A stretch of DNA of 64,000 nt from Candidatus Bathyarchaeia archaeon (GCA_049513715.1 JBEKVV010000002.1:32001-96000), one strand, 5' to 3'. Positions 1 to 64,000 are shown, numbered from the stretch's first letter. The notes: generated by a model not told the origin, from the letters alone. Translations and numbers: made by a program.

Positions 1-1
1 C

Positions 2-871
2 CTCTTCGCTCGAAACGGCCGCTACATGACCACTCAGGGAACAGCGAAGATCGAGGACATGGAATACTTTCCCTGCAACTGCCCAGTATGCCACAACAAA
101 ACCCCCAACGACCTACGGAAACTACTACTAATGGAGCGTGAGCGATTCCTCGCCGCCCACAACCTCCACACGTGCCACAGCGAGCTACAGACTGTGAAGC
201 AGGCGATAGTTGATGGAAGGCTCTGGGAGCTCGTTGAATCTAGGTCCCGAAGCCACCCTGCCCTTCAACTTGGATTCCAGAGGCTACTCAAATATGCTGA
301 ACTTCTAGAGCCGAACACACCCGTTTACAAGAAGAAAGGCCCCTTCGTCATTGATCCAGATTCTCTGAACCGCCCAGAAGTTCTGCGGTACGAGAAATCC
401 CTTCTCGAACGATACAGCCCACCCGCCCACGTCAAGAACGTTGCACTCATACCCGAATACTACATGAAACCCTTCCAAGAAAATCCCGAGCAAGGCTCTT
501 TCCTCTCGAAACTCGAGCAACGAAGTGACTTGCACATTTGCTCATACGGCCTTGTCTTCGGCGTGGTACCTCAAGAATTACTGGACGTCTACCCCCTCTC
601 ACAGACCGAAGACGCCCTAACACCTACGCCAGTGACCATGCACCGTGCTACAACACTAATATTGAGCTACTTGAAAGCTGCAAATTACTCACTTTGCATG
701 ATCGTAACTTCAGAACCTTGGCAAATGAGAATCGCTAAGTTCATCAAAGCCAAGAAACCCAAGCATTTGAAGATGAAAATCATCAAGACGAACGAAGATG
801 AAAAACGAAAGGTCCCTGCGCAGATTCTCCGTGAGCTGAGGACAAGAAAACGGCGTCAGCGAATAAGCTAA
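2..871 (+). CDS. tgtA: Archaeosine tRNA-guanine transglycosylase, 5'-truncated at window edge
   Basis: Zn-binding CNCPVC...HNL and 'GRLWELVESRSRSHP', followed by a 'YPLSQ' C-terminal domain typical of arcTGT. Frame is open from the window start. Confidence 0.85.
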   Translation, partial: LFARNGRYMTTQGTAKIEDMEYFPCNCPVCHNKTPNDLRKLLLMERERFLAAHNLHTCHSELQTVKQAIVDGRLWELVESRSRSHPALQLGFQRLLKYAELLEPNTPVYKKKGPFVIDPDSLNRPEVLRYEKSLLERYSPPAHVKNVALIPEYYMKPFQENPEQGSFLSKLEQRSDLHICSYGLVFGVVPQELLDVYPLSQTEDALTPTPVTMHRATTLILSYLKAANYSLCMIVTSEPWQMRIAKFIKAKKPKHLKMKIIKTNEDEKRKVPAQILRELRTRKRRQRIS

Positions 872-902
872 ATCACTACACAGCGGCGTACATTAGTCTC
901 GG

Positions 903-1124
903 TTGATGACGACAATGAACTTGGAGCAAGTCAAGCAAGAAATCACGAATCTCAGCACCACGCCTGTAGCAGAAAAAATGTATCCCATAACATCGGATTG
1001 GGTTCCGGTAACTGATGTCCTCGCAATATTGAACAGGTTCGAGAAACATTGGAAGAAATACCAGGAAGGCAAAAAGAGCGAGGCCGAAACGAAATTGGTA
1101 AACGAAATTCTTGGCGTAGCCTAA
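903..1124 (+). CDS. Small hypothetical protein (73 aa)
   Basis: Co-oriented ORF filling the tgtA-dys gap; no recognisable motif. Confidence 0.55.
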   Translation: MMTTMNLEQVKQEITNLSTTPVAEKMYPITSDWVPVTDVLAILNRFEKHWKKYQEGKKSEAETKLVNEILGVA

Positions 1125-1203
1125 CTCCCGCGACAACTCTGCATGATTTTGCTGCTTTCGCAGGTTTTATTTGAAGTAAGAGTGCACTATTTGGGCGAGT
1201 AAT

Positions 1204-2265
1204 TTGGATAGACATCAGGTTTTGAGGCACCCTACTCGGCCGATTAAGATCGACCCAGACAAAACTGTCAGCGAATTGGTAAGCGAGATGGCGTTGACTG
1301 GGTTTCAGGGCCGCAAGCTCGGAGAAGCAGCTGATGCATGGACTGCGATGCTCAAGAAACGTGAAATAGTCATCTGGATGGGCGTTGCTGGTGCCATGGT
1401 TCCTGCTGGCATGCGTGAACTTATCACATACTTAATCAGGCGAAGGATGATCGACGTCCTCGTCACAACTGGTGCAACCCTCTATCATGACGCTTACGAG
1501 AGCATCGGCGGCAAACACTTTCTCGGAACAGATCAAATTGATAATGTGATGCTGCGAAGGCACAGAATCGACAGGGTTTACGATGTCTACGCAGACGAGA
1601 GGAAATTCTACCAATTGGACGTTATGATTGAGAAAGAATTCTCGTCCCGTCTGCAGCCTGGAAGGCCATATTCCTCCAGGGAGGTCATGCATGAGTTCGG
1701 AAAATGGGTATCCGAGATGGCTGGGGGCAGAGACGGAATTTGTATTTCCGCTTACGAATCGGGCGTCCCAATATTCGTGCCCGCATTCTGCGACAGTGGT
1801 ATGGGTTTCTCGTTGATGTTCTCCAATCGACGAAGGAAGCGCCACATCATCGTCGACCACATGAGGGACGTTGATGAAAGCTCTAGAATAACTGAGAAAT
1901 CGAGGAACACCGCGGTGATCATAGTTGGCGGGGGCGTCCCAAAGAATTTCATTCAACAAACCGCCGTGATTGCCAGCTACCAAACACGGCACGACCGCAC
2001 GCACAACTTCGCGATTCAGTTCACCACCGATGTTCCACAGTGGGGTGGGTTGAGCGGGTCAACTTTCGAAGAAGCCCAGAGTTGGGGCAAATACAACGCC
2101 CGCGCCACAATGGTCCAATGTTTCGCCGATGCAACAATTTCCTTGCCCGTTGTCGTCCAGGCTTTGAGCCAACGTTACAAGAGGCTTAGAAGGCGTGTTC
2201 CTAGGTTCCATTGGAACCATCAACGGGGGGCCCTACAAGTGCAGTTCCAGCCCGCTAGGCTGTGA
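1204..2265 (+). CDS. dys: Deoxyhypusine synthase family protein
   Basis: TGFQG, GGGVPKN, GGLSGST and EAQSWGK (catalytic Lys) motifs. Confidence 0.9.
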   Translation: MDRHQVLRHPTRPIKIDPDKTVSELVSEMALTGFQGRKLGEAADAWTAMLKKREIVIWMGVAGAMVPAGMRELITYLIRRRMIDVLVTTGATLYHDAYESIGGKHFLGTDQIDNVMLRRHRIDRVYDVYADERKFYQLDVMIEKEFSSRLQPGRPYSSREVMHEFGKWVSEMAGGRDGICISAYESGVPIFVPAFCDSGMGFSLMFSNRRRKRHIIVDHMRDVDESSRITEKSRNTAVIIVGGGVPKNFIQQTAVIASYQTRHDRTHNFAIQFTTDVPQWGGLSGSTFEEAQSWGKYNARATMVQCFADATISLPVVVQALSQRYKRLRRRVPRFHWNHQRGALQVQFQPARL

Positions 2266-2277
2266 GTCGCGGGTCGG

Positions 2278-2580
2278 TTAGCCGTATTTGTAGGATATTC
2301 CGAACCCGCCCTTCGGGTTCTTCCAGCCAACGTCATAACAGGCGATTCTGCACGCGCCGCACTCGACGCACGCATCATAGGTTATGGTGATCCTGTTCTC
2401 TTCCCACTTGTAGACATCTGTCGGGCACACCCTGATGCAGACGAAGTTGAACGGGCATTTCAAGCACATCTTCGGGTCCTTGATCCACAGGTGGGGTTCT
2501 TCGTCGACCTTGAAGCGGTCGCGGTATAGCTTGTCCTCGATCGATAAGGCCTTCTGCGCGGTCAACTGAAGAGCCTCCAT
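2278..2580 (-). CDS. fixX: Ferredoxin-like protein FixX
   Basis: CxxC...CP and CVECGACRIAC, C-terminal PKGGFGISYKYG; lies downstream of fixC. Confidence 0.9.
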   Translation of the reverse strand: MEALQLTAQKALSIEDKLYRDRFKVDEEPHLWIKDPKMCLKCPFNFVCIRVCPTDVYKWEENRITITYDACVECGACRIACYDVGWKNPKGGFGISYKYG

Positions 2581-3842
2581 ATGTGGTAAAGATCGCGTGC
2601 CAGCCCAAGCCTAGAGCGGCGCTTGAACAATGTTGATTTCAGTTCCTTCATCTTGGCAGCTTTTGTGTCATCATCAACGACATGCCACATGTACGCTAGT
2701 TCGTTTAGTGTCTCAGGATAGAGTGTGAAGAAGTATGGGTTTGATGAGAAGAATGTCGGTATCTCTCGGTATTTTCTTAGATCCTTGAGGACAAAGCTCT
2801 GCTCTAGCCTTCGCTTGTAGTTGGCTAGGGTGCGTGATGAATAGTCGTTTCTTTTCTTTGCCTCGATGATGGTTTCTCCCGCTATGATCCCTGAAGTCAT
2901 TGCGAGGTTGGTGCCTTCCCAGTTGATGGCGTTGACAAGCATCGCCGCGTCGCCGGCGACCAGCATGCCGTCTGTGTAGATTCTTGATACGTAATCGTAA
3001 CCCCCTTCGGGGATCAAGTGGGCTGAGTACTCCTTCAGTTCCGTATCTTGGATGAGCGGGGCGATTGATGGGTGGTTCTTGAATTGTTCCATCAGGATGT
3101 TGGGGCGTTGGCCGCTCTTGTCTAGGTCTCGTATGCTGACGCCGATTCCCAGCGAGATGGTGTCCCTGTTAGTGTACATGAATCCGGCATGCATCCCAGG
3201 CCCCCACCCAACTAGGAGCGCTGCGATGCCTTCGTCCGGTTTCAGGTTGAAACGCTCCTCGATCTTCTGTTTCGGTAGCGCCAGAACTTCCTTTACGGCG
3301 AGGACTACCGCGTTAGGTGGTATCTCCTCCCTCAACCCGGCCTGTTTCGACAGCATGGAGTTGACGCCGTCACCGGCCACCACCACATCCGCCAAGACAT
3401 CACCGCGTTCTGTCTTGACCCCAATGATCTTCCCGTTTTCCTTGATGACATCGTCCGCTGTGGTTCTATTGATTATTGTGGCGCCTGCGTCTTCTGCGAG
3501 TTTAGCAAACCATGGGTCGAATTTTGCGCGGTGCACGGTAAACGCGTTGTAGCGGTCATTGAAGCGCTGGTTCCTGTGGCTGAGTAGGAGATGTGAATCT
3601 TTCGAGAGAAACCAGTACTGGTACTCAACAACATGTCTCTCAACCGGGGCCGTCTTCCAGAACTCAGGGGCAATTTTCTCAGTTTGGTGTCTGAAGATGA
3701 CGCCGCCGAACATGTTCTTGGCGCCCGGCCTCTCGCCTTTCTCCAGGACGAGAACGTTGAGGCCAGCCTTCGCCATCGTGTAGGCTGCTGCGATGCCTGC
3801 AGGTCCCGCCCCGACAACTACTGAGTCGAACTTGTCTGCCAT
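2562..3842 (-). CDS. fixC: ETF:quinone oxidoreductase FixC-like flavoprotein
   Basis: GAGPAG FAD motif, GAKNMFGG, EYSAHLIPEGG, GDAA. Confidence 0.9.
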   Translation of the reverse strand: MADKFDSVVVGAGPAGIAAAYTMAKAGLNVLVLEKGERPGAKNMFGGVIFRHQTEKIAPEFWKTAPVERHVVEYQYWFLSKDSHLLLSHRNQRFNDRYNAFTVHRAKFDPWFAKLAEDAGATIINRTTADDVIKENGKIIGVKTERGDVLADVVVAGDGVNSMLSKQAGLREEIPPNAVVLAVKEVLALPKQKIEERFNLKPDEGIAALLVGWGPGMHAGFMYTNRDTISLGIGVSIRDLDKSGQRPNILMEQFKNHPSIAPLIQDTELKEYSAHLIPEGGYDYVSRIYTDGMLVAGDAAMLVNAINWEGTNLAMTSGIIAGETIIEAKKRNDYSSRTLANYKRRLEQSFVLKDLRKYREIPTFFSSNPYFFTLYPETLNELAYMWHVVDDDTKAAKMKELKSTLFKRRSRLGLARDLYHIWRLFS

Positions 3843-5734
3843 GGTGCCAACTCAGCTATGCCAACGGTCCTTAGTTCCTCAATTAGTGCTGGGACAATCT
3901 TGAAGAGGTCGCCTACTACGCCGAAATCTGCCATCTTGAAGATAGGTGCGTTTGAATCACGGTTAATGGCAACTATGTAATCCGCGTTCATTATCCCGAC
4001 AATGTGTTGGATTGCTCCCGAAATTCCAACGGCAATGTAGAGCCGCGGCCGAACCGTTAGCCCTGTCTGGCCCACTTGATGCTCATAACCAATCCAACCC
4101 GACCGCACAGCGGCCCGCGAGGCCCCAAATTGCCCGTGCAGGACACTCGCCAGCTCCTCGATCAAGCCAAAGTTCTTGGCTGAACCTAGCCCTCTCCCGC
4201 CGGACACGATGACATGTGCGTCCTCTAACCTGACGCCTACCTTCTCAATTGGCACGAAATCGATGACTTCCGTGTTCACGTCGCTTGGTCTGAGGTCCAC
4301 CTTCACGTTGACAATTTCCCCGGCACGGCCAGCCATCGGTGGGAGGCCTTTCATGACGCGTGGCCTCACGCTGGCCATCGTTGGCCGATGTTTGGGGCAG
4401 ATGATCGTCGACATCAAATTGCCGCCGTAGTCCGGCCGCGTCCCCATGAATGTTCCAGTTTCAATCTCAACATCCAATGCAGTGCAGTCGGCGATCAACC
4501 CTGTTTCTAAGAATGTTGCGGCTGAGCCAGCTAAGTCTCGCCCGCGGATGGTTCCGCCTATTAGCAGCGCTTCGGGCTTGAATTGTCTGACCGCCTCTTT
4601 CATAGCGACTGCATAGGGCTGTGTTCTATAATCCTCTAGACGCTCGTCTTCAACTACGTAGACCTTGTCGGCACCATGCCGGAAAGCTTCCTTCGCCAAG
4701 GGCGAAACATTGTTGCCAATCACGATCGCTGCCAGGTTGGTGCCGTAAATTCGCGCCAATCGTCTTCCTTCACCAAGAAGTTCCCAGGCCACTGGGGCAG
4801 GCTTACCGTGAAATTGTTCAACGAAAACCCAGACCTCTCCAAACTTTCTCAAGTTACCTTGGTTGGCCATTGTGGGAGCACTCAAAGATTCAGGCGTAGA
4901 AACCGGTGGTGCCGTCTGTTCCGAAGTCCCGAATGCCTTGACTTGAATCAGCTTTTTCACCAGCCATTCTGCTGCACCTCGCGGGTCCGAGGTTCCGTCG
5001 AAGACCTCGCCTTGCTTTCTGCCTGGGGGTGGGAAAACCTTCTTCACAATGGTTGGTGAGCCTTTCAAGCCTAGAAAGTTTGATTCGGCCTCTATCTTGT
5101 TCTTGTCCCAGATTTCAATTTGTGTTTGCTTTGCCTTGAGCATTCCCTGGATAGTGAACTTCCTCGGTTTGTTTACTTCCTCTGTGACCGTCAGAACTGC
5201 GGGCAGGTTAGCTTTGACGGTTTCAATTCCGTCGTCAAAACGATGTCTGGCGACGATTGTCCTAGCCTGAGGGTCCAGCTTCTCAATCTTGGTCACATTC
5301 GAGATTATCGGGACGTTGAACCTCACGGCGAGGCCAGGGGGAACTTGCCCGGTCTCTCCGTCAATGGCGACTCTTCCGGTTATGATGAGATCGAACGGGT
5401 TTGTCTCCGCGATTTTGGTGATGCTCTTCCAGAGTGTGTATGAGGTTGCAAGCGTGTCTGCGCCAGCCATCTCCCTGTCCGACACCATGAATGCTCGATC
5501 TACGCCCATTGCCAGAGCTTCCCGAAGGCCCTCCTGCGCCTGGAGTGGCCCCATCGCAACAGCAGTGATTGTGGCACCCAGCCTCTCCTTGAGTCGAATC
5601 GCTTCTTCGATGGCGTTAAGGCAGAGGGGATTGACGATTGAGGGAACTCCCTCACGAATCAGATTTAGTGTGATCGGGTCGAAACGAATATCGGTTGCAT
5701 CGGGAACGTGTTTGACGCAGACCACAATATGCAA
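3818..5734 (-). CDS. fixAB: Fused electron transfer flavoprotein beta+alpha (FixA-FixB)
   Basis: N-terminal VCVKHVPD / GADTLAT / DGETGQV (beta); C-terminal SGGRG, GASRAAV, QVGQTG, GISGAIQH (alpha); one continuous 638-aa ORF. Confidence 0.9.
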   Translation of the reverse strand: MHIVVCVKHVPDATDIRFDPITLNLIREGVPSIVNPLCLNAIEEAIRLKERLGATITAVAMGPLQAQEGLREALAMGVDRAFMVSDREMAGADTLATSYTLWKSITKIAETNPFDLIITGRVAIDGETGQVPPGLAVRFNVPIISNVTKIEKLDPQARTIVARHRFDDGIETVKANLPAVLTVTEEVNKPRKFTIQGMLKAKQTQIEIWDKNKIEAESNFLGLKGSPTIVKKVFPPPGRKQGEVFDGTSDPRGAAEWLVKKLIQVKAFGTSEQTAPPVSTPESLSAPTMANQGNLRKFGEVWVFVEQFHGKPAPVAWELLGEGRRLARIYGTNLAAIVIGNNVSPLAKEAFRHGADKVYVVEDERLEDYRTQPYAVAMKEAVRQFKPEALLIGGTIRGRDLAGSAATFLETGLIADCTALDVEIETGTFMGTRPDYGGNLMSTIICPKHRPTMASVRPRVMKGLPPMAGRAGEIVNVKVDLRPSDVNTEVIDFVPIEKVGVRLEDAHVIVSGGRGLGSAKNFGLIEELASVLHGQFGASRAAVRSGWIGYEHQVGQTGLTVRPRLYIAVGISGAIQHIVGIMNADYIVAINRDSNAPIFKMADFGVVGDLFKIVPALIEELRTVGIAELAPWQTSSTQ

Positions 5735-5873
5735 ATCGCTTCAGCCTGCTTAGATGATTTTAAGGTCGGTTCAGCCTCTTTTGGACTGAACTGATTTTTC
5801 GTTGCGTGAGGGCACGGTCTAACCTTTTAGTGTTTCCTGAAACGAAATGACGGCAACTAATGGAGCATGTGGC

Positions 5874-6137
5874 CTATTCATTATCTGATTCGGAATCGTC
5901 CGGACCAGATTCTGAGGCTTCCGCCGCTCCCTGCGTAGCTGCTGCGCGTTCCGCTTCAACAACCTTTAGCCTAGTCACATAACCCGCTATTCTATTGCGA
6001 AGGCGTTTGGACGGGGTCTCTACCAGTTGATTCACGCCTTCTTTGTCTGATTCAAATTCTCCCGTAAAGTGGTCGGGATATCGCCTCAAGAGTTCACGGG
6101 ATACCCGTTTTACGGTTTCAGTTCGAACTTTACCCAA
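5874..6137 (-). CDS. rps17e: 30S ribosomal protein S17e
   Basis: (M)GKVRTETVKR...SKRLRNRIAGYVT signature; TTG start inferred at 6137. Confidence 0.92.
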   Translation of the reverse strand: MGKVRTETVKRVSRELLRRYPDHFTGEFESDKEGVNQLVETPSKRLRNRIAGYVTRLKVVEAERAAATQGAAEASESGPDDSESDNE

Positions 6138-6310
6138 ATGCAACAGCTCTTGCGCGGAACTTGACATGAGCACGCCGTAACTCACATAAACTTTGCTAAT
6201 AGGGGTGTTGTCAAGTTGTTGTCGGCTTCTTTGGGGTGTCAAAACTCGTCGGCTGAGAAGCGTTCTGGATTAGCGTTACCCATTTGTTCTTCTTTATGAG
6301 ATAGTCAATT

Positions 6311-6562
6311 TCAGTTGCGTTGGTACTTCCACCAAACGAGTAGATTCACAGTAAGCGCTACGAGGGTCATAGTAGTCGCAGCAAAAGCGAACTCCCATGT
6401 TACGAGTTGATGGTTCCTCAAGAGAGCGTAGAAGATTACCGTATCTGCAATGGCGACTACGAGCAGCACCCGCACGAAGAGACTTTGTTTGCTTGTCAAT
6501 CCTTTCAAATCTGAATTGCCTCTAACTTCACTGCTTTGGATCTTTGTATTTAGCGCTTGCAT
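6311..6562 (-). CDS. Small two-TM hypothetical membrane protein
   Basis: Two hydrophobic segments; AT-richer surroundings. Confidence 0.5.
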   Translation of the reverse strand: MQALNTKIQSSEVRGNSDLKGLTSKQSLFVRVLLVVAIADTVIFYALLRNHQLVTWEFAFAATTMTLVALTVNLLVWWKYQRN

Positions 6563-6625
6563 TCCGAATTATTGAAATTTACAGCCATAATTAGCCGATA
6601 TAGACTTGACAAAATCGAATTGAGC

Positions 6626-7126
6626 CTAGCAATCAAGTTCTTCTTCAAGTGCTTGGATGGCTTCTCCTACCAAAGCATCGATCTTTAGGGCGTACAGATC
6701 TGGACTCATATAGATGTAGGAATCCGTGCCGATGGTTCTGATATACCCGTAATTGTTGGTTCCTCCGTCTGGTTGCATCACTGGCTCATTAAGTCTGGGA
6801 ACAAAACGGTATGCTTCTTGCACCTTGCGCCAAGTGTCAATGCCTAGTAGCCCTGCAAGTTCAGGTCGCATAGCATCGTATGTAGCGGTTATGAAAGGAA
6901 ACTCATAGACCGATATCGCAAACGTATGACCCCCTGTCTTAGCAGCTTCGTTGGCTGCCTTGGACACAGTAATGTGAACCGCTTTGAGTTCTGCTAGAAG
7001 AGATCGTTTGATCCGCAGACTTCTACGGTTGTCTTTCCACCATTGGCTCAATTGAGCCAGCAAGAAACCAACGATTACTCCAGCGAGTGTCGATAATATG
7101 GAAGGCAAAGCATCTGAGAGGTTCAA
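6626..7126 (-). CDS. Hypothetical protein with N-terminal TM helix
   Basis: 166-aa ORF directly downstream of the transposase remnant. Confidence 0.6.
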   Translation of the reverse strand: MNLSDALPSILSTLAGVIVGFLLAQLSQWWKDNRRSLRIKRSLLAELKAVHITVSKAANEAAKTGGHTFAISVYEFPFITATYDAMRPELAGLLGIDTWRKVQEAYRFVPRLNEPVMQPDGGTNNYGYIRTIGTDSYIYMSPDLYALKIDALVGEAIQALEEELDC

Positions 7127-7142
7127 TCTTCAATCTCTATGT

Positions 7143-7300
7143 TCATGGTGTAACTTTCTTGTACTTGGCATTTTGGATCAGAGTGAGCCACTTGTCTTGT
7201 CCTTCAACTTGTATCCCTGCCAAGTCTGCGGGCGTCTTTCCATCCAATCCCATGTGTGGGCGAACACAGTTGTGGAAAATCTGCATTCCCTTTTGATTTT
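7143..7300 (-). pseudogene. C-terminal remnant of an IS6-like transposase
   Basis: KGMQIFHNCVRPHMGLDGKTPADLAGIQVEGQDKWLTLIQNA aligns with the C-terminus of the intact transposase at 42124-43248 (KGVQIYHNFVKPHMALDNRTPAQAAGIEVKGKDKWLTIIQNA). Confidence 0.85.
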
Positions 7301-7308
7301 CTTGTGAA

Positions 7309-8094
7309 CTAGGCTTCACTTGAATTCGGCACAAGCCTTTTGAAATTCTGCCACACGGCATCTTGGGTGTCTTCAGTGCTGATGGATTTGATTTCGGCGA
7401 TCTTGTGGGCCACATGGATTACGAAAGATGGCATCGTTACTTTGCCTTCGAACTGTGGACCACGAAATCGAACTGGGCCGTCGGTTTCCGTGAGTACGGT
7501 GCTGATGTCAGCTAAGCGGACCAATTCCTGAAGCCTGCGCGAGTACAATAACGCCGGGCCAAACGAGATCAGGTAACCACGGTCTCCGCAAATCTTGAGT
7601 TGGTCGGTCGTTCCATCGAACCAGTGCAGGAGCACCCTCTGAAGCCGGAAGTTCGGAAGTACATTCAACACATCTTCGACCGCAGACCTGGAATGGATGA
7701 TCACAGGCAGCTCGTTTTGTTCTGCCAAGTGAAGGAAAAACTGGAATACCTCTCTTTGCCGTTTCTTACGCTCCAAGTCCTGAGTGTACGTTCCATCTAG
7801 CCCTATCTCGCCGATGGCTTTCACGTGTTTGTGGGTCTCTTGGAGGAGCTTCTCGAATTCTCTGAGCTTGCAGTCTTCGGTCTTGGTGGCTGTGGAAGGG
7901 TGGACCCCTACGGCTGCAAGAATCAGGCCTTGGTGGCGTTTTGCTAAAGCTACGGTTTCCACAGACGTTTCGTAGTCCACTGCATTTGAGAGCAGTTGCG
8001 AAACACTGTTCCTTACTGCGTCCTGAACGATGAATTCGACCTGGCCAGCGTAACCTGGATCGGCTACGTGTAGGTGTGCGTCAATGTAGGTCAA
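7309..8094 (-). CDS. tatD: TatD family deoxyribonuclease
   Basis: DAHLH, GVHP, IGEIGLD, IIHSR, LTETDGP motifs. Confidence 0.92.
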   Translation of the reverse strand: MTYIDAHLHVADPGYAGQVEFIVQDAVRNSVSQLLSNAVDYETSVETVALAKRHQGLILAAVGVHPSTATKTEDCKLREFEKLLQETHKHVKAIGEIGLDGTYTQDLERKKRQREVFQFFLHLAEQNELPVIIHSRSAVEDVLNVLPNFRLQRVLLHWFDGTTDQLKICGDRGYLISFGPALLYSRRLQELVRLADISTVLTETDGPVRFRGPQFEGKVTMPSFVIHVAHKIAEIKSISTEDTQDAVWQNFKRLVPNSSEA

Positions 8095-8302
8095 TTGGGA
8101 AACTTCCGAAGTGGAATTATTGCTGAATATAACTCAATCCTAGGGGGCAGTTGGGGCTATGGGCTTGTTTTTTGCAATAAAACCGTTCGCATCCCCCAAT
8201 GTAGGCTACGAATAACAAAACATTAGCCCTACGTGCCCTATTCCCTCTAATGAAGAAGTTTTAATAGCTTCAATCCCCTCGCGTGAAGAATCGTGGTTTT
8301 TG

Positions 8303-8524
8303 ATGGCCCCACATGAGCTTTCCACAGCCGCAGTCCGTAGGCTAATCGAAATGGCCGGAGCCGACCGAGTTGGCGACGACGCGGTTGAGGAACTCGGAAA
8401 GATACTGGAGGACTTCGCGGTCAAAGTCGGGACGGAAGCTACGGGCTTGGCGAAACATGCAGGCAGAAAGACCGTAAAAGCTCAGGACATTCAACTGGCC
8501 ATCAAGAGAGTGCCGCCGCCTTAG
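8303..8524 (+). CDS. Archaeal histone
   Basis: RLIEMAGADRV...AKHAGRKTVKAQDI histone-fold signature. Confidence 0.92.
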   Translation: MAPHELSTAAVRRLIEMAGADRVGDDAVEELGKILEDFAVKVGTEATGLAKHAGRKTVKAQDIQLAIKRVPPP

Positions 8525-8614
8525 AACACCCTACCTATGCGCTTAGCGCGTTAGAGTCTGCTTTATCGCTAAACACAAAATGTTCGAAAACCAGTTCAGA
8601 TCGCCGTTCTTGTA

Positions 8615-8998
8615 TTAGTGGCAGGGTTTCGCTTTCTGCATCTCAGACTTCTGGGAGGTCTTAAAGGATAGGCCACAGCCGCAACTGGCCACGGCGTTGG
8701 GGTTGTTGAACTTGAAACCAGATGACTGTACGGTCTCATAGTAATCGACCTGCATCCCCTTCAGGAACTCCATGCTCTTGGGGTCCACAACAACCTTGCA
8801 TCCCTCAGATTCTAAGACGAAGTCGTCGGGTTTCGTGAAGCCCAAGGCCATGCTGTAGTTGAGGCCAGCGCAACCGCCGCCGATCACGAAGATTCTGAGC
8901 GCTTTTCCTTCGTTTTCCGGTTTCTGGAGTATCGCTTTGACTCGGGCGAGGGATTTGTCGGTTAATGTGAGTGGTGGTTGTGTTATTGTTGTTTCCAG
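8615..8998 (-). CDS. A-type Fe-S cluster carrier (IscA/HesB family)
   Basis: GGCAG...FNNPNAVASCGCGLSF. The frame extends to 8998 through the conserved LTLTDKSLARVK...LRIFV N-terminus. Confidence 0.9.
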   Translation of the reverse strand: METTITQPPLTLTDKSLARVKAILQKPENEGKALRIFVIGGGCAGLNYSMALGFTKPDDFVLESEGCKVVVDPKSMEFLKGMQVDYYETVQSSGFKFNNPNAVASCGCGLSFKTSQKSEMQKAKPCH

Positions 8999-9172
8999 CG
9001 GTTTGACCCCCGATCATAAAAGCTCTTTCCCCAGGTAATTTGACTCCGCACTGTCCTTCCAAAAGCGTACTCACATGCTCTCGGAAGAGCAAGTAGAAAA
9101 GTGACATCTTCTCCCTTGATTCCAAGCCCCCTTAAATCCTAGGAAAACTCAATCATGAATGAGGTGTAACCG

Positions 9173-9253
9173 TTGGTTAAGAAGAAGAGCAAGCTGAGGA
9201 TCACAGAGAGCTCACCTAGGGTCGAGACAACAGAGGAAGAGTACGTCGCGTAG
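9173..9253 (+). CDS. Putative 26-aa small protein MVKKKSKLRITESSPRVETTEEEYVA
   Basis: TTG start 6 nt after GAGGTG (SD-like) in an otherwise empty intergenic region. Confidence 0.35.
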   Translation: MVKKKSKLRITESSPRVETTEEEYVA

Positions 9254-9367
9254 ATTCACCCAGAAGCGGTAATCCCCGCGGAACTCTACAGACGCTATTG
9301 GTGTGAGCGCTGCTCAGGATTAGATAAGAATTTAACTTGTTCCCAGAGACCTGACACAAGAACAGAG

Positions 9368-9703
9368 TTGGCCGCCCTCCCGGTTCTAGTAGCAGGCCTT
9401 CACGGCCACGGTCTCATAATCCTCGGAGCAGTCGTGCTATTCGTCTTGGTCATTTGGTACGTTTTCAAAGTCAAGAATACGTTCGCTCACATACCACGGC
9501 TGGAAAAACCTTGGGTCGTGCTCGAGGGCGGAGTAGCATTACTTTTTCTAGGGATTGTATTGATCGCATTAAAGGACGTCATGGGTGTTTCATTCGGCCT
9601 CTTTGAGGACGTAGATGACACCATCATCACTGCCTCAGCGTTGTTCATTTTTGCCGCTATGGTCTTGATGAAAAGGGCTTGGACTGTAAACGAGATCGAG
9701 TGA
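9368..9703 (+). CDS. Three-TM membrane protein coupled to a KaiC-like ATPase
   Basis: Hydrophobic segments; stop lies 1 nt before the next gene. Confidence 0.7.
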   Translation: MAALPVLVAGLHGHGLIILGAVVLFVLVIWYVFKVKNTFAHIPRLEKPWVVLEGGVALLFLGIVLIALKDVMGVSFGLFEDVDDTIITASALFIFAAMVLMKRAWTVNEIE

Positions 9704-9704
9704 A

Positions 9705-10373
9705 TTGCAGCAGGCTCTCCCCGGTTTCAGGCTTAATGTCCCAAGCCTAGACACGCATATCTTCCCACCGGGAACCACTATCCTTCTAACGGGCAAACCG
9801 GGCATAGGTAAGTCCGTCTTTGCGGAGCAATTCCTCTGGGAGGGCCTACAGCAGGGCCAGCACGGAATCTACATCGTCACTGACACATCAGGCGACACGC
9901 TGAGAAAGAAAGCGGAATCCGCCGGGGGAAACGCTGGTCTAGAAGTGGTAAACCTCTTCATGGAAAAGCCACGCCTGATAAACGACATCTCAATCTCAAT
10001 TCACCAGGCAATTTCGAAATCCGAGGGCCAGCCAATCCGACTGGTCTTTGACTCCCTTTCCACGTTGGGCATGATGCTCAAACCGGACGTGCTCCCTCCA
10101 TGGGTACTCGACCAACGTGCTCGTCTCACAAAACACGGCTCGAACGTTCTGGCTTTGATGGTCTATGATGTTGGTATTCATCCGCCCCAAATAACTCGGA
10201 GTCTTCAGGTTCTCTCTGATGTAGTCCTTCAAATGAAGTTCGAGGAGCTCGCCAAAGAGCCGAATAGACTCTTTCGCGTTTTTAGTACGCGAGGTGCACC
10301 CCACAGCGCGCAATGGTACCCATTCACCATAGACGACGCCGGCCTCCGATTTACAGAACTCACTGCAAAGTGA
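9705..10373 (+). CDS. KaiC/RAD55-like RecA-superfamily ATPase
   Basis: Walker A GKPGIGKS, VFDSLS, SDVVL, RGAPHS...YPFTI. Confidence 0.85.
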   Translation: MQQALPGFRLNVPSLDTHIFPPGTTILLTGKPGIGKSVFAEQFLWEGLQQGQHGIYIVTDTSGDTLRKKAESAGGNAGLEVVNLFMEKPRLINDISISIHQAISKSEGQPIRLVFDSLSTLGMMLKPDVLPPWVLDQRARLTKHGSNVLALMVYDVGIHPPQITRSLQVLSDVVLQMKFEELAKEPNRLFRVFSTRGAPHSAQWYPFTIDDAGLRFTELTAK

Positions 10374-10462
10374 GCCCACGGCACGCATCGACATTTTGTC
10401 GTTACAGTCGCGAAGATTTCGTTAAGTTTTTAACCTAACCATGACACGGCACGCAAATTGCC

Positions 10463-11437
10463 ATGTCTACTAGCATCATGTTTAGTGGAAACGGGGAGCT
10501 GAACTCGCAGCGAGTCGCAGACCTGAGTTCCCAAGCCGAGATGAAAGGCTTCGACGGATTGTGGTTTGGGGAAACCACTCTTCGAGATGCATCGGTCACA
10601 GCCACCATTGCAGCCTGCGCCACCAAGAAGATTGCATTGGGTACCTCTATTGTGAACGTGTTCACAAGGTCTCCTAGCCAGCTAGCTTTGATGGGTGCTA
10701 CAATCAACGAGTATAGCGGTGGAAGGTTCACACTCGGCTTAGGCGTCAGCACCGCGGCAATTGTGGAAAGTTGGCACGGACAACCCTTCCAGGAACCCAT
10801 GGAGAGAATCGACGAAACCGTCAAACTCTTGCGCCAATACTTCTCGGGTGAAAGGTTCAGCCATCAGGGTGCGTTCTCGTCCCCCGTGAACGCTCGGCTG
10901 AGAACTAAACCTGCGCCGAAGATCGCGCTGGCGGCTCTGAACGACCAGATGATCAAGAAGGCCGCCTTCCTAGCAGACAGGGTCATTCTGAACCTATACC
11001 CACCTGCAAGGATCAAACATGCAATTGCACTTCTTGAGAAAGGTTGGAAGGAAAGCGGGAGACAAGATCGTCCAATGCTCTCGGTTATGCTCTACTCGTA
11101 TGTCTTGGGCGACGATGAACGCGGCCTCGATGCTGCAAAGGAGCTAGTGAGCTTCTACGCCAGCGCCCCAGCTTATTCCAAACTCTTCGAGAGCTTGGGG
11201 TTTAGGTCGCAGGCGCAGGCTATGATTGAAGCTTGGAAAGCCAAGGACAAAGATTCCGTTAAGAAAATCGTCAGCCGAGAGATGATAGATCAAATGGTGC
11301 TCCTCGGAACGGTACAGGATCTGAGAGAACGTGTGAAGCTTTACCATGAGGCTGGTGTGGATGATGTGTTCATTTCACCTTCTCCATTCGGAGATTACCA
11401 GGCCAACATCCAAGAGGTCATACACCACTACTTCTAG
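10463..11437 (+). CDS. LLM-class (luciferase/Mer-like, possibly F420-dependent) oxidoreductase
   Basis: GFDGLWFGE, LGTSIVNVFTRSP, SGGRFTLGLG. Confidence 0.85.
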   Translation: MSTSIMFSGNGELNSQRVADLSSQAEMKGFDGLWFGETTLRDASVTATIAACATKKIALGTSIVNVFTRSPSQLALMGATINEYSGGRFTLGLGVSTAAIVESWHGQPFQEPMERIDETVKLLRQYFSGERFSHQGAFSSPVNARLRTKPAPKIALAALNDQMIKKAAFLADRVILNLYPPARIKHAIALLEKGWKESGRQDRPMLSVMLYSYVLGDDERGLDAAKELVSFYASAPAYSKLFESLGFRSQAQAMIEAWKAKDKDSVKKIVSREMIDQMVLLGTVQDLRERVKLYHEAGVDDVFISPSPFGDYQANIQEVIHHYF

Positions 11438-11602
11438 GCTTGGGAAATCACAGGCCTTCGCTCTGATTTCACCGTATTCAGGCTCCATCTTGAAGGTCCC
11501 TCATTTGGTGACTCATTGCGACAGGTAACTGTGTTCTTGTATCGAGTGGAAACGTAATCTGTTTTAAGGCCGGCAACTTGCCGCTTCCTTCGAGGATGCT
11601 GG

Positions 11603-12397
11603 TTGTCACAGGTTAAGAAGAAGACTGTACCTCAGGCTCTGCTACCTGCAAATCTGATCTTGCCACTGCGGATTTTTATGGGTGTCACATTCCTCTATGC
11701 TGGAATACAGCATCTGACCGACCCTTCCTACTTTGACCCTTCGAAACCAGGTTACATTGGGCATTTGATATCGCAGTACGCGGTTGGCTCACCAATTCAC
11801 GATTTCCTACTTGGCGTTGTTGCACCGAACGCCGTTACCTTCGGCTACGCTGTAGCCGTAGGGGAATCCTTGATTGGAGTAGCTGTTCTGCTTGGTTTTC
11901 TATTTAGAATCGCCGTGTTCTTCGGGCTCGTGTTGAACTTCACGTTCTTCCTCTCCGCAACTTGGAATGCCTTCCCATTTTATTTCGGGTCGGACATTGT
12001 GTTTGTTTTCGCTTGGCTCACGCTTTTGTTCACAGGCCCGCAAGCGCGACTCAGTTTAGATGGGGTCTTGGCGAGGCGGGTGAAGTCCATGCAATGGTTG
12101 GTCCCGCCTACGGTGCAGACAGGTATTGCTGCGGAGAGCGTGGTTGAAAGTCCAACCCCGACGAAGGTGCAAGTTCCAGTCCCAGAGAGAGCGAAACTCT
12201 ACCCCAAACAAGTGGCTGAAGTCAACAGAGCATTCGAAAGGATAGAGCAGCAGTTTGTTTCACATGAAGAAACCCAAACGATTCTGGAGTTCGTCCGAGC
12301 ATTTGTAATCAGCCTCGGAGTAGACCGAAACGAGGCGAACAAGATTCTGAGCGGTATCAATAATATCGTGAACAGAAGCGGATGGGACCAACCCTAA
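11603..12397 (+). CDS. DoxX/DoxD (TQO small subunit-like) membrane protein
   Basis: LPLRIFMGVTFLYAG, GESLIG, PFYFGSDIVF motifs. Confidence 0.8.
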   Translation: MSQVKKKTVPQALLPANLILPLRIFMGVTFLYAGIQHLTDPSYFDPSKPGYIGHLISQYAVGSPIHDFLLGVVAPNAVTFGYAVAVGESLIGVAVLLGFLFRIAVFFGLVLNFTFFLSATWNAFPFYFGSDIVFVFAWLTLLFTGPQARLSLDGVLARRVKSMQWLVPPTVQTGIAAESVVESPTPTKVQVPVPERAKLYPKQVAEVNRAFERIEQQFVSHEETQTILEFVRAFVISLGVDRNEANKILSGINNIVNRSGWDQP

Positions 12398-12418
12398 CAG
12401 TAGGCGAGGCTGTAGAGC

Positions 12419-13036
12419 ATGTCTGGACAATCCGAGAGCGAACAATTCTCGCAAGAACTCAGAAAGAAGTACGGACTTCGGGTCCCGGTTGAAGTCATAA
12501 CTTCCGTCTATTCTTCAAAACCTAAACTGCGGGTACTGCTGTCTCGGACATCGTTCAGGCAAGAAGCTGTCCACACACGTGAGCGGGCTCAGAGAGAGCG
12601 AAGAAACTTCTTGCGTAACCTAATGGGGCTTGCAGTTATCGCCGTACCGCTCTTGGTTTGGATGAAGATTGCTTCCACACCTCAACCCCAAGCACCGTCG
12701 TATGTCTTGAACCCCAGTGCAGCAGGGGGGAAAGTGTTGGCGAATGCCAGCAGCATCCCAGCCGGTCAATCGATTACGCTTGATGATCCTTCTTTTGGCC
12801 CCTTCCTCCTGATTCATTTGAGTAACGGACAATTTGTGGCCTATAGCGCGATCTGTACTCACGCTGGTTGCCAAGTTCAATTCGACCCTGGGACTCGTCA
12901 GATTGCGTGCCCATGCCATGGGGCAGTCTTCGACCCCAACAACTCAGCCGCGGTTATTGCCGGCCCAGCACCATCCCCGCTGCAAAGAATTCCGATCACA
13001 TATGACTCACAGACCGGTAACATCTACCTACAGTAG
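12419..13036 (+). CDS. Rieske [2Fe-2S] protein with Tat-like RRNFL and TM
   Basis: CTHAGC and CPCHGAVFD, GPAPSPL. Confidence 0.9.
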   Translation: MSGQSESEQFSQELRKKYGLRVPVEVITSVYSSKPKLRVLLSRTSFRQEAVHTRERAQRERRNFLRNLMGLAVIAVPLLVWMKIASTPQPQAPSYVLNPSAAGGKVLANASSIPAGQSITLDDPSFGPFLLIHLSNGQFVAYSAICTHAGCQVQFDPGTRQIACPCHGAVFDPNNSAAVIAGPAPSPLQRIPITYDSQTGNIYLQ

Positions 13037-13128
13037 CCATCCTTCCATCCACCAATATTCGCCAAATCCGTGACGCATAGGTAAGCTGTAAAAGGCGAGA
13101 ATCGCCAAAGGTTGTTGGCGAGAGATAC

Positions 13129-14560
13129 TTGCGTAAGCCAATCTACTTGATTATGATCCTCATCTGGTCTGTGATTGCACTGGTTGCGATTCCAGCGGGT
13201 TATTCATACTATTGCACAGTTCAGGTTGACAGCGTGGACCACCCAACTTCTGTCGGTCCGGGGCAGAGTTTTCAAGTGAACACTCATGTCACGGCGAGTT
13301 GCCCCGCACAGCTTCCAGACTTCACCTCAGTTCGGGTTGACGTCGTCGACGCCGCCTCGAACATGGCTCTTTCAACTGGTGAGTTCGCGAGCGGGTACTC
13401 TTTCGCCCATGGTGGTGGCGCGGCAAGTGGAGTAGTGACGAGTAACCTTAACGCTCCATCCCTGGCAGGGCCCTGGTCTCTGCTTGCAGAAGCATTGTTC
13501 TATCGAGGAAGTTACCTAATGTCAGCAGCACAGCAACCATTCACAATTCAAGTTGGCAGCGCACAACCACCTGAATCTCTCACAACCATCACGATTCTTC
13601 AAAATGGCGGGTTCGAAAATGGCACGGCTAACTGGCAATTGATGCAAGGAAGTTCGGGATACGATTCCATTTCCACATCCGTCATCCACTCAGGATCACG
13701 CGCGCTTGCGACGACGTTGGTTTCTCCTCCACCAGGTAGTAACTTGCTTGCGCCTACGGTCGTCGGCGTTTCTCAGACCGCGTCGGTATCAAACCTTCGC
13801 GGCCTCACAATTGATGCTTGGTACGTGACACAAATTCTTACGTCGCAAGCCGCCGCAAGAGTCAGAGTGAAAATCAATGACCTCACATTGAACTACTACG
13901 TTAAGTTCGGGCCGCTCACCTCAGCGACCTCCGGCGACACGGATACCACGAAATCCTTGTTCCTGTCAAACTGGGACTGCATCTCTTGGTGTGAGGTATC
14001 CCGAGATGTGGGCGCCGACTTCCGAACAATGTTCAGCGCGGCAGCGGTCGGTTCAATTTTCGGGTCAGGGCCAGCCACGGTAACGGTGGCTTTGGAGCTT
14101 CTCGGGTACGGCATCATTCCCACCAGCCAATTCATCTTTTGGGACGATGTACAATCCAATGCGCAAGTTCCCGGTCCAACATCCAACTCGCTGACCACTT
14201 TTGTCGTGGAACCCACAACCACCATAGCATCAACAACCACTAACGAAGTCATGATTTCGACAAGTCAAGAAACAGTAACGCAGAACACGGCTCTGACAAA
14301 TTCTCAGACAGGAACTGAAAATGTGACTACACCCCTTGCACAAAACGGCCTGCCTGCGCTTTCTAACTCAAGTGGCTTGCTCGTAGTGACGGTGGCTGCG
14401 ATTCTTATTGTTGCAGCAGTTGGTTACATGCTTACGTAAGAAAGCGCCGGCGCCCTCGAAGCCTGACGTGAAAGAGGGCAAACGGTACTGTTGGAACTGT
14501 GGGAGCGAACTACGGCAAAATGCAGGATTCTGCGGAACATGTGGATCCGAGCAACGTTGA
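13129..14560 (+). CDS. Secreted/membrane-anchored Ser/Thr-rich protein; C-terminal zinc ribbon is out of frame (frameshift near 14431)
   Basis: Signal peptide, NGGFE carbohydrate-binding-like domain, Thr-rich linker and TM. The ORF stops at 14439, but the +1 frame continues LRKKAP...YCWNCG...FCGTCGSEQR* to 14560. Confidence 0.7.
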
Positions 14561-14605
14561 CACAACCGTGGTTGATGATCCGAGACATCTTTTTAGCTCG
14601 GTAAC

Positions 14606-15079
14606 TTGGTCACCCCGTCACGCTCCGCGAATGTTGGTGAATTGTTGAGGCTCGTTGCGCTTTCAGCCATACTGGTAGGCGTCGTTGGTGCATCTTGGAG
14701 TTGGCACTTACTTCAGTGGTACATTTCCGCCAACGCTCTGACCGCCTGCATTCTCGGAACGCAGTGTCCAGAGGTGTTTCAGACATCATTTTCATATTTC
14801 TACGGGGTTCCAATTCACTTGCTCGCTGTGGCATGGTTCACCTTGCTAGCCTTGATTGCTGGAATCAGGGCATACGGCATCCAAAGCGCCTCAATCGTTG
14901 GCCTAGGTATCGGGGCTTTGTGCATCCCAGCGATAATATACCTAGACTACATTCAACTCGCGGTAATCCATGCCATTTGCTCAGACTGTGAACTGGCGCA
15001 TATACTGGGGCTGATTCTGTTCGCATTGTTCGTCGTCATCTACAGATCTGACAGAAGGAGCAAGAAGCACAAAACGTGA
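14606..15079 (+). CDS. Vitamin K epoxide reductase (VKOR) family protein
   Basis: Loop cysteines (C..C..VFQTSFSYFYGVP) and C-terminal ICSDC...H. Confidence 0.82.
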   Translation: MVTPSRSANVGELLRLVALSAILVGVVGASWSWHLLQWYISANALTACILGTQCPEVFQTSFSYFYGVPIHLLAVAWFTLLALIAGIRAYGIQSASIVGLGIGALCIPAIIYLDYIQLAVIHAICSDCELAHILGLILFALFVVIYRSDRRSKKHKT

Positions 15080-15165
15080 GAACTCACGTGAGGATTTCCC
15101 TGTTGCAGTGAATTACTCTCCGAAATGGTCTCATGCGGCGATTAGGCAAAGTTTAAGCGTTTGTT

Positions 15166-15816
15166 TTGGTTGCTCGTAATTTCCGTGTGAGCACATTGAG
15201 TTCCAAGAAAGCCAACAAGATTCCCGCTCCGAAAAAGGGTCACGGACTCAGCAAGGGCGAGAAGGTCGCCATTCCCATCATAATCATAATTGCAATCTGG
15301 GCCGTTTGGTCATTCAGCCAACCTGCACCAGCGGCGACTAGCCTTTCGGTTACGTACTCCTCTACGCCTTCTTTGACTCAATCGGGTGGTGCCCCCGACT
15401 TTACTCTGCCTGTGGTTGGATCCAATGGGTTGACTGGGCAGACAGTCACATTGTCCTCGTTTCGAGGCAAAGTCGTGTTGGTGGAGTTTATGGAACCTTG
15501 GTGCCCGCATTGCCAAAACATGGCCCCAGTCCTGGGCAGCATCTATGCCCAATATGGAGCCAACGTGACTTTCATTACAGTAGCGGGGCCCTGGAACGGC
15601 GCGACGGCAGGCGACGCCGCTAATTTCATCCACAATTACGGGACCAGCTGGGTATACGTCTACGACTCGTCAGGCAACGTGTTCAGCAACTATGGAGTGA
15701 ATTCAACACCAACTTTCTTCGTAATAGGAAAGGACGGGTCCATCGTTAGCAATTTCACAGGAGAACAAAGCGCTAGCACGCTATCTAGCGCTCTATCCGC
15801 CGCGATTAATACCTGA
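15166..15816 (+). CDS. Membrane-anchored TlpA/thioredoxin-like disulfide oxidoreductase
   Basis: APDFTL, GKVVLVEF, WCPHC, TPTFFVI. Confidence 0.88.
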   Translation: MVARNFRVSTLSSKKANKIPAPKKGHGLSKGEKVAIPIIIIIAIWAVWSFSQPAPAATSLSVTYSSTPSLTQSGGAPDFTLPVVGSNGLTGQTVTLSSFRGKVVLVEFMEPWCPHCQNMAPVLGSIYAQYGANVTFITVAGPWNGATAGDAANFIHNYGTSWVYVYDSSGNVFSNYGVNSTPTFFVIGKDGSIVSNFTGEQSASTLSSALSAAINT

Positions 15817-15894
15817 ACACTGGTACCTGTCACACGTATAGAAGAGCTAGAGCGTGTCCGCATTCAGCGTCGCGGTACAGCGCTTGCTAAACTG

Positions 15895-15950
15895 CACACA
15901 TTCTGTGACCACAATCCGTCCGTACGCGATGTGCTCTGGTCTTTAATTGG
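15895..15950. repeat. Dispersed intergenic repeat, copy 1 (copy 2 at 50293-50348)
   Basis: 48/56 nt identical and ungapped against copy 2; ends in CTTTAATTGG. Confidence 0.8.
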
Positions 15951-15983
15951 CTGATGACGAACCGCCATCGGAAGGTGTAACAT

Positions 15984-17240
15984 GTGAAAGCATGGTTCAG
16001 CGGGCGACTCTGGTCGCACCGTGACTTCAAGCGGCTCTGGTTCAGTGATACGGTCAGCCAGTTTGGCAACCAGTTTACAGGCCTCGCCCTTCCAATCCTT
16101 GCTGTGCTCTCCCTTAATGCCTCCGCCTTCGACCTAGGTTTACTCCTGGCACTCCAGACCATCCCCTTTCCAACTCTCGGTTTGTTCGTGGGCGTGTGGG
16201 CTGACCGACTGAGAAAGCGTCCGATTATGGTCACTTGTAACCTTGGCCGCATGGCAACTTTAGCATCGATCCCGATAGCTTACTTCTTGAACGCGTTGAC
16301 ACTCTACCAGCTGTTTGTCGTTGCGGCTGTGAACGGTATCTTCACAGTCTTCTTCGAAATAACCTACCAATCATACCTCCCCGTTCTGATAGATCGTGTT
16401 GATTTGGTGGAAGGTAACGCCAAGTTGCAAGCCAGTGCTTCTGGAGCGCAGGTTGTTGGTCCAGGCATAGCTGGGATCGTGTACCAGTTCATAGGCGGCG
16501 CTCTCACAATTGCAGTGGACGCCGCAGGCTATCTCGCTTCAGCTTTGGCATTGTTTTCGATTAGGAAGAACGAACAAAAGCCTATCGTGGATGCTCAGCC
16601 GAATCACAAATCCGGCTTCTTTGTTGAGATGAAGGAGGGAGTGGGGATCGTATTCCGCCACTCACTCCTCTGGAGGTTGATGAGTTGTACTGCCACCGCA
16701 AACTTCGGGGGCGCAATAGGCGGTGCCGTTTTCGTAATCTTCTTGCTGAATATGCTGAAGTTCTCGCCTGCCCTAATCGGCATTGTCGGAACCGTAGGGG
16801 CAGTCGGCTTCTTCTTGGGAACAATCTTCAGCCCTAACATAACAAAGCGCATTGGGCTAGGTCCATCAATCGCCCTTTCAATCGTCGTTTCAGTCGTCAA
16901 TGTGCTTTCACCGCTTGCGCTTTACGGCGCGGCGTTTCCAATAATCGCAGGAATCGGCTTCGTAACTGGCTTGGCGTTGCCAGTTTACAACATTAACCAG
17001 GTAAGCCTACGTCAGACAATAGTCCCGGATAGGTTGCAGGGTAGAATGAACGCGACATTTCGAACAGTAAATTGGGGCACCCTGCCGGCCGGCTCAATCA
17101 TAGGAGGATTACTCGGCACGTACCTTGGCATTGTTCCTACCATCTTGATTGGCGGAGCCATAGCTGGCCTAGCTGTGTTGTGGGTAATCGCAGGGGAAGT
17201 AATAGGGCTGAAGGAGATACCCAAAATCGAGCTGACCTGA
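15984..17240 (+). CDS. MFS transporter
   Basis: GVWADRLRKR motif A, about 12 TM, LQGRMNA. Confidence 0.9.
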   Translation: MKAWFSGRLWSHRDFKRLWFSDTVSQFGNQFTGLALPILAVLSLNASAFDLGLLLALQTIPFPTLGLFVGVWADRLRKRPIMVTCNLGRMATLASIPIAYFLNALTLYQLFVVAAVNGIFTVFFEITYQSYLPVLIDRVDLVEGNAKLQASASGAQVVGPGIAGIVYQFIGGALTIAVDAAGYLASALALFSIRKNEQKPIVDAQPNHKSGFFVEMKEGVGIVFRHSLLWRLMSCTATANFGGAIGGAVFVIFLLNMLKFSPALIGIVGTVGAVGFFLGTIFSPNITKRIGLGPSIALSIVVSVVNVLSPLALYGAAFPIIAGIGFVTGLALPVYNINQVSLRQTIVPDRLQGRMNATFRTVNWGTLPAGSIIGGLLGTYLGIVPTILIGGAIAGLAVLWVIAGEVIGLKEIPKIELT

Positions 17241-17548
17241 GTCAGGTGAAACTTACCTGCCCTCATATGAGTCAGCTAGTGCAGCATCAGTATTGATGAA
17301 ACCAGCACTGTGGAGGGGGTCCCGCTAAGGTGAATGTCGACCTTGGCAGCACCCTGTCCCACAAGCTGGCCCAGATAATCTCCATACAACATCAGATCAA
17401 ATTCGCCAGCCAAAATAACCTGCAACAGCGATGAAATCAGCAGAAAGTGTGAGAGCGTGGTCGTTGTTGATCGCATCCGGTAAAGAGAGTCATTACGGTT
17501 GGTTCGAAAGGCACAAATCCGATTCCCACAATTGAAGTTCCGATTCCT

Positions 17549-17950
17549 ATGAACAGCGATCACGAGATTCTGGAGGAATTAAGGAAGATACGTGAGGCAA
17601 TGACACCGAAGTCTCCTCCACCTCCTGCGAAGCCGAAAGGCATCTGGGCAGAGTTTATGGATTTTATTGGGAAAGCTGGCGTCATAGGGTTGGCTGTTGG
17701 CTTCATTATGGGCACGTACATTGGGAAAGTAGTTTCAGCGCTCGTTCAGGACATCATTATGCCCATTCCCGGTGCCCTGATACCTGGGGGCGATTGGAGG
17801 AAAGCGGTTGTCAGTTTGCCCATAGGCCAAGGCATGAATTTCGCAGTAGGAGACTTTGTCGGCGTGATCATTGATTTTCTGATAGTAGTAGTTGTGGTCT
17901 TCTTCATAGCCAAGTATGCTGGAAAAACCATTGAAAAAGCGAAGCCGTGA
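17549..17950 (+). CDS. mscL: Large-conductance mechanosensitive channel family protein
   Basis: EFMDFI...VIGLAVGFIMG...VSALVQDIIMP...GDF...IIDFLIV. Confidence 0.85.
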   Translation: MNSDHEILEELRKIREAMTPKSPPPPAKPKGIWAEFMDFIGKAGVIGLAVGFIMGTYIGKVVSALVQDIIMPIPGALIPGGDWRKAVVSLPIGQGMNFAVGDFVGVIIDFLIVVVVVFFIAKYAGKTIEKAKP

Positions 17951-18165
17951 AAAACGCCGGCAATAGGCGAAGGAAAGAAAAAGAAGAGATAGTCGACTCC
18001 GATTTCAAGTCTGTAAGCCAATTGCAACAGCCTTACGCCAGTCATCTTCGCCGCTCTTCTAGCGGACGCAGTCCTGACGGTTGCAGTACTTGTGAAGTCA
18101 AAATGCAGGACTCAATCAAGCCCTCTCTAACCGGGAGGCCTACAGACGATTTTGGGACCGAACTC

Positions 18166-18564
18166 CTACCATGTTCTTGTGAGACCTCTAACTTTGTCAA
18201 ATGCTCTGTCTGTGGATACAACCGACCCATCCAATTGCATGGCCTCGGCCGCAATGCCTGCGTCGAAATACTCAAGGTCTGTTTCTTCCTCGAGTCTTGA
18301 CGTCATGTAGAAAGTGGAAGGACTGAGTTTCGCGACTTTTCGGTCTATAAGGGGATAGTCTCGTAGGAGTAAGGCATATTTCTCCATTCTCTCCTCGAAT
18401 GTGAAGCCTCTACTCTTCAAAGTGATATCGAATTCGAAGAGTGCGAAGGCGCCCAAGTAAACTTCTTGTTCACCCACTAGCTGCAGATGCTTCTTAGCGC
18501 GCTCATGGTGTTTATCGTTCGAATCTGCGGTAGCGAAGAGAACAACCGTATCCAGAACGGGCAA
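18166..18564 (-). CDS. vapC: PIN-domain (VapC-like) toxin
   Basis: VLDT, YFDAGIAA, VSTDRAFD. Confidence 0.88.
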   Translation of the reverse strand: MPVLDTVVLFATADSNDKHHERAKKHLQLVGEQEVYLGAFALFEFDITLKSRGFTFEERMEKYALLLRDYPLIDRKVAKLSPSTFYMTSRLEEETDLEYFDAGIAAEAMQLDGSVVSTDRAFDKVRGLTRTW

Positions 18565-18789
18565 CTAGTTTTTCCTTCGGAATATGAAGCGTGACGCTTC
18601 ATGTCGTTCTTCCTTAAACTCAAATCCTGTTAGGCTAGCCGTGAATTTGCGGTCACCTAGTGCTACTAGGATCACGCCCCCTTTGAAGGGAATAGCGACA
18701 AGTCTATCTCCCTTGTTGATGCCTGCGACTTTTCGTGTCTTCTTGTCGAGAACGACTCTACACTTGTCGTCCAGTGCGACTTCGCCCAA
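18565..18789 (-). CDS. AbrB/MazE-like antitoxin
   Basis: LDDKCRVVL..TR..AGINKGD; directly upstream of the PIN gene. Confidence 0.8.
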   Translation of the reverse strand: MGEVALDDKCRVVLDKKTRKVAGINKGDRLVAIPFKGGVILVALGDRKFTASLTGFEFKEERHEASRFIFRRKN

Positions 18790-18906
18790 GCGTCATCTAG
18801 TTTAGAGGTTTGCTGTCCCACATATTAGGCATATTTCCCACCATGGTGAAGAACAATCTACATAATTGCAGATTGCAAAGAAACCGCAAGGCAAACCAAA
18901 AAGGGT

Positions 18907-19060
18907 TGGCGCCGGGGGGTGGGATTTGAACCCCCTCAGTTCCTGTGCGGGGCTGGATGAACACCCGATGTTCGTTGTCTTCGACAGCACCGTCCCTGGA
19001 CAATCAGGTTCACCTGCTAAGCTACGGCAATCACGCACTAAACTCTTAGGTTCAAATCTG
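18907..19060 (-). repeat. att-like site R1: tRNA-Ser 3' end plus conserved element
   Basis: TGGCGCCGGGGGGTGGGATTTGAACCC (one extra G relative to the tRNA), then GGCTGGATGAACACCCGATGTT...GGACAAT...GCACTAAAC. Confidence 0.85.
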
Positions 19061-19095
19061 CCCGACTGAGACGACAAACACGAAAACGGATGAAA

Positions 19096-22000
19096 CTAAA
19101 GCCTATGGAGTGCTGCTTCCGCTTTCTCTAGGTCTCTTTTGGCGCCAAGCTTTCTGAAGATCTCAACTGCCATCTCGAGGTGTCTTCGGGACTCGGCGGG
19201 GGATGCTTTCGCGATTGCTTCCGCATATTCAACTAAGGCTTTGGCGCGGTAGTATGGCCAACCAGCCTTCTCCCACAGGTTAAGAGATTCCAAGTATTTT
19301 TCTTCAGCAGCCTTCCGGTCGCCACGCGCGAACAGGACGAGGGCTTCAGCTTGTGATGCCATAGCTAAGCCCGCATCACTCTTCAACGTTTCAGCCAGCC
19401 GCCTAGCCCACTCAGACATTTTCCGAGTCTCCTCCCATCTCCCGCCTTTTGCGTGGAGCGAAGTTAGCTGAAGGAGGGTCTCGACGTGGAGCAAGGGTTC
19501 CGTGGTGAATTCCCAATTCCTGAACGCGTCCACGGATTTTTCGAAGTGTGTTCTGGCTTCCTGTTCTTTGCCCTGTTCCAGCCTCAGTAATCCTAAAGCT
19601 AGGTTTGTGGTCACGATGACGGTGATCTTGGGGACTTTTTCGGTCAGGTGCTCGGCTGCTTGAAGAATTTTCTCAGCCTCTCCCAAGTCTCCCATGCTCA
19701 GGGCGTACCATCCTCTCCAGGCTTCGTGTTCGACTGTGGTGATGTCGATTCCGATTCCCAGTCGCTCCATGATCGCGTCTGATTTCTGGAATTGTTCCAA
19801 AGCGCTCGCCCAGTCTCCTCGAAGCCAGTCGAGGACCGATAACCACCACAAGCCTCGTGCCTCCGAAGTCATCAGGTTTGCGCTCTTGGCTAGTTCGACG
19901 GCCTTCAGGGCAAACTCACGTGCCTTCCCTAAGTTCCTAGGGTAGGTGTAGAAGCTCAAGTTGAAGACGCAATTCCGCGCTACCAAAAGGTCTTCGTGCT
20001 GTAAAGCTAGCTCGTACGCTTGATGCCAGAGCGGCAGACCTTCATCAATTTTCCCTGTGTCAGTTAGGTAAGACCCTTGCATGCTAAGTGCGCCTGCTAC
20101 GGCTTGGGTGTTGTTCGTCTTCTTCCCCACTTCTAGAGCCTTCTCAGCCCACATGTTTGCCTCATCAAATTGATCCATGAGCCCAAGAAACCATGCCAGT
20201 GAATAGTAGGTCGAGGCTGCCTCGGAGCTATCGGGTTCGCCCTGCAGGTAATTGAGGCCACGCTTCATGACGATCGTAGCCTCTTGAGCACCCGGTTCGC
20301 TCTTCACGGTGGTGATCGCTTCGGCGATTTCCCTGCATGTTCGTGCGCATGCCTTGTTATCATGTGATTTTTCGAAGATTGAGAGCGCCTGTTCATAGGA
20401 TTGTGTACTGTTCTTGAGGTGGCCAGTGAACGCGTAGCATGCACCTAGCTTCTCTAACAAGGTTGCTGTCTCTCCTGCTTTCTCTCCTTCGAGGTCGAGG
20501 AGCTCCACTGCCCGTCTGTAGTCTTTGATCGCGGGCTCGTAAGCGTAAATTGATTTGTTCAAGTCGCCGGCAATAACTGAATACTTGATGCAGCGCTCTA
20601 TGTCGCCGCCTTCCGAGAAATGGTTCGCTATGGCTTCGGCATGCCTGTCCAACTTCTTTGAGTAGAGTTTCTCCATCGCCTCGGCAATCTTGAGGTGATA
20701 CCTAGCTCGCTTGATTTGGATCAAGTCGTCGAGCAACATCTCTCTGATCCGATTATCCGAAAATCTGAACTTGCTCTTCTCACGGGGAACTTCGACGACC
20801 AAGCCCTGAGAAATAACTGCTTCCAGCCTTTGAACCAGTTGATCTTCAGTCGCCTTCGATACTTCCAGAAGAATTTCGAAGTCAAATTCGGGGCCAATCA
20901 CGGCGGCCCAAACCAGTACACCCAGAGTGTCAGGCTCTAACTTTGACAGCCTCGACCTCAACGTAGATTTTACGCTCTCAGGAACAACAATCTCCTGAAT
21001 CGGTTTTCTGTCCCAACCTCCCTCGGTGCGGAATATGGTACCGTCCTCGACAAGTGAACGGAGCACTTCTTCTACGAAGAAGGGGTTGCCGCCGGTTGTC
21101 TTGTGAATGATATCTGTAAACTCCGTGCTTACCTGTTTTTCTCCGAAGATCCGGTCGATGAGTTCGACTGTATCCTCCTGCCTTAAACTCTTGACCGGCA
21201 AGCTCTCAAGAAGCCTATCCCTGTTGAGTTTCGCCAACATCTTATGGATTGGTGTGTCGGGCCCAGCATCTTCGGTTCGATACGTGCAGACTACCAAAAC
21301 TCGAAGGTTGCCCGTACTCCTCACGAAATACTCGAGCAGATCAAGCGACGCTTGATCAGCCCACTGCAAGTCATCGAACAGAAGAAGGAGTGGCGTTTCC
21401 TTAGAGATGGATGTTAGAAAATGGGTTATCGACTCGAAGAGCCTGATCCTGTCCTGCTGTTCGCCGAGCGGCTTAGACGGTGGAACAGTTCCAATTTTGG
21501 CCGCTATATCTGGCACTAGCCTAGCAAAATCTGAAACGTGCGTGCCCAGCATCCTACGAATTAGCTCGCCAGGAGCCTCGCCGATGTACTCGCGGCTCAC
21601 TTCGACCCACGGAGCGTATGGGATCCTATCCTCAGATCCTCTTCCCACTAAAACGGTCGCATCCCTCGACCGCGCGTACGATGCCAATTCGCGCATGAGA
21701 CGGGTTTTGCCTACGCCGGCTTCACCGTGGAGTGCTACTATGGATGATTTGTTGTTGAATGCGTCGTCGAGGGCGCCTTTGAGCTTCGAAACTTCATCCG
21801 TTCGGTTCACAAGGGGTGTTAGCCAACGAGGTTCCCGGAAGGCAACGGTAGGAATCGACGCCTCCTCGCTTGGAGCATATTCGAACATTAACTCAGTAAG
21901 CCCAAGTTCCTTTTCAGTTACGGTTATTCCTTGCATCCATTTTACGAGAAGTGATTTCTTTTCCCCTTCTTCGACGATTTCCAGATTACCGTCGAAGAGC

Positions 22001-22542
22001 CCTACAACGGCTTGGACTTCCTCGTCGGCATGCATGTGCGGATTGAAGACAGCCAGCGTCGTTATGTTCTTCGCTCGTAAGCGTTCTAGGAGCTCAGTCA
22101 ACCATTTTCGAGTTTGAAGAGCCTTATGTCGAAGCAGAACATCAGACAAGATATCCAGCACTACACGCTTAGGTTGAACCGAACTTAGTGCGTCGGTTAT
22201 CTGGAAGTTCACGTCAGTCAGATTGTCAATCCCCTTACCCGGGATCACGTTCTTGGAAGGCGGAACGGGCTTGTCGCTGCAAATAAGTGAACGCTCATAT
22301 TCCATCTCAGTCGGCACGATAGACTGGGCCGAGGATAGCGTTCGACAGATCAGCAGGCTAGATTCCTGAACGCCCTTGAGGAAATTCCGCAGCAGAACCG
22401 GAACCTCGTCGCTTGCGGCAGCGTTCAGCACAACCATAGAACCAGCAAGAAAACCGCCCTGTAGAGCCTCATCCAGCCTACCGTAACCCGTCGAAACCTT
22501 AGCCCGTAAGGTAGGACTGATCGAAGCCCCTTCGTTAGTCAA
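19096..22542 (-). CDS. Degenerate KaiC-like domain + STAND/AAA_16 NTPase + TPR protein (1148 aa)
   Basis: VSTGYGRLDEALQGG without a Walker A lysine; GEAGVGKTRL; LLLFDDLQWAD; TGGNPFFVEE; C-terminal TPR-like repeats. Confidence 0.85.
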   Translation of the reverse strand: MTNEGASISPTLRAKVSTGYGRLDEALQGGFLAGSMVVLNAAASDEVPVLLRNFLKGVQESSLLICRTLSSAQSIVPTEMEYERSLICSDKPVPPSKNVIPGKGIDNLTDVNFQITDALSSVQPKRVVLDILSDVLLRHKALQTRKWLTELLERLRAKNITTLAVFNPHMHADEEVQAVVGLFDGNLEIVEEGEKKSLLVKWMQGITVTEKELGLTELMFEYAPSEEASIPTVAFREPRWLTPLVNRTDEVSKLKGALDDAFNNKSSIVALHGEAGVGKTRLMRELASYARSRDATVLVGRGSEDRIPYAPWVEVSREYIGEAPGELIRRMLGTHVSDFARLVPDIAAKIGTVPPSKPLGEQQDRIRLFESITHFLTSISKETPLLLLFDDLQWADQASLDLLEYFVRSTGNLRVLVVCTYRTEDAGPDTPIHKMLAKLNRDRLLESLPVKSLRQEDTVELIDRIFGEKQVSTEFTDIIHKTTGGNPFFVEEVLRSLVEDGTIFRTEGGWDRKPIQEIVVPESVKSTLRSRLSKLEPDTLGVLVWAAVIGPEFDFEILLEVSKATEDQLVQRLEAVISQGLVVEVPREKSKFRFSDNRIREMLLDDLIQIKRARYHLKIAEAMEKLYSKKLDRHAEAIANHFSEGGDIERCIKYSVIAGDLNKSIYAYEPAIKDYRRAVELLDLEGEKAGETATLLEKLGACYAFTGHLKNSTQSYEQALSIFEKSHDNKACARTCREIAEAITTVKSEPGAQEATIVMKRGLNYLQGEPDSSEAASTYYSLAWFLGLMDQFDEANMWAEKALEVGKKTNNTQAVAGALSMQGSYLTDTGKIDEGLPLWHQAYELALQHEDLLVARNCVFNLSFYTYPRNLGKAREFALKAVELAKSANLMTSEARGLWWLSVLDWLRGDWASALEQFQKSDAIMERLGIGIDITTVEHEAWRGWYALSMGDLGEAEKILQAAEHLTEKVPKITVIVTTNLALGLLRLEQGKEQEARTHFEKSVDAFRNWEFTTEPLLHVETLLQLTSLHAKGGRWEETRKMSEWARRLAETLKSDAGLAMASQAEALVLFARGDRKAAEEKYLESLNLWEKAGWPYYRAKALVEYAEAIAKASPAESRRHLEMAVEIFRKLGAKRDLEKAEAALHRL

Positions 22543-22643
22543 ATTCCCAGACGCCTAAACCCACCTAGTCTTCAGCCCGCCCAAAATAGTTACGGTCTAT
22601 CGCAACCCAAGCTTATCTTCGTCCCACTGAGGGAGGGGAACTC

Positions 22644-22889
22644 ATGATTCTCTGTAACAAGTTCGGTTTCGTCAAAGTTAGACAAAAAGGCAGTCATATA
22701 GCACTGGAACGGGATGGAACATTCGTCACAGTACCAGTGAAGGAAATTCGGGCGGGTCTCCTAAACAGAATTCTAAGAGATTGCAACATAGGTAGAAACG
22801 ATTTTATCGAATCTTGGCAATACTTAATCGAATTAGTGGCGAACCCCAGCGCGTACGCTAAGAAAGCTGGCGCCGGGGGTGGGATTTGA
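22644..22889 (+). pseudogene. hicA: Orphan HicA-like toxin, apparently N-terminally eroded
   Basis: FGFVKVRQKGSH...VTVP...GLLNRILRD; no hicB nearby; the stop falls inside att-like R2. Confidence 0.65.
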
Positions 22890-23068
22890 ACCCCCGTGGT
22901 TTTCCCTGCTTGACTGGATGAACTCCGGAAGTTTGTCAGGGCGCGAGCCGTTCTCGTCGATCAACTAAACTCACGCTTCACTAATCGCATATCCTACACT
23001 AAATGTTTAGGTCAACATCGGACAATGTTGAGGTCAAATTCCTGTGCGCCAGCTGAGCCGACGGCGAC
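22868..23068 (-). repeat. att-like site R2: exact 26-nt tRNA-Ser 3' end plus conserved element
   Basis: 22868-22893 is identical to 45367-45392; followed by CTGGATGAACTCCGGAAGTT...ACTAAAC...GCATATC...TCAACAT-N6-ATGTTGA. Confidence 0.9.
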
Positions 23069-24433
23069 TTATTTCGTGAGGCCACACTGTCTCCTGAGTT
23101 TCTCCACGAGTTCTAGGTATCGGGGGTCGGCTCTTGCCTTGGCGAGGAGTGGCGAGTACATCATCGTTGAGGGAGTTATCGTATGGGCTTCGAGAGCCTT
23201 GTTCAGGTGCTCGAAGTATGAGTCGAGGTCTCCGAGGGCATGGTAGACGTACGCCATGAAGTTGAAGCCGACAGGCCCCATCTTGGCGTCCTCAATCTTC
23301 TTGACAGCGAGCAGCGCTTTCTCTCTGTTGCCCTCCCAAGCGGCGAGCATTCCTCCCATCCAGATGATCCGAGAATTGGTGGGATCGAGCCTCTCGACCT
23401 TTGAATGGAACTCCCTAGCCTTCTCCAAGTTCCCCTTGATCAGGTAGTACTCCATCATGCCCCTGTAGGTGAACGCCGGAGCCATCTGCTCGGTTGTACC
23501 CCAAAGCTCTAGCGCCTCCTTCTCCCTCCCGACCCAGAGGTATGTCGTCCCGAGAAGCCAGATCAATCTGGGGCTGATGGGGTCCAAGCGGTAGGCAGCC
23601 TCAATCTGTTTCACCATCTCAGCCGGGTCTCCTTTTAGTCCAGCTATTTCGGACAGCAAGCGATGGGGGGTTGGGAGGCTGGGGTTGAGTTCCAGCGCCC
23701 TTCTCGCCTCCGCCTCCGAGCCCGGCACATCGTCCTCGGTGAATAACATGTTCGAAAGCGCCGCGTGAGCCTCCGCAAGGTCAGGGTCGAGGTCGATGGC
23801 ACGCGGCACTGTTGACTTCACATTTGAGAGGGAGACGTCAGCGGGCTCGTAGCCACCGTCACCAAGCAATGTGTGGCACTCTCCAATCTCTACGTACGCT
23901 CTCGCGAACTTGGGATCCAGCTCTATGGCCTTCTCGAAGAGGCCTATGGCCTGTCTGGCTGAGGCCGCGGTGGCCTCCCTTAACAGTTCCCTGCCCCGGA
24001 GAAAGTTGTTGTACGCCTCGATGTTCTCGGTAGGCTTCTTCTCCAGGGTTCTCTTCTCAGAGTCGAGGAGCTGTGTTCTGAGTTCTCCTGCGACTTTCTC
24101 CGCTATCTCGCTCTGGACGGCGAAGATGTCGTCCAAGTTCTTGTCGTAGTGGGAGGACCAAAGGTGTTCCTCGGTGGCTGCGTTGATTAACTGGACTGTG
24201 ACTCTGACCCGGTTTCCCGCTTTCCTTACGCTACCTTCTATCAGAGATCCGATATTCAGTTCCTTTCCTACCTCCGAGGCTCCCTTCTGAGAACCCTTAT
24301 ACTTCATCACCGACGTTCGAGCTATGACCTTCAGACTCTTCACTTGGGCAAGCCTGTCAATCAGCTCCTCCGTCATACCGTCTGCGAAGTATTCATCATT
24401 CGGATCGGGGCTCATGTTTTGCAGCGGCAACAC
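23069..24433 (-). CDS. TolB-like N domain + TPR protein, lacking an N-terminal effector domain (possibly truncated)
   Basis: RIAVLPLQNMSPDPNDEYFADGMTEELI, EGSVRKAGNRVRV, TPRs; in-frame stop about 30 codons upstream. Confidence 0.8.
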   Translation of the reverse strand: MLPLQNMSPDPNDEYFADGMTEELIDRLAQVKSLKVIARTSVMKYKGSQKGASEVGKELNIGSLIEGSVRKAGNRVRVTVQLINAATEEHLWSSHYDKNLDDIFAVQSEIAEKVAGELRTQLLDSEKRTLEKKPTENIEAYNNFLRGRELLREATAASARQAIGLFEKAIELDPKFARAYVEIGECHTLLGDGGYEPADVSLSNVKSTVPRAIDLDPDLAEAHAALSNMLFTEDDVPGSEAEARRALELNPSLPTPHRLLSEIAGLKGDPAEMVKQIEAAYRLDPISPRLIWLLGTTYLWVGREKEALELWGTTEQMAPAFTYRGMMEYYLIKGNLEKAREFHSKVERLDPTNSRIIWMGGMLAAWEGNREKALLAVKKIEDAKMGPVGFNFMAYVYHALGDLDSYFEHLNKALEAHTITPSTMMYSPLLAKARADPRYLELVEKLRRQCGLTK

Positions 24434-24668
24434 GGCGATCCTATGCTTGTCAAGCGTTGCCTGAGTGTGAGAAAATGCCGGAGGAACGAAACTCTTCGAG
24501 CGAGCAGGGTCGATTGGTTGGAAGGGTCGTCACTACTCCTGGTGTGCTGCTACTTGATAGCAAACCACCAGAATATTGGTTTTCATGGATGCGGCCGAGG
24601 TTGCTGAGGGAACATAGAATTTCCCGAAGAAACTCAATGCTGCGAATGAAAATCGCGGGTTCGGTCAG

Positions 24669-24854
24669 TGGCGCCGGGGGTGGGATTTTCACCCCGTGGG
24701 TGTGTCCGAAACACCCCACGGCTGGATTTGAACCCCCCGCACTTTTTGTGCTTGGCTGGATGAACACCGGATGTTTATTGTTGGATGAGCTTTTCTCGTC
24801 GGACAATCGGTTCACGAACGAACATAGTGCATATCTTGGACTAAACTCCTCTGG
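24669..24854 (-). repeat. att-like site R3 with a 41-nt hairpin insertion
   Basis: TGGCGCCGGGGGTGGGATTT-[41 nt]-GAACCC, then GGCTGGATGAACACCGGATGTT...GGACAAT...GCATATC..GGACTAAAC. Confidence 0.85.
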
Positions 24855-25508
24855 TCAGTCCTCGATTGCCACTACTCTTACCGGGGCGCCTGTTACTCCT
24901 TTGACTTTCAGAGGGAGAGCTATCAACTTGAACCGTGTTTTGGAAAGCGCTTGTAAGTTCACCAGTCCATTAATGTACGGTATTCCATTCCGGAGCAGAA
25001 TCTTGTCCGGAATCAATTCAGTCGGTGGAATGCGGGGGTCGCAAAACAGAGCGACGTCACCTGCGACAAGTTTCACCTTGCGTTCAACCAGCCATTGAGC
25101 AGCCTCATTGGACATATGCGGCGTATTCGACACATAATCTTCCGACCCCCAATGGCTCTCCCAACCCGTTCGAACCAGTGCAATGTCTCCCTTCCCAATA
25201 TTCGACCCTATGCGGTCGAAGTCTTCAGGGGTTAAGCAGCTCAGCGGTTTTCCTTTGTTTTTGAAATCAAGCAATTCTGCCTCTCCCATGAGCAAGTCCA
25301 GCGGTAATTCAGAGCTTCGCATAGAACCTACGAAGAAATGCGATGGTGCGTCTATATGTGTGCCAACATGATCTGCGATGACGATCTTGTATGCGTCGTA
25401 TCCAATCACCCCGATCTCAGCGATTCTCTCAATCTCAATCGGGGGAAACGGCGAACCATACGTCCAGGCCCCAACCGCAATCTCTCCTGAGAGATCAATG
25501 ATTTTCAC
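24855..25508 (-). CDS. Cyclase family metal-dependent hydrolase (kynurenine formamidase-like)
   Basis: KIIDLS, HVGTHIDAPSHF, RTGW, GAPVRVVA; GTG start after GGAGGT. Confidence 0.88.
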   Translation of the reverse strand: MKIIDLSGEIAVGAWTYGSPFPPIEIERIAEIGVIGYDAYKIVIADHVGTHIDAPSHFFVGSMRSSELPLDLLMGEAELLDFKNKGKPLSCLTPEDFDRIGSNIGKGDIALVRTGWESHWGSEDYVSNTPHMSNEAAQWLVERKVKLVAGDVALFCDPRIPPTELIPDKILLRNGIPYINGLVNLQALSKTRFKLIALPLKVKGVTGAPVRVVAIED

Positions 25509-25599
25509 AGAGACTAACCTCCAAGCAAGAACTGCGTTCCAGCACATTAAAAGAGATTGATACTTCGACTGGAGTGGCGTTACGTTTCGCGGAGAATAA

Positions 25600-25614
25600 T
25601 TACGAATTACGTAA
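25600..25614. promoter_or_regulatory. Palindromic candidate operator TTACG-AATTA-CGTAA
   Basis: Perfect TTACG-N5-CGTAA in the divergent cyclase/permease intergenic region; the same motif occurs at 33583. Confidence 0.55.
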
Positions 25615-25721
25615 CTGTTGACGCATCCAACATTAGCAATACGTAGAGTTGGGTTCCAATTTGCAAGGCAATCGAAATTGTCAAATACTAGGCCCCAAGC
25701 TGACTCCAACAGGGATTTCCG

Positions 25722-27329
25722 GTGAGCTCGGAAAGGTCTGAGGTTTTTGCGAGAAAAGCTAGCGGTCTTGTACGCCATGCGTCGTGGTTTGATGGGTTCC
25801 TGACTAGCATTGGTACTATGAACATGATTTGGATTGGTGTTTCCTTCATCTGGGCCCTGTCCCTGTTCCCTGGATCGTACTTTGACGTCTCCATAATCCT
25901 AGCCACCGTCCTATGCCTCTTCAACGCCGTTCTCTTCGCGCAGTTCTCCTCAATGATGCCTCGCTCTGGCGGAGATTATGTTTTCAACAGCCGTGGCCTG
26001 ACGCCCAGCCTCGGCTTTTCCGTGAACTTCAGCATGGTCGTCTGGAACCTGTTTTGGATCGCGTACACTTCCTGGATCTTAAGCTCCGTATACGCCTCAT
26101 CAGTCTTCACAATAATTGGCACAGTCCTGAAGTCAGACTACTGGACCGCGTTGGGTACACAGGCTGCGCAACCTCTCGTATCCTTCATAATTGGCGCCAT
26201 AGTCGTCTTGTTCATCGGCTTCATCACGTTCATGGGCCTCCGCCCGTTCTTCAATGTCATGAAAGTAGCCTTCGTCATCGGCATGATCGGAATCTTCGCA
26301 CTCATCTTCGTCTTGGCCACCTCGTCCCAACAGGCGTTCGTAAACGCCTTCAACGGATTCGTCGGTCCCGGCGCCTACGATTCGGCCATTAGCACAGCAG
26401 TCAAGAATGGTTACACGGCCGGGACGAGAAATTGGACCAACACAATCATGGCAATCGCAATCGCCTTCCAGCCACTCGGCTTCTCGGTTTGGTCATCATA
26501 CATCTCCGGCGAGATTAAGGACGCAAAACGATTCAAAACCAACGCACTCTCGATAGTTGGCAGCCTAGTCGTGATGGCAGTCTTCCTTCTGATCTTCTGG
26601 TATCTGTCCGTGGCGGTCTTCGGCTACGACTTCATGGGCGCCACAGGCTTTCTCTTCTACAACGCTCCAAGTGCATCTCCACTCTCGATTCCTCCAAGCA
26701 CGAATTTCTTCGGTTCACTCTTGGCACCAAACTTGACCTTGGATTTGCTGATTGGAATCGGTTTCCTCGCATGGGCTTTCCTCTACGCGCCGCAATCAAT
26801 GCTCATGGTTAACAGGTGCATGCTGGCTTGGACAATCGACCGACTCGCGCCGAAGAAATTCGGAGAAGTGAACTCACGCTTCCACACGCCAACATACGCA
26901 ATCCTACTATCAACCCTTCTCGCACTGGTCTTTCTAGGTGTCTTCGTTTTCACAACGGGCTGGTTCTCAATCTATGGGTTCAACGCCTTCATAGGTGGCG
27001 GAACGATCACTTTCATAGCAGTAGGAGTCGCAGGAATACTCTTCCCATACAGGAAATCCACCAAAGACATCTTCAAATCCTCCCCAGCCAACCAACGCGT
27101 ACTCGGCATCCCGGTAATGACAATCAATGGAATCGTAACGGTTCTCTTCATGAGCTTCGTAACAATCCTTTACCTCCTACCATGGAGTGGAGTCAACACC
27201 GCTCCTTCAGTCGGGTTCATCGTCTTCCTGTACATACTGGGATTCGTTTGGTACTATGCAACAAGGGCTTATCAGAAGAGAAAGGGTGTCCCGGTAGAGC
27301 TAGCCTTCAAAGAGATACCGCCGGAATAG
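25722..27329 (+). CDS. APC-family amino acid permease
   Basis: ARKASGLVR, MPRSGGDYVF, GEIK, C-terminal FKEIPPE. Confidence 0.9.
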   Translation: MSSERSEVFARKASGLVRHASWFDGFLTSIGTMNMIWIGVSFIWALSLFPGSYFDVSIILATVLCLFNAVLFAQFSSMMPRSGGDYVFNSRGLTPSLGFSVNFSMVVWNLFWIAYTSWILSSVYASSVFTIIGTVLKSDYWTALGTQAAQPLVSFIIGAIVVLFIGFITFMGLRPFFNVMKVAFVIGMIGIFALIFVLATSSQQAFVNAFNGFVGPGAYDSAISTAVKNGYTAGTRNWTNTIMAIAIAFQPLGFSVWSSYISGEIKDAKRFKTNALSIVGSLVVMAVFLLIFWYLSVAVFGYDFMGATGFLFYNAPSASPLSIPPSTNFFGSLLAPNLTLDLLIGIGFLAWAFLYAPQSMLMVNRCMLAWTIDRLAPKKFGEVNSRFHTPTYAILLSTLLALVFLGVFVFTTGWFSIYGFNAFIGGGTITFIAVGVAGILFPYRKSTKDIFKSSPANQRVLGIPVMTINGIVTVLFMSFVTILYLLPWSGVNTAPSVGFIVFLYILGFVWYYATRAYQKRKGVPVELAFKEIPPE

Positions 27330-27390
27330 AGCACTATTCATCTACTTCCGGCGTATTCCAGACACCTAGCCGACCCTGTGTAGCCGACAA

Positions 27391-28398
27391 TTGGAAGGTG
27401 GGCTGCAGCGAACATTGAGCGTGAAGCCTCTAGCATTTGAGACGGGAAAGAAGAGAATCAGGCTGTACTACACATCAGACGTTCATGGCTCAACTACTTG
27501 CTTCAAGAAATTCCTCAACTCCGCCAGAGCTTATGAGGCTGACATAATCATCTTGGGTGGCGATCTCTCAGGCAAACTGATCATCCCCATCTTCAAGGAA
27601 GGCCCTGACAGCTACTCTGCGAAGTTCCAGGAACGTCACGTTACAGTTAGTGGAGAACTACAGCTGAAAGAGCTTCTGGCGAAAATCCGTTTCACCGGCT
27701 CATACTACGTCATCCTCGAAAGAGGAGAGGAATCCAAGTTCGCGGCGGAAAGCGAGCGGGAAAAACTCTTCGCGCAGGTTCTCATGGATGCAATTCGTGA
27801 ATGGGTGCAGCTCGCTGAGGAACGCCTCAAAGACTCAAAAACAATATGCCTCATCATGCCCGGCAACGATGATCCGATGGATATAGATTCAATTCTCAAC
27901 GGAAGCTCGCGAATAGTGAACCCGGATGGCAGATTAATCACTATAGACGGGACCTATGAAATGGCAAGCACCTCTTTCGGGAACATAACGCCTTGGAGTT
28001 GCCCAAGGGACATACAAGAAACTGAGCTTGAAGCTAAGCTGGAAACAGCCTGTGCCGCCATCAAATCTCCACAGACTGCCTTGTTCAACTTCCACGTTCC
28101 GCCCTATGATTCAGGATTAGACTTGGCACCGAAGCTGGATGCGAATTTGAAGATCGTAACCGAAATGGGACAACCCGTGATGATACCGGTCGGAAGCCAC
28201 GCAGTCAGAGAAGTCATAGAGAAATACCAGCCACTGGCTGGGCTTCATGGTCACATTCATGAATCAAAAGGCACAACCACGATCGGCCGAACCTTCTGCG
28301 TTAACCCCGGCAGCGAATACGCCGAAGGGCTCCTACATGGCGCAATCATGGACATTGAGAAAGGCAAACTCCGAAATTACGTGCTAACACAAGGATGA
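27391..28398 (+). CDS. Metallophosphoesterase (Icc-like), paralog 1
   Basis: SDVHGS, GGDLSGK, PGNDD, HVPPY, LHGHIHES, NPGSEY. Confidence 0.88.
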   Translation: MEGGLQRTLSVKPLAFETGKKRIRLYYTSDVHGSTTCFKKFLNSARAYEADIIILGGDLSGKLIIPIFKEGPDSYSAKFQERHVTVSGELQLKELLAKIRFTGSYYVILERGEESKFAAESEREKLFAQVLMDAIREWVQLAEERLKDSKTICLIMPGNDDPMDIDSILNGSSRIVNPDGRLITIDGTYEMASTSFGNITPWSCPRDIQETELEAKLETACAAIKSPQTALFNFHVPPYDSGLDLAPKLDANLKIVTEMGQPVMIPVGSHAVREVIEKYQPLAGLHGHIHESKGTTTIGRTFCVNPGSEYAEGLLHGAIMDIEKGKLRNYVLTQG

Positions 28399-29327
28399 TC
28401 ACAATGAAGTTATTCTACGTAACCGACATTCACGGGGCTGAGATATGCTTCCGGAAATTCTTCGCTGCCATCCGCGAGTACAAAATCGACGTAGCTCTCC
28501 TGCTAGGCGACCTCTCCGGAAAAGTGACAGTTCCAATCCAGAAGAAGGACGAGACATACACGTGCAAAGTTCTAGGCTCGGACCTCGTAGCCCGAAATGC
28601 CACCGAGCTAGCTGACCTGCAAGCGAAAATTGCCAACATAGGGTACTACAGCTACGTAGCCTCCCCACAAGAGGTCGAGGAAGTGTACAAGAATCCTGAG
28701 AAGAACGACGAGCTATTTCAGAAGCTCATTATCGAAAGGCTGCAACGCTGGATGCAAGTCGCAGACGAGAAACTCCGAGGCTCAAAAGTCAAGGTCTACA
28801 TTGGGGCTGGGAACGATGACCCGTTCGCCATTGACCCCGTGCTGGATCGTTCAGACCGGGTTACAAACATGAATGAAAGGTTAATCAATATTGAAGGTTA
28901 CGAAGTCATTACCACAGCCTTCTCAAACCCAACCCCATGGAACACGCCTAGGGAGTGCAGCGAGGGGGAGTTGGGCAAGAAAATCGAAGAACTCGCCAGC
29001 AAGGTCACTAGGATGGAGACGGCAATATTCAACTTCCACGTCCCGCCCTACGGATCACTACTCGACAATGCACCAGAACTGAAAGACCTACAACCAGTCG
29101 CAGGTTCCGTTGTGAACGTGGGTAGTACTGCAGTTGCAGAAGCAATTGAAAAACATCAACCCCTGCTCGGGCTTCATGGTCATATTCATGAATCAAAAGC
29201 AGCACAGAAGATTGGAAGGACCCTGTGCGTTAACCCAGGGAGCGAATACTCAGACGGAATTCTACGCGGCGTAGCCGTCAATCTTGAAAATGGCAGAATC
29301 AAGAACTACATTTTCACATCTGGCTGA
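28395..29327 (+). CDS. Metallophosphoesterase (Icc-like), paralog 2
   Basis: TDIHG, GDLSGK, GNDD, HVPPY, LHGHIHES, NPGSEY. Confidence 0.88.
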   Translation: MITMKLFYVTDIHGAEICFRKFFAAIREYKIDVALLLGDLSGKVTVPIQKKDETYTCKVLGSDLVARNATELADLQAKIANIGYYSYVASPQEVEEVYKNPEKNDELFQKLIIERLQRWMQVADEKLRGSKVKVYIGAGNDDPFAIDPVLDRSDRVTNMNERLINIEGYEVITTAFSNPTPWNTPRECSEGELGKKIEELASKVTRMETAIFNFHVPPYGSLLDNAPELKDLQPVAGSVVNVGSTAVAEAIEKHQPLLGLHGHIHESKAAQKIGRTLCVNPGSEYSDGILRGVAVNLENGRIKNYIFTSG

Positions 29328-29354
29328 GCAACATCAAATCACGGTTGAGAACCT

Positions 29355-30116
29355 ATGGAATATCGAGCAGATTTGATGAGTTGGGCGGATTTCCAACGCG
29401 CCGTCAACCAAAACCGTCTGGTAATCCTGCCCATTGGTTCCCTGGAGCAGCACGGCCCACATCTCCCCCTTGGAACTGACACGATCACAGTACGGGGGTT
29501 AGCAGATCGTGTCGCAAAGCGGACGCGCGGAATTGTTGTTCCAGAAATCAGCTACGGGTTCAAACCCCAACCAGGGTCCTCCGCCGGCAACAATTTCCCG
29601 GGAACCTGCAGCCTAGACGGTTCAACCCTTACAATGCTGGTCAGAGACGTAGTTCGCGAACTTGTCCGGCACAAAGTCCGGCGGATTTTGATTCTAGACG
29701 GTCACTATGAGAACGCGCTGTTCATCAACGAAGGTGTAGACTTGGCGCTAAAAGATCTATGCATGCCAAAGCGCGTCAAAGTAGTGATTGCGAGGTGGTT
29801 TGAACTAATTCCTGCTAGTTTCTTCATGAAACACTTCGGGAAAGACTTCGAAGGCATGATGTACGAACACGCGTCCAAGGTTGAGACCTCAGTGATGATG
29901 GCCTTGAACCAAAGGAGCGTTCAGAAAAACCGAATGAAAAATGACAGGCCCATTAGAAGGGAGAACTACACGGTCCTACCCGAAAGCAGCGAATTCATCC
30001 CGAAATCCGGCGTCCTGTCCTCCGTCTTTCCATCCTCAGCGAAAATTGGTGAAGAACTCGTAAATTACGCCGTCAGGGAAATCGTCAAGATTGCCGGGAA
30101 AGAGTTTCCTGAGTAG
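29355..30116 (+). CDS. Creatininase / creatinine amidohydrolase family protein
   Basis: LPIGSLEQHGPHLPLGTD, DGHYEN, EHASKVETS. Confidence 0.9.
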   Translation: MEYRADLMSWADFQRAVNQNRLVILPIGSLEQHGPHLPLGTDTITVRGLADRVAKRTRGIVVPEISYGFKPQPGSSAGNNFPGTCSLDGSTLTMLVRDVVRELVRHKVRRILILDGHYENALFINEGVDLALKDLCMPKRVKVVIARWFELIPASFFMKHFGKDFEGMMYEHASKVETSVMMALNQRSVQKNRMKNDRPIRRENYTVLPESSEFIPKSGVLSSVFPSSAKIGEELVNYAVREIVKIAGKEFPE

Positions 30117-30127
30117 GTCGCGGAAGC

Positions 30128-31747
30128 CTACTCAGGTGGAAGTTCTTTGAATGCCTGGTTGATGTCGACTCCTCTTCGTTTCTGATACGCAGCGTTGACA
30201 AAGTACCAGATGGCGCATACGAGGAGAATTCCCGCTGTGTACACGATTGGCACTGGTGCATTGTAACCCAGTTCGGGGGCCGTTAAGTAAACTGCGACTA
30301 GAGAGCCGCTGGCGATCGCCGCTAGGACTCCAACTACGGTGATTAGAGGAACAGGGCCTACTTTGTAACGGCTCATCGGTGATGCTTCGAAGGTTTGCCG
30401 GCGCCTCTTCCAGAAGACAATCGCCGCCAGTGAGGTCACAAACACCACCCCTGTGGGGCCTGCTACGGCTCCAACCGCAATGACAGAGTAGAACGGCGGC
30501 CAGAAGTCGAACAGGTAAGCTGCGACTAGGCTGACTGCGAAGCACAGAATTGTCGGTTTTATGGGTGTGTGAGTTCGCGAGCTAACAGAACCCATCCACG
30601 CCGGTAGCATCCTGTCAAGGGACATCGCGATCCAGATTCTTGTGACGATAACGAATTCGCTTGCTGCAATGAAGAACCCGCCAGCAATCAATCCCAAGGA
30701 GACCAGTACAATGAGAACAGGGTTTGTGGTCAGCATTGACACCAAGAGGCTGACAGTGGGGTAGAAGGGCACGACACTGTTGGGCAAGTAGTATGCGTTC
30801 GCAATTCGGTTCAAGAAGTCCCATCCGACTACACTCGTGAATAATGCAATCGGGACGAAGAGCGCAATCCACTGAAGGTAGAGGCCTGCGGCAGAAAATG
30901 ACAGGAACAACCGCTTGAAATCGTTAGCCCGTTTCACCTCTCCTAGAATCCCAGTCGACGCCCACATCGTCCAAGCAATGTAAATGCTAAGAACACTCAT
31001 CAGGAGGAATGTGTTCCGCCAGCTGAACGCTGGGACAACGTAACCGGCAGTAGTTGTTGCTTGAACTATGGCTTCGTACAGGTTCTGGCTTCCCATCAAA
31101 TTGCCCCAATAATTGAACGCACTATGGAAGCTTTGGCTATTCGCGCCAGCCAGGAGATAGATCAAAACTATGTTTGTGATTAGGGTGAAGGGGAACAGAA
31201 TCCACCGCTGGCTTCGAATCCACCACTTCAAAGGCACAACGGTTACAACTAACGAAAGTATACCCGTAATTACGGAAGCAGCAAACTGTCCGGTCGGAAT
31301 CTGGAGCCAGTTCGCCCACCCTATCAATGTGCCATTATTCTGGAGGGTGCCGATTAGGAGGAACACGGGGGCAAGGCCGAGGCTAGCAATTACGTAACCT
31401 CCGAACGCCACGAAGGTAGCAATCCAGATTACCGTGAACCAGCCCAACGGAAAAATCACGCCGATAGCTGGATGCAGGATTCTGCTTTGGTACACGTAGT
31501 CGCCGCCGGCTCTGGGCATTGATGACCCGAGGCCTGCATAGAGTGCATACAGCGGAAGCATAACGAGTAGACAGAGAGCAATCGACCATCCAAGGTCAGC
31601 GCCTGGCAGGTAGTATTGCGCGTAGGGCATGAAGTAGAACAGGAGGTAGAACCCTCCGGAGCCTGCAATGCCCCACCACGCGACATCGAAAAGCGACATC
31701 TCTCTGACAAGGCCGGATGATTTCCGTCGGAAAAGTTCCTGAGTCAT
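30128..31747 (-). CDS. APC-family amino acid permease, paralog 2
   Basis: RKSSGLVRE, MPRAGGDYVY, GEVK, FKELPPE. Confidence 0.9.
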   Translation of the reverse strand: MTQELFRRKSSGLVREMSLFDVAWWGIAGSGGFYLLFYFMPYAQYYLPGADLGWSIALCLLVMLPLYALYAGLGSSMPRAGGDYVYQSRILHPAIGVIFPLGWFTVIWIATFVAFGGYVIASLGLAPVFLLIGTLQNNGTLIGWANWLQIPTGQFAASVITGILSLVVTVVPLKWWIRSQRWILFPFTLITNIVLIYLLAGANSQSFHSAFNYWGNLMGSQNLYEAIVQATTTAGYVVPAFSWRNTFLLMSVLSIYIAWTMWASTGILGEVKRANDFKRLFLSFSAAGLYLQWIALFVPIALFTSVVGWDFLNRIANAYYLPNSVVPFYPTVSLLVSMLTTNPVLIVLVSLGLIAGGFFIAASEFVIVTRIWIAMSLDRMLPAWMGSVSSRTHTPIKPTILCFAVSLVAAYLFDFWPPFYSVIAVGAVAGPTGVVFVTSLAAIVFWKRRRQTFEASPMSRYKVGPVPLITVVGVLAAIASGSLVAVYLTAPELGYNAPVPIVYTAGILLVCAIWYFVNAAYQKRRGVDINQAFKELPPE

Positions 31748-31793
31748 AACGTCTCAGGTGTTTGTTGGCCTGCTCAATCTGTAAAAGACTTTC

Positions 31794-31905
31794 GGCTCTA
31801 TCTTACGGATTCCGAAATGAGGCTCTATCTTACGGATTCCGAAATGAGGCTCTATCTTACAGATTCCGAAATGAGGCTCTATCTTACGGATTCCGAAATG
31901 AGGCT
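31794..31905. repeat. Tandem repeat, 4 x 27 bp (GGCTCTATCTTACGGATTCCGAAATGA)
   Basis: Units start at 31794, 31821, 31848 (one G>A) and 31875; no spacers. Confidence 0.95.
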
Positions 31906-31994
31906 GTTGACTGGATAACCCTGCAACCAAGCCACGGCGGAAAGCACTGTCGAGGTTTAGTAAGGCCTACGCGCAATTGCAAAACTGAACTAAC

Positions 31995-33029
31995 TTGGCA
32001 ATTGTAGGAAAAGCTGCGAGAATGTACGCGCCTAATTCCCCTTTGAAACTTCAGAGTATGGAGTTCGCAACCCCTAGAGCTGATCAGGTTCTGGTCAAAA
32101 TGAAGGCCAGCGGACTATGTTTCTCTGACGTGCATGCAATGAATGGAGAACTGCCCCCGTCCTGCTTGCCACTTGTGTTGGGGCATGAAGGGGCTGGAAT
32201 TGTGGAAGCAAGCGGAAAGCACGTGGAGGACTTCAAGAAGGGACAGCCTGTTGTCATAGACTATGTCCAATCTTGCGGAAAATGTGGTTACTGCAAGTCC
32301 CATCGTGAGAACTTGTGTTCAAACTCCAACCTCTTCGGGTTTGATGTTGACGGTTCCTTCGCGGAGTATGCCCTCGTGCCAGCAAGGAGTCTTGTGAAGT
32401 TCAGCAAGAGCCTCCCGTTCGACCAGGCCTCAATCTTAGGCTGTGCTGTATCAACCCCCTACCATGCATTCAAGCGAGCCGGTCTGAAGAAGAATCAGAC
32501 GGCTGTACTAATTGGCATTGGAGGCGTGGGTTATCACGCAGCCCTCCTTAGCAAACTGATTGGCGTGCGCTTTATGACCGTCGACATATCTGCCCAGCAA
32601 CTCGCAAGGACGCGACAGATCGGTGCCGAACTGGCGGTAAACTCTGCTCACGAAGACCCAGTCAAATCAGTCCGCGCCTTCACAGGTGAAGAGGGCGTTG
32701 ATGTGGTCTTCGACTTCGTAGGAAAGCCCGAAACAATCAAACAGGCGGTTGGAATGGTCAAAAAAGGTGGAGTCGCAGTCTTAGTTGGAATAAATCCCGG
32801 ACAGATTCAACTAGATTCCATGGACCTCCTGCTGAGGGAAGTTGAGCTCAAGACTTCCATCGACCATACGCACGATGATCTGGTAGCAGTCGTGGGCTTG
32901 GTCTCGAAAGGAAGACTCAACCTATCAAAATCGATAACCCACCGCATAAGCCTGGAACAGATTAACGAGGGATTTCACATACTTCAGGAGAAAATAGGCG
33001 ATCCAATTCGCGTGGCAGTCGTGCAATAG
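31995..33029 (+). CDS. Zn-dependent alcohol dehydrogenase (MDR)
   Basis: GLCFSD, GHEGAG, CGKCGYC..C, GIGGVG. Confidence 0.92.
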   Translation: MAIVGKAARMYAPNSPLKLQSMEFATPRADQVLVKMKASGLCFSDVHAMNGELPPSCLPLVLGHEGAGIVEASGKHVEDFKKGQPVVIDYVQSCGKCGYCKSHRENLCSNSNLFGFDVDGSFAEYALVPARSLVKFSKSLPFDQASILGCAVSTPYHAFKRAGLKKNQTAVLIGIGGVGYHAALLSKLIGVRFMTVDISAQQLARTRQIGAELAVNSAHEDPVKSVRAFTGEEGVDVVFDFVGKPETIKQAVGMVKKGGVAVLVGINPGQIQLDSMDLLLREVELKTSIDHTHDDLVAVVGLVSKGRLNLSKSITHRISLEQINEGFHILQEKIGDPIRVAVVQ

Positions 33030-33079
33030 CAGCATTTTTCGTGCATGGCACCTCAGAAACCGAAGGGTGCATTTCGTAT

Positions 33080-33541
33080 TCAGATCTTGTAGTGGTAAGC
33101 TCCTCTCCACTTGTAAACATCCATCACGATTGAGGTATCACTACCGCGGACAGATTGAATCTTTCCCAATTTGTCGATCAGGAACTTCTTCAAGCTTTGT
33201 ATATCGTCGGTCAGCACATCCACTAGGATGTCGTGGGTGCCCGTTGCCACGGCCAAGAAGTAGACTTCGTCAAACTCAGCGAGTTCCGCTGCGATCTTCT
33301 TGAGATCTGACGGGTTCGCGTCGACGCCAACCCGGGCAAGCAGTCTTTCTCCAGTCAATTGCTGGTTGAGGGAGATGGTGAATCGTTCGATGACCTTGTT
33401 CTTGAGGAGCCGCTTCACCCGTGCCCTCACAGCGCCCTCCGTTAGTCCTATCTGATTCCCGATTTTAGCGAAAGGGACTCTTGCGTTCTCTTGAAGCAGA
33501 CGCAAGATCTGAACATCAATCTCGTCAAGTGAACGCAACAT
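33080..33541 (-). CDS. Lrp/AsnC transcriptional regulator
   Basis: LDEIDVQILRLLQENARVPF...AVRARVKRL; TGTHD in the RAM domain. Confidence 0.92.
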   Translation of the reverse strand: MLRSLDEIDVQILRLLQENARVPFAKIGNQIGLTEGAVRARVKRLLKNKVIERFTISLNQQLTGERLLARVGVDANPSDLKKIAAELAEFDEVYFLAVATGTHDILVDVLTDDIQSLKKFLIDKLGKIQSVRGSDTSIVMDVYKWRGAYHYKI

Positions 33542-33582
33542 GAGAATCGGCATTAGGATTCTGCACTCCACAGGCTTAACTG

Positions 33583-33597
33583 TTACGAAACCCGTAA
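33583..33597. promoter_or_regulatory. Palindromic candidate operator TTACG-AAACC-CGTAA
   Basis: Lies between the divergent lrp gene and ECF operon, next to an AT-rich TATATAT. Confidence 0.55.
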
Positions 33598-33701
33598 TAT
33601 ATATCCTGTTTGAAGTCGAGACAAGTAGAATATGCGCTCTATTTACTACGAAATCGAAATTGTCAAATACTCACCAAGGAGCACCATCAGTTGGTGAAAA
33701 T

Positions 33702-34478
33702 TTGACAAAGTACGAAAGACGTGGACTAGCCACAATTCTAGGTGCACCGATATCATGGGTTGCCCTTTTCGGAGGGCTCATCGGTTTCTCGTCACTTATC
33801 CCAATGATTTTCTACATTTTCGGCGGAGGCTTTCTGTCAGTAGGGATGGTAATCTTCGGGCCAATTGCGGGCATGGTACTCGGGCCCTTTGCGGGTTACA
33901 TCGCAGGGCTGATAGGTGGTCTAATAGGCATGTTCATCTCACCGGCGAGTTTCCCACTAGGGTTCATTGATGCAAACCTTTCAGGCGCCTTCATCCCATT
34001 GTTCTGGGGTCTCGTCAACAAGAAGTACACAAAGATCATCATTCCTTTCTGGCTCATGTGGATTGCAATAGCCATAATCTGGCCGTACCACTTCCCCGGC
34101 CCTGCAGGGGGCTTTGCCACTCCAAGTGAGCCGACGTACACAGTGAGTTGGTTGTGGACATACATCGGCTTCGCTCTCTTCCTTGCGCTTGGAATCAAGT
34201 TCATACCAAACTGGATCAAGGAAGGCTCTCCTCGCCGCAAGATGTTTGCAGGGCTCGGAATCTACAATTTCATCGCGAATACAGCGTGGATGGTTCCTTG
34301 GAAGATCATCTACTTCGGGATTCTGAAATATCCGTCAGATGTCGTAGTAGCGGACAACCTGGTCTCATGGTGGGCCTATACCCTACCCATGGTAGTCGCA
34401 TCCACAATAGTGGGCGTAGTAGTACTTGAAGCGCTTCGCAAGAGCGGACTTCGCAGACCACCCGGCGGGATCGTTTGA
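33702..34478 (+). CDS. ECF transporter S component (putative)
   Basis: Multi-TM, GMVLGPFAGYIAGLIGG pattern; first gene of an ECF operon; TTG start after GGTGA. Confidence 0.72.
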   Translation: MTKYERRGLATILGAPISWVALFGGLIGFSSLIPMIFYIFGGGFLSVGMVIFGPIAGMVLGPFAGYIAGLIGGLIGMFISPASFPLGFIDANLSGAFIPLFWGLVNKKYTKIIIPFWLMWIAIAIIWPYHFPGPAGGFATPSEPTYTVSWLWTYIGFALFLALGIKFIPNWIKEGSPRRKMFAGLGIYNFIANTAWMVPWKIIYFGILKYPSDVVVADNLVSWWAYTLPMVVASTIVGVVVLEALRKSGLRRPPGGIV

Positions 34479-34492
34479 AGGAGGAAACAAAC

Positions 34493-34708
34493 ATGAACGA
34501 AGAAGGAAAGAAATACCTCAAACAAACGCTCCCAGGATTAGTCGGCGCGATCCTCCTTGTTTACGGAGGACTCAGCCTGGCAACAATCTACTGGTCAACT
34601 GAAGCCTACCAAACAGCCACGCAAACTAACATCTACTCAGCAGCAATCGCCGCAGTAATCGGCGTAATACTAGTACTCGTCTGGCTAGCCACTGGAAAGC
34701 GAAAGTAA
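34493..34708 (+). CDS. Small two-TM membrane protein in the ECF operon
   Basis: ATG after AAGGAGG; two hydrophobic helices. Confidence 0.7.
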   Translation: MNEEGKKYLKQTLPGLVGAILLVYGGLSLATIYWSTEAYQTATQTNIYSAAIAAVIGVILVLVWLATGKRK

Positions 34709-34726
34709 CAACCCTAAGACAAAAAA

Positions 34727-36460
34727 ATGAGTTGGCGCCCGTCAGTGGAGGAGGATTACATCAAAATCTCGAACCTCTCGTTCACGTATCCCGACGGGAC
34801 CCTGGCACTGAAGAACATCAACCTGGCCATCAAAAAGGGCGAGTACGTAGTCATCATGGGTCAAAACGGTGCAGGAAAAACAACCCTTTCCCTTTTTTTG
34901 AATGGAACTATACCGAACATAACCGGAGGCACAGTCGAGGGAACGGTTACCTCAGCGGGCCTGAACCCCTTTGAAAGGCCCGTTTATGAAATGGCACAGA
35001 AGGTCGGCGTAGTACTACAAGATCCTGAAGCCCAACTAATCTGCTCAGACGTCAAAGCGGAAGTGGCATTCGCAGCAGAGAACTTGGGCCTACCTCGTGA
35101 AGAAATCGAGAAACGCATTCAATGGGCAAACAAGATTGTCCGTCTTGACGGAATGGAGGACAGAAGCCCACAGCAGCTGTCCGGAGGACAGAAGCAGCGG
35201 CTAGCCATCGCAGCCAACTTGGTCATGCAACCCGAAGTCATCGTTTTGGACGAGCCCACCTCGCAGCTGGACCCCGTCGGAACAACTGAAGTTTTCTCGG
35301 TTCTGAAGGACCTCAACGAGAAACACAACATGACCGTGGTTATGGCTGAACACAAGAGTGAGGCCGCTGCTGAATTCGCCGACAGAATCGTGGTGTTAAA
35401 CAATGGCGAGATTGTTGCGGACGGCGAGCCGCATGAAGTTTTCGGGAATGTAGACATGCTCAAGAAAGTGTACGTTAAGGTTCCAGATGTCACGATGCTC
35501 GCTTGGAAAATGAAAGAGAAGATGCCGACCGGAAAGTATCCCATCACAATACCTGAAGCGCACAGTGTGATCGACGGGATAGCTCAGAAGGTGAACGTGA
35601 GCAGAACTACTTTTCCGGTCGAGATAGCATCGAGGTCATCCGTAGCGAAGCCCATCGTGGAGGTTGAAGACTTCCATTTCTCATATCCCCAAGCTGCGAC
35701 AGAGGCCTTGGCAGGCGTCAACGCGGCCATTTACGACGGCGAGTTCGTGGCTCTCATCGGACAGAATGGTTCCGGAAAGACAACCTTGGTGAAATGCCTG
35801 CTTGGCATTCTGCGGTCAAAGAAAGGCCGGATAGTCGTTGATGGTAATGATATCAAAGGCACGCGGCCGGGAGAGCTTGCTAAGAAGATAGGGCTCGTGC
35901 TGCAGAACCCCGACACTCAACTCTTTCAGATGTCGGTTAAGGAAGAAATTGAGTTCGGGCTGCGTAACATCGGCGTGCCTGAGAGCGAAATCGAACCACG
36001 AATCGACGAAGCCATAAAGGCTACAGGCCTCGAGGCTTGGAGGGACATTTACCCATTCAGGTTGAGTTTCGGGGACCGGCGCAAAGTGGCTGTCGCCGCA
36101 ATCATAGCCATGAAACCCCGGATACTGATTTTTGATGAACCAACAACTGGGCAGGATTTCCGCGGTAGGTATGAACTTGCCGAGATAGCTAAGCAACTAA
36201 ACGAATCGGGCTCAACTGTGATAATGATTACACATGACATGGACCTCGTGGCCAGGTATGCCAAACGGACCATCGTCATGGGCTTAGGAAAGATAATCGC
36301 AGAGGGACCAACACGTGAGATCTTTAAACAAACTAAGCTCTTAGAACAGACTTTCCTCCGCCCGCCACAGATCACTCAATTATCAAACGAGATCGGCGTC
36401 CCAGCCATGTCCGGTTCCCTCACAGTAGATGAACTCTATTCGAATCTGACAAAGGGGTGA
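34727..36460 (+). CDS. ECF transporter dual ATPase (A-A' fusion)
   Basis: Two Walker A motifs (GQNGAGKT, GQNGSGKT), LQDPEAQ / LQNPDTQ, LSGGQKQR, DEPT. Confidence 0.92.
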   Translation: MSWRPSVEEDYIKISNLSFTYPDGTLALKNINLAIKKGEYVVIMGQNGAGKTTLSLFLNGTIPNITGGTVEGTVTSAGLNPFERPVYEMAQKVGVVLQDPEAQLICSDVKAEVAFAAENLGLPREEIEKRIQWANKIVRLDGMEDRSPQQLSGGQKQRLAIAANLVMQPEVIVLDEPTSQLDPVGTTEVFSVLKDLNEKHNMTVVMAEHKSEAAAEFADRIVVLNNGEIVADGEPHEVFGNVDMLKKVYVKVPDVTMLAWKMKEKMPTGKYPITIPEAHSVIDGIAQKVNVSRTTFPVEIASRSSVAKPIVEVEDFHFSYPQAATEALAGVNAAIYDGEFVALIGQNGSGKTTLVKCLLGILRSKKGRIVVDGNDIKGTRPGELAKKIGLVLQNPDTQLFQMSVKEEIEFGLRNIGVPESEIEPRIDEAIKATGLEAWRDIYPFRLSFGDRRKVAVAAIIAMKPRILIFDEPTTGQDFRGRYELAEIAKQLNESGSTVIMITHDMDLVARYAKRTIVMGLGKIIAEGPTREIFKQTKLLEQTFLRPPQITQLSNEIGVPAMSGSLTVDELYSNLTKG

Positions 36461-36466
36461 AAAGAA

Positions 36467-37270
36467 ATGGCGATGATAGAATACATAAAGAAAGACACAA
36501 TTGTACACGGCCTGAACCCCATAACGAAGATCTTCCTGTTAGTAGCCTTCTGGGCCGTCGCGCTAGTCATGTTTGACTTGGTATCTGTCATACTGATAGT
36601 CATCGTGTCTGTGGTACTTTGGCGTCTCTCGGGGATCCCGCTCTCAGTGTTAAGGAAGGTATTCGTTCTGCTGTCTGTCGTATTCGTTGTCTACATTCTC
36701 GTTAACGGTTTCATGTATTTCAGAGGAAAGACTCCGATCTTCTTCGTTCTCGGCCATCCGTTCACGTGGGAAGGGCTAATCTTCGGTATTACAATAAGCC
36801 TCAAAGTCCTGGCGGTTGTGTGTCTCGTGCCAGTTCTAACCATGACAACTCCCATGTCGAAGTTGATGGCGGCGATGGCAAAGATGAAGGTACCATACAA
36901 GTTCGTTTTCACTTTCGCAATGGCGATCAGGCTTACGCCTCTGATCGACCAGGTGTATCATGAAATAATCGAGGCGCAGAAACTGCGTGGCCACGACGTC
37001 GATTCGATGGGCTTGATTAAGAAGATTCGGAAGGGGTACCTGCCAATCTTCGTTCCACTAATCCTGACTTTGCTCAGGCGTTCATCTGACATGGATGTGG
37101 CGATTGAATCCCGTGCCTTCGGTGCTCCGGTGAAGCGAACGTACGTGGAAGAGATGGGATTTCATGCTTGGGACTTTGTTTTCATGGGGGTGACCGTCAT
37201 TATCGCCGGCTCCATCCTAACTTACTCGTTCCTATACGGAAGTCTCACACTCGGTGTGTTGCCGGTATGA
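36467..37270 (+). CDS. ECF transporter T component
   Basis: HGLNPITK, EAQKLRG, AIESRAF motifs. Confidence 0.9.
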   Translation: MAMIEYIKKDTIVHGLNPITKIFLLVAFWAVALVMFDLVSVILIVIVSVVLWRLSGIPLSVLRKVFVLLSVVFVVYILVNGFMYFRGKTPIFFVLGHPFTWEGLIFGITISLKVLAVVCLVPVLTMTTPMSKLMAAMAKMKVPYKFVFTFAMAIRLTPLIDQVYHEIIEAQKLRGHDVDSMGLIKKIRKGYLPIFVPLILTLLRRSSDMDVAIESRAFGAPVKRTYVEEMGFHAWDFVFMGVTVIIAGSILTYSFLYGSLTLGVLPV

Positions 37271-37296
37271 TTCCAAATCATATGAGGTTGAACTGA

Positions 37297-38226
37297 ATGT
37301 TTCGCGGACGCGACTTCTTGACTTTGATGGATTTCTCGCGACTTGAGATCGAGACGATTCTTGACACCGCGCGAGACCTGAAACAAAAGTTGCGACGGCA
37401 TGAACCGCACGAATATCTACGAGGTAGATCCGTAGCGGTTTTGTTTGAGAAGCCCTCCACGAGGACTAGGACCTCGTTCCAAGCTGCCATCGCTCACCTG
37501 GGCGCTCAAAGCTTCTACATGAGACCCGATGAGATGCAGCTCGCCAGAGGAGAACCAGTAAAGGATACTGCACGAGTGATCGACCGATACTGCGATGCAC
37601 TGGTCATGCGCACTTTCGGCCAAGATCGGATCGAAGAGTTTGCCAGATACATGGAAAACCCGGTCATCAACGCCTTAACCGACCTGACGCACCCCTGCCA
37701 AGGCCTAGCCGACATGCTGACGATACTTGAGTACAAAGAACAACTAGACACCGTCAAGGTCTGCTATGCAGGTGATCTTTGGAACGTCTGCCACAGCCTC
37801 ATTGTAAGTGCTTCCATCTTCGGCTTCAAACTGCATATTGCACGGCCAAATGGCTACGAGCCGAACGAAAGGATCATGAGGTTCGCAACGGAGAAGGCAA
37901 AACACACTGGTGCTGAGATCGTAATCACGGACGACCTTAAGCAGGCGGTGAAGGACGCGGACGTCCTGTATGCTAATACGTGGCACAGCATGGGAGGCCC
38001 AGAGAAGGAGAAAGAAAAACGCATACGCCACTTCGCTCCATATCAGCTGAACCACAATGTGGCCGAAGCTGCAAAGCCAGACTACATCTTCATGCACTGT
38101 CTCCCCGGATATAGAGGGGAAGAGATGTCTGAAGAGATCATCGAAGGTTCTCACTCTGCAGTCTGGGATCAAGCTGAGAACCGTATGCACACCGAGAAGG
38201 CCGTACTGGCCCTGACAATGACGTAG
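37297..38226 (+). CDS. argF: Ornithine carbamoyltransferase family
   Basis: FEKPSTRTR, HPCQ, SMG, FMHCLP, QAENR. Confidence 0.88.
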   Translation: MFRGRDFLTLMDFSRLEIETILDTARDLKQKLRRHEPHEYLRGRSVAVLFEKPSTRTRTSFQAAIAHLGAQSFYMRPDEMQLARGEPVKDTARVIDRYCDALVMRTFGQDRIEEFARYMENPVINALTDLTHPCQGLADMLTILEYKEQLDTVKVCYAGDLWNVCHSLIVSASIFGFKLHIARPNGYEPNERIMRFATEKAKHTGAEIVITDDLKQAVKDADVLYANTWHSMGGPEKEKEKRIRHFAPYQLNHNVAEAAKPDYIFMHCLPGYRGEEMSEEIIEGSHSAVWDQAENRMHTEKAVLALTMT

Positions 38227-38253
38227 CCATGAACATGAGGGGCTAATTTCATC

Positions 38254-39609
38254 ATGTGGACCGTTAAGTCGGAATCTGGGACGCTTCACGCAGCCCTCAT
38301 ACAGGACACGACTAGGAATTTCTGGGAGAACAAACTGCCCTTCGTCGGCGGAGAATCGAACTTACAATACCTACCCAGATGCCCCCACGCCGACTACGAC
38401 GCCGGGGGACATGACCAATGGTTGAAACTGGGACAGTTCTTCGAGGAAGAAGGGGTGCAAGTGTTCGAAGTCACCTCGATTCTGAGGAAGGCTATCGAAC
38501 GAGCATCGGAAGCGGGACGAAGGGAAATAATCAAAATGTTCTGGGGCGAGAATCCCCGGGCTCCATCCCCCGCTGAACTCAAGGTTGAACACATAACTGA
38601 CGGCTACCCGCCGACGCCATACTACGACCAAGCTAATGATCAAGTCATACTTCCCGACTTCAAGAGAGCAACGTGGACTTACACCAGGGACACATCATTC
38701 ACGACTCAGATAGGGACGGTCATCTGCAACATGCGCAGATACAGCAGACTACTTGAGCCAAAAGTTGTGAAACTCGCATACGAGTCCGACCCAGTCCTGA
38801 AGAAGAATGTCAGCCTAATCTGGGACGCGAACGACCTAACCATAGCAAATACAGAGTCACCAAACATTGAGGGAGGCGATACCGAAATAATCGATGAAGA
38901 GACCATAGCAGTTGGCCTCGGGCAACGGTCAACTTTTACAGGTTTCTTAGAGTTTGCCAAGAGAATATTTTCCACTGATCCGAATAAGCAGGTCAAGTAT
39001 GTTTGCGCGGTCTTCAATGCTGATTATCCAGCAGTGGACTACATGCACCTAGATGTTGTCATCAACTTTCCAGCAAACCGGAAGGCGCTCATCATGCCCT
39101 ACTATTTTGAGAGCGAAATAGTCAAAGACATGCCCCCGAAAAAACTCCTGCTGAAACTGCTCGCCGCCACAAGGGCGCAATCGGAACGCGATGCGAGGCC
39201 CATGCATGATGTTGTAGGCCCCGCCGCGTTCGAGAAAGCGGGTCAATGCTACGTGTACGTCAGGGGTGAACGAAATGAACCCGTGCTTCTGAGGCGTGAG
39301 GTGAGCCTCGTAGACTTCCTGATCAAAGAGGACAAGATTGACAAGGACGGTTTGATTTTTGTGGGCGGGGAACCGAAGGAGAAGAACGACATGAAGCACC
39401 TGATGCTCGCGCTGATGGAGCAGACTCGCGGCGCAACCAATATAGTGACAGTAAAATCGGGCACAGTCATATCCTACGCCCGAACCACAGCCACCCTTGA
39501 AGCGCTGAAACAAAACGGAATCCGCGTCAAGAAATGGGATGACAGTTACCTAGACATGCTAGGAGGACCGCACTGCTCAACAGCCCCACTCTCCAGAGAC
39601 CCTAACTAA
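38254..39609 (+). CDS. Arginine deiminase-like amidinotransferase-superfamily protein
   Basis: VKSESG, YTRD, IEGGD, MHLD, GGPHCST (catalytic Cys). Confidence 0.82.
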   Translation: MWTVKSESGTLHAALIQDTTRNFWENKLPFVGGESNLQYLPRCPHADYDAGGHDQWLKLGQFFEEEGVQVFEVTSILRKAIERASEAGRREIIKMFWGENPRAPSPAELKVEHITDGYPPTPYYDQANDQVILPDFKRATWTYTRDTSFTTQIGTVICNMRRYSRLLEPKVVKLAYESDPVLKKNVSLIWDANDLTIANTESPNIEGGDTEIIDEETIAVGLGQRSTFTGFLEFAKRIFSTDPNKQVKYVCAVFNADYPAVDYMHLDVVINFPANRKALIMPYYFESEIVKDMPPKKLLLKLLAATRAQSERDARPMHDVVGPAAFEKAGQCYVYVRGERNEPVLLRREVSLVDFLIKEDKIDKDGLIFVGGEPKEKNDMKHLMLALMEQTRGATNIVTVKSGTVISYARTTATLEALKQNGIRVKKWDDSYLDMLGGPHCSTAPLSRDPN

Positions 39610-39917
39610 AGGATATGAATGCCATCCAGGAACACGCTGACTTCGTAGCGTTCACCAGTGGGTGGCCCAGCAAGAACCCCTGCAAGGTTGTCCATCAGTT
39701 CCCGGTAAAGAGGGCTGGTTTCGAATTGTGTCAGGTCGTCTTGCGTTTCCCATAGGTTGATCGAGATCGCTTTCCCGGTGTCGCGCTGTGTAAGCAGAAG
39801 TTGACCTTTGAACCCCTTTTGCTTCTGCATAACCGGTACAATGGAATCTTTGACTATGCGGCTTGCTTCCTGAATCTTCCCGGATTGAAACTGGACGTTC
39901 ACCGCTCTCGCATACAT
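39606..39917 (-). CDS. ABM (antibiotic biosynthesis monooxygenase-like) domain protein
   Basis: MYAR...QKGFKG...SINLWET...YEV dimeric alpha-beta barrel pattern. Confidence 0.75.
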   Translation of the reverse strand: MYARAVNVQFQSGKIQEASRIVKDSIVPVMQKQKGFKGQLLLTQRDTGKAISINLWETQDDLTQFETSPLYRELMDNLAGVLAGPPTGERYEVSVFLDGIHIL

Positions 39918-40117
39918 CCCTTATCTCCTCACACGCTTGAATCGTTCTCTCAAGTACTTGGGCTTTCCTAGAAGTTCATCAATGAATCAGAAACAAGACA
40001 GTGGCCCTAATAATCGGGCAAAAGGAGGAGCTACAAATCACAGAGGCACAAATTCGAGGTAGGGCTCGCAGTTATCCAGTGGAAATGAGTGTACTGGGTT
40101 CGTCAGTTTGCGTATTC

Positions 40118-40312
40118 GGTGGGATTTGAACCCCCCGCAGTTCCCGTGCGTGGCTGGATGAACCCCGGAAGTTTGTTGGGGCTTGATTCTTTCTCGCTAG
40201 ACAACTAAACTCATGTTCCACTAATTGCATATCTAGCACTAATTGTTTAGGTCAACGTTGGACAATGTTGAGTTCGAACTCTTGTCCGCGTAAGCTGAGC
40301 AGACGGCGACTT
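40118..40312 (-). repeat. att-like site R4: 16-nt tRNA T-arm match plus conserved element
   Basis: GGTGGGATTTGAACCC, then ~180 bp colinear with R2. Confidence 0.85.
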
Positions 40313-41000
40313 CTATTTCGTTATACCCACGTGCTCTCTGACTTTCCGCACTAGCACCGAGTATCGTGGGTCGGTTCTTGCCTGGGCGAAGAGTGGTGAG
40401 TGCATCAGGAATAAGGGGACTAGTGCATGGGTTTCAATGACCTTGTACATAAGTTCGAAGAAGGAGTCGAGGTCTCCGAGGGCGTAATAGACGTAGGCGA
40501 TGTAGTTGAAGGAGATCGGTCCCATTTTCGCGTCCTCAATCCTCTTTATCATGAGCAGCGCCGTCTCCCTGTCGCCTTCCCTAGCTGCAATGACTCCTCT
40601 CACCCACATGACCCAGGGACGAGTGGGCTCAAGCTTCTCCGCCTTCGCATGAAACTCCTTAGCTTTCTCGATGTCGCCCTTGGTTAGGTAGTAATCCGTC
40701 ATGCCCCTGTAAACCTCTGCTGGGGCTAGTTGCTCGGTCTTCTTCCAGTGTTCTAGTGCCTCCTGATGCCTGCCCGTAAAGAGGTATGTTTCTCCAACAA
40801 GCCAGATGTAGTGGGGTCTCAGTGGGTCTAAGCGGTAGGCTGTCTCTATTTGCTTAACCATCTCTCCTTCGTTCCCTCTGAGTGCAGCCAGTTCGAACAA
40901 ACAACGGTATGGTTCGGTGAGACTCGGGTTAAGCTCCAACGCCTTTCTTGCCTCCGCCTCTGCACCCGGCATGTCGTCCATATCGAAGAGCAATCCCGAG
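40313..41000 (-). pseudogene. 3' part (TPRs) of the IS-interrupted KaiC-like/TolB-like/TPR gene
   Basis: Paralogous to the C-terminal half of 23069-24433; joins in frame to 43749-45147 once the IS is removed. Confidence 0.88.
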
Positions 41001-41060
41001 GGTAACGTCACTTCTGCGTTTGGTGAAAGCATCTCGTAGCTGTGTAACAATTCGTTTGGT

Positions 41061-41546
41061 TCAGTAGCGTCTTTCGTAGCGAGAAAGTTTAATCTTCGCC
41101 TTGGCTGGCCTGAGAATTGTGCGTTGTATGCGTTCCCTGAAAGTTATGTCAAATTTCAAGAAGACTGAATCCCGACCCAGTACAGTATACGGTATAGCCT
41201 CTGGATTGACTGGGACGAAGACAGGCATGTCTGCGAAAGTTGCTATATTATTTCCCGCTTTCAAGACCTCGATGGTGAGGTTGAAAATCACTGTGTCGAA
41301 CCCGCCGCCTGCACCTATAGATGGTGTTGCCTTTTTGGGGTCTATTTGGAGACCTAAGATTTCTGCTAGGTCTGTTGGGACGAATGTATTGGTCGCTCCT
41401 GAATCAACAAGACCTAAAGTTGTTAGACTTGCTGTTGCTGTCCTAAGTCTGACATGGAGAAGCGGAACCCTAAACGCTCGCTTAAGCAGGGGATGATAAT
41501 ATGAAAGATAACGATTTACTACAGCACCTTTGAAAAGAGAGGACAA
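41061..41546 (-). CDS. Retropepsin-like aspartyl protease
   Basis: LVDSGA...LAEILGL...VLGRD. Confidence 0.82.
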   Translation of the reverse strand: MSSLFKGAVVNRYLSYYHPLLKRAFRVPLLHVRLRTATASLTTLGLVDSGATNTFVPTDLAEILGLQIDPKKATPSIGAGGGFDTVIFNLTIEVLKAGNNIATFADMPVFVPVNPEAIPYTVLGRDSVFLKFDITFRERIQRTILRPAKAKIKLSRYERRY

Positions 41547-41552
41547 GTTAGG

Positions 41553-41747
41553 TTACAGCAGCATTACGGTGTCGGACGGAATTTTCATAACGAATGGCTC
41601 CTTGTCTGGATACCTTCGTTTGGCTTCCGCGAACACTTCTTTTCCGCTGTCACCAGATGCAACAAGTTCCTTGCCAACGAGCGCAATCCATTTGCCTACA
41701 TACTCGCGTAGATCGCCCATTGACATTAGGTAGTTCAAATAGTCCAT
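41553..41747 (-). CDS. DUF5678-like small protein
   Basis: YVGKWIAL...VASG....V..EAK..YP...PFV. Confidence 0.75.
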   Translation of the reverse strand: MDYLNYLMSMGDLREYVGKWIALVGKELVASGDSGKEVFAEAKRRYPDKEPFVMKIPSDTVMLL

Positions 41748-41817
41748 TTTTCTCTACTCCTGAAAAATAACAACTGTACATTTAACCCTGTTGTTCGCCT
41801 ATCCAATGTTACAGTCG

Positions 41818-42015
41818 TTAATCCTCTTTCCTTCTAACAGTTTTAGACGGGTCGGCGCTAATCCAGAGAACAATGGCTTCCTCGACAGCTTCCGAGATGT
41901 TGCCTTTTTTCATGCCTTTACGCTTGAAAACCTCTTCTTTGAACCGCTTTTCTCTGTCTGCTGGCAAATACACATCTATTCGAGATTTGCCTTTTGGGAC
42001 GCTTGGAGACACCAT
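41818..42015 (-). CDS. Ribbon-helix-helix-like DNA-binding protein
   Basis: RIDVYLP...KRFKEEV...GNISEAVEEAI; divergent from the transposase. Confidence 0.65.
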   Translation of the reverse strand: MVSPSVPKGKSRIDVYLPADREKRFKEEVFKRKGMKKGNISEAVEEAIVLWISADPSKTVRRKED

Positions 42016-42123
42016 CTAGCCCTCAGAAAGCATATAGACACATTACCACTTATAACCTTTACCCCCTTACCACCAGCTTTATCTAGGAAAGAGGCGTATA
42101 GGTGTTTAAGTGGTAAACCACCA

Positions 42124-43248
42124 ATGCAAGTCCTCAGAACTCGTGAAGAAAGGGGCCGAATAATTGCCGAAAAGTCTAACCAAATTGTTCGATTGGATGA
42201 ACGGTTCTACCGTGTAACTTCTCAGTCTGGCAATGGAATGTATGATGTGACCAAGCGCAAGGTCGGTGGATGGTTATGTACTTGCCCCGACTTCGAGTTT
42301 CGTAACGTTCAATGTAAGCACGTTTGGGCTGTCCAATTCAGCCTAGCCGTAAGGAAAGAGGTCGAGGCTAGAGTCATTGAGCCAATAACAGACATACACG
42401 CTTGCCTATTCTGCAAATCCGAGAACATAATTCGCTGGGGCTTACGCCACAACAAGTACGGCGACATTCAGAAATTCTCCTGCAAATCATGTGGCAAATT
42501 CTTCACGATCAATCTAGGCTTTGAGAAGATGAAGCACAGCCCTCAAGCGATAACGACAGCCATGCAACTATACTTCTCAGGCGAAAGTCTACGGAATACG
42601 GCTAGATCGCTACGCTTGATTGGAGCGCAAGTGAGCCATCAGACAATCTACAGGTGGATAGCCAAGTACACGACATTGATGGAGAAATATCTGGACAAGA
42701 TTACGCCTCAAGTCTCGGACACTTGGGCCACAGACGAATTATTTCTGAAGATTAAGGGGAACATGAAGTATCTCTACGCTATGATGGATGAGCAAACACG
42801 GTTTTGGATAGCTCAAGAGGTTGCGGATACGAAATACACGGCTGACGTTCGACCACTATTCCAACTCGCCAAGCAAATCGCAGGCAAGCAACCAAAGACG
42901 CTCGTCTCTGACGGTGCGGCCAATTTCCATGAAGCATACCTGAAAGAGTTCCGCACAGCCAAACTTGAGAACAGAACCGAACACATACGACACATCAGAC
43001 TAGCAGGAGATTACAACAATAACAAGATGGAGCGCATGAACGGGGAAATCAGAGACCGAGAAAAAGTGATGCGGGGCTTAGAAATCAAAGACAGCCCAAT
43101 ACTCAAGGGCGTACAAATCTACCATAACTTTGTGAAGCCGCACATGGCACTAGACAACAGAACACCCGCTCAAGCAGCGGGAATAGAAGTCAAGGGCAAA
43201 GACAAATGGCTAACAATCATACAGAACGCTAGTCAAGAGAAAACCTAA
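42124..43248 (+). CDS. IS6-like DDE transposase with N-terminal SWIM and Zn-ribbon domains
   Basis: CTCPDF...CKH, CLFC...CKSC, WATDE, VSDG, NNKMER; ATG at 42124 preferred over 41791. Confidence 0.9.
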   Translation: MQVLRTREERGRIIAEKSNQIVRLDERFYRVTSQSGNGMYDVTKRKVGGWLCTCPDFEFRNVQCKHVWAVQFSLAVRKEVEARVIEPITDIHACLFCKSENIIRWGLRHNKYGDIQKFSCKSCGKFFTINLGFEKMKHSPQAITTAMQLYFSGESLRNTARSLRLIGAQVSHQTIYRWIAKYTTLMEKYLDKITPQVSDTWATDELFLKIKGNMKYLYAMMDEQTRFWIAQEVADTKYTADVRPLFQLAKQIAGKQPKTLVSDGAANFHEAYLKEFRTAKLENRTEHIRHIRLAGDYNNNKMERMNGEIRDREKVMRGLEIKDSPILKGVQIYHNFVKPHMALDNRTPAQAAGIEVKGKDKWLTIIQNASQEKT

Positions 43249-43279
43249 TCCCAGTTCTCGATAAACTTAGGAAGTCTTG

Positions 43280-43513
43280 TCAAGTCTTGTTCGGCGACTT
43301 GAGGAGAGCTATCCAGTCAAGCGCCCTCTTCTTCACCTCACCAACCGAGGCTTTTTCACCGATTTCGATTAACGCAGGTATAGCAGTTACACCAAATGCG
43401 GCGACAGCGTTAACTGCTGATACTCTAGCTTCATAATCTGCCCATTTCGCATACGTAGGCATAGATTGTAGAGCTACCCCCTTCAGTCTATCTATCTGCT
43501 CCTTCTCTGACAA
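43280..43513 (-). CDS. Small HEAT-repeat-like hypothetical protein (IS passenger)
   Basis: ARVSAVNAVAAFGVTAIPALIE helical repeat pattern. Confidence 0.5.
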   Translation of the reverse strand: MSEKEQIDRLKGVALQSMPTYAKWADYEARVSAVNAVAAFGVTAIPALIEIGEKASVGEVKKRALDWIALLKSPNKT

Positions 43514-43748
43514 TGCTGAGCACTTCCTCTATCCCTTTTCTATATGGATGATTCATGTACCATGCCAGAAAAGCCTTTGCGTCATTTCCATCCATTTTGA
43601 GTATGATCTCGAAGAAGCCAAGCTCGTTCCGTAGATGCCTCGTCACACGCCATCTTAACCACCGATTTACAAACGCTCTACGCCACCGACCAAACGGTTT
43701 GTTACAGCCCAAAAAAATCGGTCTACCAAACTAAGACGTTACGTTACC

Positions 43749-45147
43749 ATCCCGAGAGACATGAGTGAGCCTCGGGCAAGTCGGGGTCCAGGTTGATGGC
43801 ACGATCTAGCGGTGCCTTCGCATTTGAGAGGGAACCACCGTAAGAATCCTGTCCGGATTCGGCAAGGGCCAGGTGACACTCGGCTATACCCACATACGCC
43901 CTCGCGAACTCGGAGTCCAACTCGATGGCCTTCTCGAAGAGACTTATAGCCTGCCTAAGAGAATCCTTAGTCTCCTCCCTGAAAAGTTCCCGGCCCCGCA
44001 GAAAGAATGTGTACGCTTCAGTGTTCTCGGTAGGTTTCTTCTCCAGAGTTCTCTTCTCGGAGTCCACCAGACGAACCCTGAGCTCCTCTGCCACCTTCTC
44101 AGCTATCTCCGATTGTATGGCGAAAACATCCTCCAGCTGCCTATCATAGTTCTGAGCCCACAGATGCTTATCACCTGCCACATCGATAAGCTGGGCAGTG
44201 ATCCGTATCCTATTTCCCGCTTTCCTGAAACTGCCCTCAAGAATGGAACCCACGTCCAGTTCTCTACCGATCTCGCCTAGTTTCTTCGCGGTCCCCTTGT
44301 ATCCCATTACTGATGTTCTCGAGATGACACTAAGACCACTAATCCCTGACACAATGGAGATGATCTCCTCAGTTATGCCATCCGCGAAATACTGGTCGTT
44401 TGTGTCCGGGCTCATGTTAGCGAATGGCAGGACTGCGATTCGAGTCTTCTCAAGCTCTGACTTGCTCACGCTCCTCTTCTCAGCTACGAGTCCCTCCAGC
44501 GGGAATTCTCTCTGGGACATTTCTACTCCATGAGCCCACTTGATACGGAAGAACTTCCGTTGTCGTCCCTCGACATCTCTCTCGAAGATTTCTATGCTCG
44601 CATCGAACACGTCCTCCAACGCCTGCGTCTCCTCGGCCGTGTGCATGTACGGATTGAGAACTGCGAGGGTTGTGATACCCCTTCCACGGAGTCGTTCCAA
44701 GAGTTCGTTGAGCCATTTCCTCGTTTGAAGCGCCTTATGCCTCAGCAATACGTCCGAGAGAATATCCAAGCCGAGGCGTTTCGGGTGGGTGGCGCCTAAG
44801 GCTTCGTTGATTTGAAGGTTCAAGTCGGTGAGGTTCTCGATTCCCTTACCGGGCAGGATGCCCTTTGCGGGTGAGACGGGTTTGTCGCTGCAAATCAGAC
44901 ATGCCGTGCCTTCAGCCGCATCTGGCACGATCACTTGGGCGAAGGAGAGGTTACGGCATATCAGTAAGCTAGGCTGCTCGCTCTTCAGGAACTTACCCAG
45001 CAGAATTGGCACCTCGTCGCCTGCTGGAGCGTTCAGCACAACCATGGAACCAGAAAGGAACCCCCCGTGTAGAGCCTCGTCCAGTCTACCGTAACCAGTT
45101 GAAACCTTCGTCCGAATAGAACTGACCGAGGCGCCTTCGGAGGTCAC
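43749..45147 (-). pseudogene. 5' part of the KaiC-like + TolB-like + TPR gene interrupted by IS6
   Basis: N-terminus paralogous to the 22542 gene (VSTGYGRLDEAL, LSDVLLRHKALQTRKWL), then RIAVLPFANMSPD. Confidence 0.88.
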
Positions 45148-45366
45148 GTTAATTCGCGCACAATCACTCCCCACAGCTATATTATCCCTGAGACTGGTTG
45201 CATCAGCCGGACATCAGCCAATCAGCACGAGCGAGCAACGATTCCATCGAGCCTTTCTTTATGAGTCATGAATACGAGACTCGATTATTCGGTAGGCCGT
45301 AGACTGAACTGTTGACTCGTGACAAGCCGTGCTCATTGTCGCATGAGCAACGTTACGTGAAGGAGT

Positions 45367-45477
45367 TGGCGCCGGGGGTGGGATTTGAACCCACGAGACT
45401 CAGAGAGTCATCGGCTTAGCAAGCCGACGCCATACCAGGCTACCAGACCAATGTTGCGGTCTCTTGGCTACCCCGGC
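45367..45477 (-). tRNA. tRNA-Ser(GCT) with encoded CCA and a 23-nt intron at position 15/16
   Basis: GCCGGGG/CCCCGGC acceptor stem, TCGGC-TTGCTAA-GCCGA anticodon arm, long variable arm, GGTTCAAATCC; intron at 45440-45462. Confidence 0.93.
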
Positions 45478-45775
45478 AACCATACGTGCAAATCCAATAT
45501 GGTTCCTCTAGAATAGCATGTCGGCCAATTGAGGCCTCTCACATCCACCTCCCCCACTACTTCAGAGTTTCTCACCGAATGGCGTGACTTGGTAGCGGCA
45601 ACCTGAGCCAGAAAAGATGTCTAGACTATGTCCTTCAGGAGCGGTGGTTTGATGGAGCTGTTCGTTAAATTGTGCTTGATTTGGCCCGTGTAGTGAGTAA
45701 CCCATTCGGCTAGGTGGAAGGAATCTATCTGTGGACCGCTCATAAGAAGCCCAGACGCCTTGCAGCTTAATACGA

Positions 45776-48625
45776 TTGCTTTGCATACCTGATGAACAGT
45801 CGTCAAAGAGAATTCTGGTGCATGGCAGCGTGAGAATTACAGCCTCAACAATTTGCCTTCTGACCATCGCCATAATATCCATACTCGTGGGACAAGCCGG
45901 TTCAGTGTACGCTCTTGCACCCCAAGCGGCAGTCGCCTCAGTGACTCACCCAAGTAGTGTGCCGTCTGGGTTACCGTTCGAGGTGACCGTCACCGTCGAC
46001 TATTCCGACAAGTTCCTGGCCGATGTTGGGGTATGGGATCCCGTAGCGGGGGTCATGATTAGAAGTGTAACTCTCATCAGTAGTTTCACTGGCCCCGGCA
46101 AGACCAACTTCATCTTCCAGTTGACAGCTCCGAATTCCCAACCGAAGTGGCATCTAATCGCACTGACAAGGGTATGGTGGGAAGACGCATGGTACCAAGA
46201 CCCTGAGGGCGGAACGATGCCATTCGACATCTCAGTCATATCCGCAAACACCAATGCCATCCTTACCTTATCGTCAACCGTCCCCGCCACCACTGTAAGC
46301 GTGGACGGAGTTTCTCACGCACTAAGCAACTTGCAGTCGCTAGCCTTGACACTCGCACTTGGAACTCACACATTGCAGGCCACGCAGCTAATTCCAGGAG
46401 GGGAGGGTGAACGATTCGTCTTCAATGGTTGGAGCGACGGCGTGAACTCAAACCCACGAACGTTAGCAATCGCCACTGACACTAATGTCACGGCGCTGTA
46501 CGGCACAGAATACTATCTCAAATTAACATCAAACGCAAGCCAACCCTTTGGGGAGGGTTGGTACGCACTAAGTACAGTGGCAACCTTCGGTGTCCTTGCA
46601 ACAACATATCGTCTCACAAGTTGGTCGGGGTTCCTAACATACGATTATCGCTTCACCGGCTGGATGGGAGACAGTGATTCAACCGCTAATACAGCATCAG
46701 TAGTCATGGACGGCCCGAAGTCCGTCAGCGCACGTTGGACACAGACGGGAACACAAATAGACCAACTGACCGTTGGACCGATAATCCTCTTAGCTGCGGT
46801 CCCGCTCGCAATTCGAGCTGCTTACGTTTACAGAAAGCACCAAACATCAAAGAGCCAATCGCCAGCAACACGATTCAACCCTGCAACAATGCCCGTCGCC
46901 ATCTTATGCCTCATTGTCGTAAGCTTCGCGTTCACAGTACCAGTGCACGCGCAACTCCCAGTACAGCCACATGCCACTGTCGTGAAAATCGGCGACGCTT
47001 ACTGGTACTATTGGAATCAGGCGCGGAGTGATACGTGCATCCTGTGGCTTGGGGGGGGAATTTCTCAGGAGACTTCCAGCGGCTACAACTACTACTGGGT
47101 AAACCCATTCGACTATGAGTCGTTCGGGACGATTCATTTCATTCAGGAGCTTTCTACCTATTATTGCATGATCGCCCTTGAGAAGGGTTCTTACGCTGAG
47201 GTCAACGCTGCGGCAAATCGAACGATCTACCAGGAGCTCTATCAAATTCAATCAACAATAATCGCAGACGTTCATAGCTGGATCAAGCAGCAGGGCTACG
47301 TCCACACAGTCTTGATGGGGTATTCAGTTGGAGGCCAAGCAGCCGCAATGGAAGTTGCTATCCGAGATCCAGGGAATTGGACCAACGCAGACTCAGTGGT
47401 CCTGATTACTGTCCCACTTGCGAACAGCGCAATCAACCATGCGCACAGCATCAAAACAAACCTCCTATTCCTCTTCGGAGGGAACCTGGCTGACTTCGTC
47501 GCCACAGGCCAGCAATTCTACAACAATGCACCGGCCGAAGGTTGGCAGAGTTCATCCTACTATCACAAGGAATTCTACGTCCTGCAGGAGGTTGGCCATG
47601 AGGTCTGGACCGTTCGTGACAGTGGCGAATACAGCACCACCGCTCGCAACATGGTAATCAACTTCATCGAAAAATCAAAAGCGCTTCAACTCACCCCCGA
47701 ACTAGGGTCCCTATCGGAAGCTCCTGTAGGGAACTGGAGCTTCGAGATCACGTCAGTGCGAGTGCCTCCGCGAATCGCGCCGGGAGATGTAATTCCAGTT
47801 GGTGTGGATGTGAGCCAGAGCTTTCAATCAACAGGACCCTTGACGTTGATTGTATATGACGAGTCCCATGCCGAACCATTGAGTGCCGAAAGCTTCACGC
47901 TGGGTTCGAGCGGAAAGGCAGCGGTCGACCTGGTTGTAAGCCCACGGAACTCAACAACTCGATCACTCACCATAATCCTGATGCAAGAGGTCGGTGGCCA
48001 TTGGTCGATTGCGGCGCAGCCGCGGTCCGTCACCGTAACTATCTCCGACCTGGTAACTCTCAAATTGGCATCAAATGTGCCCAACCTTACGTTCCTGATG
48101 GATGGAACCCCATACCCGGCAGATCAAACTGGCCAACTTCAGATGGAAAGCTTACGTGCCGTGCATATTTTTCAAGCCCAGCCTGTTGTTTATGATGGGA
48201 ACGTGACTAGGCTTGTTTTCACCCAGTGGGATGACTCCAATACCTCAACCCTTAGGCAGGTTAGCTTGGAGAATGATACGACGTTCACCGCCTTCTACAG
48301 AAAACAATACTACGTGACTGTCATCTCTCCTTACGGAACGCCTCTCGGGTCGGGCTGGTATGACGAAAACTCCACAGCCACGATCTTAGTTCAACCACCC
48401 ATAATTGGGCAAGAGAGTGTAGCGTTCACCCGGTGGACGGGCGACGCTACTGGTTCTCAACCCAGCCTCTCCATGTTCGTGGATTCTCCGAAAACAGTGC
48501 AGGCAGAATGGACCCACCTAAGCAATGAACCGACACAATCCAACGCTCCATTCGTGATGTGGATGATTTTCTGTGGCATGGTCTTCTTAGTTCTGTTAGC
48601 CCTAAACTTCAGGCGTCGATCCTGA
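45776..48625 (+). CDS. Large membrane-anchored surface protein with a central alpha/beta-hydrolase-like domain
   Basis: Signal peptide, 'F..W.DG / GWY / F..W.GD' repeats, GYSVG nucleophile elbow, GHEV, C-terminal TM; the true start is probably slightly downstream. Confidence 0.78.
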   Translation: MLCIPDEQSSKRILVHGSVRITASTICLLTIAIISILVGQAGSVYALAPQAAVASVTHPSSVPSGLPFEVTVTVDYSDKFLADVGVWDPVAGVMIRSVTLISSFTGPGKTNFIFQLTAPNSQPKWHLIALTRVWWEDAWYQDPEGGTMPFDISVISANTNAILTLSSTVPATTVSVDGVSHALSNLQSLALTLALGTHTLQATQLIPGGEGERFVFNGWSDGVNSNPRTLAIATDTNVTALYGTEYYLKLTSNASQPFGEGWYALSTVATFGVLATTYRLTSWSGFLTYDYRFTGWMGDSDSTANTASVVMDGPKSVSARWTQTGTQIDQLTVGPIILLAAVPLAIRAAYVYRKHQTSKSQSPATRFNPATMPVAILCLIVVSFAFTVPVHAQLPVQPHATVVKIGDAYWYYWNQARSDTCILWLGGGISQETSSGYNYYWVNPFDYESFGTIHFIQELSTYYCMIALEKGSYAEVNAAANRTIYQELYQIQSTIIADVHSWIKQQGYVHTVLMGYSVGGQAAAMEVAIRDPGNWTNADSVVLITVPLANSAINHAHSIKTNLLFLFGGNLADFVATGQQFYNNAPAEGWQSSSYYHKEFYVLQEVGHEVWTVRDSGEYSTTARNMVINFIEKSKALQLTPELGSLSEAPVGNWSFEITSVRVPPRIAPGDVIPVGVDVSQSFQSTGPLTLIVYDESHAEPLSAESFTLGSSGKAAVDLVVSPRNSTTRSLTIILMQEVGGHWSIAAQPRSVTVTISDLVTLKLASNVPNLTFLMDGTPYPADQTGQLQMESLRAVHIFQAQPVVYDGNVTRLVFTQWDDSNTSTLRQVSLENDTTFTAFYRKQYYVTVISPYGTPLGSGWYDENSTATILVQPPIIGQESVAFTRWTGDATGSQPSLSMFVDSPKTVQAEWTHLSNEPTQSNAPFVMWMIFCGMVFLVLLALNFRRRS

Positions 48626-48641
48626 AGCGGCCTCATTCACC

Positions 48642-49313
48642 ATGAAGGTTTCTCTCTTGGTTCGGAACACGGTGCACTCAGAGATTCGGTCGCATTTCCT
48701 GTTCAAAGGCAAGCGGATGGCCGATCACCGCGCGCCTTCACCCGCTGTTCAAAAGCAGAGGGTTGCAGTGCATAGAGATGTGAGCAGAGCACTAAGGCGG
48801 TCCATCTCGGGGCTATCGCCAAGGCATGTACTGGATGTTGGCACGGGTTATGGGGCCAGTGTGGAGCTTTTGGCACGGAGGTTCGGAGGGATGGGACGGA
48901 TTTGGTCGATAGACGTTTCGGCAGAGGTCATTCGATCCGTGCGAGAGATGCTGAAGAGCAAAGGATTGGGAGAGAGCGTCTTCCTGAAGAAAGGCAAAGC
49001 GGAGCAGATGCCTTTTCGTGCTGGGCGCTTTGACTTGGTTGTCTCTCTGCTCTCACTACATCATTTCTCCAACCCCCTGGAAGCCCTGCGCGAAATGGCA
49101 CGCGTCACCTCACATGGTGGGAAAGTAATTGTAGCGGATTGGAAGCCGACCAAGTCGCCGGTGACACCACACTCGGCCAAAGACATCCCTTCCCCCACAT
49201 TTGTCGAACGAAAACTCAGACTGCTAGGATGGTCTACGACTCTGAAGGAAGGCCGATACTGGTATCTAGTCGAGGCCTCCAAAGGGCAATCGAAGCCCCT
49301 GCAAAATCGCTGA
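48642..49313 (+). CDS. Class I SAM-dependent methyltransferase
   Basis: VLDVGTGYG, FDLVVS, LHHF, RV...GG. Confidence 0.85.
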   Translation: MKVSLLVRNTVHSEIRSHFLFKGKRMADHRAPSPAVQKQRVAVHRDVSRALRRSISGLSPRHVLDVGTGYGASVELLARRFGGMGRIWSIDVSAEVIRSVREMLKSKGLGESVFLKKGKAEQMPFRAGRFDLVVSLLSLHHFSNPLEALREMARVTSHGGKVIVADWKPTKSPVTPHSAKDIPSPTFVERKLRLLGWSTTLKEGRYWYLVEASKGQSKPLQNR

Positions 49314-49320
49314 TTCCACA

Positions 49321-49788
49321 TTGGCCCAGATAACCCGAGTGCAATCAGATGCGCAGCTCAGCGACATCAGGACCCTATTCTCCGAGTACGCTGCATCGCT
49401 CGGCTTCGACCTTTCCTTTCAAGACTTCCAGGAAGAGCTGAAAGGGCTTCCGGGGGATTATAGCCCACCCACCGGGTGCTTGCTCCTTGCTGTGGACGAG
49501 GGGAGGATGGCTGGATGCTGCGCATTGAGGAAGCTATCAAACATTACGTGCGAAATGAAACGGCTCTATGTTCGCCCAGAATTTCGGAGCAGAGGAATCG
49601 GTAAAGCATTGGCGGAAGCGATAATCGATGAAGCGCGCAAGAGAGGATACGGGAGAATGCGGCTGGATACAGTACCGTCGATGAAGGAGGCGGTCGAGCT
49701 CTATCGGGCGATGGGCTTCAAAGAAATCTCGCCTTACCGGTTCAATCCAATACAGGGCGCTCTCTTCATGGAGCTGGTCTTAGTCTGA
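49321..49788 (+). CDS. GNAT acetyltransferase
   Basis: CEMKRLYVRPEFRSRGIGK, LDT, LYRAMGF. Confidence 0.9.
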   Translation: MAQITRVQSDAQLSDIRTLFSEYAASLGFDLSFQDFQEELKGLPGDYSPPTGCLLLAVDEGRMAGCCALRKLSNITCEMKRLYVRPEFRSRGIGKALAEAIIDEARKRGYGRMRLDTVPSMKEAVELYRAMGFKEISPYRFNPIQGALFMELVLV

Positions 49789-49897
49789 TGCCAGTCAAAC
49801 CTTGCGCGGAAGCCTTCAGACAGTAAAAGTTCAAAACGCAACAAGCCTATAGAAAGCTTAGTAGAGTTAAGACGAGTTCTGGAGAATTGGCTGGCAG

Positions 49898-50173
49898 TTG
49901 AAGAAGCGCTCCCGTGTGGACATTTACGCAGATATTCTGGAGGTTCTGAAGCGTCGCCCAGAGGGCTCTCTCGTCACCAGAATTTCCTACGGGGCAGGCC
50001 TTCCTGTCGATAGGGTGAAGCCGATGCTTGAAACCCTCGCCAACTATGGGCTTCTTTCTGTCCGTTTAGCGGGCGAGAGCCGGTTCTTCCATGTCACGCG
50101 GCGTGGGTTGGAATTCCTTGGCGCATACAGAAAGGTCCAGGGGTTCATGACATTTCTCGGAACCGACCAATAA
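49898..50173 (+). CDS. Archaeal winged-helix transcriptional regulator
   Basis: KRSRVDIYADIL...TRISYGAGL...TRRGLEFL. Confidence 0.82.
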   Translation: MKKRSRVDIYADILEVLKRRPEGSLVTRISYGAGLPVDRVKPMLETLANYGLLSVRLAGESRFFHVTRRGLEFLGAYRKVQGFMTFLGTDQ

Positions 50174-50292
50174 TTCTGGCGTAAACGTTGTCCGAAATAC
50201 GATGATGGGATACAAAACTACCCTACTGCCCCCCACCCCACACCTAACAATAATAGAAAGAAAAACAGCGCTAAGTTACCCCCCAGGTAGTA

Positions 50293-50348
50293 CACACATT
50301 TTGTGACCACCGTCTGTCATTACGCGACGTGCTCTGCTCTTTAATTGG
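50293..50348. repeat. Dispersed intergenic repeat, copy 2
   Basis: 48/56 identity to 15895-15950. Confidence 0.8.
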
Positions 50349-50607
50349 GCCAGAGCGAACCCATCATCAGATGAAATGGAAATGTTCCGAGAAAGAGTAT
50401 TCGAATTGACCCAAAACTTCGCCATCTTCGCAAGCGCATGGAGCGAGATCAAGCTAGTAGCCAAAGCAAGGGGCGGAGCGCCCTTCGTACCGCCGAGCCA
50501 CAGGAGATTCAGCATTAACTCCTACCGTGCTGAAATGAATCAGAAGCTGGGTAGAGGATATATCCAGCCCATGGCGAACAATCGCTAGAATCAGCGAGCA
50601 GAGAAAC

Positions 50608-51831
50608 TTGCCTGACGTTTCAGTTCCAAAGCGGACGAAGACAACCCTCAATCACATAGACGGCGACTTGGAGATCGAGGACGATGCCGTAATCTCAGCC
50701 GAGAGCGGCACTGTGATCGTGGAGGGCTCGGTTGACACAGAAGGAAATGTTGTCTTCGACTGCAGCCTCAAGGCACGAGACATAGATGGAGACGACGGTG
50801 ATCTTGATGTTCGAGGCGACCTAACTGTTGAAGATGGCGTGCGCATTTCCGATGGAAGCCTCCACGTCTCCGGTTCCCTCTCTGCCCGGGACGTAGACGT
50901 AGACAAACATCTCGAAGTGTCGCGAGATCTCTCCGTCGAAGAATTAGAGGTCGGCAGCAGAGCCGAAATTCACGGCAAAGTGAAGGCGCGGTCTATAGAG
51001 GTCGGCGGTTCATTGGAAATCTCCGAATCCGCTGAGGCCGAGGAAATATCCGTAGGGGGATCAGTGCGAGTTGCGAAGGAAGTTAACTGCAAGAATATTG
51101 ACGTCGGAGGTTCTGTGGTTGTTGGCGGGGGGAGGGTTAGCGAGGAAATCGAGGTAGGTGGGTCTTTTGAATCCACTGCCCCGCTTGAATTCAATGACCT
51201 GGACGTTGGCGGGGCTGTTCATCTTCGGGGTGACAGCTCGGGAAGGGACATAGACATAGGTGGAACGATCAAGGTATCTGGAAACCTGAAATTCGAAGAC
51301 ATTGACGTAGGCGGAACAATCGAAATCGAGGGAAACGGTGAGGGCGAGGATGTTGATGTTGGCGGCGTCTTCCAGGTAGGTGGTAACCTGAACCTTGTGG
51401 GCAGCCTAGAAGTCGGGGGAAAATGCATCGTCGGAGGAACCTTGATCGCAGAGCGCATCGAGATTGGTGGATGGCTAGAAGCAATGGAGGTCAAAGTTGA
51501 AGACATTGAAGTAGGCGGCTCCCTCTCAACGAAGAATGGTGTCAGAGCTGATTCCATAACCATTGGAGACCGTGGCCGGGTAAGAGGCTCACTCTTTGGA
51601 AACATGATTAAGCTTGGAGAACGATGCGACGTGGAATCCGTTTACGGACAGCGCATAACCATAGAAGAGCGAAGCCGGGCCGGTATCGTGCATGGCGTCA
51701 ACGTAAGAATCGAGTCCAGGTGCAAGATACAGGGCGAGGTTCTGTACTCAGGCTCACTAGACGCGGACGAAGACGTGACCTTCGCCGAACAACCTAAGAA
51801 AGTAGACGTACTCCCCGACGCTTCCGTTTGA
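50608..51831 (+). CDS. Acidic beta-helical repeat protein (bactofilin / polymer-forming-like)
   Basis: Many ~17-aa I(E/D)VGG repeats. Confidence 0.75.
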   Translation: MPDVSVPKRTKTTLNHIDGDLEIEDDAVISAESGTVIVEGSVDTEGNVVFDCSLKARDIDGDDGDLDVRGDLTVEDGVRISDGSLHVSGSLSARDVDVDKHLEVSRDLSVEELEVGSRAEIHGKVKARSIEVGGSLEISESAEAEEISVGGSVRVAKEVNCKNIDVGGSVVVGGGRVSEEIEVGGSFESTAPLEFNDLDVGGAVHLRGDSSGRDIDIGGTIKVSGNLKFEDIDVGGTIEIEGNGEGEDVDVGGVFQVGGNLNLVGSLEVGGKCIVGGTLIAERIEIGGWLEAMEVKVEDIEVGGSLSTKNGVRADSITIGDRGRVRGSLFGNMIKLGERCDVESVYGQRITIEERSRAGIVHGVNVRIESRCKIQGEVLYSGSLDADEDVTFAEQPKKVDVLPDASV

Positions 51832-51832
51832 G

Positions 51833-52501
51833 TCAAGCTGTGCTCTGAGCCGGCACATCCCTATTTCCCTTTTTCTGATTCAGCTGGTCAGTTTTCGGCT
51901 GCGCAGCGGTCTGTGAAGGCTGCGGCGGTGATACTGGTGTACTCTGTGGGGGTTGGGCAGCAGCAGGTGGATTGGCAGGCGTTGGGGCAGGCGTCGCGGT
52001 AGGTTTGGGGGCTGCAGGTGGAACAGGTCTGGCAACGCCGGGCGTTGGTGCTTTCGCAGCTACGACGGGTTTCGGTGGGGGTGCAGGTGCGACATACTTC
52101 AGTCCTACGTAATCGTACAACACTTTCACACCTTCCTCGTTCGTCGCGATGAATATCTGGTATGGCCCATGTAGGTCGTACGCGATCTTTGCGATTCCTT
52201 CGGGCTCAAATCCCAAAGAGGATGTCAATTTCGCCAAGGGGCCGATCTTCCGGCAGATGATGTAGGCGACCCCGTCCCAAAGGATTTCAGCTAAAGCACG
52301 GGGCAGCTTTGATGGGAGGCTTGCGAATCTTATCATTTGGTAGTTGTATTTTCTGACAATCTCTTCAAGCTTCTTCAAATCCAAAGGGCGGTTGAACCTA
52401 ACCCAGAACTCGTCGCCCGTCCGATAAGGCACATGCTCAACTTTCTCAACGCCGTCCAAATACCGGAGGTCGTTGACCCGACGCTCAAGGTCACCTACCA
52501 T
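51833..52501 (-). CDS. Hypothetical protein with a Pro/Ala/Gln-rich C-terminal tail
   Basis: Globular ~135-aa domain followed by a low-complexity tail. Confidence 0.75.
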   Translation of the reverse strand: MVGDLERRVNDLRYLDGVEKVEHVPYRTGDEFWVRFNRPLDLKKLEEIVRKYNYQMIRFASLPSKLPRALAEILWDGVAYIICRKIGPLAKLTSSLGFEPEGIAKIAYDLHGPYQIFIATNEEGVKVLYDYVGLKYVAPAPPPKPVVAAKAPTPGVARPVPPAAPKPTATPAPTPANPPAAAQPPQSTPVSPPQPSQTAAQPKTDQLNQKKGNRDVPAQSTA

Positions 52502-52576
52502 TACGATTCGCCTCGAATTGTCGAAGCTGAGAAGGTCAGGCTTTAAAAATGGAACGTTTTCGGGGTTTCTAATTCC

Positions 52577-52693
52577 CTACGTGTTGGTGTGAGAGGTATG
52601 CTGGTGCCGCACTTCTTGTGCTCCGCAGTACACGCATTTCATAACGCCAAGAGGCATCGCGTGATGGTACTCGTGACAGTGGATGTGGTACAT
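52577..52693 (-). CDS. Putative 38-aa His/Cys-rich small protein
   Basis: MYHIHCHEYHHAMPLGVMKCVYCGAQEVRHQHTSHTNT; purine-rich GGGGA upstream; co-oriented with both neighbours. Confidence 0.45.
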   Translation of the reverse strand: MYHIHCHEYHHAMPLGVMKCVYCGAQEVRHQHTSHTNT

Positions 52694-52790
52694 CCAAATC
52701 CCCTGAGCGCGACGGCACGGTTGGAATACTTAAGGTGATTTGGAGCACTTCGATTGTTTAGAGAGAATGGATAAGGCTCCACTTTTCTAC

Positions 52791-55610
52791 CTATTGCCTG
52801 TCCCAGAAGGGCCTTGTAATTATGAATTTTAGCTTGGCTTCCAGAAGGTCCTTGTAGAAGCTTCTCTCATCGTCATGCATCTTGGCGAGGATTCTGCTCG
52901 CAGTTTGAGGACCGATTCCGTAGACGCACTGTGCGACTATGGCTCGGCGTCCGTACGACAACACTAGGTCAGCTGAGCGCCTGGCCTTCGCCAGGGTGTC
53001 TCGTTCTTGGTCTTCGATCGTTTTGCCTTTCAGCTTCTTTTCCAGTATGCGGAGGAGGAAATCAGTCGACCATGAGGATACTGCCAAGAGTCCAGAGTCG
53101 CAGGAGTGGCATTTGGGCTTGCGTGGGAGGGCTTTGACAACCTTCGCTTGCGCTAGCCTGCCACACTCGAAGCAGACCAAGTCAACGGTCATATTATCCA
53201 AGCTGAACTTGAGCCTCTCGATAGTGTCCTTCTCAACGATCTCAGGGGCTATCAATTCCGGAATGTCGATGTGCTTGTTGAGGAGATGAAACGCAAGAGG
53301 AGTTGGCTTGTCCAACGCTTTGAAGACTGCAACTTCCATTGAACCGTTCCTTATGGATCTGTAGATTTCGCGTACGCGCGGGAAATCGACGTGTAATAGC
53401 AGCGCTTCACGTATTGTCTCATCATATATCGGAGTCATCCGGAACCGAAGGGCAAGTTCACGCAGATTGTCGCCCCCCAACATTAGGCCGCGCCTCAATG
53501 CGCCGAAACGTTCTGCGATGAATTTCATGTAATAGCCGAATGGAAAGTGCCTGTGGAGGACTCCGTTGAAGATGCCCTCCATGACTCCCTCCCCTACGCC
53601 GAACAACGTCGCCTGAATTTCGTCAAGGGCGAGCTCTTGAGTAGGTGTTGTTAGCTCTAGGAGAATTCGATAGCCATCGGCCCACCATTGCCTCACCAAA
53701 CCTTTTCTTGAGAGGAGCTCCTCGTACACTTCGCCTAACGTGTTGTTGACGGTCTCGCCGAAACAAGCGTGAATTATCAGGAACCTGTCGAATGCCTCGA
53801 GAACAATTCGGCTGTCTGTGGGAACCGGTGCTCCCGCGTCTCGATGCCCTTCAATCTCTTCGACTACTTTTCGAACGGCATAGCGTTCCGTAGGCCATCT
53901 TTTAGAGAGGGTGGCCACCACGGTTGTTGTAGCTGCCGTATCAAGTTCCTTTGAAACTTCTGCCCGAAGCGTTCCAACTCTCTGAGCCAACTCGAATGGG
54001 AGAGGCAGCAATTCGCCATCCCAACCAGGTATAGCAGCGGTAGGGTCCTCGACTGGTGTGACGTACACGAGTGCGTCATCGGAAATTTGTTCGATCTGCC
54101 AGACCCTACCTTTGATAACGAAATGAATGCCCAGCCTGGCTTTAGTCATCACGAATTCTTCGCCAAGAATGCCGACGGATTGCTGAGTTGAAACATCGAT
54201 TACTCGATAGCGCCGTTCATCGGGGATCATTGATAGGTTCTCGTAATAGTATTGGCGAGTTCTACTTCCCCTGAGCAACCGTTCATTGTCGGATCTCAGG
54301 CGGCGTGTTTTTTCCAGAAAACTCACAACACCGTCGAACTCTTTCCTTGTCAGGTCCCGGTACGGGTAGGCTCGTTGTACCATCCTGAAGATGTGATCTG
54401 TTTGCACGCCTTCTTCCGATTCCTGAATGATTCCAGCAATCTGGTGGGCAAGAACGTCCAGTGCCTTCTCATGAATCTTGACGGGTTCAACATGGTTCTC
54501 GTTCGCTTCTTGGATGGCCGCGACCGATTCGAGAATGTCGTCTGTCGAGACTGCCATGATTTTTCCTTGCGATACTTGATCCAGTCTGTGCCCGGACCGC
54601 CCCACTCTCTGGATGAGGCTTGCCACCTGCCTGGGCGACATATACTGAACCGTGAGGTCTACGCTTCCAATATCGATCCCCAGTTCCAAGGTCGATGTGC
54701 AGACCAGTGCTTTGATCTTTCCGTCCTTGAAGCCGTTCTCAACCCGAACCCGCTCTTCTCTTGGGAGAGAGCCATGGTGGACGGCGATGTTTCGTTTGAG
54801 TTGATGAAATTTGGAGCCAAGCGTTTCAGCGTTCGTCCTGCTGTTGACGAAGATTAGTGTGGATTCGTGGTCTTCAACCAGTTCCCAAATTCTGTTCAGG
54901 CGAGCAGCGGCTTCGGGTGCTGTGTAGAGAGATTGCGCAATAACATAATCCTCATCTGTTGGGTGTGGGAATTCAACGAAGTAATCCGCCCTTTTGGTCG
55001 GTGCAACTTGGATCACTTCAACCGGCCGGTTACCGGCCACGAAGGCTCCTATTTGGTCTGGGTTGCCGACAGTGGCGGATAGGCCAATTCTCTGAAAATC
55101 TTGGTGTGTCACTTCTCTCAGTCTCTCCAGGCCGACGGTCAGTTGAACGCCGCGCCTGTCGTCGGCTAACTCGTGCACCTCATCGATTACGACCCAGCGG
55201 ACGCTGCTAAGGTGTGTTCGCATGCGCTTTCCGGGGAGGATGGCTTGAAGTGTTTCGGGGGTTGTGACCAGGAAGTCGGGCGGTTTGATTGATTGTCTTC
55301 GCCTGTCCTTTTGCGGTGTGTCACCGTGCCTTACCTCTACAGTGAACCCTAGGTTCCTGCTCCAGAAATCCAGCCGCTTCAACAGGTCTCGATTCAACGC
55401 TCGGAGGGGTGTGATGTAGATTACGGAGATTCCCTGCCTATCTTTCGCCTTCACGAGCTGATCAAAGATTGGTAGGAGGACGGCTTCGGTTTTCCCAGAA
55501 CCAGTCGGCGCTATCAGGAGAACATTCTTCCCCATCAGGATTTGGGGGATTGCAGCGTTTTGCGGAGGTGTGGGCGTCTCAAACCCAAACTGAACTAGAG
55601 CAGCTTGCAC
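52791..55610 (-). CDS. lhr: Lhr-like SF2 DEAD/DEAH helicase
   Basis: APTGSGKT, DEVHE, LSAT, HHGSL, LELGIDIG, QRVGRSGH; C-terminal Zn finger. Confidence 0.92.
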   Translation of the reverse strand: MQAALVQFGFETPTPPQNAAIPQILMGKNVLLIAPTGSGKTEAVLLPIFDQLVKAKDRQGISVIYITPLRALNRDLLKRLDFWSRNLGFTVEVRHGDTPQKDRRRQSIKPPDFLVTTPETLQAILPGKRMRTHLSSVRWVVIDEVHELADDRRGVQLTVGLERLREVTHQDFQRIGLSATVGNPDQIGAFVAGNRPVEVIQVAPTKRADYFVEFPHPTDEDYVIAQSLYTAPEAAARLNRIWELVEDHESTLIFVNSRTNAETLGSKFHQLKRNIAVHHGSLPREERVRVENGFKDGKIKALVCTSTLELGIDIGSVDLTVQYMSPRQVASLIQRVGRSGHRLDQVSQGKIMAVSTDDILESVAAIQEANENHVEPVKIHEKALDVLAHQIAGIIQESEEGVQTDHIFRMVQRAYPYRDLTRKEFDGVVSFLEKTRRLRSDNERLLRGSRTRQYYYENLSMIPDERRYRVIDVSTQQSVGILGEEFVMTKARLGIHFVIKGRVWQIEQISDDALVYVTPVEDPTAAIPGWDGELLPLPFELAQRVGTLRAEVSKELDTAATTTVVATLSKRWPTERYAVRKVVEEIEGHRDAGAPVPTDSRIVLEAFDRFLIIHACFGETVNNTLGEVYEELLSRKGLVRQWWADGYRILLELTTPTQELALDEIQATLFGVGEGVMEGIFNGVLHRHFPFGYYMKFIAERFGALRRGLMLGGDNLRELALRFRMTPIYDETIREALLLHVDFPRVREIYRSIRNGSMEVAVFKALDKPTPLAFHLLNKHIDIPELIAPEIVEKDTIERLKFSLDNMTVDLVCFECGRLAQAKVVKALPRKPKCHSCDSGLLAVSSWSTDFLLRILEKKLKGKTIEDQERDTLAKARRSADLVLSYGRRAIVAQCVYGIGPQTASRILAKMHDDERSFYKDLLEAKLKFIITRPFWDRQ

Positions 55611-55790
55611 TTCCTTGGAGAGTTGGGTGAAGACTTGTTGAGACAGCTTTGCCGCCCGCTCGGGAACTCAGAATCAATAGGACCGCGCGGTCCTCAAAAA
55701 CCTTGGAGGAGCATACGGTCGAAACCGTGCGAGGCCGTTGAACCTGGACACGTGCTCTTTTTAAATGAATTTCGCCGCTAGCTATCCTCG

Positions 55791-56456
55791 GTGTCAGAGA
55801 TGTTTGAGTATAAGGGAATCAAATTAACATGGCTCGGACATGACGGGTTCAGAATTCAAAATGGGAGTGTCATATACATCGACCCGTTCCAGATTGAAGG
55901 TGGCGGAGCCAAGGCAGACATCATCTTAGTCAGCCACGAACACTTCGACCACTGTAACGTCGACGACTTGAAGAAAGTAGTCGGCCCGAACACAACAATC
56001 GTTGCCCATAGTCAGTCGAAGCCGGAATTGTCCAAGATAAATGCGAAAGAAGTTAGAATTGTGAAGCCGGGGGACAAGTTGAGCTTAGGCGATGTTGCTA
56101 TCGAAGTTGTCCCAGCCTACAATTTGAACAAGTTCAGAGAGCCTGGCAAGGTTTTCCACCCAAAGGAAGATGGTAAGGTCGGTTGGGTTGTGACGGTTAA
56201 AGGCGTAAGGGTCTATCACGCTGGAGACACCGATCACATCCCTGAGATGGCAAACATACGAGCAGACATCGCTCTCCTTCCAGTTTCGGGAACATACGTC
56301 ATGACGGCGCAGGAGGCAGCTGAAGCGGCGGCGTCAATCAATCCGAAGATTGTGATTCCAATGCACTTCGGAGCAATAGTTGGCAGCAAAAGTGACGCTG
56401 AGGCATTCAAGAAACTCGTGAAGTGTGAAGTGAAGATACTCGAGAAAGAACGCTAA
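55791..56456 (+). CDS. MBL-fold metallohydrolase
   Basis: WLGH, SHEHFDH, YHAGDT, IPMH. Confidence 0.9.
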   Translation: MSEMFEYKGIKLTWLGHDGFRIQNGSVIYIDPFQIEGGGAKADIILVSHEHFDHCNVDDLKKVVGPNTTIVAHSQSKPELSKINAKEVRIVKPGDKLSLGDVAIEVVPAYNLNKFREPGKVFHPKEDGKVGWVVTVKGVRVYHAGDTDHIPEMANIRADIALLPVSGTYVMTAQEAAEAAASINPKIVIPMHFGAIVGSKSDAEAFKKLVKCEVKILEKER

Positions 56457-56532
56457 TACTCAGCAAACTACATACTCTCTATGGATAAGTGCTAAGAAAG
56501 TAACAGCAAACACATCGAAGTGAGGTGAAATT

Positions 56533-57084
56533 ATGGTTAAAGTAGCGAGAGAAATGGTTGAAAGGGCGGGCGTAGACGTCGAGAAACTTCTTGACTTATT
56601 GGTTAGAAACGCAGCTGCGGAACTCACCACGTTCTACTACTATACAATCCTTCGCTGCAATCTAATAGGCTTGGAAGGGGAAGGGATCAAAGAGATCGCT
56701 GAAACAGCACGAATTGAAGATCGAAACCACTTCGAAGCTCTGGTTCCACGTATATACGAACTTGGAGGCAAGCTTCCAGATGACATGAAAGTGTTCCATG
56801 ACTCTTCGGCGTGTCCGCCGGCTAACCTACCCAAGGATCCGACCGACATCAAGGCGATGCTGACCGTGCTTCTCAACGCGGAACGCTGTGCGGTACGAGG
56901 CTATTCAAACGTCTGCAACATAACTGCTGGTAAGGACCATAGGACCTACGACTTGTCTCTGGCGATACTCAACGAGGAAATTGAGCATGAATCTTGGTTC
57001 TCCGAGTTCCTGGGAGAGGGCCCGTCCGGCCACTTCATGCGGAGAGGCGAGACATCGCCATTCGTATCCAAGTTCCTAAGGTAA
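56533..57084 (+). CDS. dps: DPS-like (DPSL) ferritin-family protein
   Basis: AAAELTTFYYYTILR, EDRNHFE, ACPPA, AERCA, EEIEHESWF. Confidence 0.9.
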   Translation: MVKVAREMVERAGVDVEKLLDLLVRNAAAELTTFYYYTILRCNLIGLEGEGIKEIAETARIEDRNHFEALVPRIYELGGKLPDDMKVFHDSSACPPANLPKDPTDIKAMLTVLLNAERCAVRGYSNVCNITAGKDHRTYDLSLAILNEEIEHESWFSEFLGEGPSGHFMRRGETSPFVSKFLR

Positions 57085-57164
57085 CTTCAAAGAGCACGCG
57101 ATACGACCCCCTCCACTTCCCCTTTTTCTATCCACCAGCACGAGTGAACCTTAGAGTGATCAGG

Positions 57165-57947
57165 CTATCTCGGTGGAGTTCTTTCTGGCGGGCCGGTGTA
57201 GACTATTTCGTCCCATTTTGCAGCCTTGTATGGAGTGTCAAAGTATGCCTGTTCGTAAGCGTGGGCTACTAGGCCGGGTGTTCTGCTAACAATGAAGAAG
57301 CCCTTTCCAAGCCGCCAATCGAACCCCATATCAGAAATTATCGCCGCAATACATCCATCCACGTTCAGGATGAGGTGCTTCCTGAAGAATTTCTCTGTGA
57401 GTTGCTCCACTGCCTGAGCGAGTTCCACATGCTGGCCGCGAAGCTGGTTTTCTTCTGCGATTGCCAAAAGCTTCCCGGTCCGAGGGTCATTAGTGTGTGT
57501 CGGGTGCCCATACCCGGGAATTCTCACTTTGCGGTTTCTGTGTTCCTGCAGGATTTCTTCTGCGGTACGCTTCAATGAGCCACCTTTATTTTTCGTGCGA
57601 GTGACGCCTTCTTGCAGCATCTTGGCGCACTGCTCAATGGCGCCGCCGTGCCAGTCACCGATAGCCGCAACTCCAGCAGAAACCGCCGCTTGCAATGGTA
57701 CCCCAGATGAGGCGACGAACCGCGTAGCGTCAACCGAGGGTGCGTTAAGGCTGTGTTCAAGGCAAACCGTCAGCAACGCGTCCATCACGCGAGAATAGCT
57801 TGGAGAGGGTAGTTCCCCACGCCATAGAAGGTAGGTTAGGTCAGCGTAATTGTACTTCCCGACTAGGTCCATGAGGTTGTATCCGCGAACAAGAATCTTG
57901 TTTGGTTCAACTTTGGAGATGGCGGTCTTCCAGAAAGGTTCAGGCAA
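57165..57947 (-). CDS. Citryl-CoA lyase / short citrate-synthase-family protein
   Basis: WKTAIS...VRGY, EHS, HGGA, IPGYGHP, LNVDG; TTG start inferred. Confidence 0.82.
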   Translation of the reverse strand: MPEPFWKTAISKVEPNKILVRGYNLMDLVGKYNYADLTYLLWRGELPSPSYSRVMDALLTVCLEHSLNAPSVDATRFVASSGVPLQAAVSAGVAAIGDWHGGAIEQCAKMLQEGVTRTKNKGGSLKRTAEEILQEHRNRKVRIPGYGHPTHTNDPRTGKLLAIAEENQLRGQHVELAQAVEQLTEKFFRKHLILNVDGCIAAIISDMGFDWRLGKGFFIVSRTPGLVAHAYEQAYFDTPYKAAKWDEIVYTGPPERTPPR

Positions 57948-57960
57948 GAAATTCCTCTTC

Positions 57961-58758
57961 TTACACTTTGGAGAACTTAGGTGAGTATTGGCAAGTGCCG
58001 TCGGGTAGCTTGGTCTTAGTGAAGTCAGAGTAAAGGAGAGGATAGTCTTTGATGCAGATTTCAGCAACCTGGCCGAAGACTTTCCTAATCTCAACCTCGG
58101 CACTCGGATCTGTCCGCATTTCTATGATCCAACGCAAGGTCCTATGGTTCGCAGTCCAAATGATGTTCGTTGCTATCCCATCTGGCAGGATTCTGCGCAA
58201 TGCCGATGTGACGCGTTTCTTCTGGTCAAATGACATCTTATCCCAATCGAATTTGGCTTCAAGCCCGGCGTATAACTTCTTGATTTCTTCAACGCTAGCA
58301 AGAAATTCGCTCGAAGCTGATTGAAGGTCAGGTGGAACCCAAAGATTGACCTCACGAGGACGGACATACCGAAGGCTCTCTTGACTCATAGCCGTTCCAG
58401 CACGGTGGCGTACCAGCTCGTGCGTGAACACCCGGCTTACGTTCAGGAACGCAAACGTGACAGTTGCATGTTCCAGAATGCTTCCATCGCCTTTCTCCAA
58501 CACATTCGTAATGTAGTCTCTAGGATTGTCTCGAATCTTCGTTACGTTAGGATTCAAGCCCACGCCAAAACTGCGGTAACAGGCGCGCCCCGCCAACTCA
58601 ATTAGAAATTCTGATTCGTTTGGCTGAAGTTCTTTCGCCCTATTCAACCATTCAACAGCGCCGTAGTGCTCTGCCATTGCCCTAACCCCCTCAGCGTTGA
58701 GTCCAGTCTCTGCTAACTTCACTACGATAGGCTCTATCTGTTTCATTCCAACAACCAC
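57961..58758 (-). CDS. thyX: FAD-dependent thymidylate synthase
   Basis: SILEH, SRVFTHELVRHR...SQESLRY, AEVEIR. Confidence 0.93.
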   Translation of the reverse strand: MVVGMKQIEPIVVKLAETGLNAEGVRAMAEHYGAVEWLNRAKELQPNESEFLIELAGRACYRSFGVGLNPNVTKIRDNPRDYITNVLEKGDGSILEHATVTFAFLNVSRVFTHELVRHRAGTAMSQESLRYVRPREVNLWVPPDLQSASSEFLASVEEIKKLYAGLEAKFDWDKMSFDQKKRVTSALRRILPDGIATNIIWTANHRTLRWIIEMRTDPSAEVEIRKVFGQVAEICIKDYPLLYSDFTKTKLPDGTCQYSPKFSKV

Positions 58759-58941
58759 TCGTTAACCAATTGATTCTTTGGCTTGACTGGTTACATGGGA
58801 TGAAAGATAAAACTGCTGAAATGACTTACGCATGGCCTGACCTGAATGGAAAACAATGGAAAAGCAGAGTTGGTTCGAATTCTAACCCTGATATTTCTGT
58901 TGGATTGGGAATAAGGCTAAATTGCGGCTGGAATACTGCTC

Positions 58942-59298
58942 GTGGAATCAGAAGGTGTCTCCGGAAGTTTGTCTTGGACTGAAGAGCGCTCAAAGGCGCT
59001 TGAAGACGTCAAGAAACTTGAGCCATCCGACAGGTTGGGCCTGTATGCCTCTTTGATTAGGATGAATTCGGCCCTTTTCGAGAGCGTTCGAGGATGGGAC
59101 AGTTGGCTTAGGAACCCAACCTTCATCGAGACTTTTACCGAGGAAGAGTTGAAAGAGATTTACAAGCAGTTCAAGGACGTGTGTGTCCGGTTCTTGGAAG
59201 AGGACGTTAAGTGGACCGGTAAGAAGGAGAAGAGCGCGCCCGCCGGTACGAAGGCGCCAAGAAGTGAGCGGTCTGAGGCTGAACGACGATACGCATAA
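58942..59298 (+). CDS. Conserved archaeal protein (DUF2153-like)
   Basis: DRL...SVRGWDSWLRNP...FLEED pattern. Confidence 0.65.
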   Translation: MESEGVSGSLSWTEERSKALEDVKKLEPSDRLGLYASLIRMNSALFESVRGWDSWLRNPTFIETFTEEELKEIYKQFKDVCVRFLEEDVKWTGKKEKSAPAGTKAPRSERSEAERRYA

Positions 59299-59338
59299 AT
59301 TGCTGATTTAGAACTCGCGGAGCCAGCAGGTTTCCTTC

Positions 59339-59803
59339 ATGAGCATCGCACCTTTTGTACAAACCCCGCTAGAGGTTGCTAAGAGGATGCTTGACCTCTC
59401 ACAAATCAAGCCCGGCGAAACTCTATACGACATGGGTTGCGGCGACGGGCGTCTGATCATTCTAGCCGCAAAGGAGGTTGGGGCAAGGGCAACCGGGATA
59501 GATCTCCGCGAGGATTTGATTGAGCGGGCTAGGACGGAGATCAAGAGGTTGAACCTGGAAGACAAAGTGACAGTGATTCAAAGCAACTTCTTCGATGTGA
59601 GCATATCCGACGCAAACGTGGTCACCCTCTACCTGACATCAAGCGCGAATGAGCGTTTGAGACCCAAATTGGAGGCGGAGCTGAAACCGGGCACGCGCGT
59701 AATCTCTCATGATTTCAAGGTTCCAGGTTGGAAACCAAACATAGTCTACGATGAGTTGCTCGGCCACACGATTTACGGATACAAAATTGGAGAGCAGCTC
59801 TAA
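59339..59803 (+). CDS. SAM-dependent methyltransferase (protein-lysine MTase-like)
   Basis: APFVQTP, YDMGCGDGR, VVTLYL, LKPGTRVISHDF. Confidence 0.88.
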   Translation: MSIAPFVQTPLEVAKRMLDLSQIKPGETLYDMGCGDGRLIILAAKEVGARATGIDLREDLIERARTEIKRLNLEDKVTVIQSNFFDVSISDANVVTLYLTSSANERLRPKLEAELKPGTRVISHDFKVPGWKPNIVYDELLGHTIYGYKIGEQL

Positions 59804-59845
59804 CACTAATATCAGACGCGGCCGTTTAACGCTTAATCGAAAAGC

Positions 59846-60733
59846 TTGAAGCTGCCCAAGCAATCCAGTGAGAGATCCGCAATTGTACTCTTACTAATCA
59901 CCAACATTCTATGGGGCAGCTCGTTCGTCAGCGTGAAAATCGGCCTCGCATACGTGAATGCGTACAGCTTCGCTTTCTTGAGGTTGGCACTGGCATCCGC
60001 GATTCTCCTTACTGCCCTCATTCTTTGTGGCCGGTTCAACTTAAAGTCGATAAGGGAACCTTTTGTTTGGATGTTGGGGCTTCTGAACGGCCTTGGTTTT
60101 TCCCTCCAATACGTCGGCCAAATCTTCACCACTCCAGCGAAGACCGCGCTACTAGTCGATGTGAACGTCGTAGTTGTAGCCATCATAAGCTGGAGAATGT
60201 TCAACGAAACCTTCGGACTACGCAAACAGCTCGCAGTAGTGCTCAGCGTAGTCGGCGCCATTATGATCACAACCAATGGTGACTTCTCAACTCTGAGTCA
60301 AGGGGAACTGTTGGGAGACGCTTTGGTATTTCTCGCCGGCTTGGCCTGGGCGCTATTCATAATCTGCAACAAGCGGTTGCTGCTGCGGGCGGACAGAAAC
60401 GTCATCGAACTTTCAACGTTTGTCCTATTCACTACAGCCCTGCTCCTCCTCCCCATGGCTCTTCTCTTCGGGAACCTGAGCTCCAGCGCGGTTCCATTGG
60501 AGGGTTGGGTTTGGGTAGCGTACACTGCAATAGTATGCACAATCGTTCCCTATGCGCTCTGGATTGCTGCATTAAAGCAAGTCACCGCAACTATCTCTTC
60601 TGTTGTGGGGATGCTTGAGATTGTTGCGGCGATGGTTCTCTCTGGCCTCGTTCTTGGAGAGACTTACAATACTGTGACTTTGCTTGGTGCAGGGCTTGTC
60701 TTTGCTTCTATTTTGTTTGTAACCGAAAGCTGA
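59846..60733 (+). CDS. DMT/EamA transporter
   Basis: LWGSSF; duplicated EamA domains; LGE. Confidence 0.88.
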   Translation: MKLPKQSSERSAIVLLLITNILWGSSFVSVKIGLAYVNAYSFAFLRLALASAILLTALILCGRFNLKSIREPFVWMLGLLNGLGFSLQYVGQIFTTPAKTALLVDVNVVVVAIISWRMFNETFGLRKQLAVVLSVVGAIMITTNGDFSTLSQGELLGDALVFLAGLAWALFIICNKRLLLRADRNVIELSTFVLFTTALLLLPMALLFGNLSSSAVPLEGWVWVAYTAIVCTIVPYALWIAALKQVTATISSVVGMLEIVAAMVLSGLVLGETYNTVTLLGAGLVFASILFVTES

Positions 60734-60770
60734 ATGGTTTTATACTTATCCCAGATGGTTAGCTGAACCC

Positions 60771-61481
60771 TTGGTGTTTGAGATGAAGATGGGACCGCAG
60801 GCTTACTTAGCAGAATTGATTGGAACGTTTGCCCTAGTATTCTTTGGCACAGTCTCAATAACCGTGTTCGTTGCTATTCTTGGGTTATCTTCCCCCGCGG
60901 GATCGGTCATCGGGATTGCTCTGACTTTTGGGATTATCCTGATGTCTATGGTTTACGTGCTGGGTCCAATCTCCGGTTGCCACGTGAACCCGGCGGTAAC
61001 TATCACAGCTGTGGCGCTGAGAAAGATGGAGGTAGATGACGGTGTCCTTTACATCGTGGCCCAGGTTGTGGGCGCGGTCTTGGCGGTCGGGGCTCATGTG
61101 GTAATTCTACCTGAGGCGGGCGCTATGACTGAATTCGGTGCGACCCTTCCCGGCGTCCCCATTGGGCGAAGTGACATGGTGGCACTTGTTGTCGAGTTGA
61201 TAATCACATTCTTCCTAATGCTCTCTTATGCTGTTGCATATACTGACAAGGCTTCCAACGGCATTTCTGGCCTTGTGATTGGAATGACTCTTGTGGGTCT
61301 CACAATTGTCGCTTGGCCTCTAACAGGTGCTTCAGCAAACCCGGCCCGTTCAATCGGCCCTGCCATCTGGTCAGGAGCCTACCAAAGCCTCTGGGTTTAC
61401 ATTGTGGGTCCAATAGTCGGCGCCTTACTCGCCGGTTTCGCTTACCAATACCTCTTAACCCCACGAAAGACGAAAAGGTAA
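60771..61481 (+). CDS. Aquaporin/MIP channel
   Basis: AELIGTF, SGCHVNPAVT, NPARSIGP. Confidence 0.93.
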   Translation: MVFEMKMGPQAYLAELIGTFALVFFGTVSITVFVAILGLSSPAGSVIGIALTFGIILMSMVYVLGPISGCHVNPAVTITAVALRKMEVDDGVLYIVAQVVGAVLAVGAHVVILPEAGAMTEFGATLPGVPIGRSDMVALVVELIITFFLMLSYAVAYTDKASNGISGLVIGMTLVGLTIVAWPLTGASANPARSIGPAIWSGAYQSLWVYIVGPIVGALLAGFAYQYLLTPRKTKR

Positions 61482-61539
61482 AGCAACCAGCTCCTACCTC
61501 TCGGGTACGAGGGAATGAAGTTCGGCGTCTGAGTACTGA

Positions 61540-62322
61540 CTATCTCTTCCCGAATACGGCGTTGACATCAGCGGTCCTGCCAGCAATCTGAACTTGAATT
61601 CCTCGTTTTCGCAGAAGCGCGGGAAGTCTGCTAGTTCCTCTATGGCTTAACCTTGACACGAATCTCGACAGCACGAATTCTGGAGTGTCAATGTGCTCCG
61701 AGCCTGCCCGCATCAGTGCAGGGCCGGTGCTCTTTGCGAGGTTTGTTTCGATTACTTGAGCCCAATGTTCCTCCCTGCCCGCCTCGGCCCGTTGAGCAGT
61801 AATCTTGCCGTTGAAGAGCAGCTTGTATGGTTCGAAGTTTTCGTCCAAGTAGATGATGTTCTTGACGCTTGGTGGGCTTATCTCAGGCGGCCTTACTCCC
61901 ACGAACCTGAATGCTTGTTGGAGTTCGGTTGAATCGAACGGGATCCCTTGTAGGAAGAGCGTTTCTGGAGCCAGGGATTCAGCGTGCCTTTGCCCGCTAT
62001 AGGCGTTGTAGACGGCGTTGGCGATTAGAGCGAAGTTTTCCAGCAGTATCCGAAGCATCTCTTCGTCCCCTTCTGAGTAGACTAGGATTGTGCGCATCGC
62101 TTCCCGGTAGTTCTTCTCGGAAGGTGAAAACTCGTAGAGAAGCTCCAATGCCTGCTTCATTACGTCAAGAGCCGAATAGCGAGTGATATCCTTCTGCGGA
62201 ACCCTGAATCTCTTCAGGTTAAGTTGCAAAAGCGAGTCAACAGCCCGTTTCATATTCCTAACAAGTAGAGCGTCGAATGGGCAACTCTCCGCAATTCCGT
62301 AGAGTATTCGCGACTCGCCCAT
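61540..62322 (-). CDS. Hypothetical protein
   Basis: 260-aa ORF filling the gap; no motif recognised. Confidence 0.65.
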   Translation of the reverse strand: MGESRILYGIAESCPFDALLVRNMKRAVDSLLQLNLKRFRVPQKDITRYSALDVMKQALELLYEFSPSEKNYREAMRTILVYSEGDEEMLRILLENFALIANAVYNAYSGQRHAESLAPETLFLQGIPFDSTELQQAFRFVGVRPPEISPPSVKNIIYLDENFEPYKLLFNGKITAQRAEAGREEHWAQVIETNLAKSTGPALMRAGSEHIDTPEFVLSRFVSRLSHRGTSRLPALLRKRGIQVQIAGRTADVNAVFGKR

Positions 62323-62436
62323 CCGACCAACCCTAATGAATCACTGTTGGAAGTTGAGGCGGCGTTAAATCCTTCACTCAAGATGCGGCGAAGAGCTAAA
62401 GGCTGAGTTTGCGGTAGCACAGCCACTGACTCCCCA

Positions 62437-63477
62437 ATGACCACCGTAACGATAATCCAAAACATACCCGAAAGCGACTACGCCAAACACGGGTTGACGA
62501 AAGATCGTCTTGGCAAGATGTTGCACAAAATGCTCTTACTCAGGAAATTTGAAGAAAAAGTCGAGGAACTCTACCTAGTCAAGGGCCTGCTGATCGGGCC
62601 ATCCCACCTATACCTAGGGCAAGAAGCAATCGCCACCGGAGCTATGATGGCCTTAGAGCCAGACGACCTAACGATCACAACCTATCGAGGGCATGGGCAC
62701 GCATTAGCCAAGGATGTCCCAACGAAGCTTTGCATGGCTGAACTCTTCGGGAAGTCAACAGGCAACTGTAAAGGTTTGGGTGGGTCTATGCACGTCGCGA
62801 TCTATCCCAAAACAGGGTCCCTATACGCCACCGCCATTGTCGGGAGTGGGATACCCATTGCGGCTGGCGTCGGCTTAGGGTTGAAACTGAAGAAGAGCCA
62901 GAACATAGTCGCTACCTTCTTCGGTGAAGGCGCTACCAACACGGGGGCCTTCCATGAAGGGGCAAACATGATTGCTCTGTGGAAGCTGCCGGTTCTTTTG
63001 TTCTGCGAGAACAACCAGTACGGAATGTCAACAAATGTCAAGAGTGCCGTCTCAAGCCCCACGATCGCTGACAGGGCGCGAGCTTACGGATTGCAGACAA
63101 TGGTCGTGGACGGAAATGATGTTGTTTCGGTTTTCGTAGCAGCGAAAGCCGCAGCTGAGAAGGCACGCCATGATTCTGAGCCAGTCTTCCTAGAATGCTT
63201 GACCTACAAGATGAAAGGCCATGGAGTCTACGATAAAGCCGAATATCGACCAAAAGATGAAGTTGCGAAGTGGCTTGAGAGGGATCCAATCAAGGTACTC
63301 AAGGAACGACTGCTCAAGAGGAACCTGATGACGCAGCCAGAAATTGACGAAGTTGAAAACGCAATACGGCAAGAGGTCGAGGAGGCTGTTGAATTCGCAA
63401 CGCAGAGTTCTCCATTGCCTTTCAGCGAAATCAGGAACTACGTTTACGCGGAGGAACAACAACCTTGCGAGAATTAA
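62437..63477 (+). CDS. 2-oxoacid/acetoin dehydrogenase E1 alpha subunit
   Basis: HLYLGQEA, YRGHGH, GGSMH, FGEGA...ENNQY ThDP motif. Confidence 0.92.
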   Translation: MTTVTIIQNIPESDYAKHGLTKDRLGKMLHKMLLLRKFEEKVEELYLVKGLLIGPSHLYLGQEAIATGAMMALEPDDLTITTYRGHGHALAKDVPTKLCMAELFGKSTGNCKGLGGSMHVAIYPKTGSLYATAIVGSGIPIAAGVGLGLKLKKSQNIVATFFGEGATNTGAFHEGANMIALWKLPVLLFCENNQYGMSTNVKSAVSSPTIADRARAYGLQTMVVDGNDVVSVFVAAKAAAEKARHDSEPVFLECLTYKMKGHGVYDKAEYRPKDEVAKWLERDPIKVLKERLLKRNLMTQPEIDEVENAIRQEVEEAVEFATQSSPLPFSEIRNYVYAEEQQPCEN

Positions 63478-64000
63478 CCTACGCCGACGCGTTACGAGAA
63501 GCACTTCGTGAAGAGATGCTCCGAGACCCGAAGGTTGTTCTTTTGGGTGAAGAGATCGGTGTCTTCAACGGGGTTTACAAGGTCACACGGGGCCTGTTGG
63601 ACGAGTTTGGGCCCGAGCGTGTAAGGGATACGCCGATCTCCGAGGCAGCCATAGCCGGCGCAGCAGTCGGCTTGGCGCTCGCCGGCCTCAAACCTGTGGC
63701 TGAAATCATGTACATGGACTTTCTACCCATCTGCATGGACCAACTTGCGACGCAGGCTGCGAAAATGCGTTTCATGAGCGGTGGGCAATTGAAGGTGCCA
63801 ATGGTGCTCAGAACACAGTACAGCCTTGGGCGTCAACACGGAGCCCAGCATTCCCAATTCACGCCTGCATGGTTCCTTCAAGTACCCGGCCTGAAGGTTG
63901 TGCTTCCTGCCACGCCTTACGATGCTAAAGGCCTCCTGAAATCGTCGATACGTGAACCGAACCCAGTCCTCTTCTTGGAAGGCGGACTCCTGTACCGAAC
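63465..64000 (+). CDS. 2-oxoacid/acetoin dehydrogenase E1 beta subunit, 3'-truncated at window edge
   Basis: LTYADALREAL...LGEEIG...FGPERVRDTPISE...QHSQ; overlaps the alpha stop. Confidence 0.92.
   Translation, partial: MRELTYADALREALREEMLRDPKVVLLGEEIGVFNGVYKVTRGLLDEFGPERVRDTPISEAAIAGAAVGLALAGLKPVAEIMYMDFLPICMDQLATQAAKMRFMSGGQLKVPMVLRTQYSLGRQHGAQHSQFTPAWFLQVPGLKVVLPATPYDAKGLLKSSIREPNPVLFLEGGLLYR

Follow-up and report, generated by a model that had tools for sequence, protein, structure and literature searches.

The array at the tRNA-Ser(GCT) gene of a peat-soil archaeon, Candidatus Bathyarchaeia archaeon (GCA_049513715.1 JBEKVV010000002.1:32001-96000), very probably consists of four remnants of small integrative elements that were inserted successively at this gene by a self-splitting tyrosine integrase. 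The mechanism is a known archaeal route of gene capture, found here in a new lineage; what is new, as judged from sequence, is a partitioning integrase outside Pfam PF16795, its mesophilic Bathyarchaeia background, and a short N-terminal fragment, Int(N). An array that appeared to be integrase-less and integron-like thereby becomes an instance of a known mechanism, a lower claim than that of the preliminary description.

ARAGORN identified a single tRNA, Ser(GCT), at 45367-45448 (minus strand) of the window, the whole 64,000-nt stretch analyzed here. By eye, the gene extends over 45477-45367 with a D-loop intron of ~22 nt (about 45441-45462), and comparison with the orthologous genes in the related genomes G014, G016, G018, and G004 gave GCCGGGG as its true 5′ end. 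An exact copy of its 26-nt tail, GGGTTCAAATCCCACCCCCGGCGCCA, lies at 22868-22893, and a copy with 2 mismatches lies at 24669-24694 (0 matches in 100 shuffles); the copy at 18907 carries one extra C, and that at 40118 is partial, with only about 16 to 17 nt in common. All copies share the same orientation on the minus strand, and a homologous, colinear element of ~190 bp, which the real tRNA lacks, precedes every one of them. The co-oriented recurrence of the tRNA 3′ end at 18907, 22868, 24669, and (partially) 40118, the fusion of every tail to this element, and the approximate cassette sizes had all been put forward in the preliminary description and stood up to measurement: cassettes A to D span 5.25, 15.45, 1.80, and 3.96 kb, respectively. 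The features of the locus are as follows.

45367..45477, minus strand: tRNA-Ser(GCT) gene with encoded CCA (ARAGORN; Rfam tRNA, 36.5 bits), which is the proximal att site (attL) of cassette A
40313..45366, minus strand: cargo of cassette A, a KaiC-like/DUF7504-TPR gene in two parts, 43744-45174 and 40313-41050 (Pfam)
41791-43248, plus strand: DDE transposase of the insertion in cassette A, which also holds an aspartyl-protease-like ORF at 41061-41546
40118..40312, minus strand: R4, putative promoter region and Int(N), then T-loop and a diverged acceptor part; attR of cassette A (nhmmer, 176 bits)
40064..40117, minus strand: Int(C) remnant, linker codons after the att site of one integrase subfamily (…AACCCAGTACACTCATTTCCACTGG…; motif shared with relatives)
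24855..40063: 15-kb cargo of cassette B (Pfam)
24669..24854, minus strand: R3, putative promoter region and Int(N) joined to an intron-bearing tRNA-Ser tail; attR of cassette B (tblastn)
23069..24433, minus strand: cargo of cassette C, one TPR gene of 454 aa (Pfam)
22868..23068, minus strand: R2, putative promoter region and Int(N), then the exact 26-nt tail; attR of cassette C (sequence searches, in-frame peptide)
19096..22889, both strands: cargo span of cassette D
19096-22542, minus strand: KaiC-like + AAA_16 (STAND) + TPR gene of cassette D, 1148 aa (Pfam)
22644-22889, plus strand: HicA-like ORF of cassette D, overlapping the R2 tail (Pfam)
18907..19095, minus strand: R1, the most decayed copy, with a frameshifted Int(N) and the extra C in its tail; attR of cassette D

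The repeated element is, by sequence, a putative promoter region followed by the first ~30 codons, Int(N), of a tyrosine integrase. The R4 frame is open from a TTG at 40204-40202 and yields the in-frame peptide SSEKESSPNKLPGFIQPRTGTAGGSNPT, R3 is open from a GTG at 24815-24813 (ORF 24450-24815), and R2 is open from a TTG at 22964-22962. An N-terminal peptide, …LSDEK..P.FIQPST.N.GGSNPTPGA, is read in one frame in R2 to R4 and across a frameshift in R1. R3 aligns with residues 4 to 51 of an unsplit metagenomic integrase, that of locus L192 (tblastn; 44% identity, E 5e-4), and for R2, integrase residues 6 to 41 match C2:54857-54964. At the protein level, integrase residues 1 to 45 match element copies in the window (R3 and R2) and in G014, G016, G018, and G020. 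The genome of the window holds 9 element copies (nhmmer) on contigs C2, C3, C4, and C5, so that they are not confined to the tRNA-Ser locus. The upstream half of the element is conserved yet noncoding, contains a TAAGATATGC box, and probably acts as the promoter.

A reading of the element as a functional noncoding sequence, either an att arm that binds protein or a structured RNA ending like a tRNA, is most improbable. It would draw on the conserved noncoding upstream half, on internal direct repeats seen by eye in alignment A2 (TTGTCCGAYG twice and CATCCRG twice), and on weak codon periodicity. The first coding test, on the 165 nt upstream of the T-loop, found no frame open in more than 5 of the 35 copies and no clear 3-base substitution periodicity (0.237/0.277/0.273), an outcome that we attribute to the ~90 nt of promoter within the tested span and to the decay of dead copies. 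Against the noncoding reading, the frame continues without a break into a PF00589 integrase, and copies that differ at the DNA level are conserved at the protein level. RNAalifold on 27 element copies predicted 4 pairs, all within the T-arm remnant, with 0 covariation and no attC-like hairpin, and an Rfam scan of 17000-47000 returned no family except tRNA at the real gene; a structured RNA was rejected on these two results. The noncoding reading is thus largely refuted for the 3′ half of the element, and the upstream half could hold binding sites as well as the promoter. The preliminary description had taken the element to be noncoding, which has to be given up because its 3′ half, by sequence, encodes the integrase N terminus (the L192 protein, the R3 tblastn match, and the shared peptide); as a promoter region with Int(N), it is the kind of decayed integrase coding fragment that the same description had set against its own proposal.

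Two properties of the element count against its interpretation as part of an integrase gene and so against the self-splitting integrase reading as a whole: DNA-level evidence of coding is weak, and the start codon varies among copies, being GTG in some and an invariant TTG in others. An inverted T-loop-like motif at the left end had also raised the idea of a MITE, which was dropped after no target duplications were seen by eye.

The remainder of the integrase is found in relatives and metagenomes. The metagenome contig L192 encodes, at 5369-6556, an unsplit tyrosine recombinase of 395 aa (PF00589, 56.6 bits, E 3.6e-15) that shows the R…K/HxxR…H…Y pattern by eye. Its ORF begins at the conserved GTG/TTG within an element copy and continues through the tRNA tail; past the tail, the earliest start codon is an ATG at residue 64, which falls within the W-M-Q of the conserved motif EIINFGLWMQKQGY. 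A second ORF, in L251, likewise spans element, tail, and conserved N-terminal domain, with one internal stop codon. Since the reading frame runs through the tRNA tail, integration splits the gene: by sequence, the att site lies inside the integrase ORF, at about codons 29 to 38, and the two parts, Int(N) and Int(C), border the integrated element. L191 shows this integrated form, in which residues 30 to 281 (81% identity) immediately follow a tRNA-Ser tail and residues 1 to 37 lie beside a second tail 3.5 kb away, and in G002 and G003, Int(C) comes immediately after a real, intron-bearing tRNA. Among full-length family ORFs, 9 of 11 carry the tRNA T-loop at the 5′ end of the frame. All 11 tested match PF00589 (37.6 to 74.8 bits) and none matches PF16795 at E ≤ 0.1; in a search of 5 genomes for PF16795, none reached the cut-off, and three weak matches lie elsewhere. 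XerA was the best solved relative in a PDB sequence search that also listed XerH, IntI4, and XerD, and the SSV1 integrase was absent from it. Family matches occur in 23/23 genomes of the genus, and complete members are common. The target is tRNA-Ser(GCT) in the window, G014, G016, G018, and G004, and other members are found at Val- or Gly-like tRNAs.

The genome of the window (G000) has 3 family fragments only and no complete family integrase. Its 4 PF00589 matches all lie outside the window, a family profile HMM run on six frames of the window recognized no Int(C) (all E > 0.3), and no resolvase was found in the genome. The absence of any tyrosine or serine recombinase from the window, as originally proposed, therefore holds in the sense that no catalytic domain is present. 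Of Int(C), only the ~50-nt remnant at 40064..40117 survives at the start of cassette B: in relatives, the AACCCAGTACACTCATTTCCACTGG motif follows the tail and leads into an EIISFGLWM-type integrase coding sequence, and homology to the C4 copy stops after this linker. A search for PF00589 near the arrays in G014, G016, G018, G004, and G020 found no adjacent match (none at all in G018 at E ≤ 0.01); it overlooked decayed pieces of Int(C), which were recovered later by tblastn.

We propose that the elements would enter the 3′ part of tRNA-Ser(GCT), from the T-loop to the 3′ end, one by one. At every insertion, the element's own copy would replace the tRNA tail, the old tail would be moved downstream, and the integrase gene would be cut in two. 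Int(C), with all catalytic residues, would end up beside the tRNA, and the promoter with the ~30 codons of Int(N) would come to lie at the opposite end, in fusion with the displaced tail. The newest cassette (A) would then lie next to the tRNA, with D the oldest. All Int(C) parts in the genome of the window would later have been deleted, save the ~50 nt after R4; with these gone and no intact family member left, the cargo would be fixed in the chromosome, and the cassettes have probably lost their mobility. Because the genome keeps only integrase fragments, the four cassettes are best viewed as captured cargo.

The number of genes per cassette ranges from 1 to about 13, and both strands are used. 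The KaiC-like/DUF7504-TPR gene of cassette A was probably split by the insertion, as both halves match uninterrupted genes of ~690 aa beside elements at other loci. Cassette B encodes a cyclase, amino-acid permeases, two metallophosphoesterases, a creatininase, a Zn-ADH, an AsnC regulator, an ECF/ABC transporter, an ornithine carbamoyltransferase, an arginine-deiminase-like protein, and an ABM monooxygenase; a paralogous gene set adjoins the element copies on C5. Cassette C has a compact form (tail, gene, Int(N), tail) without Int(C), which is also found in G004:C14 and at metagenome loci. A similar cassette (TPR gene and element) is present in G020:C6, where the script matched no upstream tail. 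PADLOC returned only a generic TPR model and weak matches for six KaiC/STAND/TPR proteins, and no defense role is therefore assigned to them.

The arrays at tRNA-Ser(GCT) vary among relatives. G016 has a sole cassette, whose 1152-aa gene shares the architecture of the cassette D gene, G014 has three, and others are different again, so that cassette content and order are not shared. In a tree of element copies, the four window copies represent no fewer than 3 lineages, all of which also contain copies of other genomes: R4 groups with copies of G015 and G004, R1 sits on a long branch, and the Int(N) copies linked to TPR genes make up a single clade, within which R2 and R4 are each paired with copies of other genomes. 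These patterns bear on the idea that one unit of gene, element, and tail was duplicated in tandem within the lineage by unequal crossing-over between tails, with no repeated integration. Three of the four cassettes do carry paralogous KaiC/STAND/TPR genes, and homology between units reaches into the genes. We nevertheless consider such duplication very unlikely: the element copies are nearer to those of other genomes than to each other, the cargo of cassette B is unrelated, and Int(C) remnants of different subfamilies sit after different tails. The tails, moreover, occur with or without a T-loop intron (~40 nt in R3), matching alternative functional tRNA ends in relatives, the R3 type being functional in G016 and G018. 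The view that repeated integration at a single tRNA left these tails behind, already held in the preliminary description, is upheld.

The array is not an assembly artifact, a concern raised at the outset. An independent metagenome contig is 99.92% identical to window positions 22344-33937 over 11,594 nt, and contigs with zero differences tile the array in 4 runs. In 24 runs, all flagged as possible sources of the window DNA, ≥99% of the words sampled from 18500-26500 are present.

Especially for the one-gene KaiC/STAND/TPR units, a tentative refinement of the self-splitting integrase reading is that they are proliferating non-autonomous elements with two att sites and Int(N), mobilized in trans by related complete integrases, which would resemble cis-mobilizable elements and, loosely, an integron. 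In 21 of the 99 element copies examined, a gene of the KaiC/TPR family ends <400 nt upstream on the same strand; Int(C) precedes the gene in none of these 21 cassettes, and 8 have a tRNA tail <900 nt before it. The recurrence of such IntC-less cassettes leaves room for movement in trans, and several such units may share an array, as with cassettes A, C, and D and with the two adjacent TPR gene and element units of L252. Complete family integrases are common in the genus, and split integrases require an exogenous complete integrase to excise, which related incoming elements can supply (PMC8371274). Against this, the genome of the window has no such integrase, and the TPR-linked clade fits old, vertically inherited duplications equally well. 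The copies are only 70 to 80% identical and hence give no sign of recent movement. The Logan contigs of 4 runs contained no tail-to-tail (att-att) joint, excised circle, or empty site, only breaks at repeats and one 71-nt skip in low-depth contigs; since contigs drop rare variants, this result speaks neither for nor against mobility. Of the earlier proposal of cassettes that lack a complete integrase of their own, need a recombinase in trans for further movement, and share a noncoding att arm, the first two parts were retained, and the third was replaced by the 5′ part of an integrase gene.

The lack of recognizable Int(C) in all four window cassettes counts against the self-splitting integrase reading, as does its lack in all 21 KaiC/TPR cassettes, which simple decay of autonomous elements does not obviously predict.

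The proposed layout can be compared with the suicidal (SSV-type, type I) integrases described for SSV1, pTN3, and pT26-2 (PMC8371274; PMC7253208). The systems share a tyrosine recombinase with the att site within its own ORF, a tRNA gene whose 3′ part is the target, a split that places Int(N) at one end of the integrated element and Int(C) at the other, relics that pile up at tRNA genes, excision that needs a complete integrase from elsewhere, and tandem junctions that can rebuild hybrid genes. PF16795 (Phage_integr_3) is given as the domain of all suicidal integrases, with a core of 40 to 50 bp, and the self-splitting type is described as one clade that carries PF16795 and is typical of hyperthermophiles (PMC8371274). 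Relative to these accounts, the Bathyarchaeia family differs in matching PF00589 only and in having XerA as nearest solved relative, in an Int(N) of ~30 codons and a shared core of ~26 bp versus 40 to 50 bp, and in its peat-soil Bathyarchaeia host, which is not a hyperthermophile.

The array is also like an SSV1-like element of a mesophilic soil archaeon in having a partitioning integrase in the same broad lineage; that archaeon we take to belong, as Bathyarchaeia do, to Thermoproteota sensu GTDB. Compared by description only, that element is a single one, without an array or one-gene cassettes. Suicidal archaeal integrases and their part in gene capture were reportedly treated by She et al. 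in 2001. In bacteria, CIMEs are att-flanked units without a recombination module that occur in tandem at one tRNA and are in principle mobilizable in trans. Cassettes A to D, with att sites on both sides and no recombination module, resemble them and tandem accretion of related elements. Bacterial integrases, however, remain intact upon integration, whereas the relic beside each att in the window is a piece of the integrase gene itself. With integrons (IntI, attI, attC), the array shares co-oriented gene units separated by a recurring sequence that bears a recombination site. The integron-like platform first suggested is nonetheless not borne out: no resident integrase lies beside the array, the recurring sequence is a gene fragment without a conserved attC-like hairpin, and cassettes vary from one gene to many, in both orientations.

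A broader synthesis, which we regard as rather unlikely in its entirety, would combine these strands. Self-splitting integrases of XerA-like type (PF00589, not PF16795) would have evolved independently in the genus, with a split that removes only ~30 N-terminal codons; integrase-less one-gene cassettes (KaiC/STAND/TPR gene, Int(N), and att) would be stacked, shuffled, and re-mobilized in trans at tRNA genes; tandem Int(N)-att-Int(C) junctions would rebuild working hybrid integrases; and an in-frame GTG in the T-stem of the tRNA may let Int(C) be made when integrated. This would amount to mesophilic, integron-like gene capture from a suicidal integrase. If the origin was indeed independent, the suicidal design arose at least twice and is no heat adaptation.

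Donors were also sought in viral contigs. These gave 0 matches to the element pattern, and with the tRNA-Ser tail as query the single match was an unrelated phage tRNA cluster (L190), rejected as a donor. A scan of genome contigs with a 17-mer, which is too short, found 120 loci; among the 80 listed, only L097 was Bathyarchaeota and the rest look like chance.

The findings extend the split layout to a peat-soil genus of Bathyarchaeia, in which the enzyme is PF00589/XerA-like and its Int(N) much shorter. The arrays also illustrate how accessory genes become fixed in a lineage, here a 15-kb block for nitrogen-compound metabolism and variable KaiC/STAND/TPR genes, and how integration exchanges tRNA 3′ ends, whether or not these contain a T-loop intron. 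In annotation work, any short conserved sequence joined to a tRNA tail should first be examined for Int(N), and only then be named a new repeat family.

tRNA-Ser(GCT) is the sole tRNA that ARAGORN finds in the window (45367-45448, minus strand). Sequence reading and comparison with orthologous genes place its true start at 45477 (GCCGGGG…) and identify a D-loop intron of ~22 nt, which both ARAGORN and Rfam mis-handle (45367-45477). The 26-nt tail of the gene (T-stem to CCA) recurs as an exact copy at 22868-22893 and as a 2-mismatch copy at 24669-24694 (0 matches in 100 shuffled controls); the tail at 18907 carries one additional C, and the tail at 40118 retains a common stretch of just ~16-17 nt. 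All copies share one orientation, and a homologous, colinear element, absent at the real tRNA, stands before each of them, in agreement with the preliminary description, whose coordinates and cassette sizes were also correct. The features are listed with the state of Int(N), the front part of a split integrase gene that we read in the element; Int(C) denotes the catalytic part.

18907-19095 (-), R1, element and tail copy; Int(N) frameshifted
19096-22889, cassette D, cargo
22868-23068 (-), R2, element and tail copy; Int(N) open from the invariant TTG
23069-24433, cassette C, cargo
24669-24854 (-), R3, element and tail copy; Int(N) open from GTG (24815)
24855-40063, cassette B, cargo
40118-40312 (-), R4, element and tail copy; Int(N) open from the invariant TTG
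40313-45366, cassette A, cargo
45367-45477 (-), tRNA-Ser(GCT)

ARAGORN counts 9 tRNAs in the 2.79 Mb of this genome, and dozens of T-loop and acceptor ends are present despite this count. Nine tRNAs at 99.4% completeness imply that most tRNA genes probably carry unusual, non-canonical introns. The functional 3' part of tRNA-Ser in two relatives (G016 and G018) is an intron-bearing end just like the R3 tail, which explains the T-loop insert of R3; successive insertions would therefore have swapped intron-plus and intron-minus tRNA ends.

The array is real DNA, and the possibility of an assembly artefact raised in the preliminary description is contradicted by two lines of evidence. An independently assembled metagenome contig aligns with window positions 22344-33937 along the full 11,594 bases (99.92%), spanning R3, cassette C, and R2. 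Furthermore, each of 24 peat or wetland runs (2017-2025), all of them possible sources of this DNA, contains 99% or more of the words sampled from 18500-26500, and zero-difference contigs tile this region in four of the 24, with R1 and R2 bridged by one contig. Excision joints were not found in the contigs of the four runs, where rare events do not show.

A structured RNA was ruled out as the identity of the element: Rfam recovered the real tRNA and no other family, and RNAalifold on 27 copies gave just four pairs, all within the T-arm remnant and with no covariation. A first coding test on the 165 nt upstream of the T-loop was also negative (no frame open in more than 5 of 35 copies, weak periodicity), which we attribute to the non-coding upstream ~90 nt and to a coding part of only ~30 codons in dead copies. 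The upstream half is a putative promoter, judging from a conserved TAAGATATGC box ~25-30 nt before the start.

Metagenome contigs scanned with a long element pattern yielded 65 loci (60 non-redundant) with 89 element matches. At one of them, L192, a single ORF among 373 neighbouring ORFs (5369-6556) encodes a 395-aa tyrosine recombinase (PF00589, 56.6 bits, E 3.6e-15). Starting at a conserved GTG/TTG within an element copy, its frame crosses the tRNA tail (encoding …GGSNPTPGA…) and runs on into EIINFGLWMQKQGY, a conserved motif of the N-terminal region. The first start codon past the tail is an ATG within this motif (residue 64), so the stretch separating tail and motif has none. A second locus (L251) has the same contiguous layout (residues 3-171, 79% identity). 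The integrated state is seen at L191, where the contig opens with a tRNA-Ser tail directly followed by residues 30-281 (81% identity), and residues 1-37 lie 3.5 kb away, joined to a second tail. In G002 and G003, Int(C) directly follows a real intron-bearing tRNA with a proper GTGGG T-stem. At the protein level, element copies in G014, G016, G018, and G020, as well as R3 and R2 of the window, match residues 1-45 of the integrase. Read in the tail frame, R2, R3, and R4 encode the peptide …LSDEK-SS…P-FIQPST-N-GGSNPTPGA; R1 does so once a frameshift is bridged. The 3' half of the element, first taken as non-coding, is thus the decayed integrase coding fragment that the preliminary description had named as the counter-case to its own reading.

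Of 11 full-length family ORFs, 9 have a tRNA T-loop at the 5' end of their frame; the tRNAs targeted include Ser-like, Val-like, and Gly-like ones, with one tRNA end inverted. Family matches occur in all 23 genomes of the genus, many with full-length copies; the window's own genome holds three fragments only. Searched with the family profile, the window gives no Int(C) match (all E > 0.3), in line with the earlier statement that no recombinase is present there; of the linker codons that follow the att site, only ~50 nt are left, after R4. The 98%-complete genome G018 (5 contigs) has no PF00589 match at E <= 0.01, yet contains Int(N) relics, which would leave it without a detectable XerA-type recombinase either. 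At L256 and L257 (G002:C42 and G003:C5), which represent the integrated state, Int(C) shares its frame with the GTG in the T-stem of the real tRNA (GTGGGTTCAAAT…), a position at which element copies have GGGGG. We speculate that Int(C), short by only ~25 residues, could still be translated from read-through tRNA transcripts.

She et al. 2001 reportedly described this split layout in archaea, with the element trapped after integration. With the att site inside the integrase gene, insertion into the tRNA would cut the gene, so that Int(C) comes to lie beside the tRNA while Int(N) ends up at the opposite end of the element; the element would then stay trapped unless a complete integrase came from outside. 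PMC8371274 and PMC7253208 give the same features (att in the gene, splitting on tRNA integration, need for an outside complete integrase) for suicidal, SSV-type archaeal integrases. On the minus strand the order would run tRNA, cassette A, R4, cassette B, R3, cassette C, R2, cassette D, R1, and we infer that the newest insertion would be the one adjoining the tRNA. The layouts at L192, L251, L191, G002, and G003 make it very probable, on sequence grounds, that the array arose by tandem capture of elements with a self-splitting integrase, which replaces the integron-like capture platform proposed initially.

The gene organisation of the Bathyarchaeia family, as read from sequence, agrees with that of suicidal integrases in every feature compared. 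In contrast, PF16795, the domain that the consulted portion of PMC8371274 gives for the suicidal-integrase clade, is found in 0 of 11 family members (E <= 0.1), all of which match PF00589 only; by sequence, XerA rather than the SSV1 integrase is the closest protein of solved structure. Int(N) (~30 codons) and the common core (~26 bp) are also shorter than the 40-50 bp att quoted in passages on suicidal integrases. A split SSV1-like integrase is noted once, in a passage of PMC6563490, for a mesophilic thaumarchaeon (NitEve-E3). Our search, with supplements outside it, found no literature tying suicidal integrases to Bathyarchaeia; the sole mention of Bathyarchaea in the consulted portion of PMC8371274 concerns topoisomerase IB, and a Bathyarchaeia virus paper mentions integrases just in passing. 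The novelty is moderate: the mechanism is already known and the variant is new.

A profile built from the copies, as first suggested, finds nine in the window's genome, four in the window and others on C3, C4, and C5; several of the copies outside the window show a constant GGGGGGTTCRAATCC followed by varying acceptor-like ends. A BLAST search detects the element in 14 of the genus's 22 other genomes and in none of 18 genomes from outside the genus. Relatives also carry co-oriented arrays downstream of tRNA-Ser(GCT), with content that differs from genome to genome: one cassette with a 1152-aa KaiC/STAND/TPR gene in G016, three cassettes in G014, and others in G004, G018, and G020. Local tandem duplication is disfavoured as the origin of the array, because a tree of 35 copies places the window's four in at least three lineages, each also containing copies from other genomes.

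Cassettes A, C, and D each hold essentially one gene, KaiC-like/DUF7504 and/or STAND (AAA_16) with TPR, and the 15-kb cassette B is a block of genes for transport and for the metabolism of nitrogen compounds. PADLOC did not convincingly assign the KaiC/STAND/TPR proteins to defence. Among 99 element copies (the window, loci of eight relatives, and 55 metagenome loci), a KaiC/TPR-family gene ends <400 nt upstream on the same strand in 21; none of these genes is preceded by Int(C), and a tRNA tail lies <900 nt before the gene in 8 of the 21, several others being cut off by contig ends. This recurrence of a unit lacking Int(C) could reflect a class of non-autonomous cassettes moved in trans, close to the original idea. 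However, the tree of 35 copies and identities of 70-80% fit at least as well with an old paralogous family, which could have been inherited along with the locus.

The cassette A gene is apparently interrupted by an insertion (41061-43248) encoding a 485-aa DDE transposase with a SWIM zinc finger (DDE_Tnp_IS240), beside which lies a 161-aa retroviral-type aspartyl-protease-like ORF. A HicA-toxin-like ORF (22644-22889, plus strand) terminates within the R2 tail, and PIN/VapC-like genes lie beside arrays in the window (18166-18564) and in G020.

Elsewhere in the window's genome, an element copy at C3:159916-160140 is joined to the tail of a tRNA other than tRNA-Ser (…GTGGGTTCCTATCCCACCGGCCCCACCA), and similar tails preceded by …TTAGTCCCACGAATCGTG occur at several places. 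Two neighbouring copies at C5:160100-165100 lie beside a metallophosphoesterase, a creatinase/prolidase-like peptidase, and an amino-acid permease, a set paralogous to some of the genes in cassette B. Two contigs have a 208-aa Helicase_C ORF of one type at their end (C4:240685-241311 and C3:527592-528218), starting 85 bp past an element copy on C4 and lying ~3.5 kb from one on C3; the assembly may break there through a repeated region. The left end of many copies has a GTGTGTG tract followed by TGGTGCGAGCAG…AATTTGAAC, readable as an inverted tRNA 3' end with ACCA (e.g., L003, at C4:240330-240400, L033, L037, L039, and L045), which may be what is left of an older, oppositely oriented att site. 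At L260 (G016:C2), a family integrase lies directly past an inverted tRNA end. Within cassette B, five tandem 27-nt units (GGCTCTATCTTACGGATTCCGAAATGA; 31767-31928), detected as overlapping 54-nt copies spaced 27 nt, lie just upstream of a Zn-alcohol-dehydrogenase gene (31995-33029) and may be a regulatory repeat.
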